Assembly: GCA_964106915.2 (NCBI GenBank)
Contig: OZ066916.1
Direction: 5' to 3' (one strand)
Length of the DNA stretch: 64,000 nt
From: Podarcis gaigeae
Taxonomy: Eukaryota
This document shows positions 1 to 64,000 of this stretch, in pieces. The position numbers and the translations under genes are program-made. The notes beneath the pieces were generated by a model, which ran no database searches, had not been told where the DNA came from, and saw only the letters and a list, made by a program, of their open reading frames with translations. Within the stretch, counting starts at the first letter, position 1. Every line of letters starts with the position of its first letter.

Positions 1-949
1 GCTTGATTGCTTGCCTGAATGTGGGTGGATTTAATTAGTTCCCCCTACAAGTTTTTAAAAATTATGTAATTTCAAAGTCCTGCTCACGATAAGCAAAACT
101 TTAATAAGCTACTCTTTCATATTCAATGGCAGGTGATGAAATGTAAAATTGCCTCCCTTATTTCTCATTAATACGGCGGAGACTGAAAATATCACATATT
201 ACCAAATCTGCGCTTGATTTAGTCACGAAACAATTATAAAGATTTCCGTTGTGTGCAATTCATACTTGGAACATGTACACTGAATGCTTGTAGAAAGGGA
301 AACAAGGATGCCATTGAAAAGAGGACAGGGCTGGCTGCTTTCAGAAGGTAGCACAGGAGAAGACCTGCAGGGGGGAAACAGGACGTTTAACATGCTAAGG
401 CAGGGGTTAGCAATGTGGTGCTTAGGGGCTAACAGTCTGCTTTCCCTGGCACCCACAAGATCCCTCCCCTCTGATAAAGGTAGGCTTGAAAGGAGCATTC
501 TGTTGTTACAAATAGACTAGGGTGTGGTGTGGTGTGGTGTGATGTGAGTGGAGTGCCCACAACAGTTCCTTTGGTTTGCAAATGTGTCCACCTGTGCTAA
601 GGCCTGGGGTTCAGAGGAGAAAAGGCAAGAAGGCTGGACTGAGGATTGAATTCAGCCTATACAACAGGATCAGCTTAACCTCTGGCCCTCCAACTCCCAT
701 CAAACCCAACCATCATGGTCAACAGTCAGGGACAACGGGGAGAGGCCACTGCTAAGCCACTCCTGCTATAGGGAAAACACAATGTAGCTGGAGACATTTC
801 CAAGCACTAGAAGTTGCATGACTTTATTTGAGTGATCGTTCAATTATAATTCATACAAAATACCAATACTTAGCTGATCCTAGGCTTCAATTATCTAAAC
901 ATCTCAAAACAAATAGAAGCAGCCCAGCCCAGCTCACCTCCACTAGCTG

Positions 950-1156
950 ATGATAATACGTAATTGTTGAAGAACCCCCGTCTTGGGTATTATGGTTGAC
1001 AGGGAAGACTCTGCTGGCGCTCCCTGGTTGGCACTGACTTGTGCTCAGGTCCTGCTTGTGGGTTTCCCATAGGCATCTGGTTGGCCATTGTGAGAACAAG
1101 ATGCTAGACTTGATGGGCCATTGGCCTGATCCAGCAAGGCTCTTCTGTTCTTATGA
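950..1156 (+). mobile_element. Old CR1-type 3' end
   Basis: ggccattgtgagaacaagatgctagacttgatgggccattggcctgatccagc...ttcttatg; decayed relatives on minus at about 10480, 17030, 20490, 28527 and 32150. Confidence 0.65.
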
Positions 1157-1588
1157 GAAGATGTGGGAAAAGAATATACATTTTCCTACTGGTAGAAAAG
1201 CATCTTAGGGAGAGAGGCTCTGAGAAGAAAAACAGCCCCCAGGAAAAGGAATCCAACCAAAAAATTTATCACATTTAATTTCTCCCTCCAACTCCACATT
1301 TCCCAGTAAAGTTAATAAGCTAAAATAATAATAACTTAATGAATTTTTCATTTCCAATGAGACCTTCCTGTCCTGACATGCTACTTTTAACAGCAGTAGA
1401 GGGAGGTCTGAGTATAGTTGCCTTCAGAACAATGGCTAGGCAGGATTCAGGACATATCTTCCCAAGTGCTGGATTTATGCACTTGCTAAGAAAAAGAGCT
1501 TGTAAGATCATATGTAAACAACTTGAGACGTTGGTCATAGATGAGTTACAATTGTATTGTCTTGATACGCTATAAATAAAAATAATAA

Positions 1589-3149
1589 GGGGTGCAGCAA
1601 AATGGCGACCACCACAAAAATGATGATCGCCTGCTGAATAGGGAACCGTTTGCACCGTTGCTGTTTCGTCGCCAGCGCTGCCATCGTTGCTGTTGTGTTA
1701 GGAACAATGGGCGGGGTTGCGGAAGCCGTCTGAGCCAGGTAGGAGTGCAATAAGGGCCTGGGAGAGCAGAGTGGCGGCCTGGTGCATTTGCTGAGTGAGG
1801 CACTGAAAGTCGAGTACATACTAGAGATAACATCCAACTATGGCAACTAGACAACAACTCAAACTGATGGACCCTCTCGCTCCTTCCCCAACTATCCGCC
1901 GACCCCTCCCACCCATACCTATATACTTAAACCAAATCCTACCTTCGATACTGCTACGTTTCCCCTCCCTCGCCCTTCCTACAGACCTGTTGAATTCGCC
2001 CTTACAATGTTACCCCAAGTACTCCCCCCCCCATATACTTACATGCTTTCCTAAACAACCCAACAGTAAAAGCAGCAGCCACTAGACCGTTGACCACCTT
2101 TGAAAGCCTTCTTTTGTTGGCAGATGGCATGGTAGGGGGACGGTATCTGCAGTATACAAAATACTGCTCCACAACCCTGCAATCTCAGTCGACACAATTA
2201 AAAAACAATGGGAACATGACATAGGTTATGAAATAAACTCTACCCAATGGACTACAATGTGGTCCAAACCTCCCTTTAAATCCATCTCAGCCAAAAGAAG
2301 GGAACTCACTTTAAAAGGTATCTATCGCTGGCATCTGACGCTGAGGAAATTGGTGTTGATACATCAAGGAACCTTACCAAATTGCTAGAGAGGCTGTACT
2401 TCTATAGGCATATACCTTCACATGTGGTGGGAATGTCCCCAAATACAACCCTTTTGAACGGCAGTCCTACAAAAAATATGTAAAATAACTAAATAGGTAT
2501 TGGAACCCACCCCAGAATTGGCCCTATTAAATATTTTCCAAGACAATAACGCTTACTTGCACCATAAAGAGCTTATAACCTTCTCTTGGTGACCAGAAAC
2601 ATCATACTTAAACACTGGAGAAACTTGTCCGGAGTAAGCATAGACCACTGGTGCCAAATTGTATGGGACATGGCCTTATTCACCCCGGTATGGCTCCCTT
2701 TTATTACATACACATCTCAAACTGACAGCAATGATAGGAGGGATCTACCACTAGCATACAGATCAATATAGCTAACTTGACCCAATATTCCATACCTCCC
2801 TTCCTCAAATACAAACAAATCTCACTACGGTTAATCAAAGGCAATTAAAGGCAAACACACATGCCATGCCTCCCCATATTTTCTCTCATTGCCAATATAA
2901 ACCAACAAATATGCAGAAAGAGAACCTACTCAATTGACACCCACTTGAAAATCCCATATACACACCAAGTTGAGAAAACAAGATTGTGTGTAAGTTTACC
3001 TCCCACCCTCTACCCTCTTCCCCTACCTTTGTAGGGGAATGTAAAATGTAACCAAAAGACTTTATAGTCTGATCAAGAGAGAGAGAGACAGACATTGCAC
3101 ATTCTTTGTAGTTCATGAAGATCTTTAATAAAAATTATTTCAAAAAATA
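1589..3149 (+). mobile_element. L1-clade LINE, decayed: putative 5'UTR joined to the ORF2 C-terminus, 3'UTR and A-rich tail
   Basis: 2200-2600 encodes KQWEHDIG...YRWHLT...NC*RGCTSIGIYLHMWWECPQIQPF*, the L1 ORF2 C-terminal CCHC region with stops; AATAAA and A-rich tail near 3127-3150; flanking aaataaaaataat at 1574-1586 and 3150-3162. Confidence 0.85.
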
Positions 3150-6100
3150 AAATAAAAATAATGAGGAATTCTTCTGAGATGTATGAAGCGCTGAAGCAAC
3201 GCTGAGGGTGATAATCATGTGAGTTTTCACTTGGGGGTTACACTTGAGTGTAGTTTACTGTGCAACAGTTTCTGTTATTGTCTGAGATCAGAGATTTCAA
3301 GCAAGATAAGGTCTCTTTTCTGTGTGCCTGCATATGCGCACATGCGTGGGCGGCAGTGCATGAGATTCATATACAAGACAGATGGACAATTAATTCTCTT
3401 CACTCATTATCCAAGGAGCCTTGCTTATTGTTGCTTTTTTTAAAAAAAATCTCCTGTCATTTCATACCAAAGACGGCTGTTTAGTCTATGTATAACAAAC
3501 ATGCTGGCCTGGATCGTGTTTTCTAGCATGGGGGGGGGGGGGAGAGCCATTATAGAATAGTTCCATTTATGGAAACTGCAAGAGGGACATACGTAGAATT
3601 TGGAAGTCATTTGCATCCAAGCAGAAGGAAGTGGTATAACAGAACAACTATTATTATGTGTCAAGAGATGACCCTCATTTGCTTCAGTTGCAGGGATGGC
3701 CAAATATATTTTGAAGCAACAACAGATGGGAAAAGAAGAGATGTGAATGCTGTTCAGGATTAAGTTGTTAGGAAGAATGGGGGAAGGCCAGGGAGACTTA
3801 CTCAGTGAGAATTGGACTCAGCCTATACAGCAGGATTGGCTAACCTTGGCTTTCCAGCTCCCATCAGTCCCAGCCAACATGGCCAAATGTCAGGGATAAA
3901 TGACATACCGCATACAGAAACTGATCACACTGACAGTTGAATCCTATTTCAACAGTGACAAAAGGACAACGTCCTGCACAGGGCTGGCCTGCCCATGAGG
4001 TGGGGGTGAAAAAGGTGCCTCGGGCAGTGGAAGAAAAAGAGGATTTACGCCTTGCCTCTGCTGGCAAGAGTATCACCTCTTTGGCTTCCCAGGTATGTTC
4101 CCATTTCTCCTCAGGTGATGAAATGGGATGCCCTGCCTCTGGTCTTTTGTGATATCTGAGAGCAGTGAGCTAGTTGAGGAGATCCTGGAGGAATGAGGAG
4201 GGCTACTGCTCTCACCAGAATCTGTGGCTTGAGGCAGCCACTTCAAGCAGAGTACTCCCCCTTGATTTGTTGACTTGCTTCTGAGCACTTAATCCATTAC
4301 TGATTCTTCCAGAGTTAGCTGGAGATTTTGTACTTTTGCACACCACCCTGTGTGTTTCCTGGGGTTCCAGGTGCACTTACCCAGGGTTCATGTTTCCTTT
4401 TGGGAAATGAAGCATAGTGGTGACTGCAGTGTCATTATGATATATGGTTTATTTACACATATATACATGTCTACATGTAAGGGAGACTAGTGGATTGCTC
4501 TTTTCACACACAACAGATCTTTCCTGCAAAATGTCCCAAGCACATGGGAAATGAGAGATACACACACCTGGCTTTACATGTTGAACCTGCACTTTTTAAA
4601 AAATGTGTGACGATCACTTTACAGGAATCCTTTCAGAGTATTTTCAAGTGAACTACCTTTGGTTGCTGAATAGAGACAGAACTATAAGAAGCCTTTTTAA
4701 AGACCCCCATTAGAAAAGTAACCTTATACTTAAAAAAGGTAAAATTTTATTGAAATGCAGATATACTTTTAATAAAAGCAGGAATCCAGAAACTTTTACA
4801 TTGAAAATGGGTTTCATGTAACACACAATAAATATTTATTTTCTTTGAATGTAATAAAATTGCCCTTGGCCAAAATAAACAGAGCAACTAATGCCAATGG
4901 ACCAGTGCAAATACTATGCATTATAGGGCGGGTATGGCTTTAATTATTTTAATGACTGCAAAAGGGAACTGAGAAAAAAGTAGTTATGCAATAAATATAT
5001 CAGATTTACCAAGGTGGTAGTATAGAGCTTGCTGCGACAGCACATGAAAAGAAAGAAAATGCATGACTTCTCCAATAAAGTCACATAAAGATATCCCGTA
5101 AAGGTTAGGTGATTTAAGTTTCAGAAATACTGTTATTCTGCTTAGCTGAGGAATAAGTTTAATTTATAAGCCTTCTGTGGTGATGCCCTCTTGTATCTCT
5201 CTGCTCTCCTTTCCAAATTTATTCCTGCCCATTCTTTGAGCATGGCTGAAAAGACAGGCAGAGCAGCAAACCAAACACTGGCTCAGCCATTCCCAACCAA
5301 ACACAAGTGTTTATTACAGCATCTTCTTCCTTGGGAAGTTATCAAGGTATCCAGTATCTGGCACATAAGATGGAATAAGGATTTCCTCTCCCCTGCCCCC
5401 AAGTGAAAGGATCAGCCACTTCCACCCTAACAACAAGAAGAAGCAGTGTGTAACTGGAGCAGGATCAGGAGGAGGTAGATGAGCAAGTATGGGGGACAAC
5501 ACTTACGGCAGTCATAGCAGTCCTATCTCTAGCTAGGGAGCATGGGAGTCAATGAATATGGCAGAATCATTGCCACATTGAAAGCCCTGCTTGTACTGTC
5601 CAGGACAGAAAATGGGGGACCTCGTAATATCTGTGGGTGTGGGTGTGCCAGTTCCAGGGTGGCATAACAGAGAGTCCTGGATTAGGCCCCTCTCCAGGTG
5701 CCGGACCAGTTTAGGATCCAGCAAATCCTTGGCCAACCCATCACTTCCATGTCCCAGAAGATCAGAAGCAGTTCTTTATAAAACAACCACCACCCACTAT
5801 TCCTGGCCTATCTTGCTCAAGTATATTTTGCCTGCAGTAGAGAAATAGCTTCTTGCATTTGCATTGGAGGAAAATGAAGTGTAAGTCGAAGGGATTTTGG
5901 CATAGCCACAGATGTTTCTACTCCTGCAAATATAAAACTGAGAGAGAGAGAGAGACTTTGGCAGACTTTCATGGCAAAATAGCACCATCGCATTTCGCAT
6001 CTACCAAAGGGGGCATGGCAGATAATGTGAAGAACCTTGGATCATCAGATTAAAGCCACCCTTTTCCCCTTGCCACCAGCTCCAAGCTGTTCGTGGTTTT

Positions 6101-6489
6101 GTATATCAAAAGACAGTGTTGGTGTGACTGCTATGTTGAAAACGTTTTCCCTTCACAGGCAAATAAGTGTGGAGGTGTGCATGGAAAACATTCCTTAGAG
6201 ATGAAAATATATTCTTCCCTGCCTATTATATCCATGAACAGGAACAGTAAGACTCTGTTTGTTGATCTTTCTTCCTGTCCATGTGGATTTTCCATTATGT
6301 CATAGTTTCCACATGTATTCCTTTCAAATGGGAAAAAGTGTGCTGGAACCAATTCAGTGAAGTCATGCCAGAATCAGTCACATGTTCCATGCTTTTTACC
6401 CCGCTAGCAGTGAAAGGTGTCAGTTCGGGTAGACAATGACACTATACCAGAGCTCTGGTGATATAACCAGCGATGACCAGCTGCACCAG

Positions 6490-7421
6490 TATAAGATGAG
6501 GGATACCTGACTTGCCAGTAGTACATGCTAAAAGGAGCTAGGGGTCATAGCAGACCACCAGCCTAACTTGAATCAACAGTGTGATGCAGCAGCAACGGGG
6601 GGTGGGGGGTGGGGGAGACTACATCAAGAGAAGTCTAGTGTCCTGGTCAAGGAATGCCATAGTCCTGCCTTGGTCAGACCCCACTTGGGGTACTGAGTGC
6701 AGTTCTGAGCACCACAGTTTAAGAAGAATATGGGACAAACTGGAAGATGTGCAAAGGAGGGCAACTAAGATGATCAATGGTCTGGAAACCAAGCCTTATG
6801 AGAAATGGTTGAGGGAACTGGGTATGTTTAGCCTGGAAAAGAGGAGACTGAGAGGAGATATGATAGCCATCTTCAAATATCTAAAGGGCTGTCACATGGA
6901 GGATGGAGCAAGTTTGTTTTCTTCTGCTCCAGAGGCTAGGACCTGAACCAATGGCTTCAAATTACAAGAAAGGAGATTCCAACTAAACATCAGGAATACA
7001 GTGGTACCTCGGGTTAAGAACTTAATTTGCTCTGGAGGTCCGTTCTTAACCTGAAACTGTTCTTAACCTGAGGTGCCACTTTAGCTAATGGGGCCTCCTG
7101 CTGCTGTTGTGTCGCCGCCACCCAATTTCTGTTCTCATCCTGAAGCAAAGTTCTTAACCTGAGGTACTATTTCTGGGTTAGTGGAGTCTGTAACCTGAAG
7201 CGTCATTAACCCAAGGTACCACTGTAACTTTCTGACAGTAAGACCTGTTTGACACCGGATCAGACTCCCACGAGAGGTGGTAGGCTTTTCTTCCTTGGAG
7301 GTTTTGAAGCAGAGGTTGGGCAGCCATCTACCATGGATGCTTTAGTTCTGATTTCTGCATTGTAGAAGGTTGGACTAGATGACCCTCAGGATCCCTTCCA
7401 ACTCTACAATTCAATGATTCT
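6490..7421 (+). mobile_element. CR1 LINE 3' fragment interrupted by a MITE
   Basis: ORF 6581-6946 includes KLEDVQRRATKMINGLETKPYEKWLRELGMFSLEKRRLRGDMIAIFKYLKG, the typical CR1 ORF2 C-terminus; CR1 3' end ...cccttccaactctacaattcaatgattct. Confidence 0.93.
6999..7224. mobile_element. Tc1/mariner (pogo/Tigger-like) MITE nested in CR1
   Basis: TIRs CAGTGGTACCTCGGGTTAA / TTAACCCAAGGTACCACTG, TA duplication on both sides. Confidence 0.88.
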
Positions 7422-8537
7422 ATTTTAAACCAGAAGTGTAACACCAAATATTAAAACACCAGAGCAGCATTGATGGCCCAAGGGCCTCATGAAACAAGAA
7501 TCATTTCAGCCAGGAGTCTGAAGCTTAGCAGAGACGGTGTCTGCCAATTTGTCACCATCACCACTACAGCAGATGTTCCTCTTGCTCTACTCAACAGGGC
7601 AGTTGTTTCCAAGACTGTATGGGAAGGATAAGGAGGCGCCCATCAGCAAGTGGGGATGATAGGGGTCCTCAGTGACAGCAGCTTCTTCCCTTCCTCACTG
7701 GGCAGTTGGGACCAGTGGCCTCTATGACAGGAGAAGAATGGCCCGGTCCACTTAGGGAGAGCCTGTGCCAGGGAAAGAAAGATTTAATCATCTGTGGAAA
7801 TGGCTGAGTAAGAATGCAGCAGATGGAGGAAATTAGAGAGAAATGCAAAGACTTACCTGATATCCACTGGGAGAAACCTGTCAGTCAACCTAGAAGAGAA
7901 CGATCTGTCACTTGAAGCTTGAAGCAAACATGGATGAATGACATCGGTGACCTTGTTCCTGCTCCTTGTTATCTCTTCTCTTACCGTCCTTTGAAAAGTC
8001 TCTAGTCACATATGAAATCCAATGCTCACACGATGTATTCTTATACAGCCCTTAGGGCTGCAACTGGTTCTCTAGTCCATCACAAGGGTACTTAAGAATA
8101 GAGCTCTGTGCCCTCCCACAGCTTCACAGCTTGTAAAGATTTGCTTTCTAAAGCTTTTTCTTTTTCATTCAGGCTACACAGTTACCTGGGAGTAAGTCCC
8201 GCTGAACTCAGTGGGGCTTACTTCTGAGTAGAAAACCATGGGAAACCCAGTAAATTTGTAAGCATGGTCTCTACAACTTCACGGCTCTCTAATCAAGAGC
8301 GCAAAGCTGTAATGAAAACCAAAACAGTCTAATTACAACAGTCAATTCAATTGGAAGGTAAGGCTGGTTAAAAAACAACCTAAATTGATCTGTGTGTTTA
8401 AAATAAAGAGCATTGCTTCTGCTGGAGTATTCCTGCATCCTTTCTGCTATTATAATTTTCTCGTGATGGTAAAAAAATGTATGTTGTAAAGCTTTTATTT
8501 TAAAATGCATATCTTCCTTTTCTTGCGAAATATGCAC

Positions 8538-9063
8538 AATAGGAAGGCCCAACAGAGACTCCATTTCCTCAGGGTCTTGCGAAAGAACAATGTCAAAAAA
8601 AAAAAAAAATGGATGATCTCCTCCTGCCGCTCTACAATAGAAAGTGTCCTTTCATACTGTATTACAGTGTGGTACGCTGGTTTGACAGCCACGGACAGGA
8701 AGTCCCTACAGAGGGTGGTGAATGCAGAACATGATATCATGGGCTGTCCCCTGAGTTCCCTAGATGATTGCCTCAAGAGAGTGAGGAAAATTCTTAGGGA
8801 TGACTCATACCCCGGCCAGCACCTCTTTAATCTCCTACTGTCAGGCAGGAGATACAGAAGTATAGTCAGCCGCAACAACAGGTTAAAGAACAGGCTTTAT
8901 CCGTGGGCTGTTGGGCTGCTGAATGAAAAAAAAAATAGTGGTGCAATTGACTTCCGACAAGCACACAGAGTGCAAACAGGATTGAGTGTATTGGGGGGGG
9001 GGGTCGTTTAATTTCACTGCACACAGGTGGTGTAGTGGCAATAAAGGTTTATTTATTTATTTA
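8538..9063 (+). mobile_element. Rex1/Babar LINE 3' fragment
   Basis: RKAQQRLHFLRVL...IESVLSYCITVWY...LQRVV...LFNLLLSGRRYRS...AVGLLN matches the Rex1-type RT C-terminus; ends AATAAA plus (TTTA)n. Confidence 0.8.
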
Positions 9064-9487
9064 CAATACAAAGGGATTGGTGATTCTGGGTGGCCCCTGC
9101 TAGGATCCTGGGGAGGACCACTTGGTAGCCTCCCTACCACCTTTTAGGCCTAGGAATGGACAAATCCATCCACCCATTTCCATTTCTCTCAGTTTTTCAG
9201 TTTTCCTTGCACTCATTATTTGCTTTTATGTACATTTTAATATAACTCGTTCAGAGAGCCTTGATGTGGAATGGTATATAAATTCAGGTAATAACTATCT
9301 TATGTATCATCCAAAGAATATAAATATTATGCCAGAATCCAATCAACAATAATCAATCAGCACAACCCAGCCCAGGATGATAAATACCAGTGAAGCTGTT
9401 ACTTCCTGGATACACAACTATTATTTCTGGGTAAAGCCTGGTCTTCATGAATTCTTCAGCATTCATTTAAAGTAGGTTATGTTTTTC

Positions 9488-9831
9488 TCTTGAGAGTCCC
9501 ATGGACTGCAAGAAGATCAAACCTCTCCATACTGAAGGAAATCAACCCTGAGTGCTCACTGGAAGGACAGATTGTGAAGCTGAGGCTCCAGTACTTTGGC
9601 CACCTCATGAGAAGAGAAGACTCCCTGGAGAAGACCCTGATGTTGGGAAAGATGGAGGGCACAAGGAGAAGGGGACGGCAGAGGACGAGATGGTTGGATA
9701 GTGTTTTCGAGGTTACCAGCATGAGTTTGAGCAAACTGCGGGAGGCAGTGGAGGACAGAGGTGCCTGGCGTTCTCTGGTCCATGGGGTCACGAAGAGTCG
9801 GACACGACTAAACGACTAAACAACAACAACA
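9488..9831 (+). mobile_element. Bov-B (RTE) LINE 3' fragment
   Basis: RVPWTARRSNLSILKEINPECSLEG...HGVTKSRTRLND; (CAA)n tail; TSD atgtttttctc at 9479-9489 and 9832-9842. Confidence 0.95.
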
Positions 9832-11020
9832 ATGTTTTTCTCCTAGATTGGATTTCTCTGCAATCTGATGCAAATATAGGATATTTTATATTGTCGGAGC
9901 TACAATAACCATAGAACATAATAGCTTTCCCCAAGCAGGATTTCTTTACTAATTTGATCAATGGGTTCTTGTAAGTGATGCACAAACTCTGCCTTCTGAA
10001 AATTAAAGAATGTACAGCATAATGCCCATCAATGAAATGTAATGCTTTACAACTTTCTCTAGTGCACTTTGAATGAAGCCCATGGAGACTTGAGAGTAAT
10101 GTATTCATTACTCTGGAGTAGATGCAATGCCCCTTAAATGACCTTTAATTACTTTCTTCTAGATTTTCTAACGCAGAATAGGAGCAGAAGAACATCTATT
10201 TTTTCAAAAAAAATTAAAATCATCATATAATTCTCCAGTGCAACATAAAGAGATTCTTGCACTAGGAGACAAGTCCCACATTGCACTTAATGTTTCCCAG
10301 AGCTTTTTCGTTTTTAGTGGTAGCCATGTTGAGATTAAAATGCTGCCCTGAAATGCATTGATGTTGAAATACTGTCTCTGAAATAAGTCAATAAAATTCA
10401 GTGGGATTGAACACCAGCAATAATGTCACAGAGATATCAAATTCCTTTCCAGTTCAGTCTTACAGGGCACACTGCAAATATAACAAAGGTCTTGTTAGAT
10501 CACACTAAAGGTCCATGTAGTCTAGCATTCTGTTTTGTGAAATAGCCAACCAGATGCCCCTGAATACTAACTGTATATACCGGCAGATGAAGTATCCGTA
10601 GATGGAACTTCAGAGATCAACATCATTGCTCAGTAAAATAGCAATTGCCCTTGGAGCTTGACGTGGCTCAGGTTTCGTGACAAGTAGCAGTTTGAAGAAT
10701 GATTTGGGCGGACAGCATCACATTACATCAACTGTTGATGCAGATCAGAGGTCTGTTGCATTCCTCATACAGAATTGGGTTTAGTTTTGCTGAAAGACCT
10801 CAAAGTGCACTTTATTTTTTGCAACTTAAAAGATTACACTGAGGAACAGAACATGGACAGTCTGGACCATAACTGTAATTGTGCCCAAGTTTGGGGCCAG
10901 AGGGTGTGTGTGGGGGTGTGTGGGTAAAAAAGCCAAAACTTTGATCTGGTTGCAGACATTTCATGAATAAAGATCACTATCAACCTTTTCGAATTGTGTG
11001 TACCTTCTTGCCTGAATACG

Positions 11021-11049
<29 letters not shown>
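11021..11049. repeat. (AC)n microsatellite
   Basis: Directly visible. Confidence 0.95.
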
Positions 11050-11053
<4 letters not shown>

Positions 11054-12677
11054 TTAGTACTCATTCTATTCTTGTGATTTCAGTTTGTTTTAAACCATTT
11101 TAAATGTTGTGTTTTAAATTGTTGTGACCTGCCCTGGGACCTAATGATGAAGGGTGGGTAATACATTAAATTATAATAGTCTGTAGCAAAGCTAAGGGAA
11201 TGATGCAATCTGATTCTGTGCAAGGAAAACTGCATTCACAACTCAGTGCATACACGAGGGCCACTGGGAGGTAATCCTTCATGCGAAGCACTGCACACAC
11301 GAGGAAAAGTGAAGCATTTGGGGGAGCCAGATCATCCTATCAATAAGCACTGTCAGAGGCAAATAGAAATCAGCAAATAGAAATACATTTTTAGTCACAA
11401 ACATGTACATCACCCACCATGACAATGCTGATTTGCAAATAATTTTTTCCTAAAAAGCATGCTCCCCCCTCCACAAGGAGCATGCCATTTATTTTAAGAA
11501 AACTCAAATCACAAACTACTTTGATTAAATGTACCATTACATCTCTATGAATTAAAGTTCCATTTCTAGTATGGGACTCATTAGGTGTGCATTATGTAAT
11601 AAATGATATAGTGGTTGCTTAAGAAAAGAAAAAAGAAAAGAAAAGAAAAGAAATGGCCTTTTAAATATGAAAAAGCTCACTACATCTTTGGCCCCAGTTT
11701 CTGTAGATTGATTACTGTTGAGTGTATGTTTTATTATAATGAAAGTTCATCCATTACAATTAATGGTATTTATTGTAACAAATGACGGCCGATTTCTTTA
11801 AATAAATGAGAGCCACATACTGAGCAAGAGGAAGGCTATGATGGAAGGCCTATTAATGATTAACTAATCATGAAAGCAGTCAAATATGATGTGTGTGGTT
11901 GCAATATGAACGGAGAAGCCTTTGAGTACGAGAAATGAGCCAGAGGAATAATGCATTGAGTTTGGTACTAAACGGAACTGGGTCCATAATATGTTTACTG
12001 GAACCTTTGTTATACATAATGTTAGAAATATTCCACATTTGGTTTTCTGGCAGAGTTTCTTCCACTTCCTGGAAATGATGATAATGTTCTCATCATTGGA
12101 TTTACAGATCTTTCACAGAAACCACTTATTCCATCTGTAGATCAATTTAATAGTACGAGGAAAGAAAAATGATTATGTTTCCCTCCCCATGAAGTTCTGG
12201 GCTGGCAGGTGGAACATACATCAAGGTGTAACCCAGAAGGTAGGCCAGGGCCGGCGCACTCATTAGGTGGTGTGAAGCAGCTTCCTCAGGTGGCAGAAGA
12301 CCCATGGGTACCCCACTTGCCCTGCTGTCTCCATCACTGGCGGACAAGTGGAATTGGCCAAGAAACAGTGCGGGTTAAGAAGCTATGCTGGCAGAGAAAT
12401 GGCTCTGGCATTGACATCAATTTCTGACAAGATGTCGCCGGAAATCAGCACCAATGCCAGCACTGCTTTCTGCCAGTGGCAGAGGTGGCTCAGCAGGCAG
12501 TGCCAGCAGCAGGTTGGGTGGCGTGGCAGAATGGGGTGGCATGTCCCATTTCACCTCAAGTGGTGAAATGGGACGTGCCAGCCCTGAGGAAGGCAGTGGG
12601 CTGATCCACTTAGTTACTGTAGTGAAAACATGTCTAGGGTGGTGGACTAAAGTTTGGACATTGGTAACAACAAAGAA

Positions 12678-13081
12678 TGTATGGAAGTGAGAGCTGGACC
12701 ATAAAGAAGGCTGATTACCGAAGAATTGATGCTTTTGAATTATGGTGCCGGAGGAGACTCTTGAGAGTCCCATGGACTGCAAGAAGATCAAACCTATCCA
12801 TTCTTAAGGAAATCAGCCCTGAGTGCTCACTGGAAGGACAGATCGTGAAGCCGAGGCTCCAATACTTTGGCCACCTCATGAGAAGAGAAGGTTCCCTGGA
12901 AAAGACCCTGATGTTGGGAAAGATTGAGGGCACAAGGAGAAGGGGACGACAGAGGGCGAGATGGTTGGATAGTGTTCTCGAAGCTACGAACATGAGTTTG
13001 ACCAAACTGTGGGAGGCAGTGGAAGACAGGCGTGCTCTGGTCCATGGGGTCACGAAGAGCTGGACACGACTAAACAACAAC
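12678..13081 (+). mobile_element. Bov-B LINE 3' fragment
   Basis: YGSESWTIKKAD.RRIDAFELWC.RRLLRVPWTARRSN...; (CAA)n tail. Confidence 0.95.
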
Positions 13082-13921
13082 ATTAACAAAGAGATTAATG
13101 CAGCACGGCCAAGTCCTTAAGGGATTGCAGCAGTGCAATAGATTTGATGGAAATGGGTACCTTTTATTCTGTATGTAGCAAGATAGGAGGATCCTTGGTG
13201 CTCCTCCAAGCTCACAGAAGTTGCTTTGGGTAGACTTATTGCCCTGTCATTTGTGGTTCTGAAATATTAAAGTGGGACCATAGGCCATTTAGCATACAAG
13301 ACTAACTTTATCCCACTCTCTTTGTGACATTTTCCTTTTCGTATAGGAAATAGACACTTAGTTTGCTTAGTTTGCTGTTTTGTTCAATTTATTTTCTATA
13401 TCTGTCATTTGACTTCTGAGCATCCACTTGTTAGCGTCACATGATGACTGACAGCTGAACTCCTACATTACCTCTATTGAAAGATCTCAGGTGCGTGTGA
13501 GGTGATTTGGTGATGTAAGGCAATATTAAAGTTCTTTGATAATGCCACTCAAAGATGCACAGCTCTGAGGAATTTATTCCCTGTATTGAAAGATCTCGTG
13601 TTTGGGGTGGTGTGAAGAAATATGAAAGCTCTGTCTGTCTGTATTGGATTGTTGTGGCATACATCATACAAGTCAGCCCTTGATGTTGGTACCATCAAAG
13701 GGTGAGTAGGCATATGTTTACTCACTGCTTTGAGCATTTAAAATAGGGTGACTATCTGTCCTACCTTTTGGGCCCACTAATAAAATATTTGAGGGGGCTG
13801 GTTCCCTCAAGGTTAATGGGCATTGCCATTCAAATGGTGTGTGTGCACCATGCATGATTGATTATGCGGGGTGGGGTTTAGATGCCCCCCTGCTAAATAT
13901 TTTATTCAAGTTGGCACCCCT

Positions 13922-13960
13922 GTAGTAGTAGTAGTAGTAGTAGTAGTAGTTGTAGTAGTA

Positions 13961-13997
<37 letters not shown>
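13922..13997. repeat. Compound microsatellite (GTA)n(ATA)n at the L2 tail
   Basis: Directly visible. Confidence 0.95.
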
Positions 13998-13998
<1 letters not shown>

Positions 13999-14300
13999 TT
14001 ATTATTTATACCCCGCCCATCTGGCTGGGTTTCCCCAGCCACTCTGGGCGGCTTCCAACAAACACTAAAATACAATAACCTATTAAACACTAAAATAAAA
14101 CACTAAAATACAATAACCTATTAAAAACTTCCCTAAACAGGGTTGCCTTCAAATGTCTTCTAAAAGTTTGGTAGTTATTTTTCTCTTTGATATCTGGTGG
14201 GAGGGCGTTCCATAGGGCGGGCGCCACTACCGAGAAGGCCCTCTACCTGGTTCCCTGTAACTTGGCTTCTTGCAGCGAGGGAACTGCCAGAAGACCCTCG
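13995..14300 (-). mobile_element. L2 LINE 3' fragment
   Basis: Typical squamate L2 end (ataccccgcccatctggctgggtttccccagccactctgggcggcttcc) adjoining a (TAA)n tail; homologs at 41390 and 63260. Confidence 0.8.
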
Positions 14301-14773
14301 GCGCTGTTAAGTTGTTTCATGTATGAAATAAAGACCACTTGTGCAATGAGACTTCCTCCCCCCCCCACACCCTCAAAATCTGCTCTAAAGGTTTGAAGGA
14401 ACCCCCCAAAATAGGTTTAGATGGGGGGGGAGACACAAGGAGAGGAGGGGGAAAGTCACCTTGTACGAGTAGACCTCATTCCCTGCATGTCTACACACAG
14501 TCTTTGTCACGATCATGAGGTGCACGACTATGCAAAAATATACTAATTATAAATCTACAATTATACCTATAAATTAGCAGGTACAAATTATATGCAAAAT
14601 TGAGCCCTCTTTTGCCTTCATTTCTGCTGGTGCATTTTCTCTTTTTTAGCAATGCTCCCAAGCAATGCATCCAACCACACTCTCCAACCACACTCTAATC
14701 GACAGAACCTTCCTGTCCAACAAACTAGCTATCTTTCTGCACTCCCAGCCTACTTAAATGTTCTCCCTACAGC

Positions 14774-14936
14774 AGTTACAGATAGGTAGTCGTGTTGGTC
14801 TGCCATAGTCAAAACAAAAAAAATTCCTTCCAGTAGCACCTTAAAGACCAACTAAGTTAGTTCTTGGTATGAGCTTTCGTGTGCATGCACACGAAAGCTC
14901 ATACCAAGAACTAACTTAGTTGGTCTTTAAGGTGCT
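14774..14936 (-). mobile_element. Penelope-like element pLTR fragment, fold-back copy 1
   Basis: Starts agttacagataggtag... like the copies at 25.2 and 38.8 kb; perfect 102-bp palindrome 14835-14936; direct repeat ctccctacagcagtt at 14763-14777 and 14935-14949. Confidence 0.85.
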
Positions 14937-17900
14937 CCCTACAGCAGTTCTGGAGGGAAGGTACACACACACACACACACACACACAACCCTACCATGAA
15001 ATTCAAGTGCCCCTGTGACTTTGAAGAGGTCAAGTAAGAGACCCATGTCCTCCTACCATGATTTGTGCAAAATCTTTATTGGATCCTTCTTGTCAAACTT
15101 GTCAGGATGATCAGATGCATTTTATGTCCTTTTACTCCTTTCAGATCAAAGTGCATCTATATCACTCTCACTATGACCAAGTACTGTGGTGCAGCAAGTA
15201 AAGTCAACCATTAACTTGAGCTCAGACACTGTAATTTTTCCCTTTGGAGTTCGTCACATGATTTCATCTTTTAAGCTGTTTGTGCCCATTTCATTTCACT
15301 CTATGCCAATTTTTATTTACCTTAATCTATTCTATTCTATTCTATTTTCTTTATTATACACACTTGGATAATGTATATTATGTACTTCTTATTTTGTTTT
15401 CTCATTGCTGGTCATTGACCACAACAATAAAGATTTTACTTAGCAATGCATAAATGGAAACTTGTGCTCCCTGTCCCTGCCCACCTGAGTCTCATTTGAA
15501 GGGAAGGAAGATATGAATCTTGTGAAATGGTCCTCTACCCACTTTGGACAAGACCTGGAAGTGCATGAAAAAGAAGGGGGGAAACATTGTAACTCTGCTC
15601 TGGCTACCTCCTATGAACATTCAAAGCAGCTGTTAGCTTTCAGCCTTAACTACAGCACTTACTAGCTAATTATTTCACCAGATCTCTCTCATGGACTTGT
15701 TGGTTCCCCACTTCCCTTGCTACTGATATAGACCAACTGCAAAGCTGGCACATTGACTGTTTTTGACGGGAACTGGCATTTCACTGCATTATGCTACACA
15801 CATTTGCAAATATGCTATTTATCATCTTGTTTTGCATCTGTGATTACTCTCTTGCTTTTTAATTATAGATTAGTGCAGAGCAAAGCAAATTGCTGGATGG
15901 GACCCAAGGACAAAATATTACTTCTTTTTGGCTTAAGAGAAATTGGATCAGAGACCAGGAGGTGAGCCTTGATTCTCGATAACATTTCCACTCTGGGTGT
16001 TTCATCTTGTTGCTTCTGTGTTGCAATGTAAGCCTTTTAAATCTGTTCAGACTGCATATACCAGCAAAAGAACAGAGGACAGCTGGGAGTTGCCTGGATA
16101 CCTTTACTCCAGGCAAGTGGGTGGGGTTGAAGAACGAGCTATGACATTCTGTGCAAATTGTACTTCCATTTATCAAGGTTTTCAGAATATTCATTCATTT
16201 ACTTAGTTCTTCAAGCTGTTGTAGGATAATCCAAACCCTGGCTGGGAAGTGGTGATGTGTGGTGAAATGGAGAAACCACAATATCTGCAGCCCTGTTGCT
16301 CACACCTGGGAAGGTATGCTGGGGGAAGAAAGGCAAATCACTCCGTCAGCCTGGAGACGGTACAGCCATTGGCCCTGGACGAAGCCCAGTGTTCTCAAGG
16401 GATGGAAGTGGAGTCAGCTGGGATTCAGCAGATCCCTGGCATGGCTCAGCCCATCCTACAGAACAGCCCATTTTGTGGCATTCTGCAAGCTACTACTGGC
16501 AGAGATCCCATTAGCAGTACTTCCACTCACCTGCCCATTTGGTGGGTGGAAAGGGGAGTTGGTACCGCTCTGTGGGCAGAGGTCAGCAGGGCTTGATGAA
16601 CAAAAACTCCCACCCAGTACAGTCCCTCTCAAGCTGGTACAAGAGGCCTTTGGATTGCAGCTTAAGCACCACCCTTCATTGAAAATTTCAGGGTGGATTC
16701 CCCTAAGGTTTCCATAAAACAACAATACAATAACACCAGGGGGAAAATACAATATAAACAGTAAGAAAATACAAATACTAAAAGCTAGGAAACAACAGTA
16801 GTAAATGCTTCAGTTAATAAATGGGTCTTCAGCCAATCAAGATGCCTACCTCACAGCTAGATAGGAGCTGATTCCAAAGGCTGGGAGCCACTACAAAAAG
16901 ATCATTCGTCTAGTTGTCTCCAGATGGATTTGTGTAGGCTGAGGGACAACCAGGAGGGCCTGAGCTAATGATCTCAGTGTATGGGCAAGCCAGAAAAGTA
17001 TTCTCTTGGGTCTTGTGGTTAGATTTAGGAACTTAAGAAAAGCCTGATGGATTAGGCCAGTGGCCCATCTTTCCTCTCCTATGGTTTCAGCAACTGATAG
17101 CATACAGCCTCTGATGGAGGAGATGGGTAAATTTATTAAGGGATAGAAAATACAAGAGAACAGCTGAAAACTCGAAAAGTAATGAACAGAAAATCCAGCT
17201 GGTCTTGCATTACTTTGCAGCCAAAGCCCGGCTCACCAGACATGGTTAAGAAGAGCCAATGCAGCTCAGTGAAGGTTCTTGACAACTGTCAAGGATGTAG
17301 AGACATATTTTTTCAAGAGACAGGTCAAGTGACAGGTTATACTTCCTCAGAAAAAAGTGATGCAGAGCTACAGCAGGCAAAAGCCTGTAGCTGACACAGC
17401 AGGTTTGGCAGCATACACATTGCAGGTTCATAGCACATTGCAGCTCTCAAACGCTTTAGCCATATGTCAAGTGGACACCCAGCCTTACAGAGCTGAACTA
17501 CAGAAGGAGCAACCTTAAGTGCCTTTTCACACATTATGCAGAGGCAAACCCAGGTCTGCAAGGTCAAGAGGGAGCCACAGCCAGTCTTACAGATGTGTGT
17601 ACAATCTACAGTCAAATCGGTGGTGATGTTGCCTGACGTGTGTGCAGGACTGGGCATGGTGCCAAATCCCTAGAAAATGGCAAGGGAGACTTGGAAGCAC
17701 AGCATGGGCATATGGGAGATAATCTAACGTGTGAAAAAGGCACTTAGGGTTGTTATTTCATTTTAAACATGTGTTAACTAACGTTCATTAAGAAAAAGGG
17801 GGAAAGACTACCATGCACCATACCGCATTGATCTCCCCAGTGCCTCACTCTTCTTGGGAAACGGCAGTGACCCACTGTGTTGGGAACCTAGGAAAGCAAT

Positions 17901-18525
17901 GCTGCCCAAACTGTACGACCTCAGCAGGTTATCAAGAAGAGAAAATGGAGGGGAGGGACTTGAGCTCATGGGTTGAGTGTGTGCTTTGAATGTGGGAGAT
18001 CCCAGTGCCTCTAGTTGAAAGGACCAGGTAGCAGGTAAAGTAAAAGACTCTGTTGTCATTTTTAACAATAATGGGCTACAGAGACAAATTTTCTAACCTG
18101 GTATAAGGCACCTTCTTTCATTCATGTGCCTACAACACTGAACTCCAGGGGCCGGATAAAAATGTAGCTATTAAGGACAAATTGACTGTGAATTCATGCT
18201 CTTGAGGCCTTGCCACATTTAGCCTGAAAGACAGGGAAGGAGAGAGTCCCATGACTGGCCTTCATAAATGCTGCTCCTAATCTCGGGGTGGGGGGAAGGG
18301 GCTGGGCTGGCAATTTTACATAACACTGTATGGTACATAGAGTTCTATGGTTCCTGCCTGGAAGACTTGCAATTCATTTCTTCACCACCATTAATGAGCC
18401 CCCTGAAGTGAGGGCAATGTGCCTGAAAAATCTCCAAGTGACTTGACCACACTGCTGCCCGAGGCAGCTGCCTCTGTTTGCCTAACAATAGAGCTGGCCC
18501 TATGTGGGCCAAAGTATTGACTTAA

Positions 18526-18672
18526 AATCATAGAATCATAGCATTGTGGAGCTGGAAGGGACCCCAGTGATCATCTAGTTCAACCCCTTGAAATCTTTTT
18601 GGCCAAAGTGGAGCTCGAACCCTTGACCTGAGATTAAGAGTCACATGCTGTACTGACTGAGCTATCCCAACT
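18526..18672 (-). mobile_element. tRNA-Lys(CTT)-derived SINE with CR1 3' tail
   Basis: Minus strand GGGATAGCTCAGTCAGTACAGCATGTGACTCTTAATCTCAGGTCAAGGGTTCGAGCTCCACTTTGGCC resembles tRNA-Lys(CTT); it is followed by a CR1 end with CTATGATT repeats. Confidence 0.8.
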
Positions 18673-18761
18673 TGGTAGAAGGCAGCTTCACGGAAGTCCT
18701 CACCCCATCCCTTGGCAGCTCTGATGTCAAAATTATTATGAGCACATTCCAAAACAGGCTT

Positions 18762-18940
18762 AGGGGAAGGGCTATAGCTCAGTGCAAGCAGAAGGTTGCA
18801 AGTTCAATCCTGCCATGTCTATGTAGGGCTGGGAGAATCCCTCCCTGAAACCCTGGAGAGCTGCTACCTGTCTGTGTGAACAACGCTTATCTAGGTGCAC
18901 CAAAGGTATGACTTGGTATAAGGTAGCTTCCTATGTCCCT
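18762..18940 (+). mobile_element. tRNA-derived SINE with ...cttcctatgt(t/c)cct tail
   Basis: Head ggggaagggctatagctcagtg, B-box-like gttcaatcc; decayed relatives at about 17975-18125, 19531-19720, 23113-23232, 27558-27736 (-) and 52597-52760 (-). Confidence 0.75.
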
Positions 18941-20845
18941 GTGACAGCCCCTCCTTTCTCTCCTCTTGTTAATTCTGATTAAGAAAAGATGGATATTCTA
19001 AGGACTGGTCATTAGGCTTCTATGCAAATTAATTAAACATTGTGTTTAACAGCTGACCTTCTTTCACATGGAGTTTGGAATCACATCTTACTTTCATATT
19101 CTGCTTTAAGAAATGATGTGTGAATATCAAAAGGCCTCATTCTCTTTCATTAGTAAAGGGCCAGGGAACACAGCTGGCAGAGCCTCTGCAAAATCTGTTA
19201 AAACAGAAAGCAAAGAACTGTGAGAAAGTGATGGGAATTCTGATCTTAAGGCTGCATTATTCACCAAGTATATAGCCAGTGAGTGTTTTGCAATATGTTG
19301 CACTGCGTCATAGTATTGGTAGTATCATATTGTGGAAAAACATAATATAATAGGATTAGAGGAGATGACAGTATCAAAATAGACAAATATAGATTGCATG
19401 CTGCAGCCTGAGAACACTGGAAGGTGCCAAGTGAGTCTCTGTGGGGAAGCTGTTCCATAGCCGGGTGCCACTATTGAAAACATGGTATGTAAAAAAGCTT
19501 CTGACTAATTCTCATAAAACCTTCAGAAGTAGGGGAAGGGGTTGAAAGTAGAAAACATTCTCTGCATGCACAGAGTTTCCCGTATCTCACTGGTATCTCA
19601 TGGTAGGACTAGAAAGAGCTCCTGCTGAAGCTTTAGGTGACTATTGCCAACAATGTAAAGAATACTAAGCTAGATGCGTCAATGGTCAGAGTCAGAATAA
19701 GGCAGCTTTCTATGTTCCTAAACAGATCAATAACCCATAGCGACCTTGTGAGTAAAGATTAACACCCTTGTAATCCATTTTCACAAGAGGAGTAACTTGT
19801 GGTTATGTTGTTCTGACAGGGGAAAAAATCAAACACAATTCTCAAAAAGCTTGGATTCTGATCAAATGAATTATACAATCAGCCCCCACAAAATGTGCAT
19901 AGCATCAATATTCCATCTGAACTTTTAAGATGTCATTTCAAGGCTACAATGATGTCTTCTAAATGGGCACCATCGTAGTCTCTCTGCCAACTAGGGAGTC
20001 AGAATGTCTGAGCTACAGTTCACTAGGGCTGTTGGACCCAACATGAAAAGAATTCCATCTGGTTCAATGAGATTCCAAGCGCAAAGATCAAATTGAAATA
20101 CTCCCACATTTTTCTGGCTGTTGCGTTTTGTTTTTTTTTAACTGCATAACATCTACAGGTTCCTTCCTGTTTGGAAAACATCAGATAAAATATTCATCTC
20201 CTGGCCCTGTTAAACTAAACACCATAAGGTCATGGATTTAAATTCTCTTGTGGTATGGTGAGAACTGATGTGACCTCCCCCCACCCCCTTTTTTTCTACA
20301 TTACCTAAGAAAAATGGCAGCAATTTTAATATGTACGTGGCAGAGCATTCAGTTAGTTTAAAGAGCCAGATGCTCATGCATAAAGCTAAAGCTGTTAAAG
20401 TTCTCCAGTAAACTTTCATATAAAGAAGGCAAGTAAATAAATCGGTAGTACTGAAATACTAACAAAAATTCATAGAATCAAATCAGAACAGAAGACTAGT
20501 CCAGCAACTAGTTCTCAGAGTGGCCACCCAGATGTCGGTAGGAAGCTCACAAGCATTGCCATGACCACGATATCATTCTCCCACTGCTTTCCCCCAGCAA
20601 TTGGTATTCAGATTCATACTGTCTCTGCCCCTGCAGATAGCCATCGTCACTATTAGACACTGAAAGCTTTATCCTCTATCCTTCTTAGTGTGCCTCCTCC
20701 ACAAGGGGTCCAGACTTTGGTGGGCGGCAACATGAGAATGGGCCTTTTCTGCAGTGGCTCCCCATTTGTGGAATGCTCTCCCCCAGGGAGCTTTGCCTGG
20801 TGCCTTCATTGTACACCTTGATATCTATGGGTATGGGACAGTATA

Positions 20846-21071
20846 GAAGAGTTTGGATTTGATATCCCGCTTTATCACTACCCTAAGGAGTCTCAAAGCG
20901 GCTAACATTCTCCTTTCCCTTCCTCCCCCAAACACTCTGTGAGGTGAGTGGGGCTGAGAGACTTCAAAGAAGTGTGACTGGCCCAAGGTCACCCAGCAGC
21001 TGCATGTGGAGGAGCGGAGACGCGAACCCAGTTCATCAGATTCCGCTTAACCTCTCTTAACCACTACACCA
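20846..21071 (-). mobile_element. MIR/Ther1-derived CORE SINE (Squam3-like)
   Basis: Minus head TGGTGTAGTGGTTAAGAG (A box), GGGTTCGCGTCTCC (B box), CORE-like gtgaccttgggccagtcac; sits within an L2 remnant. Confidence 0.8.
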
Positions 21072-21265
21072 TACAAATTTAATAAATAAATAAAATTTGT
21101 CAGATCCCTTTTTAAAGCTAAATTGGTGGCCATCACTCTATTTTGTGTTAGTAAACGGCATTAACCCTGCATTGTGTAAAGAAGTACTTTCTCTTGCCTG
21201 CCCTGACTCTCCCACTATGATGCCAACATCCATTTTCTGGTCATTCACTGAGTTTCAATGGAGGG

Positions 21266-21904
21266 GGTAAAGGTAATGTAAAGGACCCCTGGATGGTTAA
21301 ACACTTGTTGTTGTTTAGTCGTTTAGTCGTGTCCGACTCTTTGTGACCCCATGGACCAGAGCACGCCAGGCACTTCTGTCTTCCACTGCCTCCCGCAGTT
21401 TGGTCAGACTCATGTTTGTAGCTTCGAAGACACTATCCAACCATCTCGTCCTCTGTCGTCCCCTTCTCCTTGTGCCCTCCATCTTTCCCAACATCAGGGT
21501 CTTTTCCAGGGAATCTTCTCTTCTCATGAGGTGGCGAAAGTATTGGAGCCTCAGCTTCACGATCTGTCCTTCCAGTGAGCACAGTCAAAGGGAATTATGG
21601 GGTTGCAGCGCTCATCTTGCTTTCAGGATGAGGGAGCTGGCATTTGTCTACAGACAGCTTTCCAGGTCATGTGGCCAGTATGACTAAGCTGCTTCTGGCA
21701 CAATGGGACACTGTGACAGAAACCAGAGCACACGGAATTGCCCTATTTATCTACTTGCACTGGCGTGCTTTTGAACTTCTAGGTTGGCAGGAGCTGGGAC
21801 AAAGCAATGGGAGCTCATCCCATCGCAGGGATTCAAACCGCTGACCTTCTGATCAGCAAGCCCAAGAGGCTCAGTGGTTTAGACCACAGCGCCACCCACG
21901 TCTC
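21266..21904 (-). mobile_element. Sauria SINE split by a Bov-B insertion
   Basis: (ACCTTT)-type tail at left, tRNA-like head with A and B boxes at right; homologous to the 48.4, 62.7 and 63.6 kb copies. Confidence 0.88.
21305..21582 (-). mobile_element. Bov-B LINE 3' fragment nested in a Sauria SINE
   Basis: Minus ORF KLRLQYF.HLMRREDSLEKTLMLGK...; (TTG)n at the left end. Confidence 0.95.
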
Positions 21905-22024
21905 TCATGTAATTGGTTTTGAATATGCAAAGAGATGTGAATACGTAACAGGCTTCTGAGAGAAATTCAACATTGCTCTAGACAGGGCAAGCATTTCAAC
22001 TTGCCCCCGGTCTCCTCACCATGT

Positions 22025-22316
22025 GCACTGTTCCTGGGATTCCTGCAAAGGATCCTATGAACCATAGTTTGTCATGGGCATTGAAAGTTGTTAGTAGACA
22101 ACTATTCCCCTCACAGAACCACAATTCCCAGAGTTCTCTAGGGAAGAGGGATTAATTATAAAACCACTCTGGGTATTATAGTTCTGTGAGGGGAAAAGGA
22201 GTCTCTAATAACTCTCAGCGCCCTTCATAAACTACAGTTCCCAGGATTCTTCGGGGGAAGCCATGGCTGTTAAAGTAGCATAATAGATCTTTCAGTGTAT
22301 AGTGTTGATATGGCCT
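22025..22316. mobile_element. Palindromic non-autonomous DNA element (family not assigned)
   Basis: Nested inverted arms: cctgggattc/gttcccaggattc, cccctcacagaac/gttctgtgagggg, cccagagt/actctggg. Confidence 0.6.
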
Positions 22317-22754
22317 GAGGCACCGCAATGCAACTGGGAGTGGTTGCAGCCGCTCTTGAGGCCATGCATGTCATCCATTTAATCAAACCTAAAATCTAAT
22401 TACTCCACTTTTCATCTGGTCAGTAGATTGCAGCTGAACATGTAACCTTCAGCATCATGGATCCTCAGCCTTGAGTGGTGCTACACACTCCAAATTATTG
22501 CGCATCCTTTGATAATAAATGGTGATGTGTCAGTCACCAGTCATGTCATTTGAGAAAAGGAAGGCTCTAAGGAATAATGAAATAGTGCTCTTCTAGTTTA
22601 ATCAAATATTCAGCAAAGAATGCCAGCAACTATTACAGACAAGTGAGGTTTTTCCAAGGGACAGTAACTTAGGAGAAGCTCAGAAATCTGACAGCCTATT
22701 ATATAACCGGTAATTTCATTAAAGTACTGCTATTCCCTGAATATCTGACAAGTG

Positions 22755-22756
<2 letters not shown>

Positions 22757-22795
<39 letters not shown>

Positions 22796-22819
22796 CATAC
22801 ATACACACACACACACACA
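22757..22819. repeat. (GT)n(GC)n(AC)n compound repeat
   Basis: Directly visible; continuous purine-pyrimidine alternation. Confidence 0.9.
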
Positions 22820-23845
22820 ACTTCCTATGCACTATCTCTGACTCTCTGGAAGAGCCAATAATCTCTATTAGGCCCTCCACAATAGAGCACACACAAAATT
22901 CCCCTTGAAGGGGCTGGGCACCCACAAATTTTAGTGCCAGGTCTATGCAACCTGCATGGCACTCATGGCCCCGGGCACCCACGGTCACGGGGCCACATTG
23001 GCACTCCTGTCACTAAGACCATAACTACCAATCCCTCTTATTCATTGTGTGAGGGTGTTAGTGGTCAGCCAGAGGCTACAGATGGCAGTGTGGAAGTTCA
23101 GGTGTTATCTAGTGGGAAGGCTGTCACTTCATGGCAGAGCACCACCTTTTGCATGCAAAAGGTTCCCATTTCAATCCCTGGCATCTCCAAGTAGGACTTG
23201 GAAAGACTCTGACTTGAAACCCTGCAGGAAACCACATCCTCAGGGTGCTCATTCAGTACCAGGGACAGAGTATGTAGCAAGAAGAGTATGGAGCGACACA
23301 CACACTTGTGGCTTCAAACCTGTCAGGCAGTTTACCCTTCGTGACTCTAGTCAATCTCCTCGGCATGATCTCTGGTATCCCCTCTGACCACTAGGACCTG
23401 CTGCGTCTTTTGAACCTTACAGAGTAGTTATACTGAAGTAGCTCTAGTAAGACAAATTAAACCCAAGTCTGCATACAGTTAAGAGCTGCACTGTGTAAGG
23501 GTGCTAGGCAGCCAACTCCTACTCAGGGTAGTCCCACTGACATTAATGAACCTAAATTAATCCCATCCGTTAACTCCAATGGGTCTCTTCTGAGTAGGGC
23601 TAGCATTGAACACCACCCTAAATTTTCATAAGTGGACGCTGGGTGGGTAATGTGTGTCCAAACTGTCCTTTGGAGCAGCTCACAGACTTCCCTGACCAAC
23701 CACTTAGTCGTTTTAGGGATTAGGAGACCCTTTCTCAGCTAGATGACTAGATTAGGTACTAGATCATGCAGCAGCTTGAAGTTGATAGTTTCCATGGGTC
23801 TTACTCCCTGCTAAAGCTGCAATCTTAACCCTATTTACCTGAGAT

Positions 23846-23991
23846 CAGTGGCGTAGCGTGGGGGGTGCATGGGGGCCGGCCGCACCTGGCGCAACATCTG
23901 GGGGTTAGGGTTAGGGGGCGCAAATCCACGGGTTAGGGGATGCAAATTACTTGCCTTGCCCCGGGTGCTGACAACCCACGCTACGCCACTG
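23846..23991. mobile_element. hAT-type MITE containing TTAGGG units
   Basis: Perfect 17-bp TIR CAGTGGCGTAGCGTGGG; 8-bp TSD cctgagat/gctgagat. Confidence 0.88.
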
Positions 23992-24611
23992 GCTGAGATT
24001 AATCCCCAATTGAATTCAGCAGGATTTAGCTCTGAATAGACATGGTTAGGATTGCACAGTTTGTTTGCATAGGACTTCGGCCTTTAAACAGCAATATCTT
24101 TCAATGTTTTGAGCTGCTTTGTGGACTTGGTCACAAAGTGGGCTACAGAGCTCCTCACTCCAGCTGCACCACAGTGCTTGCCTCTTTTCTCTATAGCTGG
24201 AAATTAAAAGCCCTGTGAGTAGGAGGAACCCTGGCTTTTGTTCTTTCGGTGCCTGGTGACAAGGAGAAACGCAGAAAGAAAATCTATCACAATAGGTAAA
24301 TGACAGCGAGCATTAAACGGTATTAGAAATTGTCTTCACAAAGACAAACCCCAGTTTTATTGTAAATCTGTAATAGACTTACAAGGTTTTGTTCTGTCAT
24401 ATTTTCCATGCCTGCTTACACTCAAAAAAATTGGTTGGCTTTTTAATTGCTACAATTAATTATAACATTTCATAACGAATTCATTTGTGGGCGTAAGTAG
24501 CTCTCATTTTAAGATGTTGTGACAATGAAAAAGAAAATCAAAATTTCATTTTAAGGCAACACATGGTTGTTGTTTTTTAATAGCAATGGATCTGACAGCT
24601 CTTAGGTTTTA

Positions 24612-24615
<4 letters not shown>

Positions 24616-24651
<36 letters not shown>

Positions 24652-24667
24652 TGCTACTACTACTATT
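24616..24667. repeat. (TTA)n(CTA)n microsatellite
   Basis: Directly visible. Confidence 0.9.
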
Positions 24668-25235
24668 AAAGGTGGCATTGTGTTCTTGTGATTTTGCCAC
24701 TTTAAAACAGAGCTACAACAGAACAAAATCATTAAGTAATTCTCTGTTTTCTTCTGGGTATTCAGGAACACCCTGAAAATAGTGTTTTGCCATACAAAGC
24801 TTCCATATGTGATATACAGCAAGCCTGCAACTTATGTGGGGGTTACATTCTCAGGATCATGCCTAAAACCAAAATTGCATGTTGTCAAAACACATTGGGT
24901 GCAGTGGTGGGTGGGATTGCCAAAGAAAGGCTTTCCCCTCAGATGCCTACCCCCTTTTTAAAAACATATAAAAATTGTCAGGTGCATAAAGCTGAATGCG
25001 AACAAGTTAAATGCTTGTACGTTGTGGGCTTACTGTAATTCGAAGGAAAGGAAAAGGGAAGTTGGAAGTGACTTGTGGCAAAGGAGAACTGGCTTAATTC
25101 TTTATTATTTATTTATTACATTTGCACCCCACCTTTCTTCAAGGCGTTCAGGGTGTTGTACCTGCTTCTCCTCCTCCTCCCATTTTTTCCTCACAAGAAC
25201 CCCGTGAGGTATGTTAGGCACCTCAACTTAACTCA

Positions 25236-25432
25236 AGTTACAGATAGGTAGCCGTGTTGGTCTGCCATAGTAAAAAAAAAATAAAAAATCCTTCCAGTAG
25301 CACCTTAAAGACCAACTAAGTCAGTTCTTGGTATGAGCTTTCGTGTGCATGCACACTTCTTCAGAAAGCTCATACCAAGAACTGACTTAGTTGGTCTTTA
25401 AGGTGCTACTGGAAGGAATTTTTTTTTTTGTT
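25236..25432 (-). mobile_element. Penelope-like element pLTR fragment, fold-back copy 2, nested in a decayed MIR/Squam3-like SINE
   Basis: 54-bp perfect inverted arms 25289-25342 and 25364-25417; direct repeat tcaacttaactcaagtta at 25223-25240 and 25433-25450. Confidence 0.85.
25331..25364 (-). ncRNA. Hammerhead core lacking the 5' strand of stem I
   Basis: Minus strand reads CTGAAGA A GTGTGCATGCACAC GAAAGCTC ATAC; the upstream GTAT is replaced by the inversion junction. Confidence 0.6.
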
Positions 25433-27085
25433 TCAACTTAACTCAAGTTATGGTTCAAGTGGAGATTTGCATATCATACTCCCAGGTTGTAGTCCAACAC
25501 TTTAACCATAACTACTACACCACACTTGAGATAGACCTGAGTTTCATACTAATATGAAAGCTGCTTGTCCTATTCTTGACTGTGAATGTTAAAAGCCACA
25601 GCAGATGCATTCATCCAGGCTAGTGGGCCATCAAGAGGAGTCTTTCCTTCTTCCGCATGTAGGTAAATCCGGCACTTCAAACTATGAAATAAGACTGCAA
25701 ACCAAAGAACACTTACTTGGGAGTAAGTCCCACTGGACTCCTGTGCAGAATAGTGCTATAAGTGTGTTCTCTGGCCAACCAGTTCCCTGTGATTTCCTTC
25801 TTCTCATTCTCATGGTTTTCTGAGCAGACACTTCATAATGGAAAGCAGATGGCAAGCATGTCCCTCTGCTCAGGATGAAAGAAATGTGATAATTATACTT
25901 TGTGCCTCTCACTTACCTTCCACTTTATTGCTGACCTAGTTGGACGCCTTTCTCCAATCGCCTCCTAAGATGTCCCACGGTGTGTGTCTTCGCTCTTCTC
26001 CCTGTCTTACAGTGCACGTTGGTTTTAATATGGACCTTGTGTTGCCTTGCTGGCAACAATCTCACAGCACTCATGGGAGAATTAGTCATACTGAAAACTA
26101 GGTATACACAAGCAGGAATACTGTAGAAGGCAGCGCTTTTTTCCCAGGGGTACTCAGGGGTACACAGTACCAGCACCTCTTTTTTGTTCTTTTCAAAAAG
26201 AAAAACTTCATGGTGAGTACCAGAATCTATTTTTTCTAGGGGGAAAAAAAGCTGTGGTAGCAGATAATTAGAAACATCAGATTTGCAGGGATTGGGGTGA
26301 GGAAGGTCAACAAAATATAATGAGAGATTTTTTCATAGTGCAGATACACTCTAAAACATTAAACATGCAATGACCCTTAAAAATCTGCTATATAGGCAGA
26401 GCATGAGAAAGCTAGAATGACTGTATTGAAATGGTCTAGAGTTCAGCAATTTTCCTATTGTGCTTCCAGTGGCTTTTCTGTTCAGATGCTTAAGAGAATA
26501 ATGGAGATTTTTATGAAGACAGAAGTAAACAGAGAATCTCTAAGACCCACTGCCATTCTTCAAGTCATTTGCAGCCTGAATATGGTCTGGGGATAAAAGG
26601 ATAAGAGAACTGCACTCATTCTCTGAGGCCACAGGATGTTTTCAGACAGACTTTCAAGAACCCCAAATGCAAGTATCTGGAAAAAAACACCTGCTACATC
26701 TGTTAAATGACAACAAGGAGACTTGTGGCACCATGACGCATTATGGCCGGGACTGCCAATATCATGCCTGTGGGTACACAGATATGGCTTTGAGGACTTT
26801 CCCTGGCACCTGTGAAGTCTCTGATGCTCTAGTCCTTAATTTCTCCATTGTCATAAAATGGTGTGGTGACTACCTCCCCCTCCCCCTGCCGCAAAGAAAG
26901 TTCATAGTGTAGTAAGAAGGAAGGAGAGAAAGGAACAGAAAGGAGAAAGGGATTCAGTGATAAGAGATGGCATGGAATAATCTGGGAGAGTTGGGGGGTG
27001 CGCAGAAGGGAGCGATCGGGAGGTAGGTAATCAATTTGGTGTAATCAGCAAACTTGACTGTCTCACTGCTCACCCCACCTCCATG

Positions 27086-27287
27086 AAGGGGCATAGGAAG
27101 GGTAGACGGTGGATGGGAGCCACCCTGGGTGTCATCCCAAAGGGGGTGACAACACCCCCCCGGGGTGGATCGCCTTCATGCCGATCACCCCCCGGGCGAA
27201 TCGCCCCACCCCCTGGATGGATTGTCCTGCCCCCGGGTGCACGGCATGTGCGCTGCTTGGGTGCCTGAGTGGCTAGCTCCACCGCTG
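27086..27287. mobile_element. GC-rich hAT-type MITE
   Basis: TSD cctccatg at 27078-27085 and 27288-27295; degenerate TIRs; related to 37089-37431. Confidence 0.72.
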
Positions 27288-27930
27288 CCTCCATGAATCA
27301 TCATCATCATCACCATCACTTTTAATTTGTATACCGTCTTTCTATCTTACAATACTCAAGGCCGTTTACAAGCTGAAGAAACAAAGAATGTACACCTTAT
27401 CATCATCAGCGTCATCTGTCACCAGCTCTGTCATCAGCGTGGACAGAACGACTAATGGTTAGTGATGAAGGGAGTTGTATTAGGTTGCTGCACCCTTCTC
27501 CCACTGAACCCTTTGAACTGTGTAAGGGGGAAAAACACGTTGAGTTAATGAAATCAGTAGGAACATAGAAAGCTCCCTTTCACAGAGTCATAGGTCCATC
27601 CAGCTCAGTATTGTCTACACAGACTGACAGTGGCTCTCTAGAGTTTCTGGCAGGAGTCTCTGGCAGCCTTACCAGGAGATGCCATGGACGGAACCTGTGA
27701 CCTTTCACCTCCAAAGCAATAATTCTACCTATAGCATGAATCTTATTCTGGATGAGGATCATGTTTCCCTTTTTATGCTTCTATTAACCTTTCCTGTCCT
27801 TTGCTTTTTTCAGAGTACCACAACATTGTGCCTCAGTTTTCATAATGTAAACAAGCTATTCCTTGTTCTTTTTAGTTGGTGCCATTATTGTTAAACTTTG
27901 GTCAAAGAAGTGCACATAAAAGACTCTCTT

Positions 27931-27933
<3 letters not shown>

Positions 27934-27994
<61 letters not shown>
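27934..27994. repeat. (TC)n microsatellite, about 30 units
   Basis: Directly visible. Confidence 0.95.
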
Positions 27995-28001
<7 letters not shown>

Positions 28002-28722
28002 GCTGGGGCTTCCCTTGCTCTGTTTCTCCACCATATATCAAAATTTGATTAAATTAGAAATTTATAGGCTAGCATCCTTGAGCCTTATATCATAATTTAA
28101 GTGCTTCTTAATTCTCAAGCTGCCTAAACCTCTGCTCTTCGATTTATCTACCAGGATCTTTTTTCTGTGAATAATTATCAGATACAAGCGGTGTATAATT
28201 TAAAGGCAAAGTTGAGCAGACAGTCAGGGCTCCTACGATGTTGCCTGAGACCCTGTTGTGCTTTTTAAAGAGTTGTGATTGTGTGAGAACTCATTTTTAA
28301 AAATCTGCTGAGTACTCATCCCTAGCTAGCAGGAACAGTGATCAGGGATGATGGGAACTGTAGTCCCAAAATTGCTGGAGACCCAAGTTTGGGAAACACT
28401 GGTTTAAAGGTATGCATTTGAGCAGGTTTGATAAGACAGGCTTAGGCTTCATTGCAGTTGAAAATAAGGTTAAGCAACAGGCTTCATTGAAGTAGGCAAC
28501 AGGGCTTCATGGAAAAGTTATCCCAGAACATAAGAAGAAATATGTTGCACTAAAGGTCCATCTAGTCTAGTTTCATGTTCTCACAGTGGCCAACCAGTTG
28601 CCTATGGGAAGCCTACAAGCAGAATCTGAGCACAGCAGCCCTCTCCCCACTTGCACTGCCCAACAACTGATAGCCACAGGCCTTATGCTTTTGATCTTGG
28701 AGGCTATATAGGCATCATGATC

Positions 28723-29216
28723 TTGTTGTTGTTGTTGTTTAGTCGTTTAGTCGTGTCCGACTCTTCGTGACCCCATGTACCAGAGCACGCCAGGCACTCC
28801 TGTCTTCCACTGCCTCCTGCAGTTTGGTCAGACTCATGTCTGAGAACACTGTCCAAGCATCTCGTCCTCTGTCGTCCCCTTCTCCTTGTGCCCTCCATCT
28901 TTCCCAACATCAGGGTCTTTTCCAGGGAGTCTTCTCTTATCATGAGGTGGCCAAAGTATTGAAGCCTCAGCTTCACGAACTGTCCTTCCAGTGAGCACTC
29001 AGGGCTGATTTCCTTCAGAATGGATAGGTTTGATCTTCTTGCAGTCCATGGGACTCTCCAGAGTCTCCTCTAGCACCATAATTCAAAAGCATCAATTCTT
29101 CGGCGATCAGCCTTCTTTATGGTCCAGCTCTCACTTCCATACATCACTACTGGGAAAACCATGGCTTTAATTATACGGACCTTTGTTGGCAAGGTTATGT
29201 CTCTGCTTTTTAAGAT
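28723..29216 (-). mobile_element. Bov-B LINE 3' fragment
   Basis: Homologous to the other Bov-B copies; small internal deletion near 28840. Confidence 0.95.
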
Positions 29217-30120
29217 CTTATTCCTCCACAGATTTGTTTATCTGAAGCCATCCAAGTTGGTGGCCATCACTATGTCTTGTGAATTCCATAACTATGTGCT
29301 GTATGAAAAAGCACTTCCTTTGTCAGACCTGATGAGAGGGAATTCAGTATGAGGACAGGGGGAAACTTCTATCTGCTTTCTGCACACACATCATGCTGCC
29401 TCTCTAGCTATTGTGGAAGAGGGTGACATATATGCTTTGTTTGCTTTCGGAAAGAACTTGGCTGGACAAACTCCAGTGAATGTGTGGGGTGTTGGTGTTG
29501 AATCTACCAGCCTTAGCTTTTTAACGGGAAACAAAATATATGGTAGAATCAGAGATGTATTGAACATTATTGCTAACAGTTACAGCTAGTAATATTTATG
29601 TTATTTCTAATAGTTGTAACTCCAGTAAAAATTCCCACAGACATCTTGCTTGAGTAGAACCGACCACATTTGCTACTAAATATATTTTAGGTGAAATTCA
29701 TGGCAATGCTAGAAGAAAGGAAAAGGCTGAGATTTGGGGGCTCATTTTCCATGATATCTTCAAGTGTTTAATTATGCACTTCAGAAAATGATGCTCAAAT
29801 TGGCTTGAAGCAATGGGGCGGCACATTGTCAGTATTAATTGAAAACTGAATACATTTTCAAGCTGGTTTCAATTAGAACACAGTAAACAAACAATCTGTT
29901 TTGATTTTACTTTATTAGAGATGAAAGTTATGCCTAGGTTCATGATTTAATTTTTTTAAAAACACACAAAGAATCTCAGTTACACACCCACCCACTGTTC
30001 CTTTGCACCATTTTCTTAGTTTAATCACCTGGTATAATTATTAAATATATATAATCCTATAAATGTGGTAATATGCATTTCATTTTAATGATAGGTCTCC
30101 GTTTTGAAATTAGTTTTCAT

Positions 30121-30352
30121 TTGTTGTTGCTGTTTAGTCATTTAGTCATGTCCGACTCTTCGTGACCCCATGCATGCTAGGCACTCCTGTCTTCCACTGC
30201 CTCCCGCAGTTTGGTCAAACTCATGCTGGTAGCTTCGAGAACACTGTCCAACCATCTTGTCCTCTGTCATCCGCTTCTCCTTGTGCCCTCCATCTTTCCC
30301 AACATCAGGGTCTTTTCCAGAGAGTCTTCTCTTCTCATGAGGTGGCCAAAGT
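30121..30352 (-). mobile_element. Bov-B LINE 3' fragment
   Basis: Homologous to the other Bov-B copies; shortest one. Confidence 0.93.
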
Positions 30353-31111
30353 TATTGTTTGGGGATGTACAACCACCCAACCCTCCGCTCCCTTGCTTCT
30401 TTTTAATCTAGGATTTTACTTTGATAAGAAAATAAATGTAAAGGTCAATAAAATATAAGTCTGAAATACAGTAGATTCCTTCTCCCATAGCCTTGGAAAT
30501 CAAGCAGAAATCAAGCATGTCTCTCTCTCTTTGGGGCTTCAGCCTGCAGCCTCTACTTCCAGCTTTTACCTCTCACACACCTCAACTCTGACTTTAGTTC
30601 TTCACTAAACATTTTAGCAACATGGGGCAGGATGACCCCAGTAGTGTAAGACCTTGGTGAGGAAGGCTAAGTCACTGATGTGATGCTCTTCAACAGTTCT
30701 GTATGGGCCTCTAACTTATTGCTTTATGATTGATTTGACATTTTTATATGACAGCCTTCGATGCCTATTCCAGGGTAGTTTATTTTTTAAAAAACAAACC
30801 ATTAAAGCAAAGTAAACAACAACAATCAATACAGCAGCCCATGAAATAGTAGTGCTTAGAAACTCATTAAATGTTTTATGGCCTGCGGAAATAAAAAGAA
30901 CTTTTTCTTCGGCCAAAAAGGCATCAATGTAGCATAGGAATGTATTTTAGTCATCCTGAATATACGAGTATATTGAGTGTGGATGGGCACATACAGGGCC
31001 CTAGTTATTGATGAGTCCTACAAACTTTGCCCACAGAGGACAAAGTGGACCATGACATAATGCCTACTGTCTGAATTGAAAAGCAGAGTCAGATTCAAAA
31101 CTAAAAGCATA

Positions 31112-31715
31112 GACTACAGTGCAGTAAAAGCACTGGAGATGATACAGGAATTCGGACAGGTAGCAGGATTTAAGCTAAATAAGAGCAAAACCAAAGTTTT
31201 AGAGAAAAATCTGGATATTGAGGAAAGGAAATTATTACAAGAAAAGACAGGCCTAGTTTTTGTGAAAAAAGTTAAATATCTGGGGGTTAATTTGTCGGGG
31301 GGAAATTTGAATTTATATAAAGATAATTATGAGAAATTATGGAATGAAATTAGGAGGAGTACCAGGACGATTGGATGAAATTCAAAGACTATTTAGTTAA
31401 ATATGCTAAGATAATTTAATTGGAAAAACTTGCAAATACCAGATAGGCTTAGGATTTAAATATGTGACGCTAGAAAATAAAATGTTTAAAGTTAAAATGA
31501 AAAGGAAGAAAGATGTTAAGTGACTAAGTTAATTTTGTGAGAAAATTGGGTTTGGAAAACTGTTACAATGATATACAATGAAACTCAGCCAGGGGGATTT
31601 GAGGAAGTCATTTAACAATGTTACTAAGATTGGATTAAGTACAGTTAAGATCTATGTTTGTTTGTTTAAAATTTTGGAAAATGAATTATTTTTTTTTGAA
31701 AAAACAAAAAAAAAC
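31112..31715 (+). mobile_element. L1-clade LINE, 5'-truncated and internally deleted
   Basis: IQEFGQVAGFKLNKSKTK...VKYLGVNL...YKDNYEKLWNEI is the end of the L1 RT domain; A-rich tail 31699-31714; TSD ctaaaagcata at 31101-31111 and 31716-31726. Confidence 0.87.
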
Positions 31716-33529
31716 CTAAAAGCATATGGGATTTATTCAAGATACACAGCCACACAGAAAACAATGGGGATATAGAGAATATGGAAGTAGAGATTTAAAA
31801 CTGCTCCTCAGTAACTACTGTATTGTATTATCAAGAAGGAGACATTTGATTTTAAGCAGGACCTACTGTGTTCACAATACAATCTTGTGAACTTGATATG
31901 GAACCTAGTCTGGATGAGTTTCTTGTTCTACAGCATAAATAAAATGGTGAGCAATATGCTTTCTCGCTCCTCGAAACCTCAGCCTACTAGTCACAAAAAA
32001 AAACCATCAACCCACTGAACAAAGGATGCAAAATTCTTATTGTGAGTCCTATCTAAGGAGCTATTTTAGAGGGGAGCATCATTCTTCAAGTTTATAGAAA
32101 GTGGTGGTTTAGAAGCACTAGAATGAGCACCACAGAATCCATTTAACCAATAGCAAGGAATATATATTAGGATCAGTCCAAAGGCCAATCTAGCTGAATA
32201 TCTTGCTCTCACTGTGGGTAACTCTCCCCACTTGTAATTCCCAGAAACATAGTGCCTCTAACAACAGTTAAGTTAGAACATAGTCAGTGGTAGCCAGCAT
32301 TTTCCTCCACGAATTTGTCTAACCATCATTTAAAGCCATCCAAGTTGGGGGCCGTCACAACATCTTGAAGGAGCAAATTCCATAATTTAATAATGTACTG
32401 TGTGAGTAAGTCCTTTATTTTATCTGCCCTGAATCTTTCAATATTCCCCTTCATTGGATGGCCACAATTCCAGTATTATGAAAGGGGCAGAAAAGTGAAT
32501 AGGTCTACAGTCTCTACCTAAAGGGCACAGATTGTATACAGTCTACACTGGGTGGAAAGAGCTTTACAAAGAAAATGGACTGTAAGGGACAGGAAAGAGA
32601 AGAATAAACAAGTTGTGAGTATGTGGTAGAGGAACAAGACTATCTAGGAGAAAAAGTTGCAGCAAAGAGGAGATTGTACTAAGCCAGAAAATGAATTTGC
32701 AAACAGTGGCGATCATCACAAAGAAAGCCACCCAATGTTTGGATGAGTGGTGACTGATCACTCAGTATTTTCTAATATGTATGAGCCAACTTGAACTGGA
32801 AGCAAGTGACAAACCTCTCTTGTTACAAATCAAAGGAACAAATCAAGGGCAGGAACATCTTCTGCTTCTTTGCCTCAAAATGTTCTACTAAACTCATGGA
32901 GAGAATGCAGGATTTTGAGCACGGCAAAAATGCAGGAAATGGTTCTTCTTTTATTCTTAAGCAGCCTGTGACCTTCAGCACCCGCAAAGAACAAAGAGGG
33001 AGGTTTTCTAACCACTTTGATAGCAGTGTTCACTTTGGAAGAGATTGTATTGAACCAGTGTAATAAAAGATCTTGCCAGAGAAATAATTCCTGGGTGTTC
33101 ATATACTGTCTTGGGGAAACTGTCCAAAACATAAAATGAGTCAAGAAAAGGCCTGTTGGTTTCTGTTTCAGTTCATCTCCTCTGTGTCCATTGAACTATG
33201 GTTTATTAAATCATGGCTTAGCATTGTGTGTGAATCCTCCCCACACCTTAACCATGTGGTTTTTTTACCCTCAGAAAACTACTATCTGAAGCTATGGTTT
33301 GTTATTGGCTTATGGACTTTCATTTGTTTTAACTATGGCTTGATATTATATGCAAGCACAACATCCTTATCCATGGTTTGTTTGACCACCCCACCTCAGA
33401 TGGTTACCATGGCAAGACCACTTAAAGAAAATAAGAAAAACGTGGATGAAGCAAGCCATGGTTTATCTTATCATTCATGGGACAACTTGTGATAACTTGT
33501 GGGTTGCTTAACAAACAATGACTTAGGAT

Positions 33530-33691
33530 CAGTGCTTTCTTCTGGGGTACGCAGGGGTATGCATACCCCTAAACATTTTGTGAATCTTTGTCCTTTTGTC
33601 CTTTTACTGTATTTATTTTTCCCAATTTGAACTATAAAATGGTGATTTTTTAGCCAAAATGAGGGACATTTTAAGAAAAAAAAGAGCACTG
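33530..33691. mobile_element. hAT-type MITE (CAGTGCTT...AGCACTG)
   Basis: TIRs plus TSD cttaggat/cttagaat; shares tacccctaaacattttgtgaatct with 47468-47617. Confidence 0.8.
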
Positions 33692-34149
33692 CTTAGAATT
33701 ATGTGCAAAGGAGATCTAATGTGGTCTAATGCCCCTTGTACAATCTTGTCAAAACTAAGTACTTTAGTTTAAGCCTTCTCAGGGCTTCTGAAATCAGATC
33801 TATTATCAGCATGTACCAGATGAGAAAGGTTCCATAATACTTCCATAATACAGGGAATCTGGAGAAGGAATGTAAAGTTAGAAGAAAAGAATTTGCTACC
33901 ATCTGCTCTTATGAATGCCTTTTGAGGTGGCTATTCTTGGGTCCCAGACACAAATTGGATGATGAATGTTAGAAGCATCACAATCTCATCCTGCCTACAC
34001 ACACCATTCTGAATTCCTTTCATTGGGGAAAAAGTGGTTTCACAGTTATTGTTTTCTTTAAGGCTACCTAGGCACACTAACTGAATACTAGTCTCCTCAT
34101 ACATTTATAATCAAATTTGAGAACACTCTCAAATTCTGAATCCTATAAG

Positions 34150-34634
34150 CCAGAACAGCAAGAGGGATCTGCCTTCTGGCATACCGTGTGGCTGTTCTAG
34201 CTTCTGGGATAACCATGCCAAGCCTCTTCAGGGCAGTGGGATGAAGGCTCTCCCTGCCCGAAGAGGCTGCGCACGGCTAAGGCAGAAGCCAGGATAGGCG
34301 CGTCGCCCCTTCAGCGAAGCTGGAGAAGGAACAGAAGGAGAACCTTCTGTTCTTCCTCCGGCTTTCAGGACAGCCACGTCGCTGAAGGGGTGCTGCGCAG
34401 TTCTCCCTCTCCCTTCGCAGGAGAGGTGCTGCGCAGAGAGGGAGAGCTGCGCAGTGCCCCTTGAGCGAAGCGGGAGGAGGAACAGAAGGGGCTCCGTTCC
34501 CCCTCCCGCTTTGCTGAAGGGGCGCTGCGCAGCTCTACCTATCTGCGCAGCGCTCTTTGCTCCACAAGACGCACTCATATTTCCCCTTACTTTTTAGGAG
34601 GAAAAAAGTGTGTCTTATGGAGCGAAAAATACAG
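34150..34634. mobile_element. Tc1/mariner-superfamily non-autonomous element, right part, GC-rich interior
   Basis: Ends gtcttatggagcgaaaaatacag-TA, a terminus resembling that of 50591-50726; CpG-rich internal repeats (gctgcgcag); left TIR not found, so the left boundary is approximate. Confidence 0.6.
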
Positions 34635-34884
34635 TAATTTTTTAATCACACACTGTGCAGACATACTTGCAGAGATATGGAGTGTTGTTATAGAGATTTT
34701 TGAATGAGAATGACTCAAAGAAAGATGAACAAGGAAGAAAAGGTGGCGTCTCCACTTCCATGGTGCTTCTTTGCTATGCTTATATTTGAATGAGTTGCAT
34801 GATGGGTGGTGGGGTTTTTTGTTTTTGTTTTGCAATCCCTATTAATTACAGTGATCAGAGAAAGTTATTGTGAACTCTGCAAAG

Positions 34885-34890
<6 letters not shown>

Positions 34891-34934
<44 letters not shown>
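34891..34934. repeat. (AG)n microsatellite
   Basis: Directly visible. Confidence 0.95.
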
Positions 34935-34938
<4 letters not shown>

Positions 34939-37088
34939 CGTTTCAGCTGTCAGTAGTGAAACTAGCAAATTGTTTGCTAGGGGAATAGCCTGGGGGGAAA
35001 TACGATGCCTAATTAAGAGGTTCTTATTGAAGGGATTGTGAGCATTTTTGCTTCATCAGCAAGGTATCAGCACTATCTTTGGAACCATAATCAAAACTGT
35101 GCTCATTAGCACCCATCTTTTACACTTTCTGAACTGCTTTAGATTTCAAAGAAAAATTCTACTGATGCGTCTCAAACAAGGCTAACCGTTTGGAAGGTTT
35201 GCATCTGAAGAAATACTCCAGAGACCAGGACCTACTTCTCGCTTAGGTGGTAAAACCTGTGTACGGGCTTTATTATTTCACACCAAATAGAAATTGTACA
35301 TGTAGAAAACTAGCTTGGGGAAAAACAATAGCTCATTAGTAGTGTCCTGCTTTATAGAGGACACTCCTCTATTTGAGGGCATCCTCTGTCTCAGGTGTGG
35401 GGAACCGTGACCCTCCAGGCATTACTGAACTACAATTCCCTTCAGCCCCAGCAAGCATGAGCAAAGGACCCCAGAAGACCAAAACTTCCTCACACAGTCC
35501 AATTCCAGGCTCAAGATAAAGTCTTGATTGCAAATTGGTTGGGGAAGATAAGAAGGCAGAGTGGGCAACCTTGAAGTTGCTCATCAACTTGAAGTTAGGA
35601 GCTGGACAGTAGGCTGAGCAGGCATACAGGTTATCCGGTCACAATATTGATCTCTGCTATGGTGAGATGTATTGCATTTCTACTTAATTACTTCCTAATT
35701 TGCATTTATGAATATAAATCAGCACATGCAAATCTGTGTCCACCTTTTGGTGATGCCTTTCCTCTTTCTTGGCAATGCATGAATAGCTGTCCTACTCTAT
35801 GGCAGAGCCAGGAGTGGAATTAGCAATTCAAATTGTACCATACATTCTGAGAGCAAGTGTAGCAGCTAAGCACCAAAGTTAAGCCTGCACTCATCTATGG
35901 TGGCTTTAGCAGTTTAATCTTTTGTCTTCCCATACAATCCCTGCTAAGAAATTCTGGTTGTTGGGACTGCCCCCTCACTGGCATCCGGGCACTGAAGAGT
36001 ATGGAGGCTCACCACAAGGCAGTGGGTTCCTTTTGAGGTCAGCCCCAAAGGAAAACACCACAAGATCCCCTTTGAGTTGTAAAATATGGGAAGACATGAG
36101 GGTGAGGGCACCATTGCCTTGTGGGATTTGCCACAGATAAGAAAGGGAGTGTGTCACACAGGTGAGAAGCAAGAGAATGGAGGTGCGGTCCTAAGTGAGA
36201 AACAGGCCCACCAGGTATCTCCCCTGTTCTAGGGGAAAGATGGGAGAATTGTTATGAGGAGGCCACCTTGGGGAGAGGAAGGTGAAATTGACCTGTTCAC
36301 CAAATAGGCATGGCCCCTGAGCAGGAACCTCCAAATTCACCAAGATTCTATTTGGTGAAAACAAGCAGTGCCCCAAATGGAACCACCCAATATCCCACAA
36401 GCCAATATTGTTCTGGTTTTGACCTATGCAGCCCTAAAGGTTGTCTGGGTCATTGATATTATGGAATAAAAGATGCCTCATAAAATCAAGAACATCTTGA
36501 AGGGGTGGGTGGGTGAAGACCTGGTGAGACGTGATGGAGGCCTGGTGAGCCAGGCCGAACATTTGCTGAAAACATTTTTTTAAAATAAAACCATCTTTCC
36601 GCACGTCAGAGACAAGAGGAAGGCTGCCAGTTCTAGTTATGCCATAATTTAGTTATGGCTCTGGGGGCTGACACTAAAAAGAACACGTTGCCAGTTTATT
36701 GACTACAGCTATTTTCCACCTCGCATAGCTCTACTTTAGTTTGATTTGTGTCTGTGATTCGAGCAATAGGTTCCTTCGGACAGCTCTGGAAAGAGGAAAA
36801 TAATGAGGTTTCCTTGGGGAATATTTCCGAATCAGTGTGTGCTAGGAAAAGGAAATCTTGCTCCTACTTACGAGGTGATGCCAGTGTTTTGGAGCACTTG
36901 CAGACTATGTGTGACAAAGGAACGGGAGTTTTAATAGGGCTGTTCAGAGTAAGACTCCAATGACAGATTCCTGGCATACATTTCAGGAATGTATTGCTTA
37001 CAAAAGAATTCAGTGCAGGCATTTTATTCTTTCTTTCTTTCCTTCTTTACTTTTTTTTTTACTAAGGCTCTTTCACCTCTTTGACAAG

Positions 37089-37431
37089 CAGTGGCAGAGG
37101 AAACTGCTTGGGCTCCTGGGGCGGCGAGCCCAGGGGTGGGTGAGCCGCCTATAGAGGTGGGGCGAGCCACACATAGGGGCAGGGTGCACCGCAGAGCCTC
37201 TGGAGCCTGCCTGCCTCCTCCCACTCAGCCACCCTACCCTGGGGGAGGAGGCAGCGGTCAGATCGTTTGAGCAGCACGGAGCCTGCATGAACCCAAGCCA
37301 CGGCCAGGAGAGGCGCGTGGCTCAGGCGCGCTGCAGGCCCTGCGGTGAGTGCCCCCCGGCATTTTGTCACCCCCCTCAGTGGTGACACCTGAGGCAGACC
37401 ATTCCCACCGCACCTCCCTTCCTCCATCCCA
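37089..37431. mobile_element. GC-rich hAT-type MITE
   Basis: Starts CAGTGGC; perfect 8-bp TSD ttgacaag at 37081-37088 and 37432-37439; right TIR decayed. Confidence 0.75.
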
Positions 37432-37593
37432 TTGACAAGGTCCCAGCTAATGGATCCTTTGCATGCAAAGTGTAATTGGTTTTTTAAAAAAGGAACCACA
37501 TCTGACAATGTCAGAAAAATATCACTTTTCAGAAATACTTATGATCTTGATCGAAAGGCTCTATCATTTGGCAGTCACACTTACAGGTTAAAA

Positions 37594-37729
37594 CAGGCAC
37601 CCCCAAACTCGGCCCTCCAGATGTTTTGGGACTACAATTCCCAACGTCCCTAGCTAACAGGACCAGTGGTCAGGGATGATGGGAATTGCAGTTCCAAAAC
37701 ATCTGGAGGGCTGAGTTTGGGAATGTCCT
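37594..37729. mobile_element. Palindromic hAT (Charlie-like) MITE
   Basis: Long imperfect hairpin (cccaaactcggccctccagatgttttgg ... ccaaaacatctggagggctgagtttggg); relatives at about 28315-28402, 35392-35490, 37940-38048, 41951-42070 and 50177-50265. Confidence 0.75.
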
Positions 37730-38495
37730 TAATATTCCTTTACTTACCACCCCTTTCCTTGGTAACTGACATGTTCAGTTATAGAGGAGGCTACTACGCA
37801 AACACAACACATTCATTCCACTCATCCATCCCATTTTCTGGGAATACTTTCCCGTTCCAAAATGGCACGGGGCTGGAAAGATAAAAGGAGAAGGCACCAA
37901 GCAGAGAGCTGTTCTCAGATGTTAATCTCTCTTGTTGATCTATCTAGATGTTGCTGGACTCCAATGGTCCAACAACCAACCAATGGTCAGGGATGATGGG
38001 AGTGGTAGTTCAGAAACATCTGGAGAGTCACTGGTTCCCCAGCCCTGGTATACAGCATGCAATAACTTCCTCCAGTATATTTTCTCAGCAAAGTGAGTGA
38101 CTTCAGATAAGGGGGAAATAAGCAAAGGAAGAATAGCTTCAAAATAGTACTAAGAAGTTCATCTTTACCACATACTTACTAAAAACCTGAACTGCATTTC
38201 AGCTGAGGCCAGTCAAAGGCACTGAAAAAACAAGCAAATAAACTGAAACACAAGTGATAATGGACATTGGCATACCTTTTAACTGGACAATATGATAAAA
38301 TAAATGCATTATACACATTAACGCTAATCATAACGCAAACTAATGCCATACAAAATAAATCTGTTGTACATTACAATATATGCCCCTTTTTGAGGTTATA
38401 CTTTTTAGTTACTTTTCACTTGCAATAGTCTACTTATTTAGAACAAAAAAAATTCCTTCCAGTAGCACCTTAAAGACCAACTAAGTTAGTTCTTG

Positions 38496-38533
38496 GTATG
38501 AGCTTTCGTGTGCATGCACACTTCTTCAGATAC
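38496..38533 (-). ncRNA. Second, identical hammerhead motif on the opposite strand (inverted arm)
   Basis: Exact reverse complement of 38692-38729. Confidence 0.78.
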
Positions 38534-38604
38534 ACTGAAGAAGTCTTCCTGTAAGACCTATTGCAGTCGTTAAGAGTCGTCAACAGGCTCATCACAGCTA
38601 TCTG

Positions 38605-38691
38605 CCAATCACCCATTCCCACCACCCTTCTGAGTAATACCCCTCCCCACCTTCTCACTATATAGAAGGGTCTGGAAACTTCTGTTTCAGT
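38605..38691 (+). promoter_or_regulatory. Putative Pol II core promoter in the Penelope pLTR
   Basis: CCAAT 38605-38609, C-rich Sp/KLF-like box 38640-38651, TATATAG 38659-38665 and Inr-like TCAGT 38687-38691 (A at 38689, 30 nt after the TATA start). Confidence 0.5.
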
Positions 38692-38729
38692 GTATCTGAA
38701 GAAGTGTGCATGCACACGAAAGCTCATAC
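38692..38729 (+). ncRNA. Minimal type I hammerhead ribozyme motif in Penelope pLTR
   Basis: GTAT (stem I) - CTGAAGA (CUGANGA core) - A - GTGTG CATG CACAC (stem II) - GAAA - GC - TC (cleavage after C38725) - ATAC (stem I'). Stem III is reduced to the palindrome AGCT. Confidence 0.8.
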
Positions 38730-40341
38730 CAAGAACTAACTTAGTTGGTCTTTAAGCTGCTACTGGAAGGAAAATAATTTTTTGTTTTGACTATGGCAGA
38801 CCAACACGGCTACCTATCTGTAACTACTTATTTAGGTTTTGTTTTTACTAGGTTTATTAATTGAATAGAAATTCCCTGTTTTTTTTATGCGTATTTGCTG
38901 CTGATGTTTTAACCCACGTAAACCGCTCAGAGATTTGTTTAAATATAAATATCTATTGCCCCAATAAAAACACAAACAAACAAACAAACAAACAAACAAA
39001 TAAAATAATGAAGTACTCAATATTGTGATATAGATCTCTTCATATGCATCCTTAAAAGAAATTATATGTGGTTACAAATATGATCTGTGGCGCTTTTGAT
39101 ATACGGCGGGGGGCGGCGCAACCAGGGGTTTTGAAAACTGGAAAGAACTAAAAGTATTTTTGGAGGGTGCTTGGGACAACAAGGGGAGGAGCAAAATCTA
39201 CTTCTTTCCTTTTCCATTTGTTGAGGTGTTCACTGGATCAAATTGTATTCCACTCTAAATATCTTTTTTTGCTAAGTACTAAGGGAGTGCAATGAAACTA
39301 TCAGAAATGTCACTACTCCATTTCTACTGCTTTTCTCTTTATCTTCATTAACTTCATTCAATCCATTGCCTGGATTTCCAGTTCAAATTAATATTAGTCA
39401 CCAGAAGACATGTTTGCAAACTGCTTCTCTCTAGGCCTTAATTATTATGCAAACCATCTGGCCTTTTTGCTTGCATTGTTTCCTTTTATGCCTTTTCTTT
39501 ATAACAACATAATTGTCTTTAAAGATCTGTTTCAACATCTTTGAAGCCTGAGCAGGATATCTTTAACAACTTTGAGATCTTATTTAAATATATGCAGAAA
39601 ATTCCATTCCATTTTTAAAATGTGGCCTGGAAATCAGAACTGAAATGTTTTTTAAGAGGTTTAGTTGGCTTCATCCCAATATTTATTTAATAAAATAGTA
39701 TGACCAATGCAGCTCTAAAGGTTGTCTTGGACATTGATATTATGGAATAAAGGATGCCCCATAAAATCAAGAACATCTTGCAGCCCTCCTGTGTCGGGGG
39801 GGGGGGGGAGACATGAACCAAATAATCATCTGGGACAGGGTGATGCTTTAGTAGTATATTCATCCATTTTCATTTCGGTTATAATATTTTTTTCTGTTTC
39901 ATTTCTCTATTTAATTATGTTAGCTCGGTCATATTGGTTTATATCAGGGGTGGGGAACCTCAGGCCCAGGGCTGAATGTGGCCCACAGGAGCACTCAGTC
40001 TGGACCATGGAACATTGCCTAAAATAAAACCCTAACCCTCCTTTAGTCATTTTACTTGGCTAGAAAGTATCCTCGAACTGTGATCCTATCTCTAGCTTGC
40101 CTGAATAGATGATGGAAAATGGCATGTGTGTCTCAGCACATCTCCTTTTACCACATCCACCAGTTGTATGTGGCCCCTGGAAAGTTGCCCATGAGGGAAT
40201 CTGGTCCTCTGGCTAAAAAAAAGGTCTCCCATCCCTACTTTATACAGTGTTGTTTTTTTGTTTTGTTTTGTTTTGTTTTGTCTATTAGCTTTCTTACCTG
40301 CTGGTGTGTTTAAGCTGTTCATTAGGTTAGCTTCTTTGTAT

Positions 40342-40837
40342 TTGTTTAGTTGTTCAGTCGTGGCCAACTCTTCGTGTCCCCATGGACCAGAGCACACCAG
40401 GCACTTCTGTTTTCCACTGCCTCCCACACTTTGGTCAAACTCATGCTGGTAGCTTCGAGAAGACTGCCCAACCATCTCATCCTCTGTCGTCCCCTTCTCC
40501 TTGTCCCCTCCATCTTTCCCAACATCAGGGTCTTTTCCAGGGAGTCTTCTCTTCTCATGTGGTGACCAAAGCACTGGAGCCTCAGCTTCAGGATCTGTCC
40601 TTCAAGTGAGTACTCAGGGTTGATTTCCTTCAGAATGGATAGGTTTGATCTTCTTGCAGTCCATGGGACTCTCAAGAGTCTCCTCCAGCACCATAATTCA
40701 AAAGCATCAATTCTTCGGCGGTCAGCCTTCTTTAAGGTCCAGCTCTCACTTCCATACATCACTACATCTCTACAAACCATAGCTTTAACTATACGGACCT
40801 TTGTTGGCAAGGTGATGTCTCTGCTTTTTAAGATGCT
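40342..40837 (-). mobile_element. Bov-B LINE 3' fragment
   Basis: Minus ORF PTKVRIVKAMV...YGSESWTLKKADRRRIDAFELWCWRRLL... Confidence 0.95.
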
Positions 40838-41389
40838 TTACCCAATGTTGTATGGACTGGGGTATTTTTGTTGTTGTTATGATTATTTATAATTGTTTCT
40901 AAGATGTTTTTAATTGTTACACTTCCCGTTCATTATTTTTTGGGGGGAGGTTTTGTGGGCAAGTGGTATAAAAATAGCCAGCAACAAACCTACTAGGTTG
41001 AAACCACCCTTCTGTAATGTGGGGACGATGATACTGGCCTGCTTTACAGGGTTCTTGTAAGGATCACTGAGGTAGTTGCGTGTGTTAGAGGCTTTGAATG
41101 CTTTCAGTGTGCTGCATGAATGCAAAGTATTATAATTCCACTCGTGTCAATTGACTATACTTTCTATTGACTAGTATCAGTGGAAGACGGAATCCATTCA
41201 CATTAAATGCGGTTTCTAGAATGGTAATCAATATTGCCAGAAAGCAGTTAAGTTCGCTTGTTAACCTCTTCTAAAATGCTGTAGCACTCAATAAGAGGCA
41301 ATGACGACATGTGTCACACAATTGTGAGTGACACAACAGTTCTCTGCTTTGACATCTGCACCAACCTCACACCAGAGAGAATGTTTGAA

Positions 41390-41536
41390 TACAACAACAA
41401 CAACAACAATTTATTATTTATACCCCACCCATCTGTCTGGGTTTCCCCAGCCACTCTGGGCTGCTTCCAACAAAACACTAAAATACAATAACCTATTAAA
41501 CATTAAAAGCTTCCCTAAACAGGCCTGCCTTCAGAT
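41390..41536 (-). mobile_element. L2 LINE 3' fragment
   Basis: Near-identical to the start of 13995-14300. Confidence 0.8.
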
Positions 41537-44500
41537 GAATGCATTTTAGTCCTCTTCTTCTTCAATCTTGCCCCATTACCCTGGCCTGTGGGCATTGGGT
41601 AGGGTGACTTCTTAACCATCCCTCAAAAAGAGAACAAGGGAGGACACAGATTTGCATTAAGTTTGAATATCCTAACTGATGTCTATGCAAATTTAGAAAT
41701 ACACACTATATTTTTAAATAAAAATACATCTCACCATGGTGGCAAGGAAGACTGTGGCCATGTGACCTGTATGCTGGCTCTGTTGGCAGTAAGGTGCTAT
41801 TTATTAATGGGCAACCTCAAGGCTCCTGCTCACCTTTCTTATGATTGTTTATCTGTAAACTGGTTTACGACTGGACAGCCCTTCAGATGGAAAACTGTCC
41901 TCTGTAAAGAAGGTGATATGGCTCCCTGGTGCTGGAATGTTCTCCTACTCCAGGGATGGGGAATCTGTGGCCCTCCAATGTTGTTGGAATCCAATTCCCA
42001 TCATCTTCAACCATGCTGGTGGGAATTGGAGTCTAACAACATCTGTAGAGCCGCAGTTTCGCCATCCCTGCCCTAAACCCTATTGCCAGTTCTAAAACGT
42101 CTATAGGCAGTTGCTTCCTGTGTCCCAGCTCCTCAGATGAATTGTTAGTAATAGGGATATGTTCTCTAGGAAAGCTTATTATGGACTCAGGTAAAATCTG
42201 TTCCCACTCTACCTATTCAATTTCTTAAAACGTTTTAAATTCAATTTTAATAAGGATTCTTCCTTTAAAGATAAGTTTTAACAATTTCCAATGAAGAAAT
42301 ATAGGGCACACTTATACAATTTGCTGAGTCAATCATAAAGCATACCAAGAATAAAAGGATGTGTGGTCTATACTTGTAAAGGGTTCCGTTGTCTAAATAA
42401 AAACAATTACAAATTTTCATTGGCAAAAAAGAAGATAAGCTTGAATTTTACTAAATGTAAATACTCGCATAGACTTGTGGTACCTGATGCTCCTGAGCCA
42501 CAATGTTTGTATATGAATAAAATTAGTCCAAATGGCAAATATGCGATATTGGGCACTTCGGTCCCTAAACAATTTTAGCTTATGTGAGGCTTTGTTTTTC
42601 CCCCAAGAAGGGCAATTTGCCAAGTATTGGAATGACAATTGTCCATTGGTACCCTATTCTCTTCTTTTGATCTGTTTGTCTCCAGGCTGAAAACATGAGC
42701 TTTGTCAGGTTCAAGATCTACTTTTATAATTTGATGGCACTTGGGAAAGCTGAAACAGCTGCTTTCTGGACTGTTTTCTGGAGAAACCTTTGTTTTCTTG
42801 ACTTTGACAATATTTGAGAACTCCTGTAATAATACAGCAGTTCTATTTTTGTAATACTGGCTTCTGTCTTTGTTACCTCATGTCACCAACAGAGTCCTTT
42901 GAATTGTGAGCAGTTCCTGTTGAGTGACAGCTGTCCTACCCAGACACCTCAATGTCTCTCTCCTATGTGTAACTCGTCGACTTTGCTTTTGGCTTGTTAA
43001 TATTTCATAACCTTTTCACCTCAACTCCAGGCGATGGTTGTTAGAACATAACACCGAGAGATAAATTCTGCTCTTGGTTTTGTTCCCCAGCCACATCAGT
43101 TTTAAGGTTTGCATTGTATCTTGACAGCATGTATATATTCCTCTATGTCTTAGGGTTGGCCAAGGAGGGGGTACCATCTTAGTTAATCTGTGTGTTTCAT
43201 GCATTAATCAACATGACCCAAAGCAGAACACATGTAGCTGCACTAGGGGCATTGGAGAAAAGTAGGCATATATAGTCGAAAAAAGAAAATATAAGTGGGT
43301 GTCATGCAGCAGGTTAGGGTTAAAGGCAGATTGAGATCTGGAAAGATTTTGGATTACTGTTTTACATTGAGATAATTGTATGATGACAGAGTTAATGTAG
43401 GCAAGAAGTGTCAGATCTGTTAAACAATATGACATTACTATAACTCAGAAATAAGTCCTATTGAGTTCAGTGGTGCTTATTTCCAGGTACATGGGTACAG
43501 GATTACAGCCTTAATGTGGGAAGCAATTTCTAGTTAACCTTCCTTGCAACAGTCCTGTAACTTCCATTTTATAAGCACAGATAGAGCAAAACACAACAAA
43601 CATCTGGTCCTGCTCCTTCCTCTTATGTAGGCAAGTAAAGAGAAGGTGCCTTGGGGAAGGAAGCCAGGTAGAAACCACTTATGATCCAAACTGGAAAAAA
43701 GTGCAGGGGTTCAGTTGGCTGCATATACACCTGCCTTTCCTTTTGAGGCACCCTTTTAAAATCTCCAAATGTTGTTTTTGTGCCATCATAGTGTGCTCTT
43801 GCAAGGCATCGCTAGTCCAGAAACCTTCAAGCTGGCCGGGATTAAAATGTGATTCACAGCAACCTTCTGTACCATGAAAATAAATAAAAACAGTATTGTT
43901 ATTATTTTTTTAAAAAACCAATTGATTTTATCAGGGTGGGATGGAGAGCACTGTCATATTTCTAAATAGCATCAACAGAGTTCATTTGATAACACACCAA
44001 GTAGCCCCATAGTCACTGACACTCCCAAATTCTATAGTACTGTTAAAATTCACTGGGACTTGTATGGGAAGGTGGTTGGTTTTTCTTCTTCTGGATTATG
44101 CCCTCCCTGTAATATAGTAGGTGGCAGATGTATTTATTTTAATGCATTATTTATTAACCATATTGATGTCCTGCCACTCCAGAGAACCATTCAACCCATA
44201 GCAAAAGAAACTCCAAACGCAAACAAAAAGGCAATAACACAATTTGCTGAAGTAGCAGTGCAGAGCCAAAAGCCATCCTTAGTTTTTTTTTAAGATGCAT
44301 CCGTAGTAAGTCAATGATACCTGAATCCCATTAAAATCAATGGGACACATTAGTTATGGACTACTGCTAGCTCCCATTCATTTCCTCCTCCAAACACCTC
44401 CTGCCCAGGCCAGGTAGAATTTAGCACTGAGCTACGATGCATGTTCCATTTGTGCAAGCATTTTAGCTTCATCATAGCTCAGTGCCCCAGCCCCACTAAT

Positions 44501-44779
44501 ATAGGGCTGCATGGGTGCACGGGGGTGAGAGGAGAGGTAAAAATCCCATTGCACAAGCAGAAGTCTTTGCGTAGGGCTTCTGCTGATGTGGCTCGGTAGG
44601 TGAATCTCTCTCCCAGTACGTAAGTTTCCAGTCTGCATGGAGGTCTTGGTGCTGCTACGGTGCATCTCTATAGGAATTCAGAAATAGTAAATTCATGAGC
44701 CTTCACCCACCCAAAAAAGAAGCACATTTATTAGTGGTTGGTTGAAGGATGATAAGGCAGGAAAATACAGTAGTGCTAT

Positions 44780-45188
44780 TGAGAGCTGGACCATAAAGAA
44801 GGCTGATCGCAGAAGAATTGATGCTTTTGAATTATGGTGATGGAGGAGACTCTGGAGAGTCCCCTGGACTGCAAGAAGATCAAACCTATCCATTCTGAAG
44901 GAAATCAGTCCTGAGTACTCACTGGAAGGACAGATCCTGAAGCTGAGGCTCCAATACTTTGACCACCTCATGAGAAGAGAAGACACCTGGAAAAGACCCT
45001 GATGTTGGGAAAGATGGAGGGCACAAGGAGAAGGGGATGGCAGAGGATGAGATGGCTGGATAGTGTTCTCGAAGCTACCAGCATGAGTTTGACCAAACTG
45101 CGGGAGACAGTGGAAGACAGGAGTGCCTGGCGTGCTCTGGTCCATGGGTCACGAAGAGTCAGACACGACTAAATGACTAAACAACAAC
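44780..45188 (+). mobile_element. Bov-B LINE 3' fragment
   Basis: gagagctggaccataaagaaggctgatcgc... through gactaaacaacaac. Confidence 0.95.
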
Positions 45189-47467
45189 ATTGCTAACTTT
45201 TTACCACTTTGTAGTTACTTCTCTTCCTTGCCTATATTCCTTCCAGCTGTCCACCCCATATTTTCAGGGAGAGCTTTATTCTGCTCTCCAGATATTATGC
45301 CGTGCTTTGGGTTGAGATTTCTTTTTCTTTTCTTCTTCTCTGGCATTTATTTTTAATAGCTTTCTTTGAGTTAGCAGCAACATCACAATGAAGCAAAGTG
45401 AAGCCTGGTACAGGGAAGTCCACTTTGGAGTCCTCCCTGAGGGGTGGAGGTGAGCTGATCACTGAAAAGAAGCCTCTTCTATATGGAAAATCTAATGAGC
45501 AACTCTTTCCTTGCAGCCGGCTGGAAGGTGTCTTCAGGCGCACACATCTTTTTACAGCAAAGGGCCTAATAAAAATAGTTGGATTCAAATAACACATGAT
45601 GCTCCAGAAAAAGGCCATCCACTCAACTCTCTGCAACTGGGATGTCTAAGGTCTCATCCAGACACACAACCAACCACAGTCATTCTGTGCCGCTGAAGAA
45701 TGGGGTTGCATTGTTTATTATTTTACCCTGATGTTTCCTCAACTGCTGATTTGCACATTATAGTTGAGATATCACATGACGTGAAAGCCAGTTCCAGAAA
45801 TTTATCATGTATCATGGAGCTCTTTACTAAGAAACGTAGCTTTGTACGTGAGGTATTAATTTGTTAATAATAATAATATGATTTTTCCTGTAATTGTGAT
45901 GTTTAGTTGTTGCTGTTTTGTTAATAGAGTTTTACAGATTGTAATTGTTTTATTGATGGTTTGTTAATTATTTTATATGATTTATGCTTTATTTGGGATG
46001 TGACAGCCACAGTACCTGGAGACCATCAGTCAGGTTGTATATCCACATCAGTGAACAGAGGAGGAATGACTGCTGGAGCTCAGAGGGAAAAAACACCATG
46101 GTGCATCTGCAGCAGCACAACTGGACACCTTCGTCGGCCCCAGCTGCCACAAAACATATCTCTCCCATAGTGGTCTCTACAGCCACAACAGGTGCTTTAA
46201 CTATTTAAATTTAAATATACGATAATAGCTTCTGATAGTAAATTCAGCTTTATTGATAAACCACAAAATGTATTTATTTGGGAAGAATAGGAAGAAACCT
46301 CCATTTTGCGGTCATTAAATATTCTGTCTATTTGGAAACCATTTTCAGACTTGCTATTTAGAAATGTCTAATTACCATTAATTAAAATGCAGCCATGAAC
46401 CCATTCTAATTTATAATTAGAAAAGTAATTTAAGTCTGAAATTCATTCCGCGGAAAATATTATTTATCACTGATGAAAGGATTGTTATTGCCTATTTAAC
46501 AAAAGGAAGATCTGATAGGAGGATGAGTTGAAAGTTACATATTTGTTCTCTGGGATTAGCTCACATTAACAACTGAGCTAGCAAAATTCATCACTTTTTA
46601 GGAATATTTCACTGGTGTTAGAATTTACCAGCAGAAGTAAAACATGAAAACATATGCCTATGGCCTGATCCTGCAGGGTTATTTTTATGCTGGTATGACA
46701 CATAAGCACTGTGTGATGAGACATATGTACCTTGACTGACCTGCTTATTCCATTTATAAGACTGTAAACATGAAGAGCTGGAAATCCGCTTAATGAGGTT
46801 TCCATATAACTTGCATTCATTGCTGTGATCGTGGCCAAATACTATTCTCCCCCCTAAAATTTATTACTTAGCTGAAGCTGGCTGATAATCTTTGAAGGCC
46901 TTTGAAGACTGTGAGAAAAAAAGTATTGAAATATAAAAGCAAGAAGCAAAAGTAGTTTAGTCCATAGGCATGGGTTTTAAACTCCTATTACTGAGGTGTG
47001 ACTGGCTGAAGAGAAAAAGGCTGTATGTGGGAAGTGAGAAAGGTTTTTGGGTCCCTAGAGCCACAAATGAAATGGGAGTAATTGGGCAGGTGCTATTTGC
47101 AAACCTCTGACTACAAGACGTGTCACAAACAAGCTAGGTGTTGGAAAGATTGCATTCCTTTAGGATTAGCAATGGCGTTATACATGATACAGACATAATC
47201 TTTCAAGCAAATGCAAAATGTGTATATCCTGTATGTGTTAGGATTAATTGAGCTAATCATTTAATACTCAGATGTGACAAAAGCAGGAACATAATATATT
47301 CCAATGTGAACTCAACAATTTGGACTCTGAATCGTGGATTTTGGTAACTTTTGCTGATTTTCCATGGGCATCACTGAGGCTTACATCTTGCCTGCAGAAA
47401 CTACAAAAGTCTGATCTTATTGCTTTCTGAAGGCAAAATTTGGAATAACTGCCCTGAGACCTCTGGG

Positions 47468-47617
47468 CAGTGCTTTATTTCCTTCTAAAAAAATGTTTAG
47501 GGGTACTCTCATTTTCCTAATCATATTGAAACACTTCCCCTCAATGAGGCCAAACTTAGATTCACAAAATGTTTAGGGGTATGTGTACCCCTGCATCCCC
47601 CCAGGAAAAACGCACTG
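47468..47617. mobile_element. hAT-type MITE, same family as 33530-33691, opposite orientation
   Basis: CAGTGC...GCACTG; TSD cctctggg/cctccagg (6 of 8 match). Confidence 0.75.
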
Positions 47618-48385
47618 CCTCCAGGTATAGAGCGGTATATAAATTCAATAAATAAAATAATAAATAAGTAAATAATACAAGGCTCTCTGTAGCTGTGCAT
47701 ACACAATTAAGGTTCTGTGTAGCTACTTCATCAACTGATTTTTTAGAAAATATTTGAGAAAAATAATGTTTTCTGCGGTGGGACAGAATCGAGTCTTATT
47801 ATTTGAAGGCATTGGTGCTCTTAATTTGCCAGCTGCAGAATGGCATTGCAGAGCCTTTCAGGCACTCTTTGTACTTGCCAAACAAAGCAGCAAGAATAAT
47901 CTGTCTACAAGCTAGTAAAATCTGTTTACCAAGTTTGTTGAAGCCATTACTAACATTACTGTTCCTTTGAAATGGGTAACCCTAACCCCTCTGTTTGATT
48001 AAGAATTGACTTGTTATTTATAAACTTTCTTAGTGGGCATTCAGAAAAACTATCGGTTCTGAATGCATTCTTCAGATCAATGCTCACAAATAGTGCCCTG
48101 CACATATATTATTACATTGTGCCAGTGGACTTGGAGATTGGTTTCACCTTTCCTGCATCTGTCCCATAGTACCAGGAATGTTGGAGACCGACGTGGGAAT
48201 TCAACCACTCCCTCCAACCAAACATACCTTGGCATCACAGGGTTTCTCAACACAGGGTTGAGAAAAATCTCAAAAAAACAGTTCTGTTTTTCTAGAAAAA
48301 GAGATTCTGGAACTCACCAGGAACACCTCCCTCGTTCTCTTAGAATGGCAATGGCACCCACTGGCAAGTTCCAGCTGGGGAAAAA

Positions 48386-48748
48386 AAAGGTAAAGGTAAA
48401 GGTACCCCTGCCCGTACGGGCCAGTTGTGTCTGACTCTGGGGTTGGGTGCCCATCTCGTTTAAGAGGCCGGGGGCCAGCGCTGTCCGAAGACACTTCCGG
48501 GTCACGTGGCCAGCGTGACAAGCTGCATCTGGCGAGCCAGTGCAGCACACGGAAACGCCGTTTACCTTCCCGCTAGTAAGCGGTCCCTATTTATCTACTT
48601 GCACCCGGGGGTGCTTTTGAACTGCTAGGTTGGCAGGCGCTGGGACCGAGCGACGGGAGCGCACCCCACCGCGGGGATTCGAACCGCCGACCTGATGATC
48701 GGCAAGTCCTAGGTGCTGAGGTTTTACCCACAGCGCCACCCACGTTCC
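48386..48748 (-). mobile_element. Sauria SINE, full length and CpG-rich (young)
   Basis: (AAAGGT)3 tail on plus; minus-strand head GTGGCGCTGTGGG (A box) and GGTTCGAATCC (B box). Confidence 0.92.
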
Positions 48749-50590
48749 TGGGGGAAAAGCCTGCATAAAACAGGGGTACAACAACCACATTACCCATTTG
48801 CAAGGTATGATCAAGATAAAACATTGACCTAGACAGAGAACATACTTACCAGTCAAAAGGCTGTTTGGTCAAGTGTTCTAACATAATTTGGAGCAGCAGT
48901 CAGTGGGAGCTACTACAAGAGTAAGTGATCATTTCAGTGAGTTGCTCTAGAATCAAAAGAGTTAACAGTTGTAGGTACGTGCAGATGCAAAGCAGCTCTT
49001 TTTGTTCAAATGCCTGGTCCGCTGAACACAGTGACTGTGGATGCTCAGAATATCATTCAACTTTCTAATCTGGAAAACTTCCCCTAAAAAATGATGCTGC
49101 AGCCAAGCATTACAAACTGGACAAGTTCATACAACAAACCAGGCAATTATAAATTTCAGTGACGTGGAATGGCTGTCTGCCAACGATGAATTATTTCTTA
49201 GGCAAGTGTGAACAATCGATAGGAAAGCCCAAGATTCTCTTGTCAGTGTGCACCTTGTTTGGGTCAGAGGTAAAGTACCAGTCAGATTGTAAAGTACCAT
49301 TACAATCTCTTCTAACCAGGGCAAGTTATTTTTCATAGTTGTCTTGATTTTCTAGGGCTTCGCCTACAGAGTGAAGTAGCTTTGCAACAATTACTCATCC
49401 ACAATATACTGTGTGTTTGTTAATTACCTGCTTTCATAGGCATATCTATTAGGGTTGTGCACAGGTCCTCCCCGCAAGGTTCGGCTTGTATCAATTTGTT
49501 TTTTAAAATTATGATCTGAGCCACTCCATGCTCTTTGCTTCAGTCTGTGTTTGGGGTTCCAATCTGCTCTGTACAAAACAGAACTCTGTGTTCCTCATTC
49601 ATTATTTTTCTTATTTAACAAAATAAAATTTAACAAAATTATAATGGGACCCCCACCCCTTTTGGCCAAAGTGAACGAGCCCCTCCAGAATGGATTAAGG
49701 CTGCCAAATTGCAGGCAAATAGGTCCAGTGGCCTTTTGTGGGGGGGAAGTAAAATGAATTCATGTTCTTCCATAATTCACATTAGTTTCCTTTTCTTGAG
49801 AGGGAGAACAGGGGTTTGTGTCTTTCTTAGCTAATGTAAAATAGCTAAGAGGTGGCTGAGTGGTGTGTATGCTTGCTTGCACATTTTAAAAACCTTCACA
49901 GCGGCCTTTCAGGCGTTAGGCCTTACTGGCCTCCAATAGGCCTATGGCATGAGACTGTACACAATGGTACCTGTGGAGTTTTGAAAAACAGCTCTAGTTT
50001 GTGAGTGTGTATGTGTTAAAGCTGAGCAATGCAGGATTTAAAAGAACACGTCTTAAATTAAATGTCCTTTAAAAAAAAAAAATCTCAGCTGCATTCATTC
50101 ATTCATTTAAAACACACAATTTGGAGATCTTTAGTCAACATTTTGGACAGCCTCACATCTTGAAAATCCAGTGAACAGGTGTGGGGAACCTTTGGTCCTC
50201 CAGATGTTGGTGAACTACAACTTCCATTAGCCCCAGCAAGCATGGCCAATAGCCAAGGATGATGGAAAGATCAAACATAGAGTTATGTGGGGCTGAAGAG
50301 TTCAGAAATACTAAAGAAACAGAAGGCTTTGTGGGGCCTCAGCTGACTTGAGGAGATATTGACAACAGGTTTTGAATCAGTATGGGGGGGGGGGGAGAGA
50401 CATCCAAATCACCCCCATTTGTCTAGTTATTCAGCCTTCCTCCCAGACACCCAATGCACAGCACCAGTATCCATGACAGTCATTTATAGCTTAATAACAA
50501 AACAAAGCCAAGGACCTTTTGTAAAGCTTTCCTACCTGGTCATCTGGAGGCAATTCTTGCTTGGTGAAAGGGCAAACATGGAAATGATTA

Positions 50591-50726
50591 CCATATTTTT
50601 CCGTGTATAAGACGGACTCCAAATTAAGGAAACATCCCTCATCACCACCCGTGTATAAGACAAGCCCCAATTTCAAACCTATTTTTTTGGTGAAAAAACC
50701 CTAGTCTTGTACACGGAAAAATATGG
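50591..50726. mobile_element. Tc1/mariner-superfamily MITE
   Basis: 23-bp TIRs CCATATTTTTCCGTGTA(T/C)AAGAC, TA duplication on both sides. Confidence 0.88.
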
Positions 50727-51199
50727 TATATATGAGCCCATCTGAAAGGTTGCTGGGGACCCCTCTCTTCATGCTTTGTCTCTTTAGTTTACTTGATATG
50801 GGTTTGAAGAGAAGCATGTGTGGCAGCAACTCATCTGACTTGCTTTTTATCAATATTGGGTTTTTTACACTCAGTGGGTTGTTGTTGTTGCGGCTGCTGT
50901 CTGTCTTGATAAGGTTTACTGTTTCATATTCCAAGAACCACTTGTCTAGTAAATTTATTTACAGTTTAGGGTAGGGTAGCAACACTTTGCATTAACAATA
51001 TGAGCGTAGGCATTTCCTGGAAGCACCGAATTTGTCAGCGGGATGATGGCTTAGCATTTATGAATTCCAAAAATCACCCTTCTAGGGAACAAAATAAACC
51101 CTTTATAAACTGATCATTGGGTGTTTTACTTCTGGCTACCGCAAAAGAAGAATACGCTCAGTCATCACTATTCTGTGACAGCAAAGGCACCCATGAATA

Positions 51200-51447
51200 C
51201 AGTGGTACCTCGGGTGACATACGCTTCAGGTTACATACGCTTCAAGTTACAGACTCCGCTAGCCCAGAAATAGTACCTCGGGTTAAGAACTTTGCTTCAG
51301 GATGAGAACATAAATCGTCCTCTGGTGGCGCAGCAGCAGCAGCAGCAGGAGGCCGCATTAGCTAAAGTGGTGCTTCAAGTTAAGAACAGTTTCAGGTTAA
51401 GAATGGACCTCTGGAACGAATTAAGTACATAACCAGAGGTACCACTG
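51200..51447. mobile_element. Same Tigger-like MITE family, opposite orientation to 6999-7224
   Basis: TA-CAGTGGTACCTC ... GAGGTACCACTG-TA; internal sequence is the reverse-complement homolog of the 7 kb copy. Confidence 0.88.
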
Positions 51448-53384
51448 TACATAGATTTTGCACTGGCTTACAATAAACCACCCTCCACTGTTGGTACCGT
51501 ATACAGCTGACCGTGTACAGCTGCTTTCTTCACATCTGACCAGGCTGTTCTGCCAAGGGTGAGAGGGAAGAAAGCAGCACAGTTGTCATGTCCAGAGAAT
51601 CATTCATGTGCATGATAATCCCCAACAATCTTTGTGTCTGAAAGCGAGAGCTTCAATAAAGTGGAACCCATGTGCACAGAGACCAAAACAAGGGGGAAAG
51701 AGGGAGAGATTGATAAAACTGGTTGCAGAGGGATGGGAACCATTTTATGCTGATTTTTTGTGCCTCCCTGTATTCCCCAGTAATTTGAGTGCTGTGTGAA
51801 GTTATATTCAAAGCTCTGGTTATTTACGTGTTTCGAATGTATCCAGAGCTATTTGGCTAAAGGGGATGTCATGGCTCAGGCCTTGGAACAGGATTAAGGG
51901 TGTCATAACTTCCCAAAGAGCTGCTAGGAAATCAGGAGGAAGCCAGCTCAAATTGTTATTAATGGTGGGAAAGGCTAATCTGCAACCATAGACTTTGATC
52001 TTCCTTTCAGTAACACCTGAGAATCTTGCCCCTGATTATTTGTCATGGAACATCAACCATTCCTGCTTCGGAAAATAGTTGTCCTCAGCAGCCCAGCCCA
52101 GCCAGAAGCAACGCAGCACACATTTGGTCGGTATATTGCTCTTGATACTTAAACAGAGAGAATGTAATTTGTAAATTTATACAACCTGAAAGCCAACTAA
52201 CAATCACATCATTATACCAATCCTGTCATGTGAGCTGGAATTATTATACCTATATTGCATGTGAGGGTGAAGCTATTCTGCTCTGCCTAAGTGCTGTCCC
52301 ATGTCCTGAAAATCCTGCTGTTTATTGCATATCACTGATTTTTATCACGCTCACCCTGCTCCAAATATGACAAGAGACTGTGGCCTTTGGACTGATGCTC
52401 CATTAAAAAACTACCATGTGCATAGAAAGGGTTCATTGACTTGGTATTGTTCTATGTCCATGGAAGTTGTTGTATGGAGAATTATTTCATTGTGCAAGTG
52501 GTACAGCCCAGGCACAGTTTTATCATCTTTGCAAGACCCCAGTGTCCAGTTTCGAGTATGAAGTGTGCTCAAAAGTGCGCACAGTTCCCCGCAGCATAGA
52601 ACAGGAACACAGGAAGCTAACTTAAACTGAGACAAGTCTATATAGCTCAGTATTATGTACATTCACTGCCAGTTCTCCAGGATTTTAGAAATGCCAGGGA
52701 CCAAACCTGGAAACTTCTGCAGGCAATGCAAATGCTCTCCCATTCAGCTATGGCCCTATCCTCACCCTACTTTCCCATTACTTTCTGTAAAAGATCCACA
52801 TGCGGACTTGAGTGCCCATGGACTTTGAAATGGACTTAATCCAAAGCAATCTAACAGCTAAAAACTTAAGATGTTACTTGGCAGCCATTTCCATTAAGTT
52901 CTAAGAACCAGTTTTCACACCAGTTGAAACCCCAGTTGAAAGAAGTGTGAACAGATTATTTGCAAATGCAACCGACTCGCAAAAAAGTAGGATCTTAACC
53001 TGCATTTCAGGATGCTATTTAAATGCTGTCCATGTCTGAAAAAGAGCTTGCAAAACCAATTCAAAGCTGGGCCTGATATGTAGCAACAGAAAATAAAGAG
53101 CAACTGCATGCACCCAATCTCTTCGGTGTAGCTGAACTCACTATATCATAGCCAATGTGTTTAAGAGAAACATAAGGCAGTAGCAGCAAGTACATTTTTT
53201 TTCATTGAAGAAGAAACAAGTTGGTGCTAAGAGGACGTCTTATTTTATATGTACCAAAATAATTAGTTTTGTTTGCCAAAAGTAAGGCTGTAACTTGGTG
53301 CAAAGCTATCCTAATCCGCCGTGCTACTTTTACAACAGATTTCTCAGGGTTTTAATGGTGACAAACAGGAAACTCGGTAAGGCA

Positions 53385-55362
53385 TGTTTTAATTAAAAAC
53401 TTTATTATTTTCATTTTCATTACAATTCACAGTTTATGCATGGCAAGAGAACCTTTCTTACCATGTCAACATTCAGAACACTGTGCTGGGAGAAGTGGTG
53501 GGGAGGGGCCTTTCCTTTGATGAGCCTGGCCTGGTCATAGTTAATGGAACTTTGCTGATTTGAGATGTACACTCTCAGTAACTCTTCATTGATTGCTATT
53601 TACATTGACAACTTAGATTTGTTAGAAAAGAAGATGAAGCATCCGTACATTTAACATTCATAGTTCATAATGCCATTCAGTAATCAGACAGAATGGATTT
53701 GTTACTTGAATTGTGTCCAATTGAAGTCCCATTTGGCTTTAGATAATCAAAGCCAAGGATGCAGGCCTCAAACAGCTCTACAGATGCAAGCCTCTGATTT
53801 CAATGAAGTTTGCATCATAGTTATGCTTTGAGGATCAGGCTGCCTATTAATCTCTTAAGGGGTATTATATTTGTTTTATATACAGCCAGGATGAAATAGA
53901 ATAAAATGGTGAAGGAAAATAAAAGACAATCCATTCCGTTATTTAAAAATCCTGCATTCCTTCTGAATCTTGCACACACTTAGAAACAAAAGACACAAGA
54001 GGCTATAAAATTAATGTTTTTTTCCTTCTTTAAAACAATTAAAGAAATCCCAAGGATTGGTTTCAGATCTGTGTATCAGCCTATTCTACCCAAATATTCA
54101 ATTATATTCAGATTGTGCTATTGGTCAACTGTTTTTCACGCCTGCATTTGTGTTCAGATACCGTCTATATTCTCGATGTAGAAAGTCACAGTGATGCCAG
54201 TTTCAGCTGCATTCCCACTTTTAATCCCAGCTCCAGAATGGGCAAAAGCGTACGATGTAACATTCAGGAAAGCAATCAGCAGGCAGGATCCCTGTGCTAA
54301 AATAGCGTATGGCATGACGTGGCTAAAACAATGAAAATTTCAAATCCTTATCTGCCAGCAGCATGGTGTTTAATAGAAATGCTGAAAATTCAGGATTGTT
54401 TCATGTTGTTTCTGTGTAAAATGAGTCTTTTGATTGCACCAAGTTAATCTTACCTATCAAATCGGTTAATAATACAAAACTGAAGATTTTTGGTATATGA
54501 TGCATGGGACTGAACTGCCAACGACGGCTTATGTAACGAGGCCTGAAATGGATCCATGAATTCTACAGGTCTGTTGAGTGTACATACTCTGCACCTGAGT
54601 AATAAAAAAAAGGAGAAAAAAACCTACTTGCAGGGAGACACCTTTTGCAACCCTGGTAATTGCAGTGCCTTTAAAGCTAGACTTAGAAGCGGTGCTTTGA
54701 TGTTTTTGGATTTGGCATCAGTTTCTTAATGCTGGTATCTTCAGCTTTAGACACCCTTAAAACATGATTGTTATGGTCAAGATGAAATATCAAAATGAGA
54801 TAATGTTACTCATGCAAGAACCAACCAACAAACGAACAAACAAAAAACCATTATGAGAGTTATAGAGGTTCTGTTTCTTTAAAAGATAAGGCACTGACAA
54901 AAATTTCTTAGGTAAAAGGCTGCATAAGATTTTCTTGCCATTTACATATAGATTGTAGTCCGTACATGGTCCGTTCCTAGGCTTGGTAAGGTAGACCCTG
55001 AAAAGTTTAAGGACTGATCCCTCAAAGCTACATTGTTAACCTAAACCAGCAGTATTCATTCTTAACGCCTTATGGCACATTAGGAGAGATGAAGAAACAG
55101 TCTGGGCACAAAAAAGGCATCAAACATTGCTTGTTCCAGCATTTGTCAATGACAGAAGTGCCATTCATTTTGTGTCTTTCAAGAGATACGATGGTGACTC
55201 TGAATCCTTATTGTGGGTGGATTTCTGTTGGAATTCATGCACATGATAAAAATAATGCTATTAGCATCAGTTATGGACAAGGGGGAAAAATATCAGGAAC
55301 TACAAGGTAAAGTCTAAACCGTAGGCTTCTTCTTATTAAAAGATCAGGATTCAAAGTCAGTG
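53385..55362 (-). other. KCNK2: Probable KCNK2 3'UTR (about 2 kb)
   Basis: Runs from the stop codon to the first canonical AATAAA I found on the minus strand; no recognisable TE within it. The 3' boundary is inferred. Confidence 0.7.
53401..53406 (-). terminator. Probable polyadenylation signal of KCNK2
   Basis: TTTATT on plus = AATAAA on minus, with an upstream TGTA motif and a downstream GT-rich element (gtttcctgtttgtc). Confidence 0.7.
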
Positions 55363-55680
55363 CTACTTAATGTTTTCAATGACAGCAATCTCTTCTGCTG
55401 CACAGTGAGGAGTCAAGCCATTCATATAAATGCTGTCCGTCTTTGTGATGGCAGGCAAGAGGTCTTTCTCGCTGGTGAGGTGGTTGACAGACAAGGTTCT
55501 CTTGCAAGGAGTCAGGTCTTGGCTGTGGTTCACTGCCATTTCTGCAGAGAGCTTCCTTTTGATGGAGGTAGCCCGCTGGAACTTGTCGTAAATCTCCACA
55601 CTCAGGCGTCTACGTGTTTCTTTGAACTCTGCCGTGACATTGGCTGTCCATTCAGCTGCATGAGCTCTGAACTCTCCCAC
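55363..55680 (-). CDS. KCNK2: Terminal coding exon of KCNK2 (TREK-1, K2P2.1), cytoplasmic C-terminal tail; partial CDS
   Basis: Translates as [45 protein letters not shown]...IAVIENIK*, matching the vertebrate TREK-1 C-terminus as I recall it, including RRRLS (PKA, S333 in mouse numbering) and KRKLS (PKG, S351). A long polypyrimidine tract and acceptor precede it on the minus strand (...cttccctctgttctttAG|GTGGGA). The ORF-track 'M' is a GTG Val codon. Stop TAG at 55363-55365. Confidence 0.97.
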
Positions 55681-55755
55681 CTAAAGAACAGAGGGAAGAA
55701 GGGGGGAAGGGGGAGAGATAGAAAGAGAGAAAGATTGGGAAAGAGAGAGGGGAGA
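55681..55755 (-). promoter_or_regulatory. 3' splice acceptor and polypyrimidine tract of the last KCNK2 intron
   Basis: About 70 nt purine run on plus (pyrimidine on minus) ending in ctttAG immediately before the exon. Confidence 0.92.
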
Positions 55756-58700
55756 AAGATAATGTCACTTTGCACTATAAAAATCCATGCATCTATTAAA
55801 TCTCCATAGGAACAAAAGTTGACCATAGGCTGACAAAGAACAGCTGCCCATTGGCACACCTCCTCTGCGCCCACAAATATTCCCTTTGATTGATGCCCAG
55901 ATTTCACATTATTTTGTTTCAGTGGAAGAATTTAGCTGCCATCTTCCTAATATAATAAAAAGGACACCCAGCAACAGCTAAAAAACCTCCACAGCTAAAA
56001 CATTTCACAGCTCTTTTTATAATTTTATCTAGGCCAGTGAGGTGAAATTGCCTTTAAAAATTAAGCCTCGACAGCTGAGAGGATCCCAGCTGCACAGGGA
56101 GAACTGAATTCCCAGCAATCCAGAGCGTGTGTTATGTGTTGTTACCAGGGGAGCTGTCGTGGTTATTTATGGACACCCTGGCAGTATGTGTAATGATCCC
56201 TGTGAGACTCGACACAGGCGTTTCTAAATTTAGATAGAAAGGGCTTTTAAAAGAAAAATTTCAGCTGTCGCTGTTCTGTTTTTAGTGCACGTTCAAACTG
56301 AGGATTAATGCAAGTGACAGTTTTAGTCAAGTCAGCAGAATGATTGCCAGTCTCTGCCTCCACTGCAGTAATAAGATTACTACGTGAAACTTGCAAGAGT
56401 GGTAGAATGAAGTGATCACTAACACTTTCAAATCATGAATATATGTATATCCCAGGGTGCAGGCATAATGATAAGTGTGGAAACTCATTCCTAAAAGTAA
56501 TGTGAGCTAATATTTCTCTTTTGTACAATTTGAGGCTGCTATATGTGGACACACACACACACACACTAGCCACTTGCGCTGATGTTTTTTGCATTTATTA
56601 TTTGAAATATTATTATTTTATATATTTATTTATATTCTGCTTTTTTCCCAAATGTAATTGAAAGGAACATGCAATGTATTTGAAGTAAAACAACAACAAC
56701 ATGACAGCAATCAACCACTACCAACAAATCAAAGCCATCAGTGATTAAAACTGGCTGAAACTGCCAAAGGTTTAACAGACAATCAACTCTTAGATTTAAG
56801 GTATAAGGTAGCTTCTTAGGTTTTTTCCAAAGGGCTTTCTATACGGATGGCAACACTTTAAATCAGGCCTGGTAAAAAATTGGCAGCTGGTGCAGGCAAA
56901 TGGAGCAGAGGTGTAATATGCTGACAGGGTCTCATGCCTGTCAGCAATTGTGCTGCAGCATAATGCACAAGTTGCAGTTCCTAGACCAAGCACAAAGACG
57001 CCCCAATGCAGTAATCCATATAGAGTGCATTGCAGTAAAAGTTGCCAGTACAAGATGATTGCATTCTTTTATTTCTTAACACCATACATATCAATCACTC
57101 TCTCTTTCTGTTTTTGCAATAAACTTGTTAATTCTTTTCTTCTAATACTTGTCTCTTATCTGCTTGCTAATTCCCTGATAACTAGTGCTATTATAAGTTT
57201 CCTTGGTTCTGTGGCATGCTGCAGCTCTGAGCTCAAGACCTGAAAATACATGAATTGTTTGGGTACATGAATACTTGTGCGTGCACATGCACGTGTAGAC
57301 AAAGGCACACAGTAACACTCTTGATGAAGCCACTCGTGTACCCAATGTGCATTTGTTCATAATAAGATATAGATTTTTATGGTCACTCCATTAAAGTTGG
57401 GAGCAGATAACGCATGGGCATTTTTACTTAAAACCCATTTGATTCATTTTCATGATTCATTAAATTTAGAAAGGAGGTGTCAGACTGCAGCTTTAATCAC
57501 TTCAAAGTGAATCTCTTTATAGTAATTACCGCACTTAAATAAATTAGCCTAATTGTTGAATTTTCAGTCATTGGCTGAAACGGAGATTAGCAAGAACGTA
57601 TCTTTCGCAAAAGTATAAAAAAATAAAGCAACATGAATTATGAAGCATTCACTATTCAAAGTTGCATTATCTGACCTTAAATAGAAAGAATCAGGGTTAC
57701 AGATTTTGATAAACTACAATAAATTTATTGTGGAGATACCTTGCCAATGGTGTTTTGCAGTAGTGGCCAGCGAGGTGGTGTCAATGGGGCTGCGCTGAAG
57801 ACCCAGCTTCTCAATGCTGCACAATGCTACCACAGTTAACAAGAAGAAAAGGAGGAAGGACAAGGCAGTGGGGGAGCTCTGCATGATGTGGGCACAGCAG
57901 GTGGAAGCCCTGGATTGGCTCCATGGTTGCAGCCGCACCACACCAAGCTCCCCACTGCCTTGTAGCAGCAATGTGCACCATTGGAAAGTCAGGAAGGCAA
58001 TGTAGCTGCACACACCCAGCCTCACCAGCTGGTATTGGCTCTACCATAGAGTAGGGTAGCCACTCACACATTGCCCTCTGGAATGGTGTGTGATGGGGCA
58101 TGAAAGGGTTGCAGCAGGGCTGCCTTGTGCAAGCAAAGAGCCTTTCCGCTCCTGCAAAACATCTCTGGATCCATGCCAGTGTGTTTTTAAATCCTATTTT
58201 CTATTCTGTATAGCATCCAGGATCATATGAAAAATTAATCAGCAGTCATACTGTTTCTTTTTCAGGTCTCCCCTCGATGGCAAATTGAGAACATGTACCT
58301 TCCATTTACAAAATTCCTTCTGTGATGGTTCCTGATTTAAAAGGGGCCAGGCATTTTCACAACTAAAGTTGCTAATAAAAGCAAACAGAAGTCAAAAGCC
58401 ACACTCTAGAGAAGATTAAAAACACATTAAGTCCCTTTGAAATTAATGAGGCCAGTATCTGCACTTAATGCAGCTTGAATTTAGTGACATGGAGTCATAC
58501 TTGCCAATTTCTGAACTGTTCCTTCAGGGTTCCCCCAGTACCACCACTTATGCTGTTATAATGGAATGTGAAAATGTCACTGACAATCTGGACTGTTATA
58601 TTTCAAGACAATGTGCAAAGCCTCCTGGATTTAGAATGAGATGTTATTAGACTTGCTTTGTTTTGGATACCACCTTTCTTCTCTGTCACCATCCCATACC

Positions 58701-60153
58701 TGAGTTTAGGCCAGATCTTGTACTGAACATCCTGAACTGACCCCTTATTTTGTTGTTGCTAAAGAACCAGTTGGCTATGCAGCAGGAACTATTCATAAAC
58801 TCTGCAGACTGCTTGGTCACACATCCAGGAGATGACAGAAAGTTGCATCTCCCCAAATTACTGTACAATTGGAGGAGGGGGCATGTTCAACAATCTATAT
58901 TCACATCATTTGTATAGGTCTCAATGGGTCTCTGAAAAACTCCAAAAGCGCTGGCACTCCTCATCACATTGCAATAACATGCAAAGCAAAGTGTATGGGC
59001 TCCGCCCTTGCAAACTGTTTGTCCATGTCTTCTTTCAACATGGAAATTCTGTAGGGTGTGGTACCAAAAGCACAATTTCCCTAGGTGATCTAAGGTCTAT
59101 AAAGGGGAAGGTGGTCTCTCAGGTAACTTGGTCCAGATCTTGAGCAATCTAATTCTCAGAGTTCTTAGTCATAAGGAGGCCTGTTTCTTGATTACCTTCT
59201 GTAAGTTTTAATAGTAATTTTTGTAATAAAATGGAGTTCAGGTGTTTTTGGTGGTGCCTTTGGGCAGAAATAACTCACAGAATAAAAGGTGATAGGGATT
59301 TAGTGCAGCACACTATTAAGGCACTCCCATTTCCTTTTGATTCTTGGGTTACTTGTATATATAGTGGTGTCATCCTTCTCTATTGCATCTGATTGGAGAA
59401 AGTTGGCATCACAGTTGCTGGAAGTAACAATGAGCAAGACTATTGCTCTGGACTCTAATTCTTCTGTGCCCTCAAATGCACTCAAAGAAAATGTTACCTT
59501 TTCAAAATACAAGTGGCTTTCCCATGTATTGCTAAAGACATAAGCTCAAAAGGTTACTGATAGAGGGCTGCACAATTTTCAGACTGCCAGAGCTCATAAA
59601 CAACAAGCTCTTGTAATTAAATTCCTCCTCTTTATAACAATGTTTTGGTGAGAGTTCAGCTTCCTTTCCCCCCCTGAGGTATGACATTTTCTCATGGTAC
59701 ACTCAATTTTACCTTAATTTGTAGCGTAGAAGTCAGTCTGTAGCTGATGCTAAGTGATTGAAATGCCAGTTGTTTGGGATTTTGTACTGAAGACCCAAAC
59801 ATTTGTACATGCGTATCATACAACAGTAAGGGCAATCTACCATAACTTCTTTCACTGAACCTCTTTTGATTTATTAATGATACAGAATTCAGTACAAAAA
59901 TTATTTATGTCCACACATACAAACACACCGGCACACTTTATTTTCTTTACAGACATATTGCTACTCTCTAAAAACTGGGATGAGTGATTGGAGTTCAAAT
60001 ATATATTTAAATAAACGAATGTGAGAAGAACTTTCTGAAAGCATATTAACCATTCCATACAATAGTGGCTGCCTAGAGAGTTTATAATGTACAAGTGGCT
60101 TCAAATGTAAATAATAGGGGCAAATGTAAGTACAAAGCATGCTTCAAGTGATT

Positions 60154-60674
60154 TTTGTTGTTTAGTCATTTAGTCGTGTCCAACTCTTCGTGACCCCAAG
60201 GACCAGAGCACGGCAGGCACTTCTGTCTTCCACTGCCTCCCGCAGTTTGGTCAAACTCATGCTGGTAGCTTCGAGAACACTATCCAACCATCTCGTCCTC
60301 TGTTGTCCTCTTCTCCTTGTGTGCCCTCCATCTTTCCCAACATCAGGGTGTTTTCCAAGGAGTCTTCTCTTCTCATGAGGTGGCCAAAGAATTGGATCCT
60401 CAGCTTCACAATCTGTCTTTCCGCTCAGGGCTGATTTTCTTCAGAATGTTCAGAATGGATAGGTTTGTTCTTCTTGCAGTCCATGGGACTCTCAAGAGTC
60501 TCCTCCAGCACCATAATTCAAAAGCATCAATTCTTCGGTGATCATCCTTCTTTATGGTCCAGCTTTCACTTCCATACATCACTACTGGGAAAACCATAGC
60601 TTTTACTATACGGACCTTTGTTGGCAAGGTGATGTCTCTACTTTTTAAGATGCTGTCTAGGTTTGTCATTGCTT
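60154..60674 (-). mobile_element. Bov-B LINE 3' fragment, intronic in KCNK2
   Basis: Minus ORF TNLDSILKSRDITLPTKVRIVKAMVFPVVMYGSESW...; TSD ttcaagtgatt at 60143-60153 and 60675-60685. Confidence 0.95.
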
Positions 60675-62650
60675 TTCAAGTGATTAACCTTCTAAAATCT
60701 AAGAGCAGAATGTTCTTTATTGTCCGTATGGAATTGTCTCCCCTGTGTCCTGTCCAGTCTGTAAGGGAGGTGGGGGACCACTTTCAGGCAGAGAGCCAGA
60801 TCCAAAAGTAGCTAAACCTTCCAATCCAACTTCCATAGCAGATCTGATGTCTGTTACAAGCAGTATGGCTTGTATTGGCGCTGAATGCTGAATGCAAGCC
60901 ACATCTGAAAAGGAATAATCAGGAGGTGCCTGACTGTTCCTTTGCAGTTGTCTGTCCTGGGCTTGATGTCCTATGTCATTACTTGAGTGGCCGGTGGGCA
61001 TGGCCTAGTCACTCAGCCTTGTGTGCCTAACAAAACTGTCCTAAATGAACAACTGAATGAAGTAACTCATAGGCTGAAGACATCCTTGTTACAAAATGCA
61101 TATGATTTTCAATGTGAAGTTTGAGATGCTTTCAGTGTACTCAACTCCCTCTTTTATAATTTCTAACAATTATGACTAATGCATTGTCTGAAGCTCTGAA
61201 ATCATTTTTGCTGATGTAGTTGTCAGTTATTTAAAAATAAAACTTCCCATTAACCTCCTGAGGATACAGCAGTCTAACTAGAAAGAATAATTTAAGTGTC
61301 ACATTATCCATGCAGAAGACTAGAGTACAGAATGTTTTGTCTTTCCTTTCAAAAATCTTTTTTTCAACATCTCAGGAGCTGCTAAGTTTGCCTCTGTTTC
61401 TGAAAACAGATGGACTCAGATGGAATCACTAGAAAGCAGGGTGATTGCTGGGGTACTTGTGCCAATTTATTGTTTGGCTAGGAAAGCTGTTCCACTTTTA
61501 GTTCACTTGTCTTTGAAGACTGCCAGCGAGATGAATTTCTGAAAAAAATGAAAATAGCAGGACACTCCAAGGTCTTTTTAAAAGTTTCCAGCTCTTTTGG
61601 TTGCAGACAAAAGCATAAAATTATGACTTCAATAGGGCCTAATCGTTCAGAAAGCAAATAAAGGAACCTGTGTGTCTTTTAAAATCCATCTGGGTGATTA
61701 TGAGGGATGGGAATAAATTTCGAACACACAAGCTAACCATCTATTGCTTTACTGATGGTCAAGTAGGTCCCTGAACACTAATGTTCCACCAAGAACCCTC
61801 TTGTTCCTCTGATGAGGTTACCATGAACAAAAGGCTGTGGGTTTTGTTCAATACACGAATAAGCCATCCAGTTTCCTGGCTGATTCAGACTCCATAATTC
61901 CAAAACTTCCACACATTTCCACTTTCTTTCTGTTGTTATTTGGAGAATAATCCTTCAAGTTTGAAAGGAAAGGGGAAGAAGCAGGCCACTCCAATAATGC
62001 TTACCCTACACTCACAGCCAAAACTTGCAGCAGAATGATGACTCACATGCTTACTTCAACATCTCTTCCCTAAATCATGGTGATTGGAGTGCACTGTGAT
62101 TAAAAGTGGCACCAGTCCATCAAAATGAAAGGTATGCAAACCTCTCCATCCCCTTCGCTCTTGAGCTCTGGGTGTTTCCCCAGTCAGCTTGGTTTCGATT
62201 CACAAAAAAATTCAAAGTAGTGGGAAATGACTGCATTTAAAGCTTATGAAAAAAGGAGGCAACTGAGAAGATTAGGTAGTCTCTGCTCCATCTCAATATG
62301 CCTTGACAATGGGACAATCTGACTTCATAACCTGAAAAGCCACTCCAAATCAACCCTAGTTGCCTGGTTATTTGGGGTACACAAACAGCCTCTCCTGCTA
62401 ATCACAGTCCTCAGGGACTGGGCAGAGACAGACGTCACCTGGAAGGAGCAATCAGCAGTGACTTGAAAGCAGATGCCTGGACCATAGTTGAAGTATGACA
62501 AGGGAATGAAGCAGTAAGGCAGGAAGTTGCCCAGATACATGAACTTCAGTACTATGGACAGCTCCTTATTGGGGGAAAGCCACCCCCCTGTTCTGCAAAT
62601 CTCTGGAGAAGAACATAGATAGGTCTGGGTATGTCAAAATACCATTCCCT

Positions 62651-62991
62651 TAAAGGTAAAGGTAAAGGGACCCCTGACCATTAGGTCCAGTCGTGGACAA
62701 CTCAGGGGTTGCGGCGCTCATCTTGCTTTACAGGCCGAGGGAGCTGGCATACAGCTTCCGGGTCATGCAGCCAGTATGACTAAGCCTCTTCTGGTGAACC
62801 AGAGCAGCACACAGAAACGCCATTCACCTTCCCGGCAGAGCGCTACCTATTTATCTACTTGCACTTCGTGCTTTCGAACTGCTAGGTTGGCAGGAGCAGG
62901 GACTGAGCAACAGGAGCTCACCCCGTCACGGGGATTCAAACTGCCAACCTTCTGATCGGCAAGCCCTAGGCTCTGTTGTTTAACCCACAGC
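62651..62991 (-). mobile_element. Sauria SINE
   Basis: aaaggtaaaggtaaagggacccctgaccattaggtccagtc... to aacccacagc. Confidence 0.92.
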
Positions 62992-63259
62992 TGGCCTTTA
63001 ATCTAGTACACCTCTGGAGTTCTGTCATCTCCTGAAGAGTCTATTGTTGTCTCAGTCAAGAGAGAATAAATGAATATGGAGTCTTGGGCAATTGAAAGGT
63101 TGTCCCTTCAGATAACTCAGATGATCTGGTCTAGTAGTGCCCGACTCACGATGATTGGGGGGCTCTTCTTCTGCACTGGAGTCCATAATCTGCTGTCCCT
63201 AAAAGAGGCTATTTCCTATCTATGGGGGCCATGTTACCAGGAGCTCCTGGAGCTCCAAC

Positions 63260-63478
63260 TTAGCAGGTAGTTGTACCCACCCTGTGGATTCCCCTCGGGC
63301 CAGATGCCATAGAAATAAACAATTATGTGATTTTTGGGAGACATGTGAAGGCAGCCCTGTTTCAGGAAGCTGTTAATGTTTGATATTGTGTTGTGTTCTT
63401 TTCCACTTTGTTGGAAGCTGCCCAAAGTGGCTGGGGCAACCCAGTCAGAGGGATGGGGTACCAGAAATAAATTAGTAA
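63260..63478 (+). mobile_element. L2 LINE 3' fragment, more diverged
   Basis: Reverse-complement homolog of the 14 kb copy. Confidence 0.72.
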
Positions 63479-63548
63479 ATGGCATGTGCAATGGCTGCAG
63501 TTCATTTGTTCACCATGCAGGTGAACTGCATTTTGCAACCTCAGCATA

Positions 63549-63880
63549 GGTAAAAAAGGTAAAGGGACCCCTGACCATTAGGTCCAGTCATGACCGACTC
63601 TGGGGTTGCGGTGCTCATCTCACTTTATTGGCCAAGGGATCCAGCGTTCAGCTTCCAGGTCATGTGGCCAGTATGACTAAGCCGCTTCTGGGGAACCAGA
63701 GCAGCACACGGAAATGCCGTTTACCTTCCCGCCGGAGCGGTACCCATTTATCTACTTGCACTTCAAACTGCTTGGTGGGCAGGAGCAGGGACTGAGCAAC
63801 GGGAGCTCACCCCATCGCGGGGCTTCGAACCACCAACCTTCTGATCGGCAAGTCCTAGGCTCTGTGGTTTAACCCACAGC
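63549..63880 (-). mobile_element. Sauria SINE
   Basis: Same structure and subfamily-type sequence as 62651-62991. Confidence 0.92.
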
Positions 63881-64000
63881 ACACAAACTATAACAACATC
63901 AACAACCCTGCACTGACCCCCACTCACCCAGAATAGCTCTTTGATAAATCTGGAGGGGAAGGAGAATAAACTGTTTTTCCAGTGAAGACTTGGTTGAGCA

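Follow-up and report, generated by a model that had tools for sequence, protein, structure and literature searches.

Thousands of short, mirror-image Penelope insertions in the genome of Podarcis gaigeae share an end point within a few bases immediately ahead of a predicted ribozyme, and the making of two cDNAs from one RNA would likely explain this long-puzzling structure without any cutting by the ribozyme. How Penelope-like elements (PLEs) produce inverted and tandem structures has been called undefined (PMC8557442), and the choice between antisense self-priming and a sense template was left open in PMC3846280. The family described here, with over 4,570 young copies in the genome, provides base-level statistics that separate these models. 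The matter bears on the behaviour of a telomerase-related enzyme at the 5' boundary of its template, and on the question of ribozyme cutting in the course of transposition.

Three copies lie in the window, i.e. the whole 64,000-nucleotide stretch of contig OZ066916.1 that was analysed, and all are genuine Penelope/Poseidon insertions, each with target-site duplications (TSDs). Positions within the element are counted from the C of the CTGAAGA core (+1); for copy 3, which serves as reference for the ribozyme, TATA box and tail, the position equals the window coordinate minus 38695.

14765..14777: left TSD of copy 1, its last 4 nt overlapping the tail end of the element
14774..14892, minus strand: long arm of copy 1 (+9..+126), terminating in the tail
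14879..14892: junction of copy 1, a 14-nt palindromic stem II common to both arms, axis at 14885/14886
14879..14936, plus strand: short inverted arm of copy 1 (+9..+66)
14937..14949: right TSD of copy 1
25223..25240: left TSD of copy 2, with 5 nt overlapping the tail end
25236..25365, minus strand: long arm of copy 2 (0..+126)
25364..25432, plus strand: short inverted arm of copy 2 (+23..about +90)
25433..25450: right TSD of copy 2
38430..38441: left TSD of copy 3
38442..38536, minus strand: short inverted arm of copy 3 (about +90 to -6; a reading on to 38539 gives -9)
38535..38544, plus strand: junction filler of copy 3, a 10-nt fold-back copy of 38520-38529, presumably made by snap-back synthesis
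38546..38825, plus strand: long arm of copy 3 (-149 to the tail end), comprising 3' UTR/pLTR, ribozyme and tail
38824..38835: right TSD of copy 3, with 2 nt overlapping the tail end
38659..38665, plus strand: TATA-like box (-36..-30), a putative promoter element
38689..38692, plus strand: putative start sites of the RNA (-6, an A; -3, a G), deduced from arm ends
38692..38729, plus strand: minimal type I hammerhead motif, from sequence, fold and the description in PMC4209133
Within it, plus strand: CUGAAGA core 38696-38702, stem II 38704-38717, GAAA 38718-38721, predicted cut 38725/38726
38785..38825, plus strand: tail between two putative priming sites, by analogy with PMC11167929, with the likely ORF start codon at 38793

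The sequence-only reading had placed all three inversion junctions in or at the edge of the ribozyme. For copy 1, whose junction is known from this assembly alone, the proposed inversion on the stem II axis is exact: 51 bp are perfectly symmetric on each side of 14885/14886, the centre of the 14-nt palindrome. Copy 2 likewise inverts between the CUGAAGA core and GAAA, its arms overlapping in a GA microhomology at 25364-25365, the long arm ending at 0 and the short one at +23. The inverted arm of copy 3 had been started at 38539 and can indeed be read that far (-9), but 38535-38544 matches 38520-38529 perfectly over 10 bp, and since this fold-back accounts for five bases more than the -9 reading, we put the end at about -6. 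It is only this inverted arm that ends at the ribozyme edge; the long arm of copy 3 ends at about -149 (38546), some 150 nt upstream and outside the ribozyme, so that the general claim holds for copies 1 and 2 and for one arm of copy 3.

Read from the sequence, the hammerhead has CUGAnGA, GAAA, UH, stems I and II and a minimal palindromic stem III. Stems I and II form in the predicted fold, which is not unusually stable (z -0.16), and an Rfam scan returned no hammerhead match, only hairpin look-alikes below threshold. Locus L049 carries a 379-aa frame with a YIDD motif as well as a GIY-YIG domain at its C terminus (Pfam E 6.3e-6, above the cut-off); a Pfam search of this partial frame gave no match to a reverse transcriptase (RT) domain. 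One ORF thus shows the order that marks Penelope/Poseidon, RT followed by C-terminal GIY-YIG, and this order, together with the likeness to the Poseidon of Anolis carolinensis (PAc) as described in PMC11167929, suggests assignment to that clade.

The sample was drawn from a single contig and consists of the first 100 insertions whose tail matched exactly, a set biased to young copies. Ninety-eight were counted, leaving out L098a (the same insertion as L098b) and L049 (which runs past the ruler); L096 was counted as non-inverted, the inverted arm of L114 was set by hand, and 30 loci from a DNA similarity search were excluded because the query favours long arms. In the list of arm pairs, long arms that carry a substitution close to the core are mis-ended (e.g. 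the partner in L093 really ends at -235). The sample has the PLE architecture of a pLTR with optional tail, an inverted 5'-truncated copy and a TSD: 78 of 98 insertions are inverted, and among the 88 for which a TSD was called, it measures 12-14 bp in 67. The two arms have fixed outer ends, one at the tail end (+126 to +132) and one in a U-rich tract (about +84 to +97), about 35-45 nt apart.

At the inner side, 65 of 176 arm ends fall within the five bases -6 to -2, just before the ribozyme core, where the stop rate is 0.15 per nt, compared with 0.002-0.009 in all bins outside -9 to +3. Among inverted arms that end within -150 to +70, 43 of 67 do so in -9 to +3 (P 3e-36 against a uniform null), which confirms the suspicion, drawn from three copies, that breakpoints cluster non-randomly; the 35-nt spread of those three is typical of the family, as 52 of 78 inverted arms end in that interval. 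Non-inverted copies stop at the same bases, 11 of 20 in -6 to -2, and ends in -9 to +3 are as common among them (12/20) as among inverted arms (43/78; Fisher P 0.8). Genome-wide, at least 3198 arms end exactly at -3, against 1922 running intact past -22.

An extra G precedes -3 in 16 of 20 sampled arms (P 2.5e-5) and in 73 of 100 among those listed by the genome-wide search (counted by eye). It is not a deletion variant, for none of 100 long copies among those listed carries that G as a variant. A TATA box lies 30-33 nt upstream of the start positions. Untemplated G at cDNA ends and a TATA box about 30 nt upstream occur together, except in the -5 class, the largest single end class, where the preceding base is T in 19 of 25 arms and not G, a point against the capped-start reading, as are the 2 of 14 partners of arms with '-3 plus G' that run past the start. 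We therefore regard the RNA 5' end as the main cDNA stop, a well-supported conclusion, with -6 and -3 as probable capped transcription starts and the extra G as the expected trace of a copied cap. The proposal that the RNA 5' end determines where cDNA stops was right in substance, with the stop at -6/-5 and -3 instead of -9 and acting on non-inverted copies as well. In four raw RNA runs from a possibly different species, 74-87% of what aligned continued into dissimilar (host) sequence, and molecule starts did not pile up at -6 to -3; these reads are dominated by copies embedded in host transcripts. No RNA carrier was among the records listed.

The two arms of an insertion share alleles: at +43 (45 G, 41 A) both arms agree in 48 of 50 pairs and disagree in 2, and a second count by eye found agreement in 47 of 47. 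Two arms from one RNA within one TSD is what defines L1-type twin priming, and the sharing also fits a common source locus. The classic shape, arms abutting with little duplication, is confined to 6 of 78 insertions, in which the tail arm stops at +77 to +95, where the other arm begins; in most insertions the stretch between the start and about +85 is present twice, and the inversions work like twin priming without taking the L1 form. Filler is present at 48 of 78 junctions, and since 19 of the 30 filler-free junctions have just 0-1 nt of overlap, the role of microhomology is modest.

In a rival explanation, a single strand, cDNA or antisense RNA, would form a hairpin at a palindrome and copy itself, so that the inverted arm would repeat the first; the shared alleles, the 33 of 78 pairs whose arms end within 10 nt of each other, the short snap-back fillers that are common (copy 3 included) and 259 perfect stem II fold-backs all fit this. 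However, in 34 of 78 insertions the inverted arm extends beyond the tail arm by more than 10 nt on the 5' side, and so holds sequence missing from it (the reverse in 11), the six pairs with abutting arms barely overlap, the inverted arm possesses a separate, fixed outer end, the extra G is found at the sense 5' end, and non-inverted copies stop at the same bases; self-copying is unlikely. Alternatively, the boundary between -5 and -4 can be taken for a splice acceptor (AG at -6/-5), in which case the template would be a spliced or splicing-derived RNA. A pyrimidine tract with CAG at -16 to -5, the intron of the D. virilis Penelope that ends at helix I (PMC4209133) and the -5 class without extra G speak for it, but beyond one base no common upstream exon was found in 25 arms ending at -5 or 20 at -3, no forward-skipping joint into the boundary was seen among the 15 listed of 18 joints in the raw RNA runs, and the TATA spacing suits a start, which makes splicing very unlikely.

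The ribozyme itself might set the junctions, through RT stalling at stem II or copying of RNA cut between +30 and +31. Joining on the stem II axis is genuine but plays a minor part: it occurs at 259 loci genome-wide (about 10-fold enriched), with 15 of 50 joins against 3% expected and 3 of 78 inverted insertions in the sample. As a cDNA stop, by contrast, stem II shows no excess (0.008 per nt over +8 to +22 vs 0.15 at -6 to -2), so that the suggested role of the palindrome finds support for joining and not for stopping. Ends in +4 to +95 occur in none of 20 non-inverted copies vs 33 of 78 long arms of inverted insertions. Palindromes outside the ribozyme attract joins too (13 of 50 further-downstream joins on symmetric sequence, by eye). 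A test for peaks at the transcription start, the stem II axis and the cleavage site had been proposed; they are present at the probable start and on the axis, with no clear peak at the cleavage site, where +31 exceeds the mean of its zone 1.6-fold (P 0.08), accounts for 12 of 100 arms ending in +26 to +38 and holds both arms in 4 of 47 symmetric joins (by eye). Genomic ends thus give at most a weak hint, at +31, that the predicted hammerhead cleaves itself. Only 47 loci genome-wide join both arms in the cleavage-site zone vs 1693 at the start, and cleavage is dispensable in vitro (PMC11167929); we give ribozyme-set junctions as little credence as splicing, and the ribozyme's link to the junctions looks positional, as it starts at the first base of the RNA. 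Least probable of all, to the point of being scarcely tenable, is that assembly collapse or post-insertion deletion of a hairpin spacer makes the peaks. An insertion with both arms reaching the start would contain two copies of the 14-nt palindrome in direct orientation on either side of a hairpin, a structure that might plausibly undergo deletion, and the stem II class could also come from such later deletion. Yet loose ends at -3/-2, along with strand-switch joints, are seen in raw short reads, non-inverted copies without a hairpin show the same peak, and the reach of this process is limited to the axis class. Axis loci have a flanking direct repeat of 12-16 nt in 13 of 15 cases, some with one-sided changes, and axis copies are not detectably older: an earlier age test was inflated by short arms, and when redone on +36 to +62, leaving out 1 of 15 and 3 of 20 loci, it gave 5/378 vs 4/459 mismatches and has little power.

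Twin priming on one capped RNA, with run-off at the 5' end and subsequent microhomology joining, is the reading that we consider probable. On one capped sense RNA, cDNA synthesis would be primed from each of the two ends of the cut target, and each cDNA would run off the 5' end of this RNA just before the ribozyme core; a single RNA molecule giving both arms would require displacement of the first cDNA where they overlap. Repair, probably host end-joining, would then unite the two cDNA ends, sometimes via stem II, and ribozyme cleavage would not be required. Because priming would be internal, with no more than about 130 nt left to copy up to the RNA start, products would mostly be short, and since same-sense cDNAs anneal only at self-complementary sequence, stem II would offer a ready 14-nt overlap. 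A stronger version, which we advance tentatively and rate slightly below an even chance, is that this twin priming is programmed: one protein complex would prime a single capped RNA at two fixed sites separated by about 40 nt, make two copies of the same 5' segment through displacement of the first cDNA, and be able to jump from the cap back to an RNA 3' end at +162 to +204, giving head-to-tail tandems. Tandem joints are located at the RNA start and at +162 to +204, not at the cut site. If true, one rule would yield tail, inverted pLTR, palindromic junctions and tandems, with an uncut ribozyme located right where the RNA begins, and thousands of insertions would preserve a fossil map of start sites in the genome. 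The family also yields predictions that can be put to the test in the existing in vitro Poseidon system.

In that system the anole protein cuts and extends both strands and primes at two internal sites flanking the tail, without need for ribozyme cleavage (PMC11167929). PAc shares with our family the Penelope/Poseidon RT with C-terminal GIY-YIG and the ribozyme in the pLTR, but its ORF begins at stem II, whereas the likely start in P. gaigeae lies in the tail; moreover, no mapping of inversion junctions, RNA 5' ends or cap traces, such as we map or deduce here, came to our notice in PMC11167929. Our literature search, whose coverage of subscription papers (e.g. PLE reviews of 2005-2006) was thin, found no paper that maps PLE junctions to a capped start or applies twin priming to PLEs. 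Head-to-head inverted, 5'-truncated pLTRs with optional tail, TSD and palindromes at the junction are described in PMC8557442 and PMC3846280; the latter reads the palindromic junctions as self-priming, likely on an antisense template, while our evidence favours a sense, likely capped template primed twice. The hammerhead resembles the minimal PLE hammerheads of PMC4209133 in its conserved core, its long stem II preceded by an unpaired base and its palindromic minimal stem III, although tandems are proposed there to stem from cleavage and circularisation, unlike the joints found here. Finally, in L1 twin priming two target ends likewise prime one RNA, the cDNAs are joined with microhomology and an extra G is read as a copied cap (PMC2912911), but the second L1 priming site is internal and variable, whereas the family studied here has two fixed sites and arms that mostly overlap, either of which can extend as far as the RNA start.

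Upstream, the longer genomic copies run into a reading frame that contains a YIDD motif together with a GIY-YIG domain (Pfam), which identifies the family as a Penelope-like element (PLE) of the Penelope/Poseidon build. Its three insertions in the window share one common sequence and possess a target-site duplication (TSD) on both sides in all three cases. The window also harbours a young interspersed repeat family, present in many copies with 89-95% mutual identity.

14774-14936: copy 1, head-to-head arms
25236-25432: copy 2, head-to-head arms
38442-38825: copy 3, head-to-head arms
9487-9829: young interspersed repeat
12677-13035: young interspersed repeat
21305-21582: young interspersed repeat
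28721-29216: young interspersed repeat
40336-40831: young interspersed repeat
44780-45177: young interspersed repeat
60152-60651: young interspersed repeat

In the following, position +1 is the hammerhead core's C, at window 38696. Copy 1 displays 51 bp of symmetry about 14885|14886, the centre of the palindromic stem II of the ribozyme, and in copy 2 a GA links the short arm (end +23) to the long arm (end 0), both as described in the sequence-only reading. Its placement of the copy 3 junction at the ribozyme edge holds for the inverted arm, which has its inner end at about -6 followed by a 10-bp fold-back, and fails for the long arm, which ends at -149. Copy 3 may have arisen from one long RNA by two primings, near the RNA start and in the downstream terminal repeat (pLTR). 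TSDs frequently overlap with the last 1-5 element bases (window 14774-14777, 25236-25240, 38824-38825, and many loci), which may hint at short target-RNA pairing at priming; the anole Poseidon paper reports no such pairing (PMC11167929).

Exact matches to the 31-nt tail pattern number 4,570 in the genome. From the first 100 on contig C1, 98 insertions were retained (78 inverted, 20 non-inverted), and 65 of their 176 arm ends lie at -6..-2, with a stop rate of 0.15 per nt versus 0.002-0.009 in all bins outside -9..+3. The suspicion raised by three copies, namely that the junctions are non-random, is thus confirmed by a pile-up instead of a uniform spread. Non-inverted and inverted copies behave equally, with ends in -9..+3 in 12/20 and 43/78, respectively. 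Pattern counts across the genome are consistent with this, with 1,693 loci with both arms extending to +1 and a spacer of <=30 nt, 683 joins with both arms to +22, 47 around the cleavage site and 106 further downstream, figures that are only rough because the patterns are unequal in length and gap. Raw RNA reads, mainly host transcripts with embedded copies, contain loose ends at -3/-2 as well as strand-switch joints, which rules out assembly as the maker of the pile-up.

The G at -3 is the first base of stem I of the ribozyme, and a likely RNA start at this spot accounts for the position of the junctions at the ribozyme edge. An extra non-element G precedes 16 of 20 sampled arms ending at -3 and 73 of the first 100 of 3,198 such arms genome-wide (counted by eye), while none of 100 long copies listed carries it as an element variant; in L1 and SVA an extra 5' G has been read as a copied cap (PMC2912911). 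A TATA-like box is located 30-33 nt upstream of the inferred start. Two observations count against a capped start: the raw RNA reads show no molecule starts at this position, and arms ending at -5 (n=25) are preceded in 19 cases by a T in place of the element's A, for which slippage or untemplated addition is all we can offer as an explanation. A literature search of incomplete coverage found no earlier study that had mapped PLE junctions to a capped start.

No clear peak emerged at the cleavage site. Of the 100 arm ends listed in +26..+38 (of 196), 12 fall at +31 (P 0.08, by eye), whereas the fullest bin, at the AGCT axis, holds 17 (by eye). Ribozyme cleavage is probably not the driver of the junctions, but a small cleaved fraction may exist, since 4 of 47 symmetric joins lie at +31. 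The exact stem II axis join occurs at 259 loci genome-wide. It makes up 15/50 of the loci listed first for the stem II zone (3% expected, P 1e-11), yet just 3/78 of the sampled inversions. Joins are drawn to other symmetric spots too, namely AGCT in 8/47 and a symmetric stretch at +39..+51, which is not part of the ribozyme, in 13/50 (both by eye). Ends in +4..+95 are found in 33/78 long arms of inverted copies versus no non-inverted copy (P 1e-4) and therefore arise from joining rather than stalling. Hence, of the earlier proposal that the RNA 5' end and stem II set the junctions, the likely RNA start is retained as the main determinant and palindromes as a partial one, whereas stem II as a stop is not. 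Alternatively, axis joins may stem from later deletion between the two palindrome copies; the age comparison gave arm divergences of 5/378 versus 4/459 bases.

Both arms of an insertion probably derive from one RNA primed twice. A marker at +43, which splits the family 45 to 41, agrees between arms of the same insertion (48/50 and 47/47), and the partner of an arm ending at -3 plus G ends at -4 or shorter in 12/14. Fold-back copying of the tail arm could be invoked as the origin of the inverted arm, but it cannot yield the 34/78 inverted arms that are the longer at the inner end; in addition, in 6/78 insertions the tail arm stops at the start of the other arm. The outer ends are fixed at two places, the tail end and a U-rich tract ~40 nt upstream. 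Filler, often copied from nearby sequence, occupies 48/78 junctions, and filler is expected of end-joining repair. The junctions follow a real rule, in which the likely RNA start is the main determinant, palindromes contribute in part and ribozyme activity probably has no role; the mechanism is probably a variant of twin-priming.

At five loci (L046, L073, L074, L091, L118) the fillers contain the 5'-terminal segment several times over, in pieces of 15-30 nt, a pattern that would fit successive rounds of priming by the enzyme at the end of its template. The insertions at G000:C1 15004016 and 15027157, which are separated by 23 kb, share an identical filler in opposite orientation, likely by local duplication.

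Tandems were surveyed in 30 of 163 loci (L160-L189), picked for sequence beyond the tail. In 24 of them, two being a single insertion, the unit ends at +162..+204 and a new head-to-tail unit follows from about -7..0; the same joint recurs between repeated units of an insertion (L167, L173, L087). This suggests a template jump from the RNA start to a 3' end or a circle closed at that point, and the head-to-tail units suggest a short 170-210-nt RNA or end-to-end template jumps. A splice-donor-like CAG|GTACAG lies at ~+200 in L166, near the far limit of tandem-unit 3' ends, and three joints fall on or beside it. L087 (G000:C1 near 11281245) comprises five units of ~120 nt with one joint and an internal gap after ~+96.

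PLE insertions with a tail, a truncated pLTR in inverted orientation and palindromes at the junction were already described (PMC8557442, PMC3846280), the latter preferring self-priming on an antisense template and calling for tests, and PLE insertions in an alga are very short (median 128 bp; PMC9977147); see also PMC2377424 and bioRxiv 10.64898/2026.07.22.740005 and 10.1101/2024.12.14.628481. Tandem closure at the ribozyme cut site has been proposed (PMC4209133), whereas the tandem joints found here lie elsewhere; likewise, L087 is retrozyme-like but its joint is not at the cut site. In anole Poseidon, double internal priming was shown in vitro, and the two outer ends observed here match its two internal priming sites; cleavage was dispensable in vitro, in agreement with cleavage probably not driving the junctions in Podarcis gaigeae (PMC11167929).

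What the first reader, a model, noticed from the sequence alone, without database searches (positions are those of the whole stretch)
38442..38825. Two back-to-back minimal hammerhead ribozymes in a young Penelope fold-back insertion
Seen: GTAT-CTGAAGA-A-GTGTGCATGCACAC-GAAA-GCTC-ATAC at 38692-38729 (+) and its exact reverse complement at 38496-38533 (-), inside a 12-bp TSD. Known: Penelope-like elements carry minimal type I hammerheads whose stem III is a short palindrome and which are thought to cleave as dimers. Inference: here both stem II (14-nt perfect palindrome) and stem III (AGCU) are self-complementary, so two RNAs could pair through either helix. There is also an extra A between A9 and G10.1. 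The motif is intact in both arms, consistent with a recently active family.
Basis: partly seen in the sequence, partly recalled or inferred. Interest (0 to 1): 0.8.

Follow-up and report, generated by a model that had tools for sequence, protein, structure and literature searches.

The report
Truncated Penelope insertion with minimal hammerheads
This is a short, fairly recent, broken copy of a Penelope-like jumping gene, pasted in with an upside-down partial copy of itself, so its tiny self-cutting RNA motif appears once on each DNA strand; the layout and the motif type are already described, so it is an ordinary example.

Summary
The 38-nt motif lies at 38692-38729 (+), with its exact reverse complement at 38496-38533 (-). 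Both sit in a 382-bp insert (38442-38823) flanked by a perfect 12-bp target-site duplication.

The motif meets every sequence feature published for Penelope-type minimal hammerheads. These include the "extra A" between A9 and G10.1, which is a conserved hallmark of that class and not an anomaly. A descriptor for the class hit only these two sites in the window and none in 200 shuffles. Rfam's hammerhead models miss the motif.

The insert also has three published Penelope insertion traits:
- 5' truncation;
- an adjacent inverted 5'-truncated copy;
- a 37-40-nt "tail" at one end only.

Two more copies of the family lie in the window, at about 25236-25432 and 14776-14934.

The two hammerheads are on opposite strands, so no single RNA carries both. 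A read-through RNA is predicted to fold into a roughly 100-bp hairpin that buries the motif. The stem II palindrome gives a much more stable RNA duplex (-30.6 kcal/mol) than the helix III dimer (-11.1), but it cannot supply helix III.

The scan already holds 72 notes naming hammerheads and Penelope in this genome. This is a known kind and of low interest.

The parts
38430..38441 (.). Left target-site duplication, CTACTTATTTAG
   Evidence: Exact 12-nt direct repeat with 38824-38835 (family D11).
38442..38539 (-). Inverted 5'-truncated partial copy (left arm). It starts at the proximal 3' end of the unit and lacks the tail.
   Evidence: I1: 98 nt, 94% complementary; one substitution plus differences in the A/T run; alignment.
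38496..38533 (-). Minimal hammerhead motif on the minus strand. Predicted cleavage is after C38500.
   Evidence: Exact reverse complement of the plus-strand motif. Descriptor hit.
38540..38685 (+). Non-coding stretch of the forward copy upstream of the hammerhead (pseudo-LTR part). It carries CCAAT at 38605-38609, TATATAG at 38659-38665 and TCAGTG at 38687-38692.
   Evidence: Stops in all three frames. Motif positions. No second copy of this stretch in the window. Promoter function is inferred only.
38686..38786 (+). Forward arm: hammerhead plus about 60 nt up to the A/T run, where the inverted arm's counterpart ends.
38692..38729 (+). Minimal type I hammerhead. Helix I GUAU/AUAC; CUGAAGA; extra A; helix II GUGUG-CAUG-CACAC; GAAA; helix III A-GC-U; C17 at 38725.
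   Evidence: The monomer MFE keeps helices I and II (-6.8 kcal/mol).
38787..38823 (+). One-sided 3' 'tail' of about 37-40 nt, present on the forward copy only.
   Evidence: Absent from the inverted arms of copies A and B, present in all three forward copies. Matches the published 30-40-bp PLE tail.
38824..38835 (.). Right target-site duplication, CTACTTATTTAG
25236..25432 (-). Copy B of the same family: fold-back with a 15-18-bp TSD. One hammerhead core at 25335-25364 (-) has lost the 5' strand of helix I. The inverted arm stops at G12.
   Evidence: Both arms share a private A-to-G change that copies A and C lack.
14776..14934 (-). Copy C of the same family: perfect fold-back with a 13-15-bp TSD. 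Its axis is the centre of the 14-nt stem II palindrome (14879-14892). It has no CUGAAGA box and so no hammerhead.
   Evidence: arms 51/51 identical.

Best explanation
The 382-bp insert at 38442-38823 is a 5'-truncated copy of a Penelope-like retroelement (PLE) family that is abundant in this genome, which is a lizard according to earlier notes of this scan. It was made by target-primed reverse transcription and left a 12-bp target-site duplication. The forward copy keeps only the last roughly 285 nt of the unit: a non-coding pseudo-LTR stretch with CCAAT and TATA motifs, the hammerhead, about 60 nt more, and the distal 37-40-nt tail. A second, inverted cDNA covers the hammerhead and about 60 nt downstream. 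It starts at the proximal of two alternative 3' ends and was joined head-to-head to the forward copy, which is why the motif appears once on each strand.

The motif is a PLE-type minimal type I hammerhead. In full-length tandem elements, such motifs are thought to cut the element RNA after C17. They do so weakly on their own and better as helix III dimers or with the element's protein.

In this solo fold-back copy only the plus-strand motif sits behind a possible promoter. The minus-strand motif would be made only as part of a read-through RNA that folds into a long hairpin, so it is probably inert.

Shown here: the anatomy, the match to the motif, the family copies and the fold energies. Inferred: two-strand priming, promoter use and cleavage.
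For: Exact motifs, TSD and arms.

All min-HHR features are present, and the descriptor hit only these two sites against 0 in 200 shuffles.

The published PLE insertion layout matches: heavy 5' truncation, an adjacent inverted 5'-truncated copy, and a 30-40-bp tail often at one end only (PMC8557442).

For the Anolis Poseidon_Ac element, the purified protein nicks and extends both DNA strands. Reverse transcription starts at two internal sites whose spacing equals the tail. The hammerhead there cleaves only with protein present (PMC11167929).

The Poseidon_Ac consensus has the same hammerhead architecture but a different sequence, and also has a TATA-like run upstream of it.

Three family copies in the window have TSDs of different lengths (12, 13-15 and 15-18 bp) and different fold-back pivots. 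Both arms of copy B share a private substitution, which points to a single insertion event.
Against: No RT or GIY-YIG ORF lies in the window. The longest ORFs gave no such Pfam hit, and the 146-nt stretch is closed in all frames. Linkage of this particular hammerhead family to an autonomous PLE therefore rests on architecture and on unchecked scan notes.

Rfam's hammerhead covariance models give no hit even at E<=10 on an 81-nt stretch.

The catalytically required helix III dimer is predicted at only -11.1 kcal/mol, against -13.6 for two monomers and -30.6 for the stem II duplex.

For the Anolis element, the authors found no reads ending at the hammerhead site.
Confidence: 0.85

Rival explanations
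1. The family is a short non-autonomous derivative, SINE-like or retrozyme-related. It consists only of the pseudo-LTR/3' module with the hammerhead and is mobilised in trans by an autonomous PLE. On this reading the three copies are not truncated copies of a coding element.
For: All three copies in the window are 160-380 bp, and none touches an ORF. [quoted passage not shown] Earlier follow-ups in this scan call the family a 'mini-retroelement' (unchecked).
Against: Heavy 5' truncation is the norm for autonomous PLEs, so short copies do not discriminate. The three copies have three different 5' ends, as truncation predicts, and not one fixed unit start. Here the hammerheads are inverted and not in tandem, so there is no retrozyme-type unit.
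Confidence: 0.25
2. In this family the hammerhead-like sequence matters mainly at the cDNA or RT level and not as a ribozyme. The stable helix II hairpin or palindrome could stop reverse transcriptase, or could let two same-sense cDNAs anneal. Either would seed the head-to-head insertions.
For: Copy C's fold-back axis is exactly the centre of the 14-nt palindrome. The inverted arms of copies B and C can both be read as ending at G12, the 3' foot of helix II. Copy A's junction lies at a 5-nt inverted repeat, TTCAG/CTGAA (I5). The palindrome duplex is very stable (-30.6 kcal/mol).
Against: There are only three copies. A junction anywhere inside a palindrome looks centred on it, so the coincidence is weaker than it seems. 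Copy B's junction shows only about 1 nt of microhomology. The Poseidon_Ac hammerhead has a non-palindromic loop II, so this cannot be a general PLE feature. A cDNA-level role would not explain why every catalytic core position is kept.
Confidence: 0.15
3. The insert is a fold-back (MITE-like) DNA transposon with terminal inverted repeats, and the hammerhead resemblance is incidental.
For: It has 98-nt inverted arms and a flanking direct repeat.
Against: The arms are not terminal on the right side, where a 37-40-nt unpaired tail follows. TSD length differs between copies (12, 13-15 and 15-18 bp). The arm length and pivot differ in each copy, while the 3' end is constant. The motif meets a specific multi-feature descriptor with 0 hits in 200 shuffles.
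Confidence: 0.02

Closest known systems
Minimal hammerhead ribozymes of metazoan Penelope-like elements (Cervera & de la Pena 2014, PMC4209133)
   Same: CUGANGA and GAAA boxes. One unpaired nucleotide between A9 and G10.1. A G10.1-C11.1 pair. Helix III reduced to A15.1-U16.1 around a palindromic 15.2/16.2 dinucleotide (AGCU). A 4-bp helix I with no defined loop 1. Occurrence as single motifs or as pairs on opposite strands 100-700 bp apart.
   Different: Helix II is 5 bp with a self-complementary CAUG loop, which makes the whole 14 nt a palindrome. The Schistosoma families have 7-8 bp. That paper names turtles and snakes among reptiles, not lizards. This exact sequence was not found in the searchable literature.
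Poseidon_Ac (PAc) of Anolis carolinensis and its protein-assisted hammerhead (Frangieh et al. 2024, PMC11167929)
   Same: Same hammerhead architecture: an extra nucleotide after A9, a palindromic ACGU against AGCU here, and C17. A TATA-like run lies upstream. The 3' ends of insertions fall at two alternative sites roughly 60 and 98 nt past the cleavage site here, against 82-89 nt for the distal site in PAc. The interval between the two sites is the 30-40-bp tail.
   Different: The sequence is unrelated at the motif level. The PAc ORF starts inside helix II, whereas here all three frames close within about 50 nt after the motif. This is therefore another PLE family or a non-coding derivative.
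Generic PLE insertion architecture (Craig et al. 2021, PMC8557442)
   Same: 5' truncation, an inverted 5'-truncated copy adjacent to the 5' end, and a 30-40-bp tail at one end only.
   Different: No ORF or direct pseudo-LTR pair is present. Only the terminal roughly 285 nt of the unit survive.
Animal non-LTR retrozymes (Cervera & de la Pena 2020, PMC7229834; preprint 10.64898/2026.07.22.740005)
   Same: Short non-coding repeats that carry type I hammerheads with a weak helix III and are related to PLE pseudo-LTRs.
   Different: Retrozymes are direct tandem repeats, so two hammerheads lie on one RNA and can excise a circle. Here the two motifs are inverted, so no unit-length RNA is bounded by two sense-strand cleavage sites.

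Membership tests
PLE-type minimal hammerhead (min-HHR) | Catalytic boxes C3-U4-G5-A6-N7-G8-A9 and G12-A13-A14, and a non-G at position 17 | tested here: met
   CUGAAGA ... GAAA ... C17 at 38696-38725.
PLE-type minimal hammerhead (min-HHR) | [quoted passage not shown] | tested here: met
   A at 38703. The descriptor hit needs extra=1. Listed as a conserved feature.
PLE-type minimal hammerhead (min-HHR) | G10.1-C11.1 closing pair, with a helix II longer than the canonical 4 bp | tested here: met
   G38704-C38717. Helix II is 5 bp with a CAUG loop, slightly shorter than the 6-8 bp quoted for other families.
PLE-type minimal hammerhead (min-HHR) | Helix III reduced to A15.1-U16.1 with palindromic 15.2/16.2 | tested here: met
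   AGCU at 38721-38724.
PLE-type minimal hammerhead (min-HHR) | Short helix I (4-5 bp) flanking the core | tested here: met
   GUAU 38692-38695 pairs with AUAC 38726-38729. The monomer MFE keeps it.
PLE-type minimal hammerhead (min-HHR) | Family-wide covariation in helices I and II, with core positions conserved | tested here: inconclusive
   The motif copies in the window are identical, so they carry no information on covariation.
PLE-type minimal hammerhead (min-HHR) | Self-cleavage after position 17, as a dimer or with protein | not testable with these tools
   Only energies are available: monomer -6.8, helix III dimer -11.1, stem II duplex -30.6 kcal/mol.
Canonical type I hammerhead (Rfam hammerhead models) | Covariance-model match with a stable helix III | tested here: not met
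   No hammerhead family was listed at E<=10 on 3.5 kb or on an 81-nt stretch. This is expected for motifs lacking helix III, which needed a special descriptor.
Penelope-like element insertion | Target-site duplication of variable length and 5' truncation | tested here: met
   TSDs of 12, 13-15 and 15-18 bp. Three different 5' ends share one common 3' end.
Penelope-like element insertion | Adjacent inverted 5'-truncated copy, and a 30-40-bp tail at one end only | tested here: met
   The inverted arms lack the last 37-40 nt, which all forward copies carry. Described.
Penelope-like element insertion | RT plus GIY-YIG ORF belonging to the same family | tested here: inconclusive
   No such ORF lies in this window, as expected for truncated copies. 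Family-level linkage is known only from unchecked scan notes. Public collection scans found nothing.
Animal non-LTR retrozyme | Two or more hammerheads in direct tandem on one strand | tested here: not met
   The two motifs are on opposite strands.
Fold-back / MITE DNA transposon | Inverted repeats that reach both termini, and a TSD of fixed length | tested here: not met
   There is an unpaired tail at 38787-38823, and TSD lengths differ between copies.

The most novel reading that the evidence does not exclude
The 14-nt palindrome that forms helix II of this family's hammerhead may also act at the nucleic-acid level during integration. It is the only long self-complementary stretch in the 3' module. 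It could let two same-sense cDNAs, primed from the two nicked target strands, anneal to each other, or it could stall the RT at its foot. Either would set the pivot of the head-to-head insertions that are common for this family. The same palindrome might dimerise the element RNA, as retroviral dimer-initiation hairpins do.
Probability: 0.12. Interest if true: 0.5.

Novelty: new member of a known kind. Interest (0 to 1): 0.18.

Why it matters
It adds little to what is already known. It is a clean example of how Penelope-like elements integrate: a one-sided tail, an inverted partial copy and variable TSDs. It also shows that the 'extra' nucleotide after A9 is part of the class definition. Its modest value is as raw material. 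This family is abundant and young in the genome, so a census of fold-back pivots and 3' ends could test in vivo the two-strand priming and two-start-site model proposed from in vitro work on the Anolis Poseidon element.

Tried and rejected
- Rfam scans on 3.5 kb and on 81 nt at E<=10 listed no hammerhead family. This counts against canonical membership, not against the minimal class.
I replaced it with my own descriptor script.
There is no evidence on expression, transcript starts or cleavage ends, and no family-wide variation profile.
- Exact-pattern scans of metagenome, viral and prokaryotic genome collections with a 23-mer of the motif found nothing.
- A literature search for the motif as DNA or RNA letters found 0 papers. 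Lunse et al. 2017 (PMC5785218) is not held.
- ORFs of at least 130 aa in the window gave no RT or GIY-YIG Pfam hit. The three frames across 38535-38830 are all closed.
- I did not compare the window with the Poseidon_Ac protein. That sequence exists only as text in a supplement and has no reference, so the step was left out.
- I considered and rejected three readings: a chance motif, a fold-back DNA transposon (asymmetric ends, variable TSD), and a retrozyme or circular-RNA unit (the motifs are inverted, not tandem).

Full report
**Observation.** The region was read directly. The 38-nt string at 38692-38729 on the plus strand is identical to the reverse complement of 38496-38533. CTACTTATTTAG occurs at 38430-38441 and again at 38824-38835, bracketing a 382-bp insert. 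Inside the insert, 38442-38539 and 38686-38783 are inverted arms of 98 nt, 94% complementary and 146 nt apart. A gapped alignment shows one substitution between the arms. The remaining differences sit in an A/T run.

**Is it more than chance?** The 30-nt core occurs three times in the window against none in 100 shuffles. That only shows a repeat family. As an independent test I wrote a descriptor for the published minimal hammerhead. It required:
- CUGANGA;
- an optional extra nucleotide;
- G10.1-C11.1;
- helix II of at least 4 bp;
- GAAA;
- palindromic 15.2/16.2;
- U16.1 and a non-G at 17;
- helix I of at least 4 bp.

It found exactly the two reported sites and nothing in 200 dinucleotide shuffles of the window.

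**What the motif is.** Reading 38692-38729 gives:
- helix I: GUAU/AUAC;
- core: CUGAAGA;
- one unpaired A;
- helix II: GUGUG-CAUG-CACAC, closed by G10.1-C11.1;
- GAAA;
- A15.1-G-C-U16.1;
- C17 at 38725.

Cervera & de la Pena 2014 (PMC4209133) defined this class in Penelope-like elements (PLEs). [quoted passage not shown] They also describe a short helix I, a long helix II, and pairs of motifs 100-700 bp apart on opposite strands.

Rfam's hammerhead models do not see the motif even at E<=10 on an 81-nt stretch. That fits a motif without a helix III, and it means the motif should not be filed as a canonical type I hammerhead.

**What the insert is.** BLAST of the insert against the window found two more copies of the same family, which I call B and C, with the insert under study as copy A. 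Aligned with A, all three share the same 3' module: hammerhead region, about 60 nt, an A/T run, then a 37-40-nt tail ending in CTGTA(A). They differ in three respects:
- TSD length: 12 bp in A, 15-18 in B, 13-15 in C.
- How far the forward copy extends 5': A about 285 nt, B from C3/U4 of the core, C from inside helix II.
- Where the inverted arm is joined.

In A and B the inverted arm begins at the A/T run and lacks the tail. Both arms of B share a private A-to-G change that A and C lack, so the two arms of one insertion come from one event.

This is the published PLE insertion layout. Craig et al. 2021 (PMC8557442) describe heavy 5' truncation, an inverted 5'-truncated copy next to the 5' end, and a 30-40-bp tail often at one end only. 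Frangieh et al. 2024 (PMC11167929) worked with the purified Poseidon_Ac protein of Anolis carolinensis. They showed that both target strands are cut and extended, and that reverse transcription starts at two internal sites whose spacing is the tail.

The Poseidon_Ac consensus in their supplement has a hammerhead of the same architecture but a different sequence. It has an extra U after A9, ACGU for helix III, and C17, and its ORF starts inside helix II. Here all three frames close within about 50 nt after the motif, and the 146-nt upstream stretch is non-coding. This is therefore a different PLE family or a non-coding derivative.

No RT or GIY-YIG ORF is in the window. Linkage to an ORF is known to me only from unchecked notes of this scan.

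**How it most likely arose and works.**
- *Shown:* the anatomy above.
- *Inferred from the Anolis in vitro work:* one cDNA was primed on one nicked strand at the distal start site, giving the forward copy with its tail. A second cDNA was primed on the other strand at the proximal start site, giving the inverted arm without a tail. The two were then joined.

Two cDNAs of the same sense can pair only at self-complementary sequence. The evidence from the three junctions is mixed:
- In copy C the axis is exactly the centre of the 14-nt palindrome (14879-14892).
- In copy A the junction lies at a 5-nt inverted repeat, TTCAG/CTGAA.
- In copy B there is about 1 nt of homology.
- The inverted arms of B and C can also both be read as stopping at G12, the foot of the helix II hairpin, which would fit an RT stall.

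Three copies cannot decide between these readings. A junction anywhere within a palindrome looks centred on it.

**The ribozyme in this context.** The monomer folds with helices I and II at -6.8 kcal/mol. The double hammerhead that builds a 4-bp helix III from two AGCU segments, with swapped helices I, evaluates to -11.1 kcal/mol. That is less favourable than two free monomers (-13.6). The minimum-energy dimer is a duplex through the 14-nt palindrome at -30.6 kcal/mol.

The two pairings cross each other in a two-molecule complex, and the stem II duplex does not create a helix III. This agrees with two published findings: low in vitro activity of these motifs even as dimers, and strict protein dependence of the Anolis motif.

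The two motifs here are on opposite strands, so no RNA carries both. A transcript across the whole insert folds into a hairpin of about 100 bp on either strand (-199 and -221 kcal/mol), which would bury the motif.

Only the plus-strand motif has a possible promoter: CCAAT at 38605, TATATAG at 38659 and TCAGTG at 38687. Another first-stage note on the same stretch makes the same point.

**Comparison and novelty.** The motif class, the dimer idea, the opposite-strand pairs, the inverted 5' copy and the tail are all published. What is specific here is the family sequence. It was not found in the searchable literature or in three public collections. Its fully palindromic helix II hairpin is also specific to it.

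The scan already holds 72 notes naming hammerheads and Penelope in this genome. Three earlier follow-ups called comparable inserts ordinary members of a known class, and my own tests lead to the same verdict. I rate it a new member of a known kind, of low interest. The only open thread is whether the palindrome biases where head-to-head copies are joined.

**Limits.** I have no read data and no access to other copies in this genome. 

Noticed in passing
window 37598-37722 and 37979-38025: A 50-nt-arm hairpin (arms 37602-37651 / 37672-37721, 90% complementary) scores 55 and 50 bits on the two strands against Rfam mir-5408, below the gathering score of 90. Part of one arm recurs at 37979-38025 at 87%. 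It looks like a repeat-derived hairpin, not a curated miRNA locus.
   Followed up: no
window 8505-9011 (+): A 168-aa ORF has a short Pfam ALKBH8_N match (E 7.8e-07, residues 13-31). It may be a fragment of another repeat or gene. I did not examine it.
   Followed up: no
window 14961-14984: A (GT)n microsatellite lies about 11 nt from the left TSD of family copy C. PLEs of other clades are reported to favour microsatellites (PMC8557442 abstract). With one case this may be coincidence.
   Followed up: no
window 38968-39003: A (CAAA)n simple repeat lies about 145 nt downstream of the insert.
   Followed up: no
window 38535-38575 versus 38655-38692: The start of the 146-nt middle stretch, read in reverse complement, loosely resembles the stretch just upstream of the forward hammerhead (GGTCT..GGAA.ACTTCT..TCAGTG with indels). 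Either the inverted arm continues in diverged form, or the family's pseudo-LTR has an internal inverted repeat. This cannot be resolved without other copies.
   Followed up: partly

Follow-up and report, generated by a model that had tools for sequence, protein, structure and literature searches.

Insertion junctions of a young Penelope-like element of Podarcis gaigeae point to a capped transcript that begins at its hammerhead ribozyme and serves as a mostly uncut template

The TATA box in the pseudo-LTR of a young Penelope-like element (PLE) of Podarcis gaigeae appears, with a probability of roughly 75%, to drive a transcript that is capped at +4 and has a second 5′ end at +1/+2 (A38689 = +1), and the RNA template of new insertions would keep both its cap and its uncut ribozyme. 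The family records the 5′ end of its RNA template in several thousand insertions. According to this record, the capped start likely lies on the first base of the ribozyme, the integrated template was mostly uncut, and cDNA was caught jumping from the cap end into the ORF. Pseudo-LTR hammerheads are already known, as are a TATA-less pseudo-LTR promoter in Drosophila virilis (described in PMC2377424) and a predicted TATA box with an initiator (Inr) in Adineta vaga (described in PMC3846280). In the literature outside subscription journals and Repbase, no prior report was found of a PLE start mapped at helix I by a cap-derived G, or of strong-stop-like PLE products. Pseudo-LTR regeneration and hammerhead function in PLEs are treated as open questions in passages of PMC2377424 and PMC8557442; junctions can be counted in this way in any PLE-rich genome, which makes both questions directly testable.

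The insertion lies in the analyzed stretch of 64,000 nt, referred to here as the window. It is flanked by a left target-site duplication of 12 nt (38430-38441, + strand) that is identical to the right one (38824-38835, + strand), of which 3 nt are common to the element end. The inverted second arm (38442-38539, − strand) runs from about +97 back to about +1/−3 and carries a second hammerhead copy and no promoter. The main arm (38544-38826, + strand; −145 to +138) is a 5′-truncated pseudo-LTR of a PLE. It includes the “tail” (38786-38826, + strand), located between two putative internal reverse transcription (RT) start sites at about +97-100 and +133-138, as well as the first 11 codons of the RT-endonuclease ORF (38793-38825, + strand), whose ATG at +105 stands in a strong start context. 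Two promoterless head-to-head short copies of the same family were found at 14771-14936 (main arm from +16) and at 25236-25433 (main arm from +7).

In copies L008 and L061, the reading frame from the ATG at 38793 runs on into a long ORF, and copy L183 contains RVT_1 at 108-257 and GIY-YIG at 479-527; in other copies, the GIY-YIG end of the ORF precedes the pseudo-LTR. No uninterrupted full-length single ORF was found among the copies examined. The features of canonical EN+ PLEs that were observed are an RT followed by a C-terminal GIY-YIG endonuclease, a hammerhead in the pseudo-LTR (as judged by motif and helices), pseudo-LTRs derived from partial tandems, inverted 5′ arms and a tail. A CX4CXXC linker was found ahead of GIY-YIG in L182-L187; a zinc-finger-like CX2-5CXXC linker between RT and EN is described as a Neptune hallmark that is shared with Nematis (PMC8557442, in part). 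Judged by this linker, the element is probably a Neptune-type Penelope-like retrotransposon. The 1.5-Gb genome contains 7,769 perfect occurrences of the tail 30-mer. Identity was 97-100% for the best 40 of the copies scored, and the family is a young one with a divergence of ∼2%. Copies of an older subfamily (L049, L059, L188-L190; 84-90% identity) retained the hammerhead. When a short endonuclease peptide was used to look for other PLE families in the genome, the 150 matches scored of 1,241 all belonged to the same family. Among 18 candidate viral contigs, no relatives were found. The metagenome contigs contained 42 distant relatives, 12 of them with a hammerhead-like motif (14 hits), and none of these 12 was close enough for a comparison of spacing. 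Assignment to the non-LTR retrozymes, which are described as head-to-tail tandem arrays of hammerhead units without an ORF (10.64898/2026.07.22.740005, in part), was rejected, given that the copies are dispersed, mostly head-to-head and derived from an ORF-bearing element.

An earlier note on this DNA had placed a CCAAT motif at −84, a TATA box at −30, a TCAGT Inr, a hammerhead stem I from +4 and a predicted cut after +37, and every one of these was recovered at its position. The CCAAT motif (38605-38609, + strand) is a candidate promoter element and shows no excess conservation. The TATA box (38659-38668, + strand) contains two overlapping registers, one at −30 from A+1 (TATATAGA, 38659-38666) and one at −31 from G+4; the pile-up of 5′ ends suggests that it is functional. 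The Inr (38687-38691, + strand) includes A38689, and the start-site cluster (38687-38693, + strand) includes the likely capped start, G38692 (+4), and the second 5′ end at +1/+2. The TATA consensus is TATAWAWR, and in a TATA/Inr core promoter of Pol II the TATA box lies 28-33 nt upstream of a focused pyrimidine-purine start. The TATA box found here has one mismatch to this consensus. Both C-A+1 and T-G+4 are pyrimidine-purine steps located 30-31 nt from a TATA register, and the spacing agrees with the rule as judged from the copy 5′ ends and the untemplated G.

When the window was scanned loosely for TATA, Inr and CCAAT, four distinct sites were found on the + strand and none on the − strand, while TATA and Inr without CCAAT gave 23 and 22 hits on the + and − strands. 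Because of these four sites, the motif trio alone is little proof of a promoter and was rejected as such. Within the family, differences per covered base amounted to 6/300 for CCAAT, 7/521 for TATA, 9/551 for the Inr and 166/8447 for the whole upstream region; selective conservation of the motifs is not visible, since the family is too young. The promoter is raised above chance by the clustering of copy 5′ ends between +1 and +4. The promoter and start proposed in the earlier note gained support from the ends at +1, +2 and +4, but with a shift of the main start, as the cap-like G is found mainly at +4. With regard to the scattered promoters that the earlier note had suggested for solo copies, TATA was kept in 23 of 90 loci chosen by position, and CCAAT together with TATA in 18. 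Only about one fifth to one quarter of the insertions therefore carry the putative promoter, which bounds its effect on host genes.

This position-chosen sample comprised the first 90 of 100 listed matches to the tail 30-mer, picked without regard to their 5′ content. The main arms started at −5 to +7 in 36 insertions, at +8 to +36 in 19, at +37 to +39 in 2, beyond +39 in 10 and upstream in 23. An inverted arm was present in 60 of the 90, and the per-segment start histogram had its mode at +4. When arms were counted genome-wide with exact patterns of 25-32 nt, which include point mutants and give only roughly comparable counts, 3,422 arms broke at +4, 2,516 at +2 and 600 at +1, and 3,531 read through from −7. 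Of the 10,069 arms counted in these four classes, with +3 and −1 to −6 left out, 65% ended at +1, +2 or +4 and 35% were read-through arms.

The base before +4 was G in 2,237 of the 3,422 arms (65%) and A or C in 1,185. By eye, G preceded +38 and +43 in 27 and 24 of the first 100 listed matches, respectively; neither of these two positions shows the excess of G, which is found at +4 only. The bases ahead of the +4 G were heterogeneous, and in ∼28 of 100 listed matches, judged by eye, the G could be drawn from the joined arm. Among 36 distinct +4 junctions, 15 had a traceable donor; an untemplated base was present in 9 of these 15, and it was G in all nine. Thirteen jumps from the ORF to the 5′ end, a sample biased to loci with an ORF start, joined at +4 in seven cases and at +2 in six. 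Of the seven +4 joins, five carried a lone untemplated G, one carried ATAG, and one a G common to the donor. The G-at-+4 junction was also observed in two older copies (L188 and L049; 85-90% identical). In full-length L1 and SVA insertions, which likewise have an extra G at the 5′ junction, the text of PMC3287187 that deals with the untemplated G ascribes it to the m7G cap being copied. An untemplated G is what a reverse-transcribed cap is known to leave behind, and the transcript therefore likely starts mainly at G+4. This base opens hammerhead stem I and is separated by 31 nt from the second TATA register.

The other two ends behaved differently from +4. Among the first 100 listed of the 600 arms broken at +1, the preceding base was A in 64 and, by eye, G in 21; the A is explained by a slip between two AGTGT copies. 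Before +2, the base was T in 78, G in 11 and C in 11 of the first 100 listed. This T is not predicted by a simple cap model and needs an RNA that ends at +1 or +2, together with an added A, a 2-nt GUGU slip or a misread modified first A. Fold-back through stem I was rejected as the source of the G, given that it fits only ∼3 of 100 listed matches by eye. At some head-to-head junctions (for example, C1:7549335-7549377, C1:63874105-63874147 and C1:64518385-64518427), both arms ended at +4 with an extra base each, which looks as if both cDNAs had copied the cap before joining.

The minimal type I hammerhead occupies 38692-38729 (+ strand; +4 to +41), with a stem I of 4 bp, a palindromic stem II of 5 bp and a loopless AGCU stem III. 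The 5′ strand of stem I begins at G38692 and its 3′ strand is 38726-38729; the core consists of CUGAAGA (38696-38702) and GAAA (38718-38721), and the predicted cut falls after C38725 (+37). An Rfam scan returned no hammerhead at the gathering score, and the call is based on the core motifs and helices. The conserved core, short helix I and loopless palindromic helix III are features of the minimal dimeric type I class. The earlier note had suggested that the transcript removes its own leader; cleavage would need a second copy, because a stem III without a loop cannot form in a single one. Stem II with its loop (38704-38717) is a perfect 14-nt palindrome, at which many insertions fold back; it could dimerize two RNAs far more strongly than stem III. 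According to computed folds, the 14-bp stem II duplex (−30.6 kcal/mol) is the preferred dimer and is far stronger than a double hammerhead.

The earlier note had also proposed that the hammerhead removes the capped 37-nt leader and that the resulting 5′-OH RNA is the reverse-transcription template. The hammerhead core is intact and lies within the first 41 nt, a full transcript has hammerheads in its 5′ and 3′ pseudo-LTRs that could pair as a double hammerhead (computed folds, −11.1 kcal/mol vs. −6.0 kcal/mol per monomer), and the ribozyme of the related PAc (Poseidon_Ac) of Anolis carolinensis is described to cut, but only with the protein present (PMC11167929, in part). However, the modeled double hammerhead is no better than two monomers, and PAc ribozyme mutants insert normally in vitro according to the same text. 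Moreover, only 164 arms started at the cut site (+38), compared with 159 at the control position +43 and 3,422 at +4, and starts at +37 to +39 were limited to two of the 90 sampled insertions. The sequence that ends at +37 was present in 255 local copies; 245 of these continued past the cut site without interruption, and none showed a jump onto a hammerhead-made 3′ end (a new +4 start after +37). Among 100 listed matches, one came near to such a jump. This proposal is largely refuted by the genomic record and is considered very improbable. It is also rather unlikely that hammerhead-made circles, or unit-length RNAs from tandems, are the template of the longer, upstream-reading insertions, as in the model of Cervera and de la Pena. 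The read-through arms pass the start site seamlessly, like a ligated circle, and partial tandems exist, but a linear RNA primed in its 3′ pseudo-LTR, or a homologous jump, would yield the same products, and for most arms an RNA with a linear end between +1 and +4 is required. The upstream-reading arms could thus have arisen in any of these three ways.

Two further explanations concern the start site itself. Four raw RNA runs from two studies (standard RNA-seq, 877-1,475 element-matching reads each) showed no listed pile-up of starts or ends at +1, +4 or +38. The reads are mostly host read-through, since 76-88% of those that match the element run on into unrelated sequence. One joint between ORF and 5′ end, from +196 to +1, was present in 7 and 12 reads and may represent a transcribed genomic copy. 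Some canonical EN+ PLEs have a spliceosomal intron close to their 5′ end. It is improbable that the TCAG is the 3′ splice acceptor of such a PLE 5′ intron instead of an initiator, with the donor and the true start further upstream. A pyrimidine run followed by CAG (38679-38690, + strand) overlaps the Inr, resembles a PLE intron 3′ acceptor and adjoins stem I, where the D. virilis intron ends (PMC4209133), and a branch-like CTCAC is located at 38654-38658 (−35 to −31). In a distant metagenome family (L193, L208-L211, L214, L220, L223 and L224), in which a minimal hammerhead lies ∼130 nt after the endonuclease end, a pyrimidine run and TAG, by eye an unannotated likely intron acceptor, precede stem I in eight of nine hammerhead hits, and no clear TATA box at −30 was seen by eye in the nine hits. 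In two further distant loci, an AG lies 2 nt ahead of the hammerhead core. Given the acceptor-like TAG and the lack of a clear TATA box in the distant family, a TATA box with a start at helix I is not universal. On the other hand, copies starting at +2, +3 and +4 have no common upstream exon, splicing does not explain the untemplated G at +4, and no GT..AG joint was found among the 15 of 24 RNA-read joints that were listed, which is a weak test. The use of TCAG as an acceptor in read-through transcripts may be compatible with a start at +4; ancestrally, the site may have been an acceptor that later came to serve as a start as well. Little weight is likewise given to the explanation that the +2 and +4 ends result from 5′-to-3′ trimming of read-through RNA, halted at a protein-bound stem I, with the G added by terminal-transferase activity. 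The position of +4 at the exact edge of stem I, the extra T in place of G in the +2 class and the dominance of host read-through in the RNA reads are in its favor. However, stem I has only 4 bp, the start region folds no better than shuffled sequences (z about 0), the G excess occurs only at +4, and the TATA box lies at the canonical distance.

With a capped and uncut RNA as the template, the proposed course of insertion is as follows. The ends of the main arms fell between +132 and +145, and for most inverted arms the alignment placed the end between +92 and +104, with a T-run blurring the latter; we infer two internal RT start sites because these ends match the two sites of PAc around the tail. 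The element protein would nick both target strands and prime cDNA internally at about +135 and about +100 on the capped RNA. Each cDNA would run 100-135 nt to the capped end and copy the cap as an extra base, and two such cDNAs would be joined head-to-head to give the typical insertion. With the cap at a distance of only 100-135 nt, the majority of products would be short, promoterless and head-to-head, which is the form of the two other copies in the window. Some cDNAs would jump from the cap end onto downstream RNA and continue, which would produce partial tandems; among the loci examined, such jumps landed in the ORF at +183 to +874. The loopless hammerhead, predicted to cut only as a dimer, would not act as the switch that generates the RT template. 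It would more likely affect the turnover or the translation of another RNA pool, or the 3′-end processing of tandem transcripts. Five of the 13 jumps, from the biased sample mentioned above, landed in a 13-nt ORF stretch at +329 to +341 (L050, L053, L056, L057 and L060), which may mark a hot spot, an RNA end or a third RT start site.

Retroviral minus-strand strong-stop DNA is a short cDNA that extends from an internal primer site to the cap and then jumps. It is conceivable, as a tentative extension of the capped-template reading, that PLEs make a similar cDNA. RT would begin at a distance of ∼135 nt from the cap, include the cap in the copy and then transfer to the leader repeat within the 3′ pseudo-LTR. 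Both systems share such a short cDNA and the subsequent jump. In contrast to the retroviral product, the short product found here is itself integrated, in thousands of copies, and is primed from target DNA, and a homologous R-type transfer is only hypothetical for this element. If this extension were true, repeated jumps would rebuild the upstream TATA promoter before the ORF, and ribozyme-made circles would not be needed to regenerate the pseudo-LTR. The head-to-head insertions of 100-135 nt, of which there are thousands, would then represent aborted strong-stop products, the ORF-to-cap junctions would be mis-aimed transfers, and promoter-bearing solo copies, such as 38544-38826, could seed short copies in trans.

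Among known systems, PAc shares with this element a pseudo-LTR hammerhead, two adjacent internal RT starts that bound a tail of 30-40 nt and an uncut template; in the part of PMC11167929 concerned, the RNA used as substrate is predominantly uncut, reverse transcription begins at two internal positions, and reads ending at the cut site are reported to be absent. The PAc ORF starts in stem II, and the cut falls 26 nt into it (PMC11167929), whereas the ORF found here starts at +105 and only a 9-codon uORF starts in loop II. The RT start sites can be placed here at about +100 and +135 from the RNA start, which is not mapped for PAc in that text; in addition, the protein found here carries the CX4CXXC linker. 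As in D. virilis Penelope, the promoter lies within the pseudo-LTR with the hammerhead close behind the start (PMC2377424, PMC4209133), and an acceptor or acceptor-like AG lies at the 5′ edge of helix I (PMC4209133). The D. virilis promoter, described as able to drive downstream genes (PMC2377424), is internal and TATA-less, and a 46-nt exon and a 75-nt intron precede the hammerhead (PMC2377424, PMC4209133); in the present family, the RNA appears to begin right at helix I, from a TATA promoter upstream of it. The A. vaga Penelope pseudo-LTRs likewise have a putative TATA box and an Inr-like motif, as well as head-to-head inverted insertions with palindromic junctions and target-site duplications (PMC3846280). 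However, the A. vaga promoter is only predicted, with a spacing of 20 nt, and the head-to-head arrangement is attributed to self-priming on an antisense template (PMC3846280), whereas the cap-like G observed here points to sense capped RNA. The 4-bp helix I, the bulged base before helix II and the palindromic positions 15.2-16.2 without loop III are shared with minimal metazoan PLE hammerheads, of which one test case is described to have no activity as a monomer and weak activity as a dimer (PMC4209133). Unlike the model in that source, in which cleavage and circularization supply the template, most arms here keep an uncut 5′ end.

The uORF (38710-38739, + strand) has a weak start context. At +50, an A/G variant was found, with G in 94 of 190 copies, and the uORF stop is kept with either base, since they give TAA or TGA. 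The hammerhead cut would remove this uORF; self-cleavage is reported, in the relevant part of PMC13725137, to allow cap-independent translation in fungal and plant reporters. A near-palindrome and a motif resembling a branch point, which lies before the T-run, are likewise preserved by the +50 variant.

Outside the family, loose strings resembling the hammerhead core were found in the window at 13565, 29329 and 47006, probably by chance, and, close to a PLE remnant, a small hammerhead-like motif was observed within short repeats, both direct and inverted (L229:1588 and the opposite strand). The window also contains two families of abundant short interspersed repeats, one at 9487-9829, 12677-13035, 21305-21582, 28721-29216, 30116-30393, 40336-40831, 44780-45177 and 60152-60651, and the other, which we take to resemble Sauria SINE, at 48386-48734, 62652-62991 and 63549-63880.
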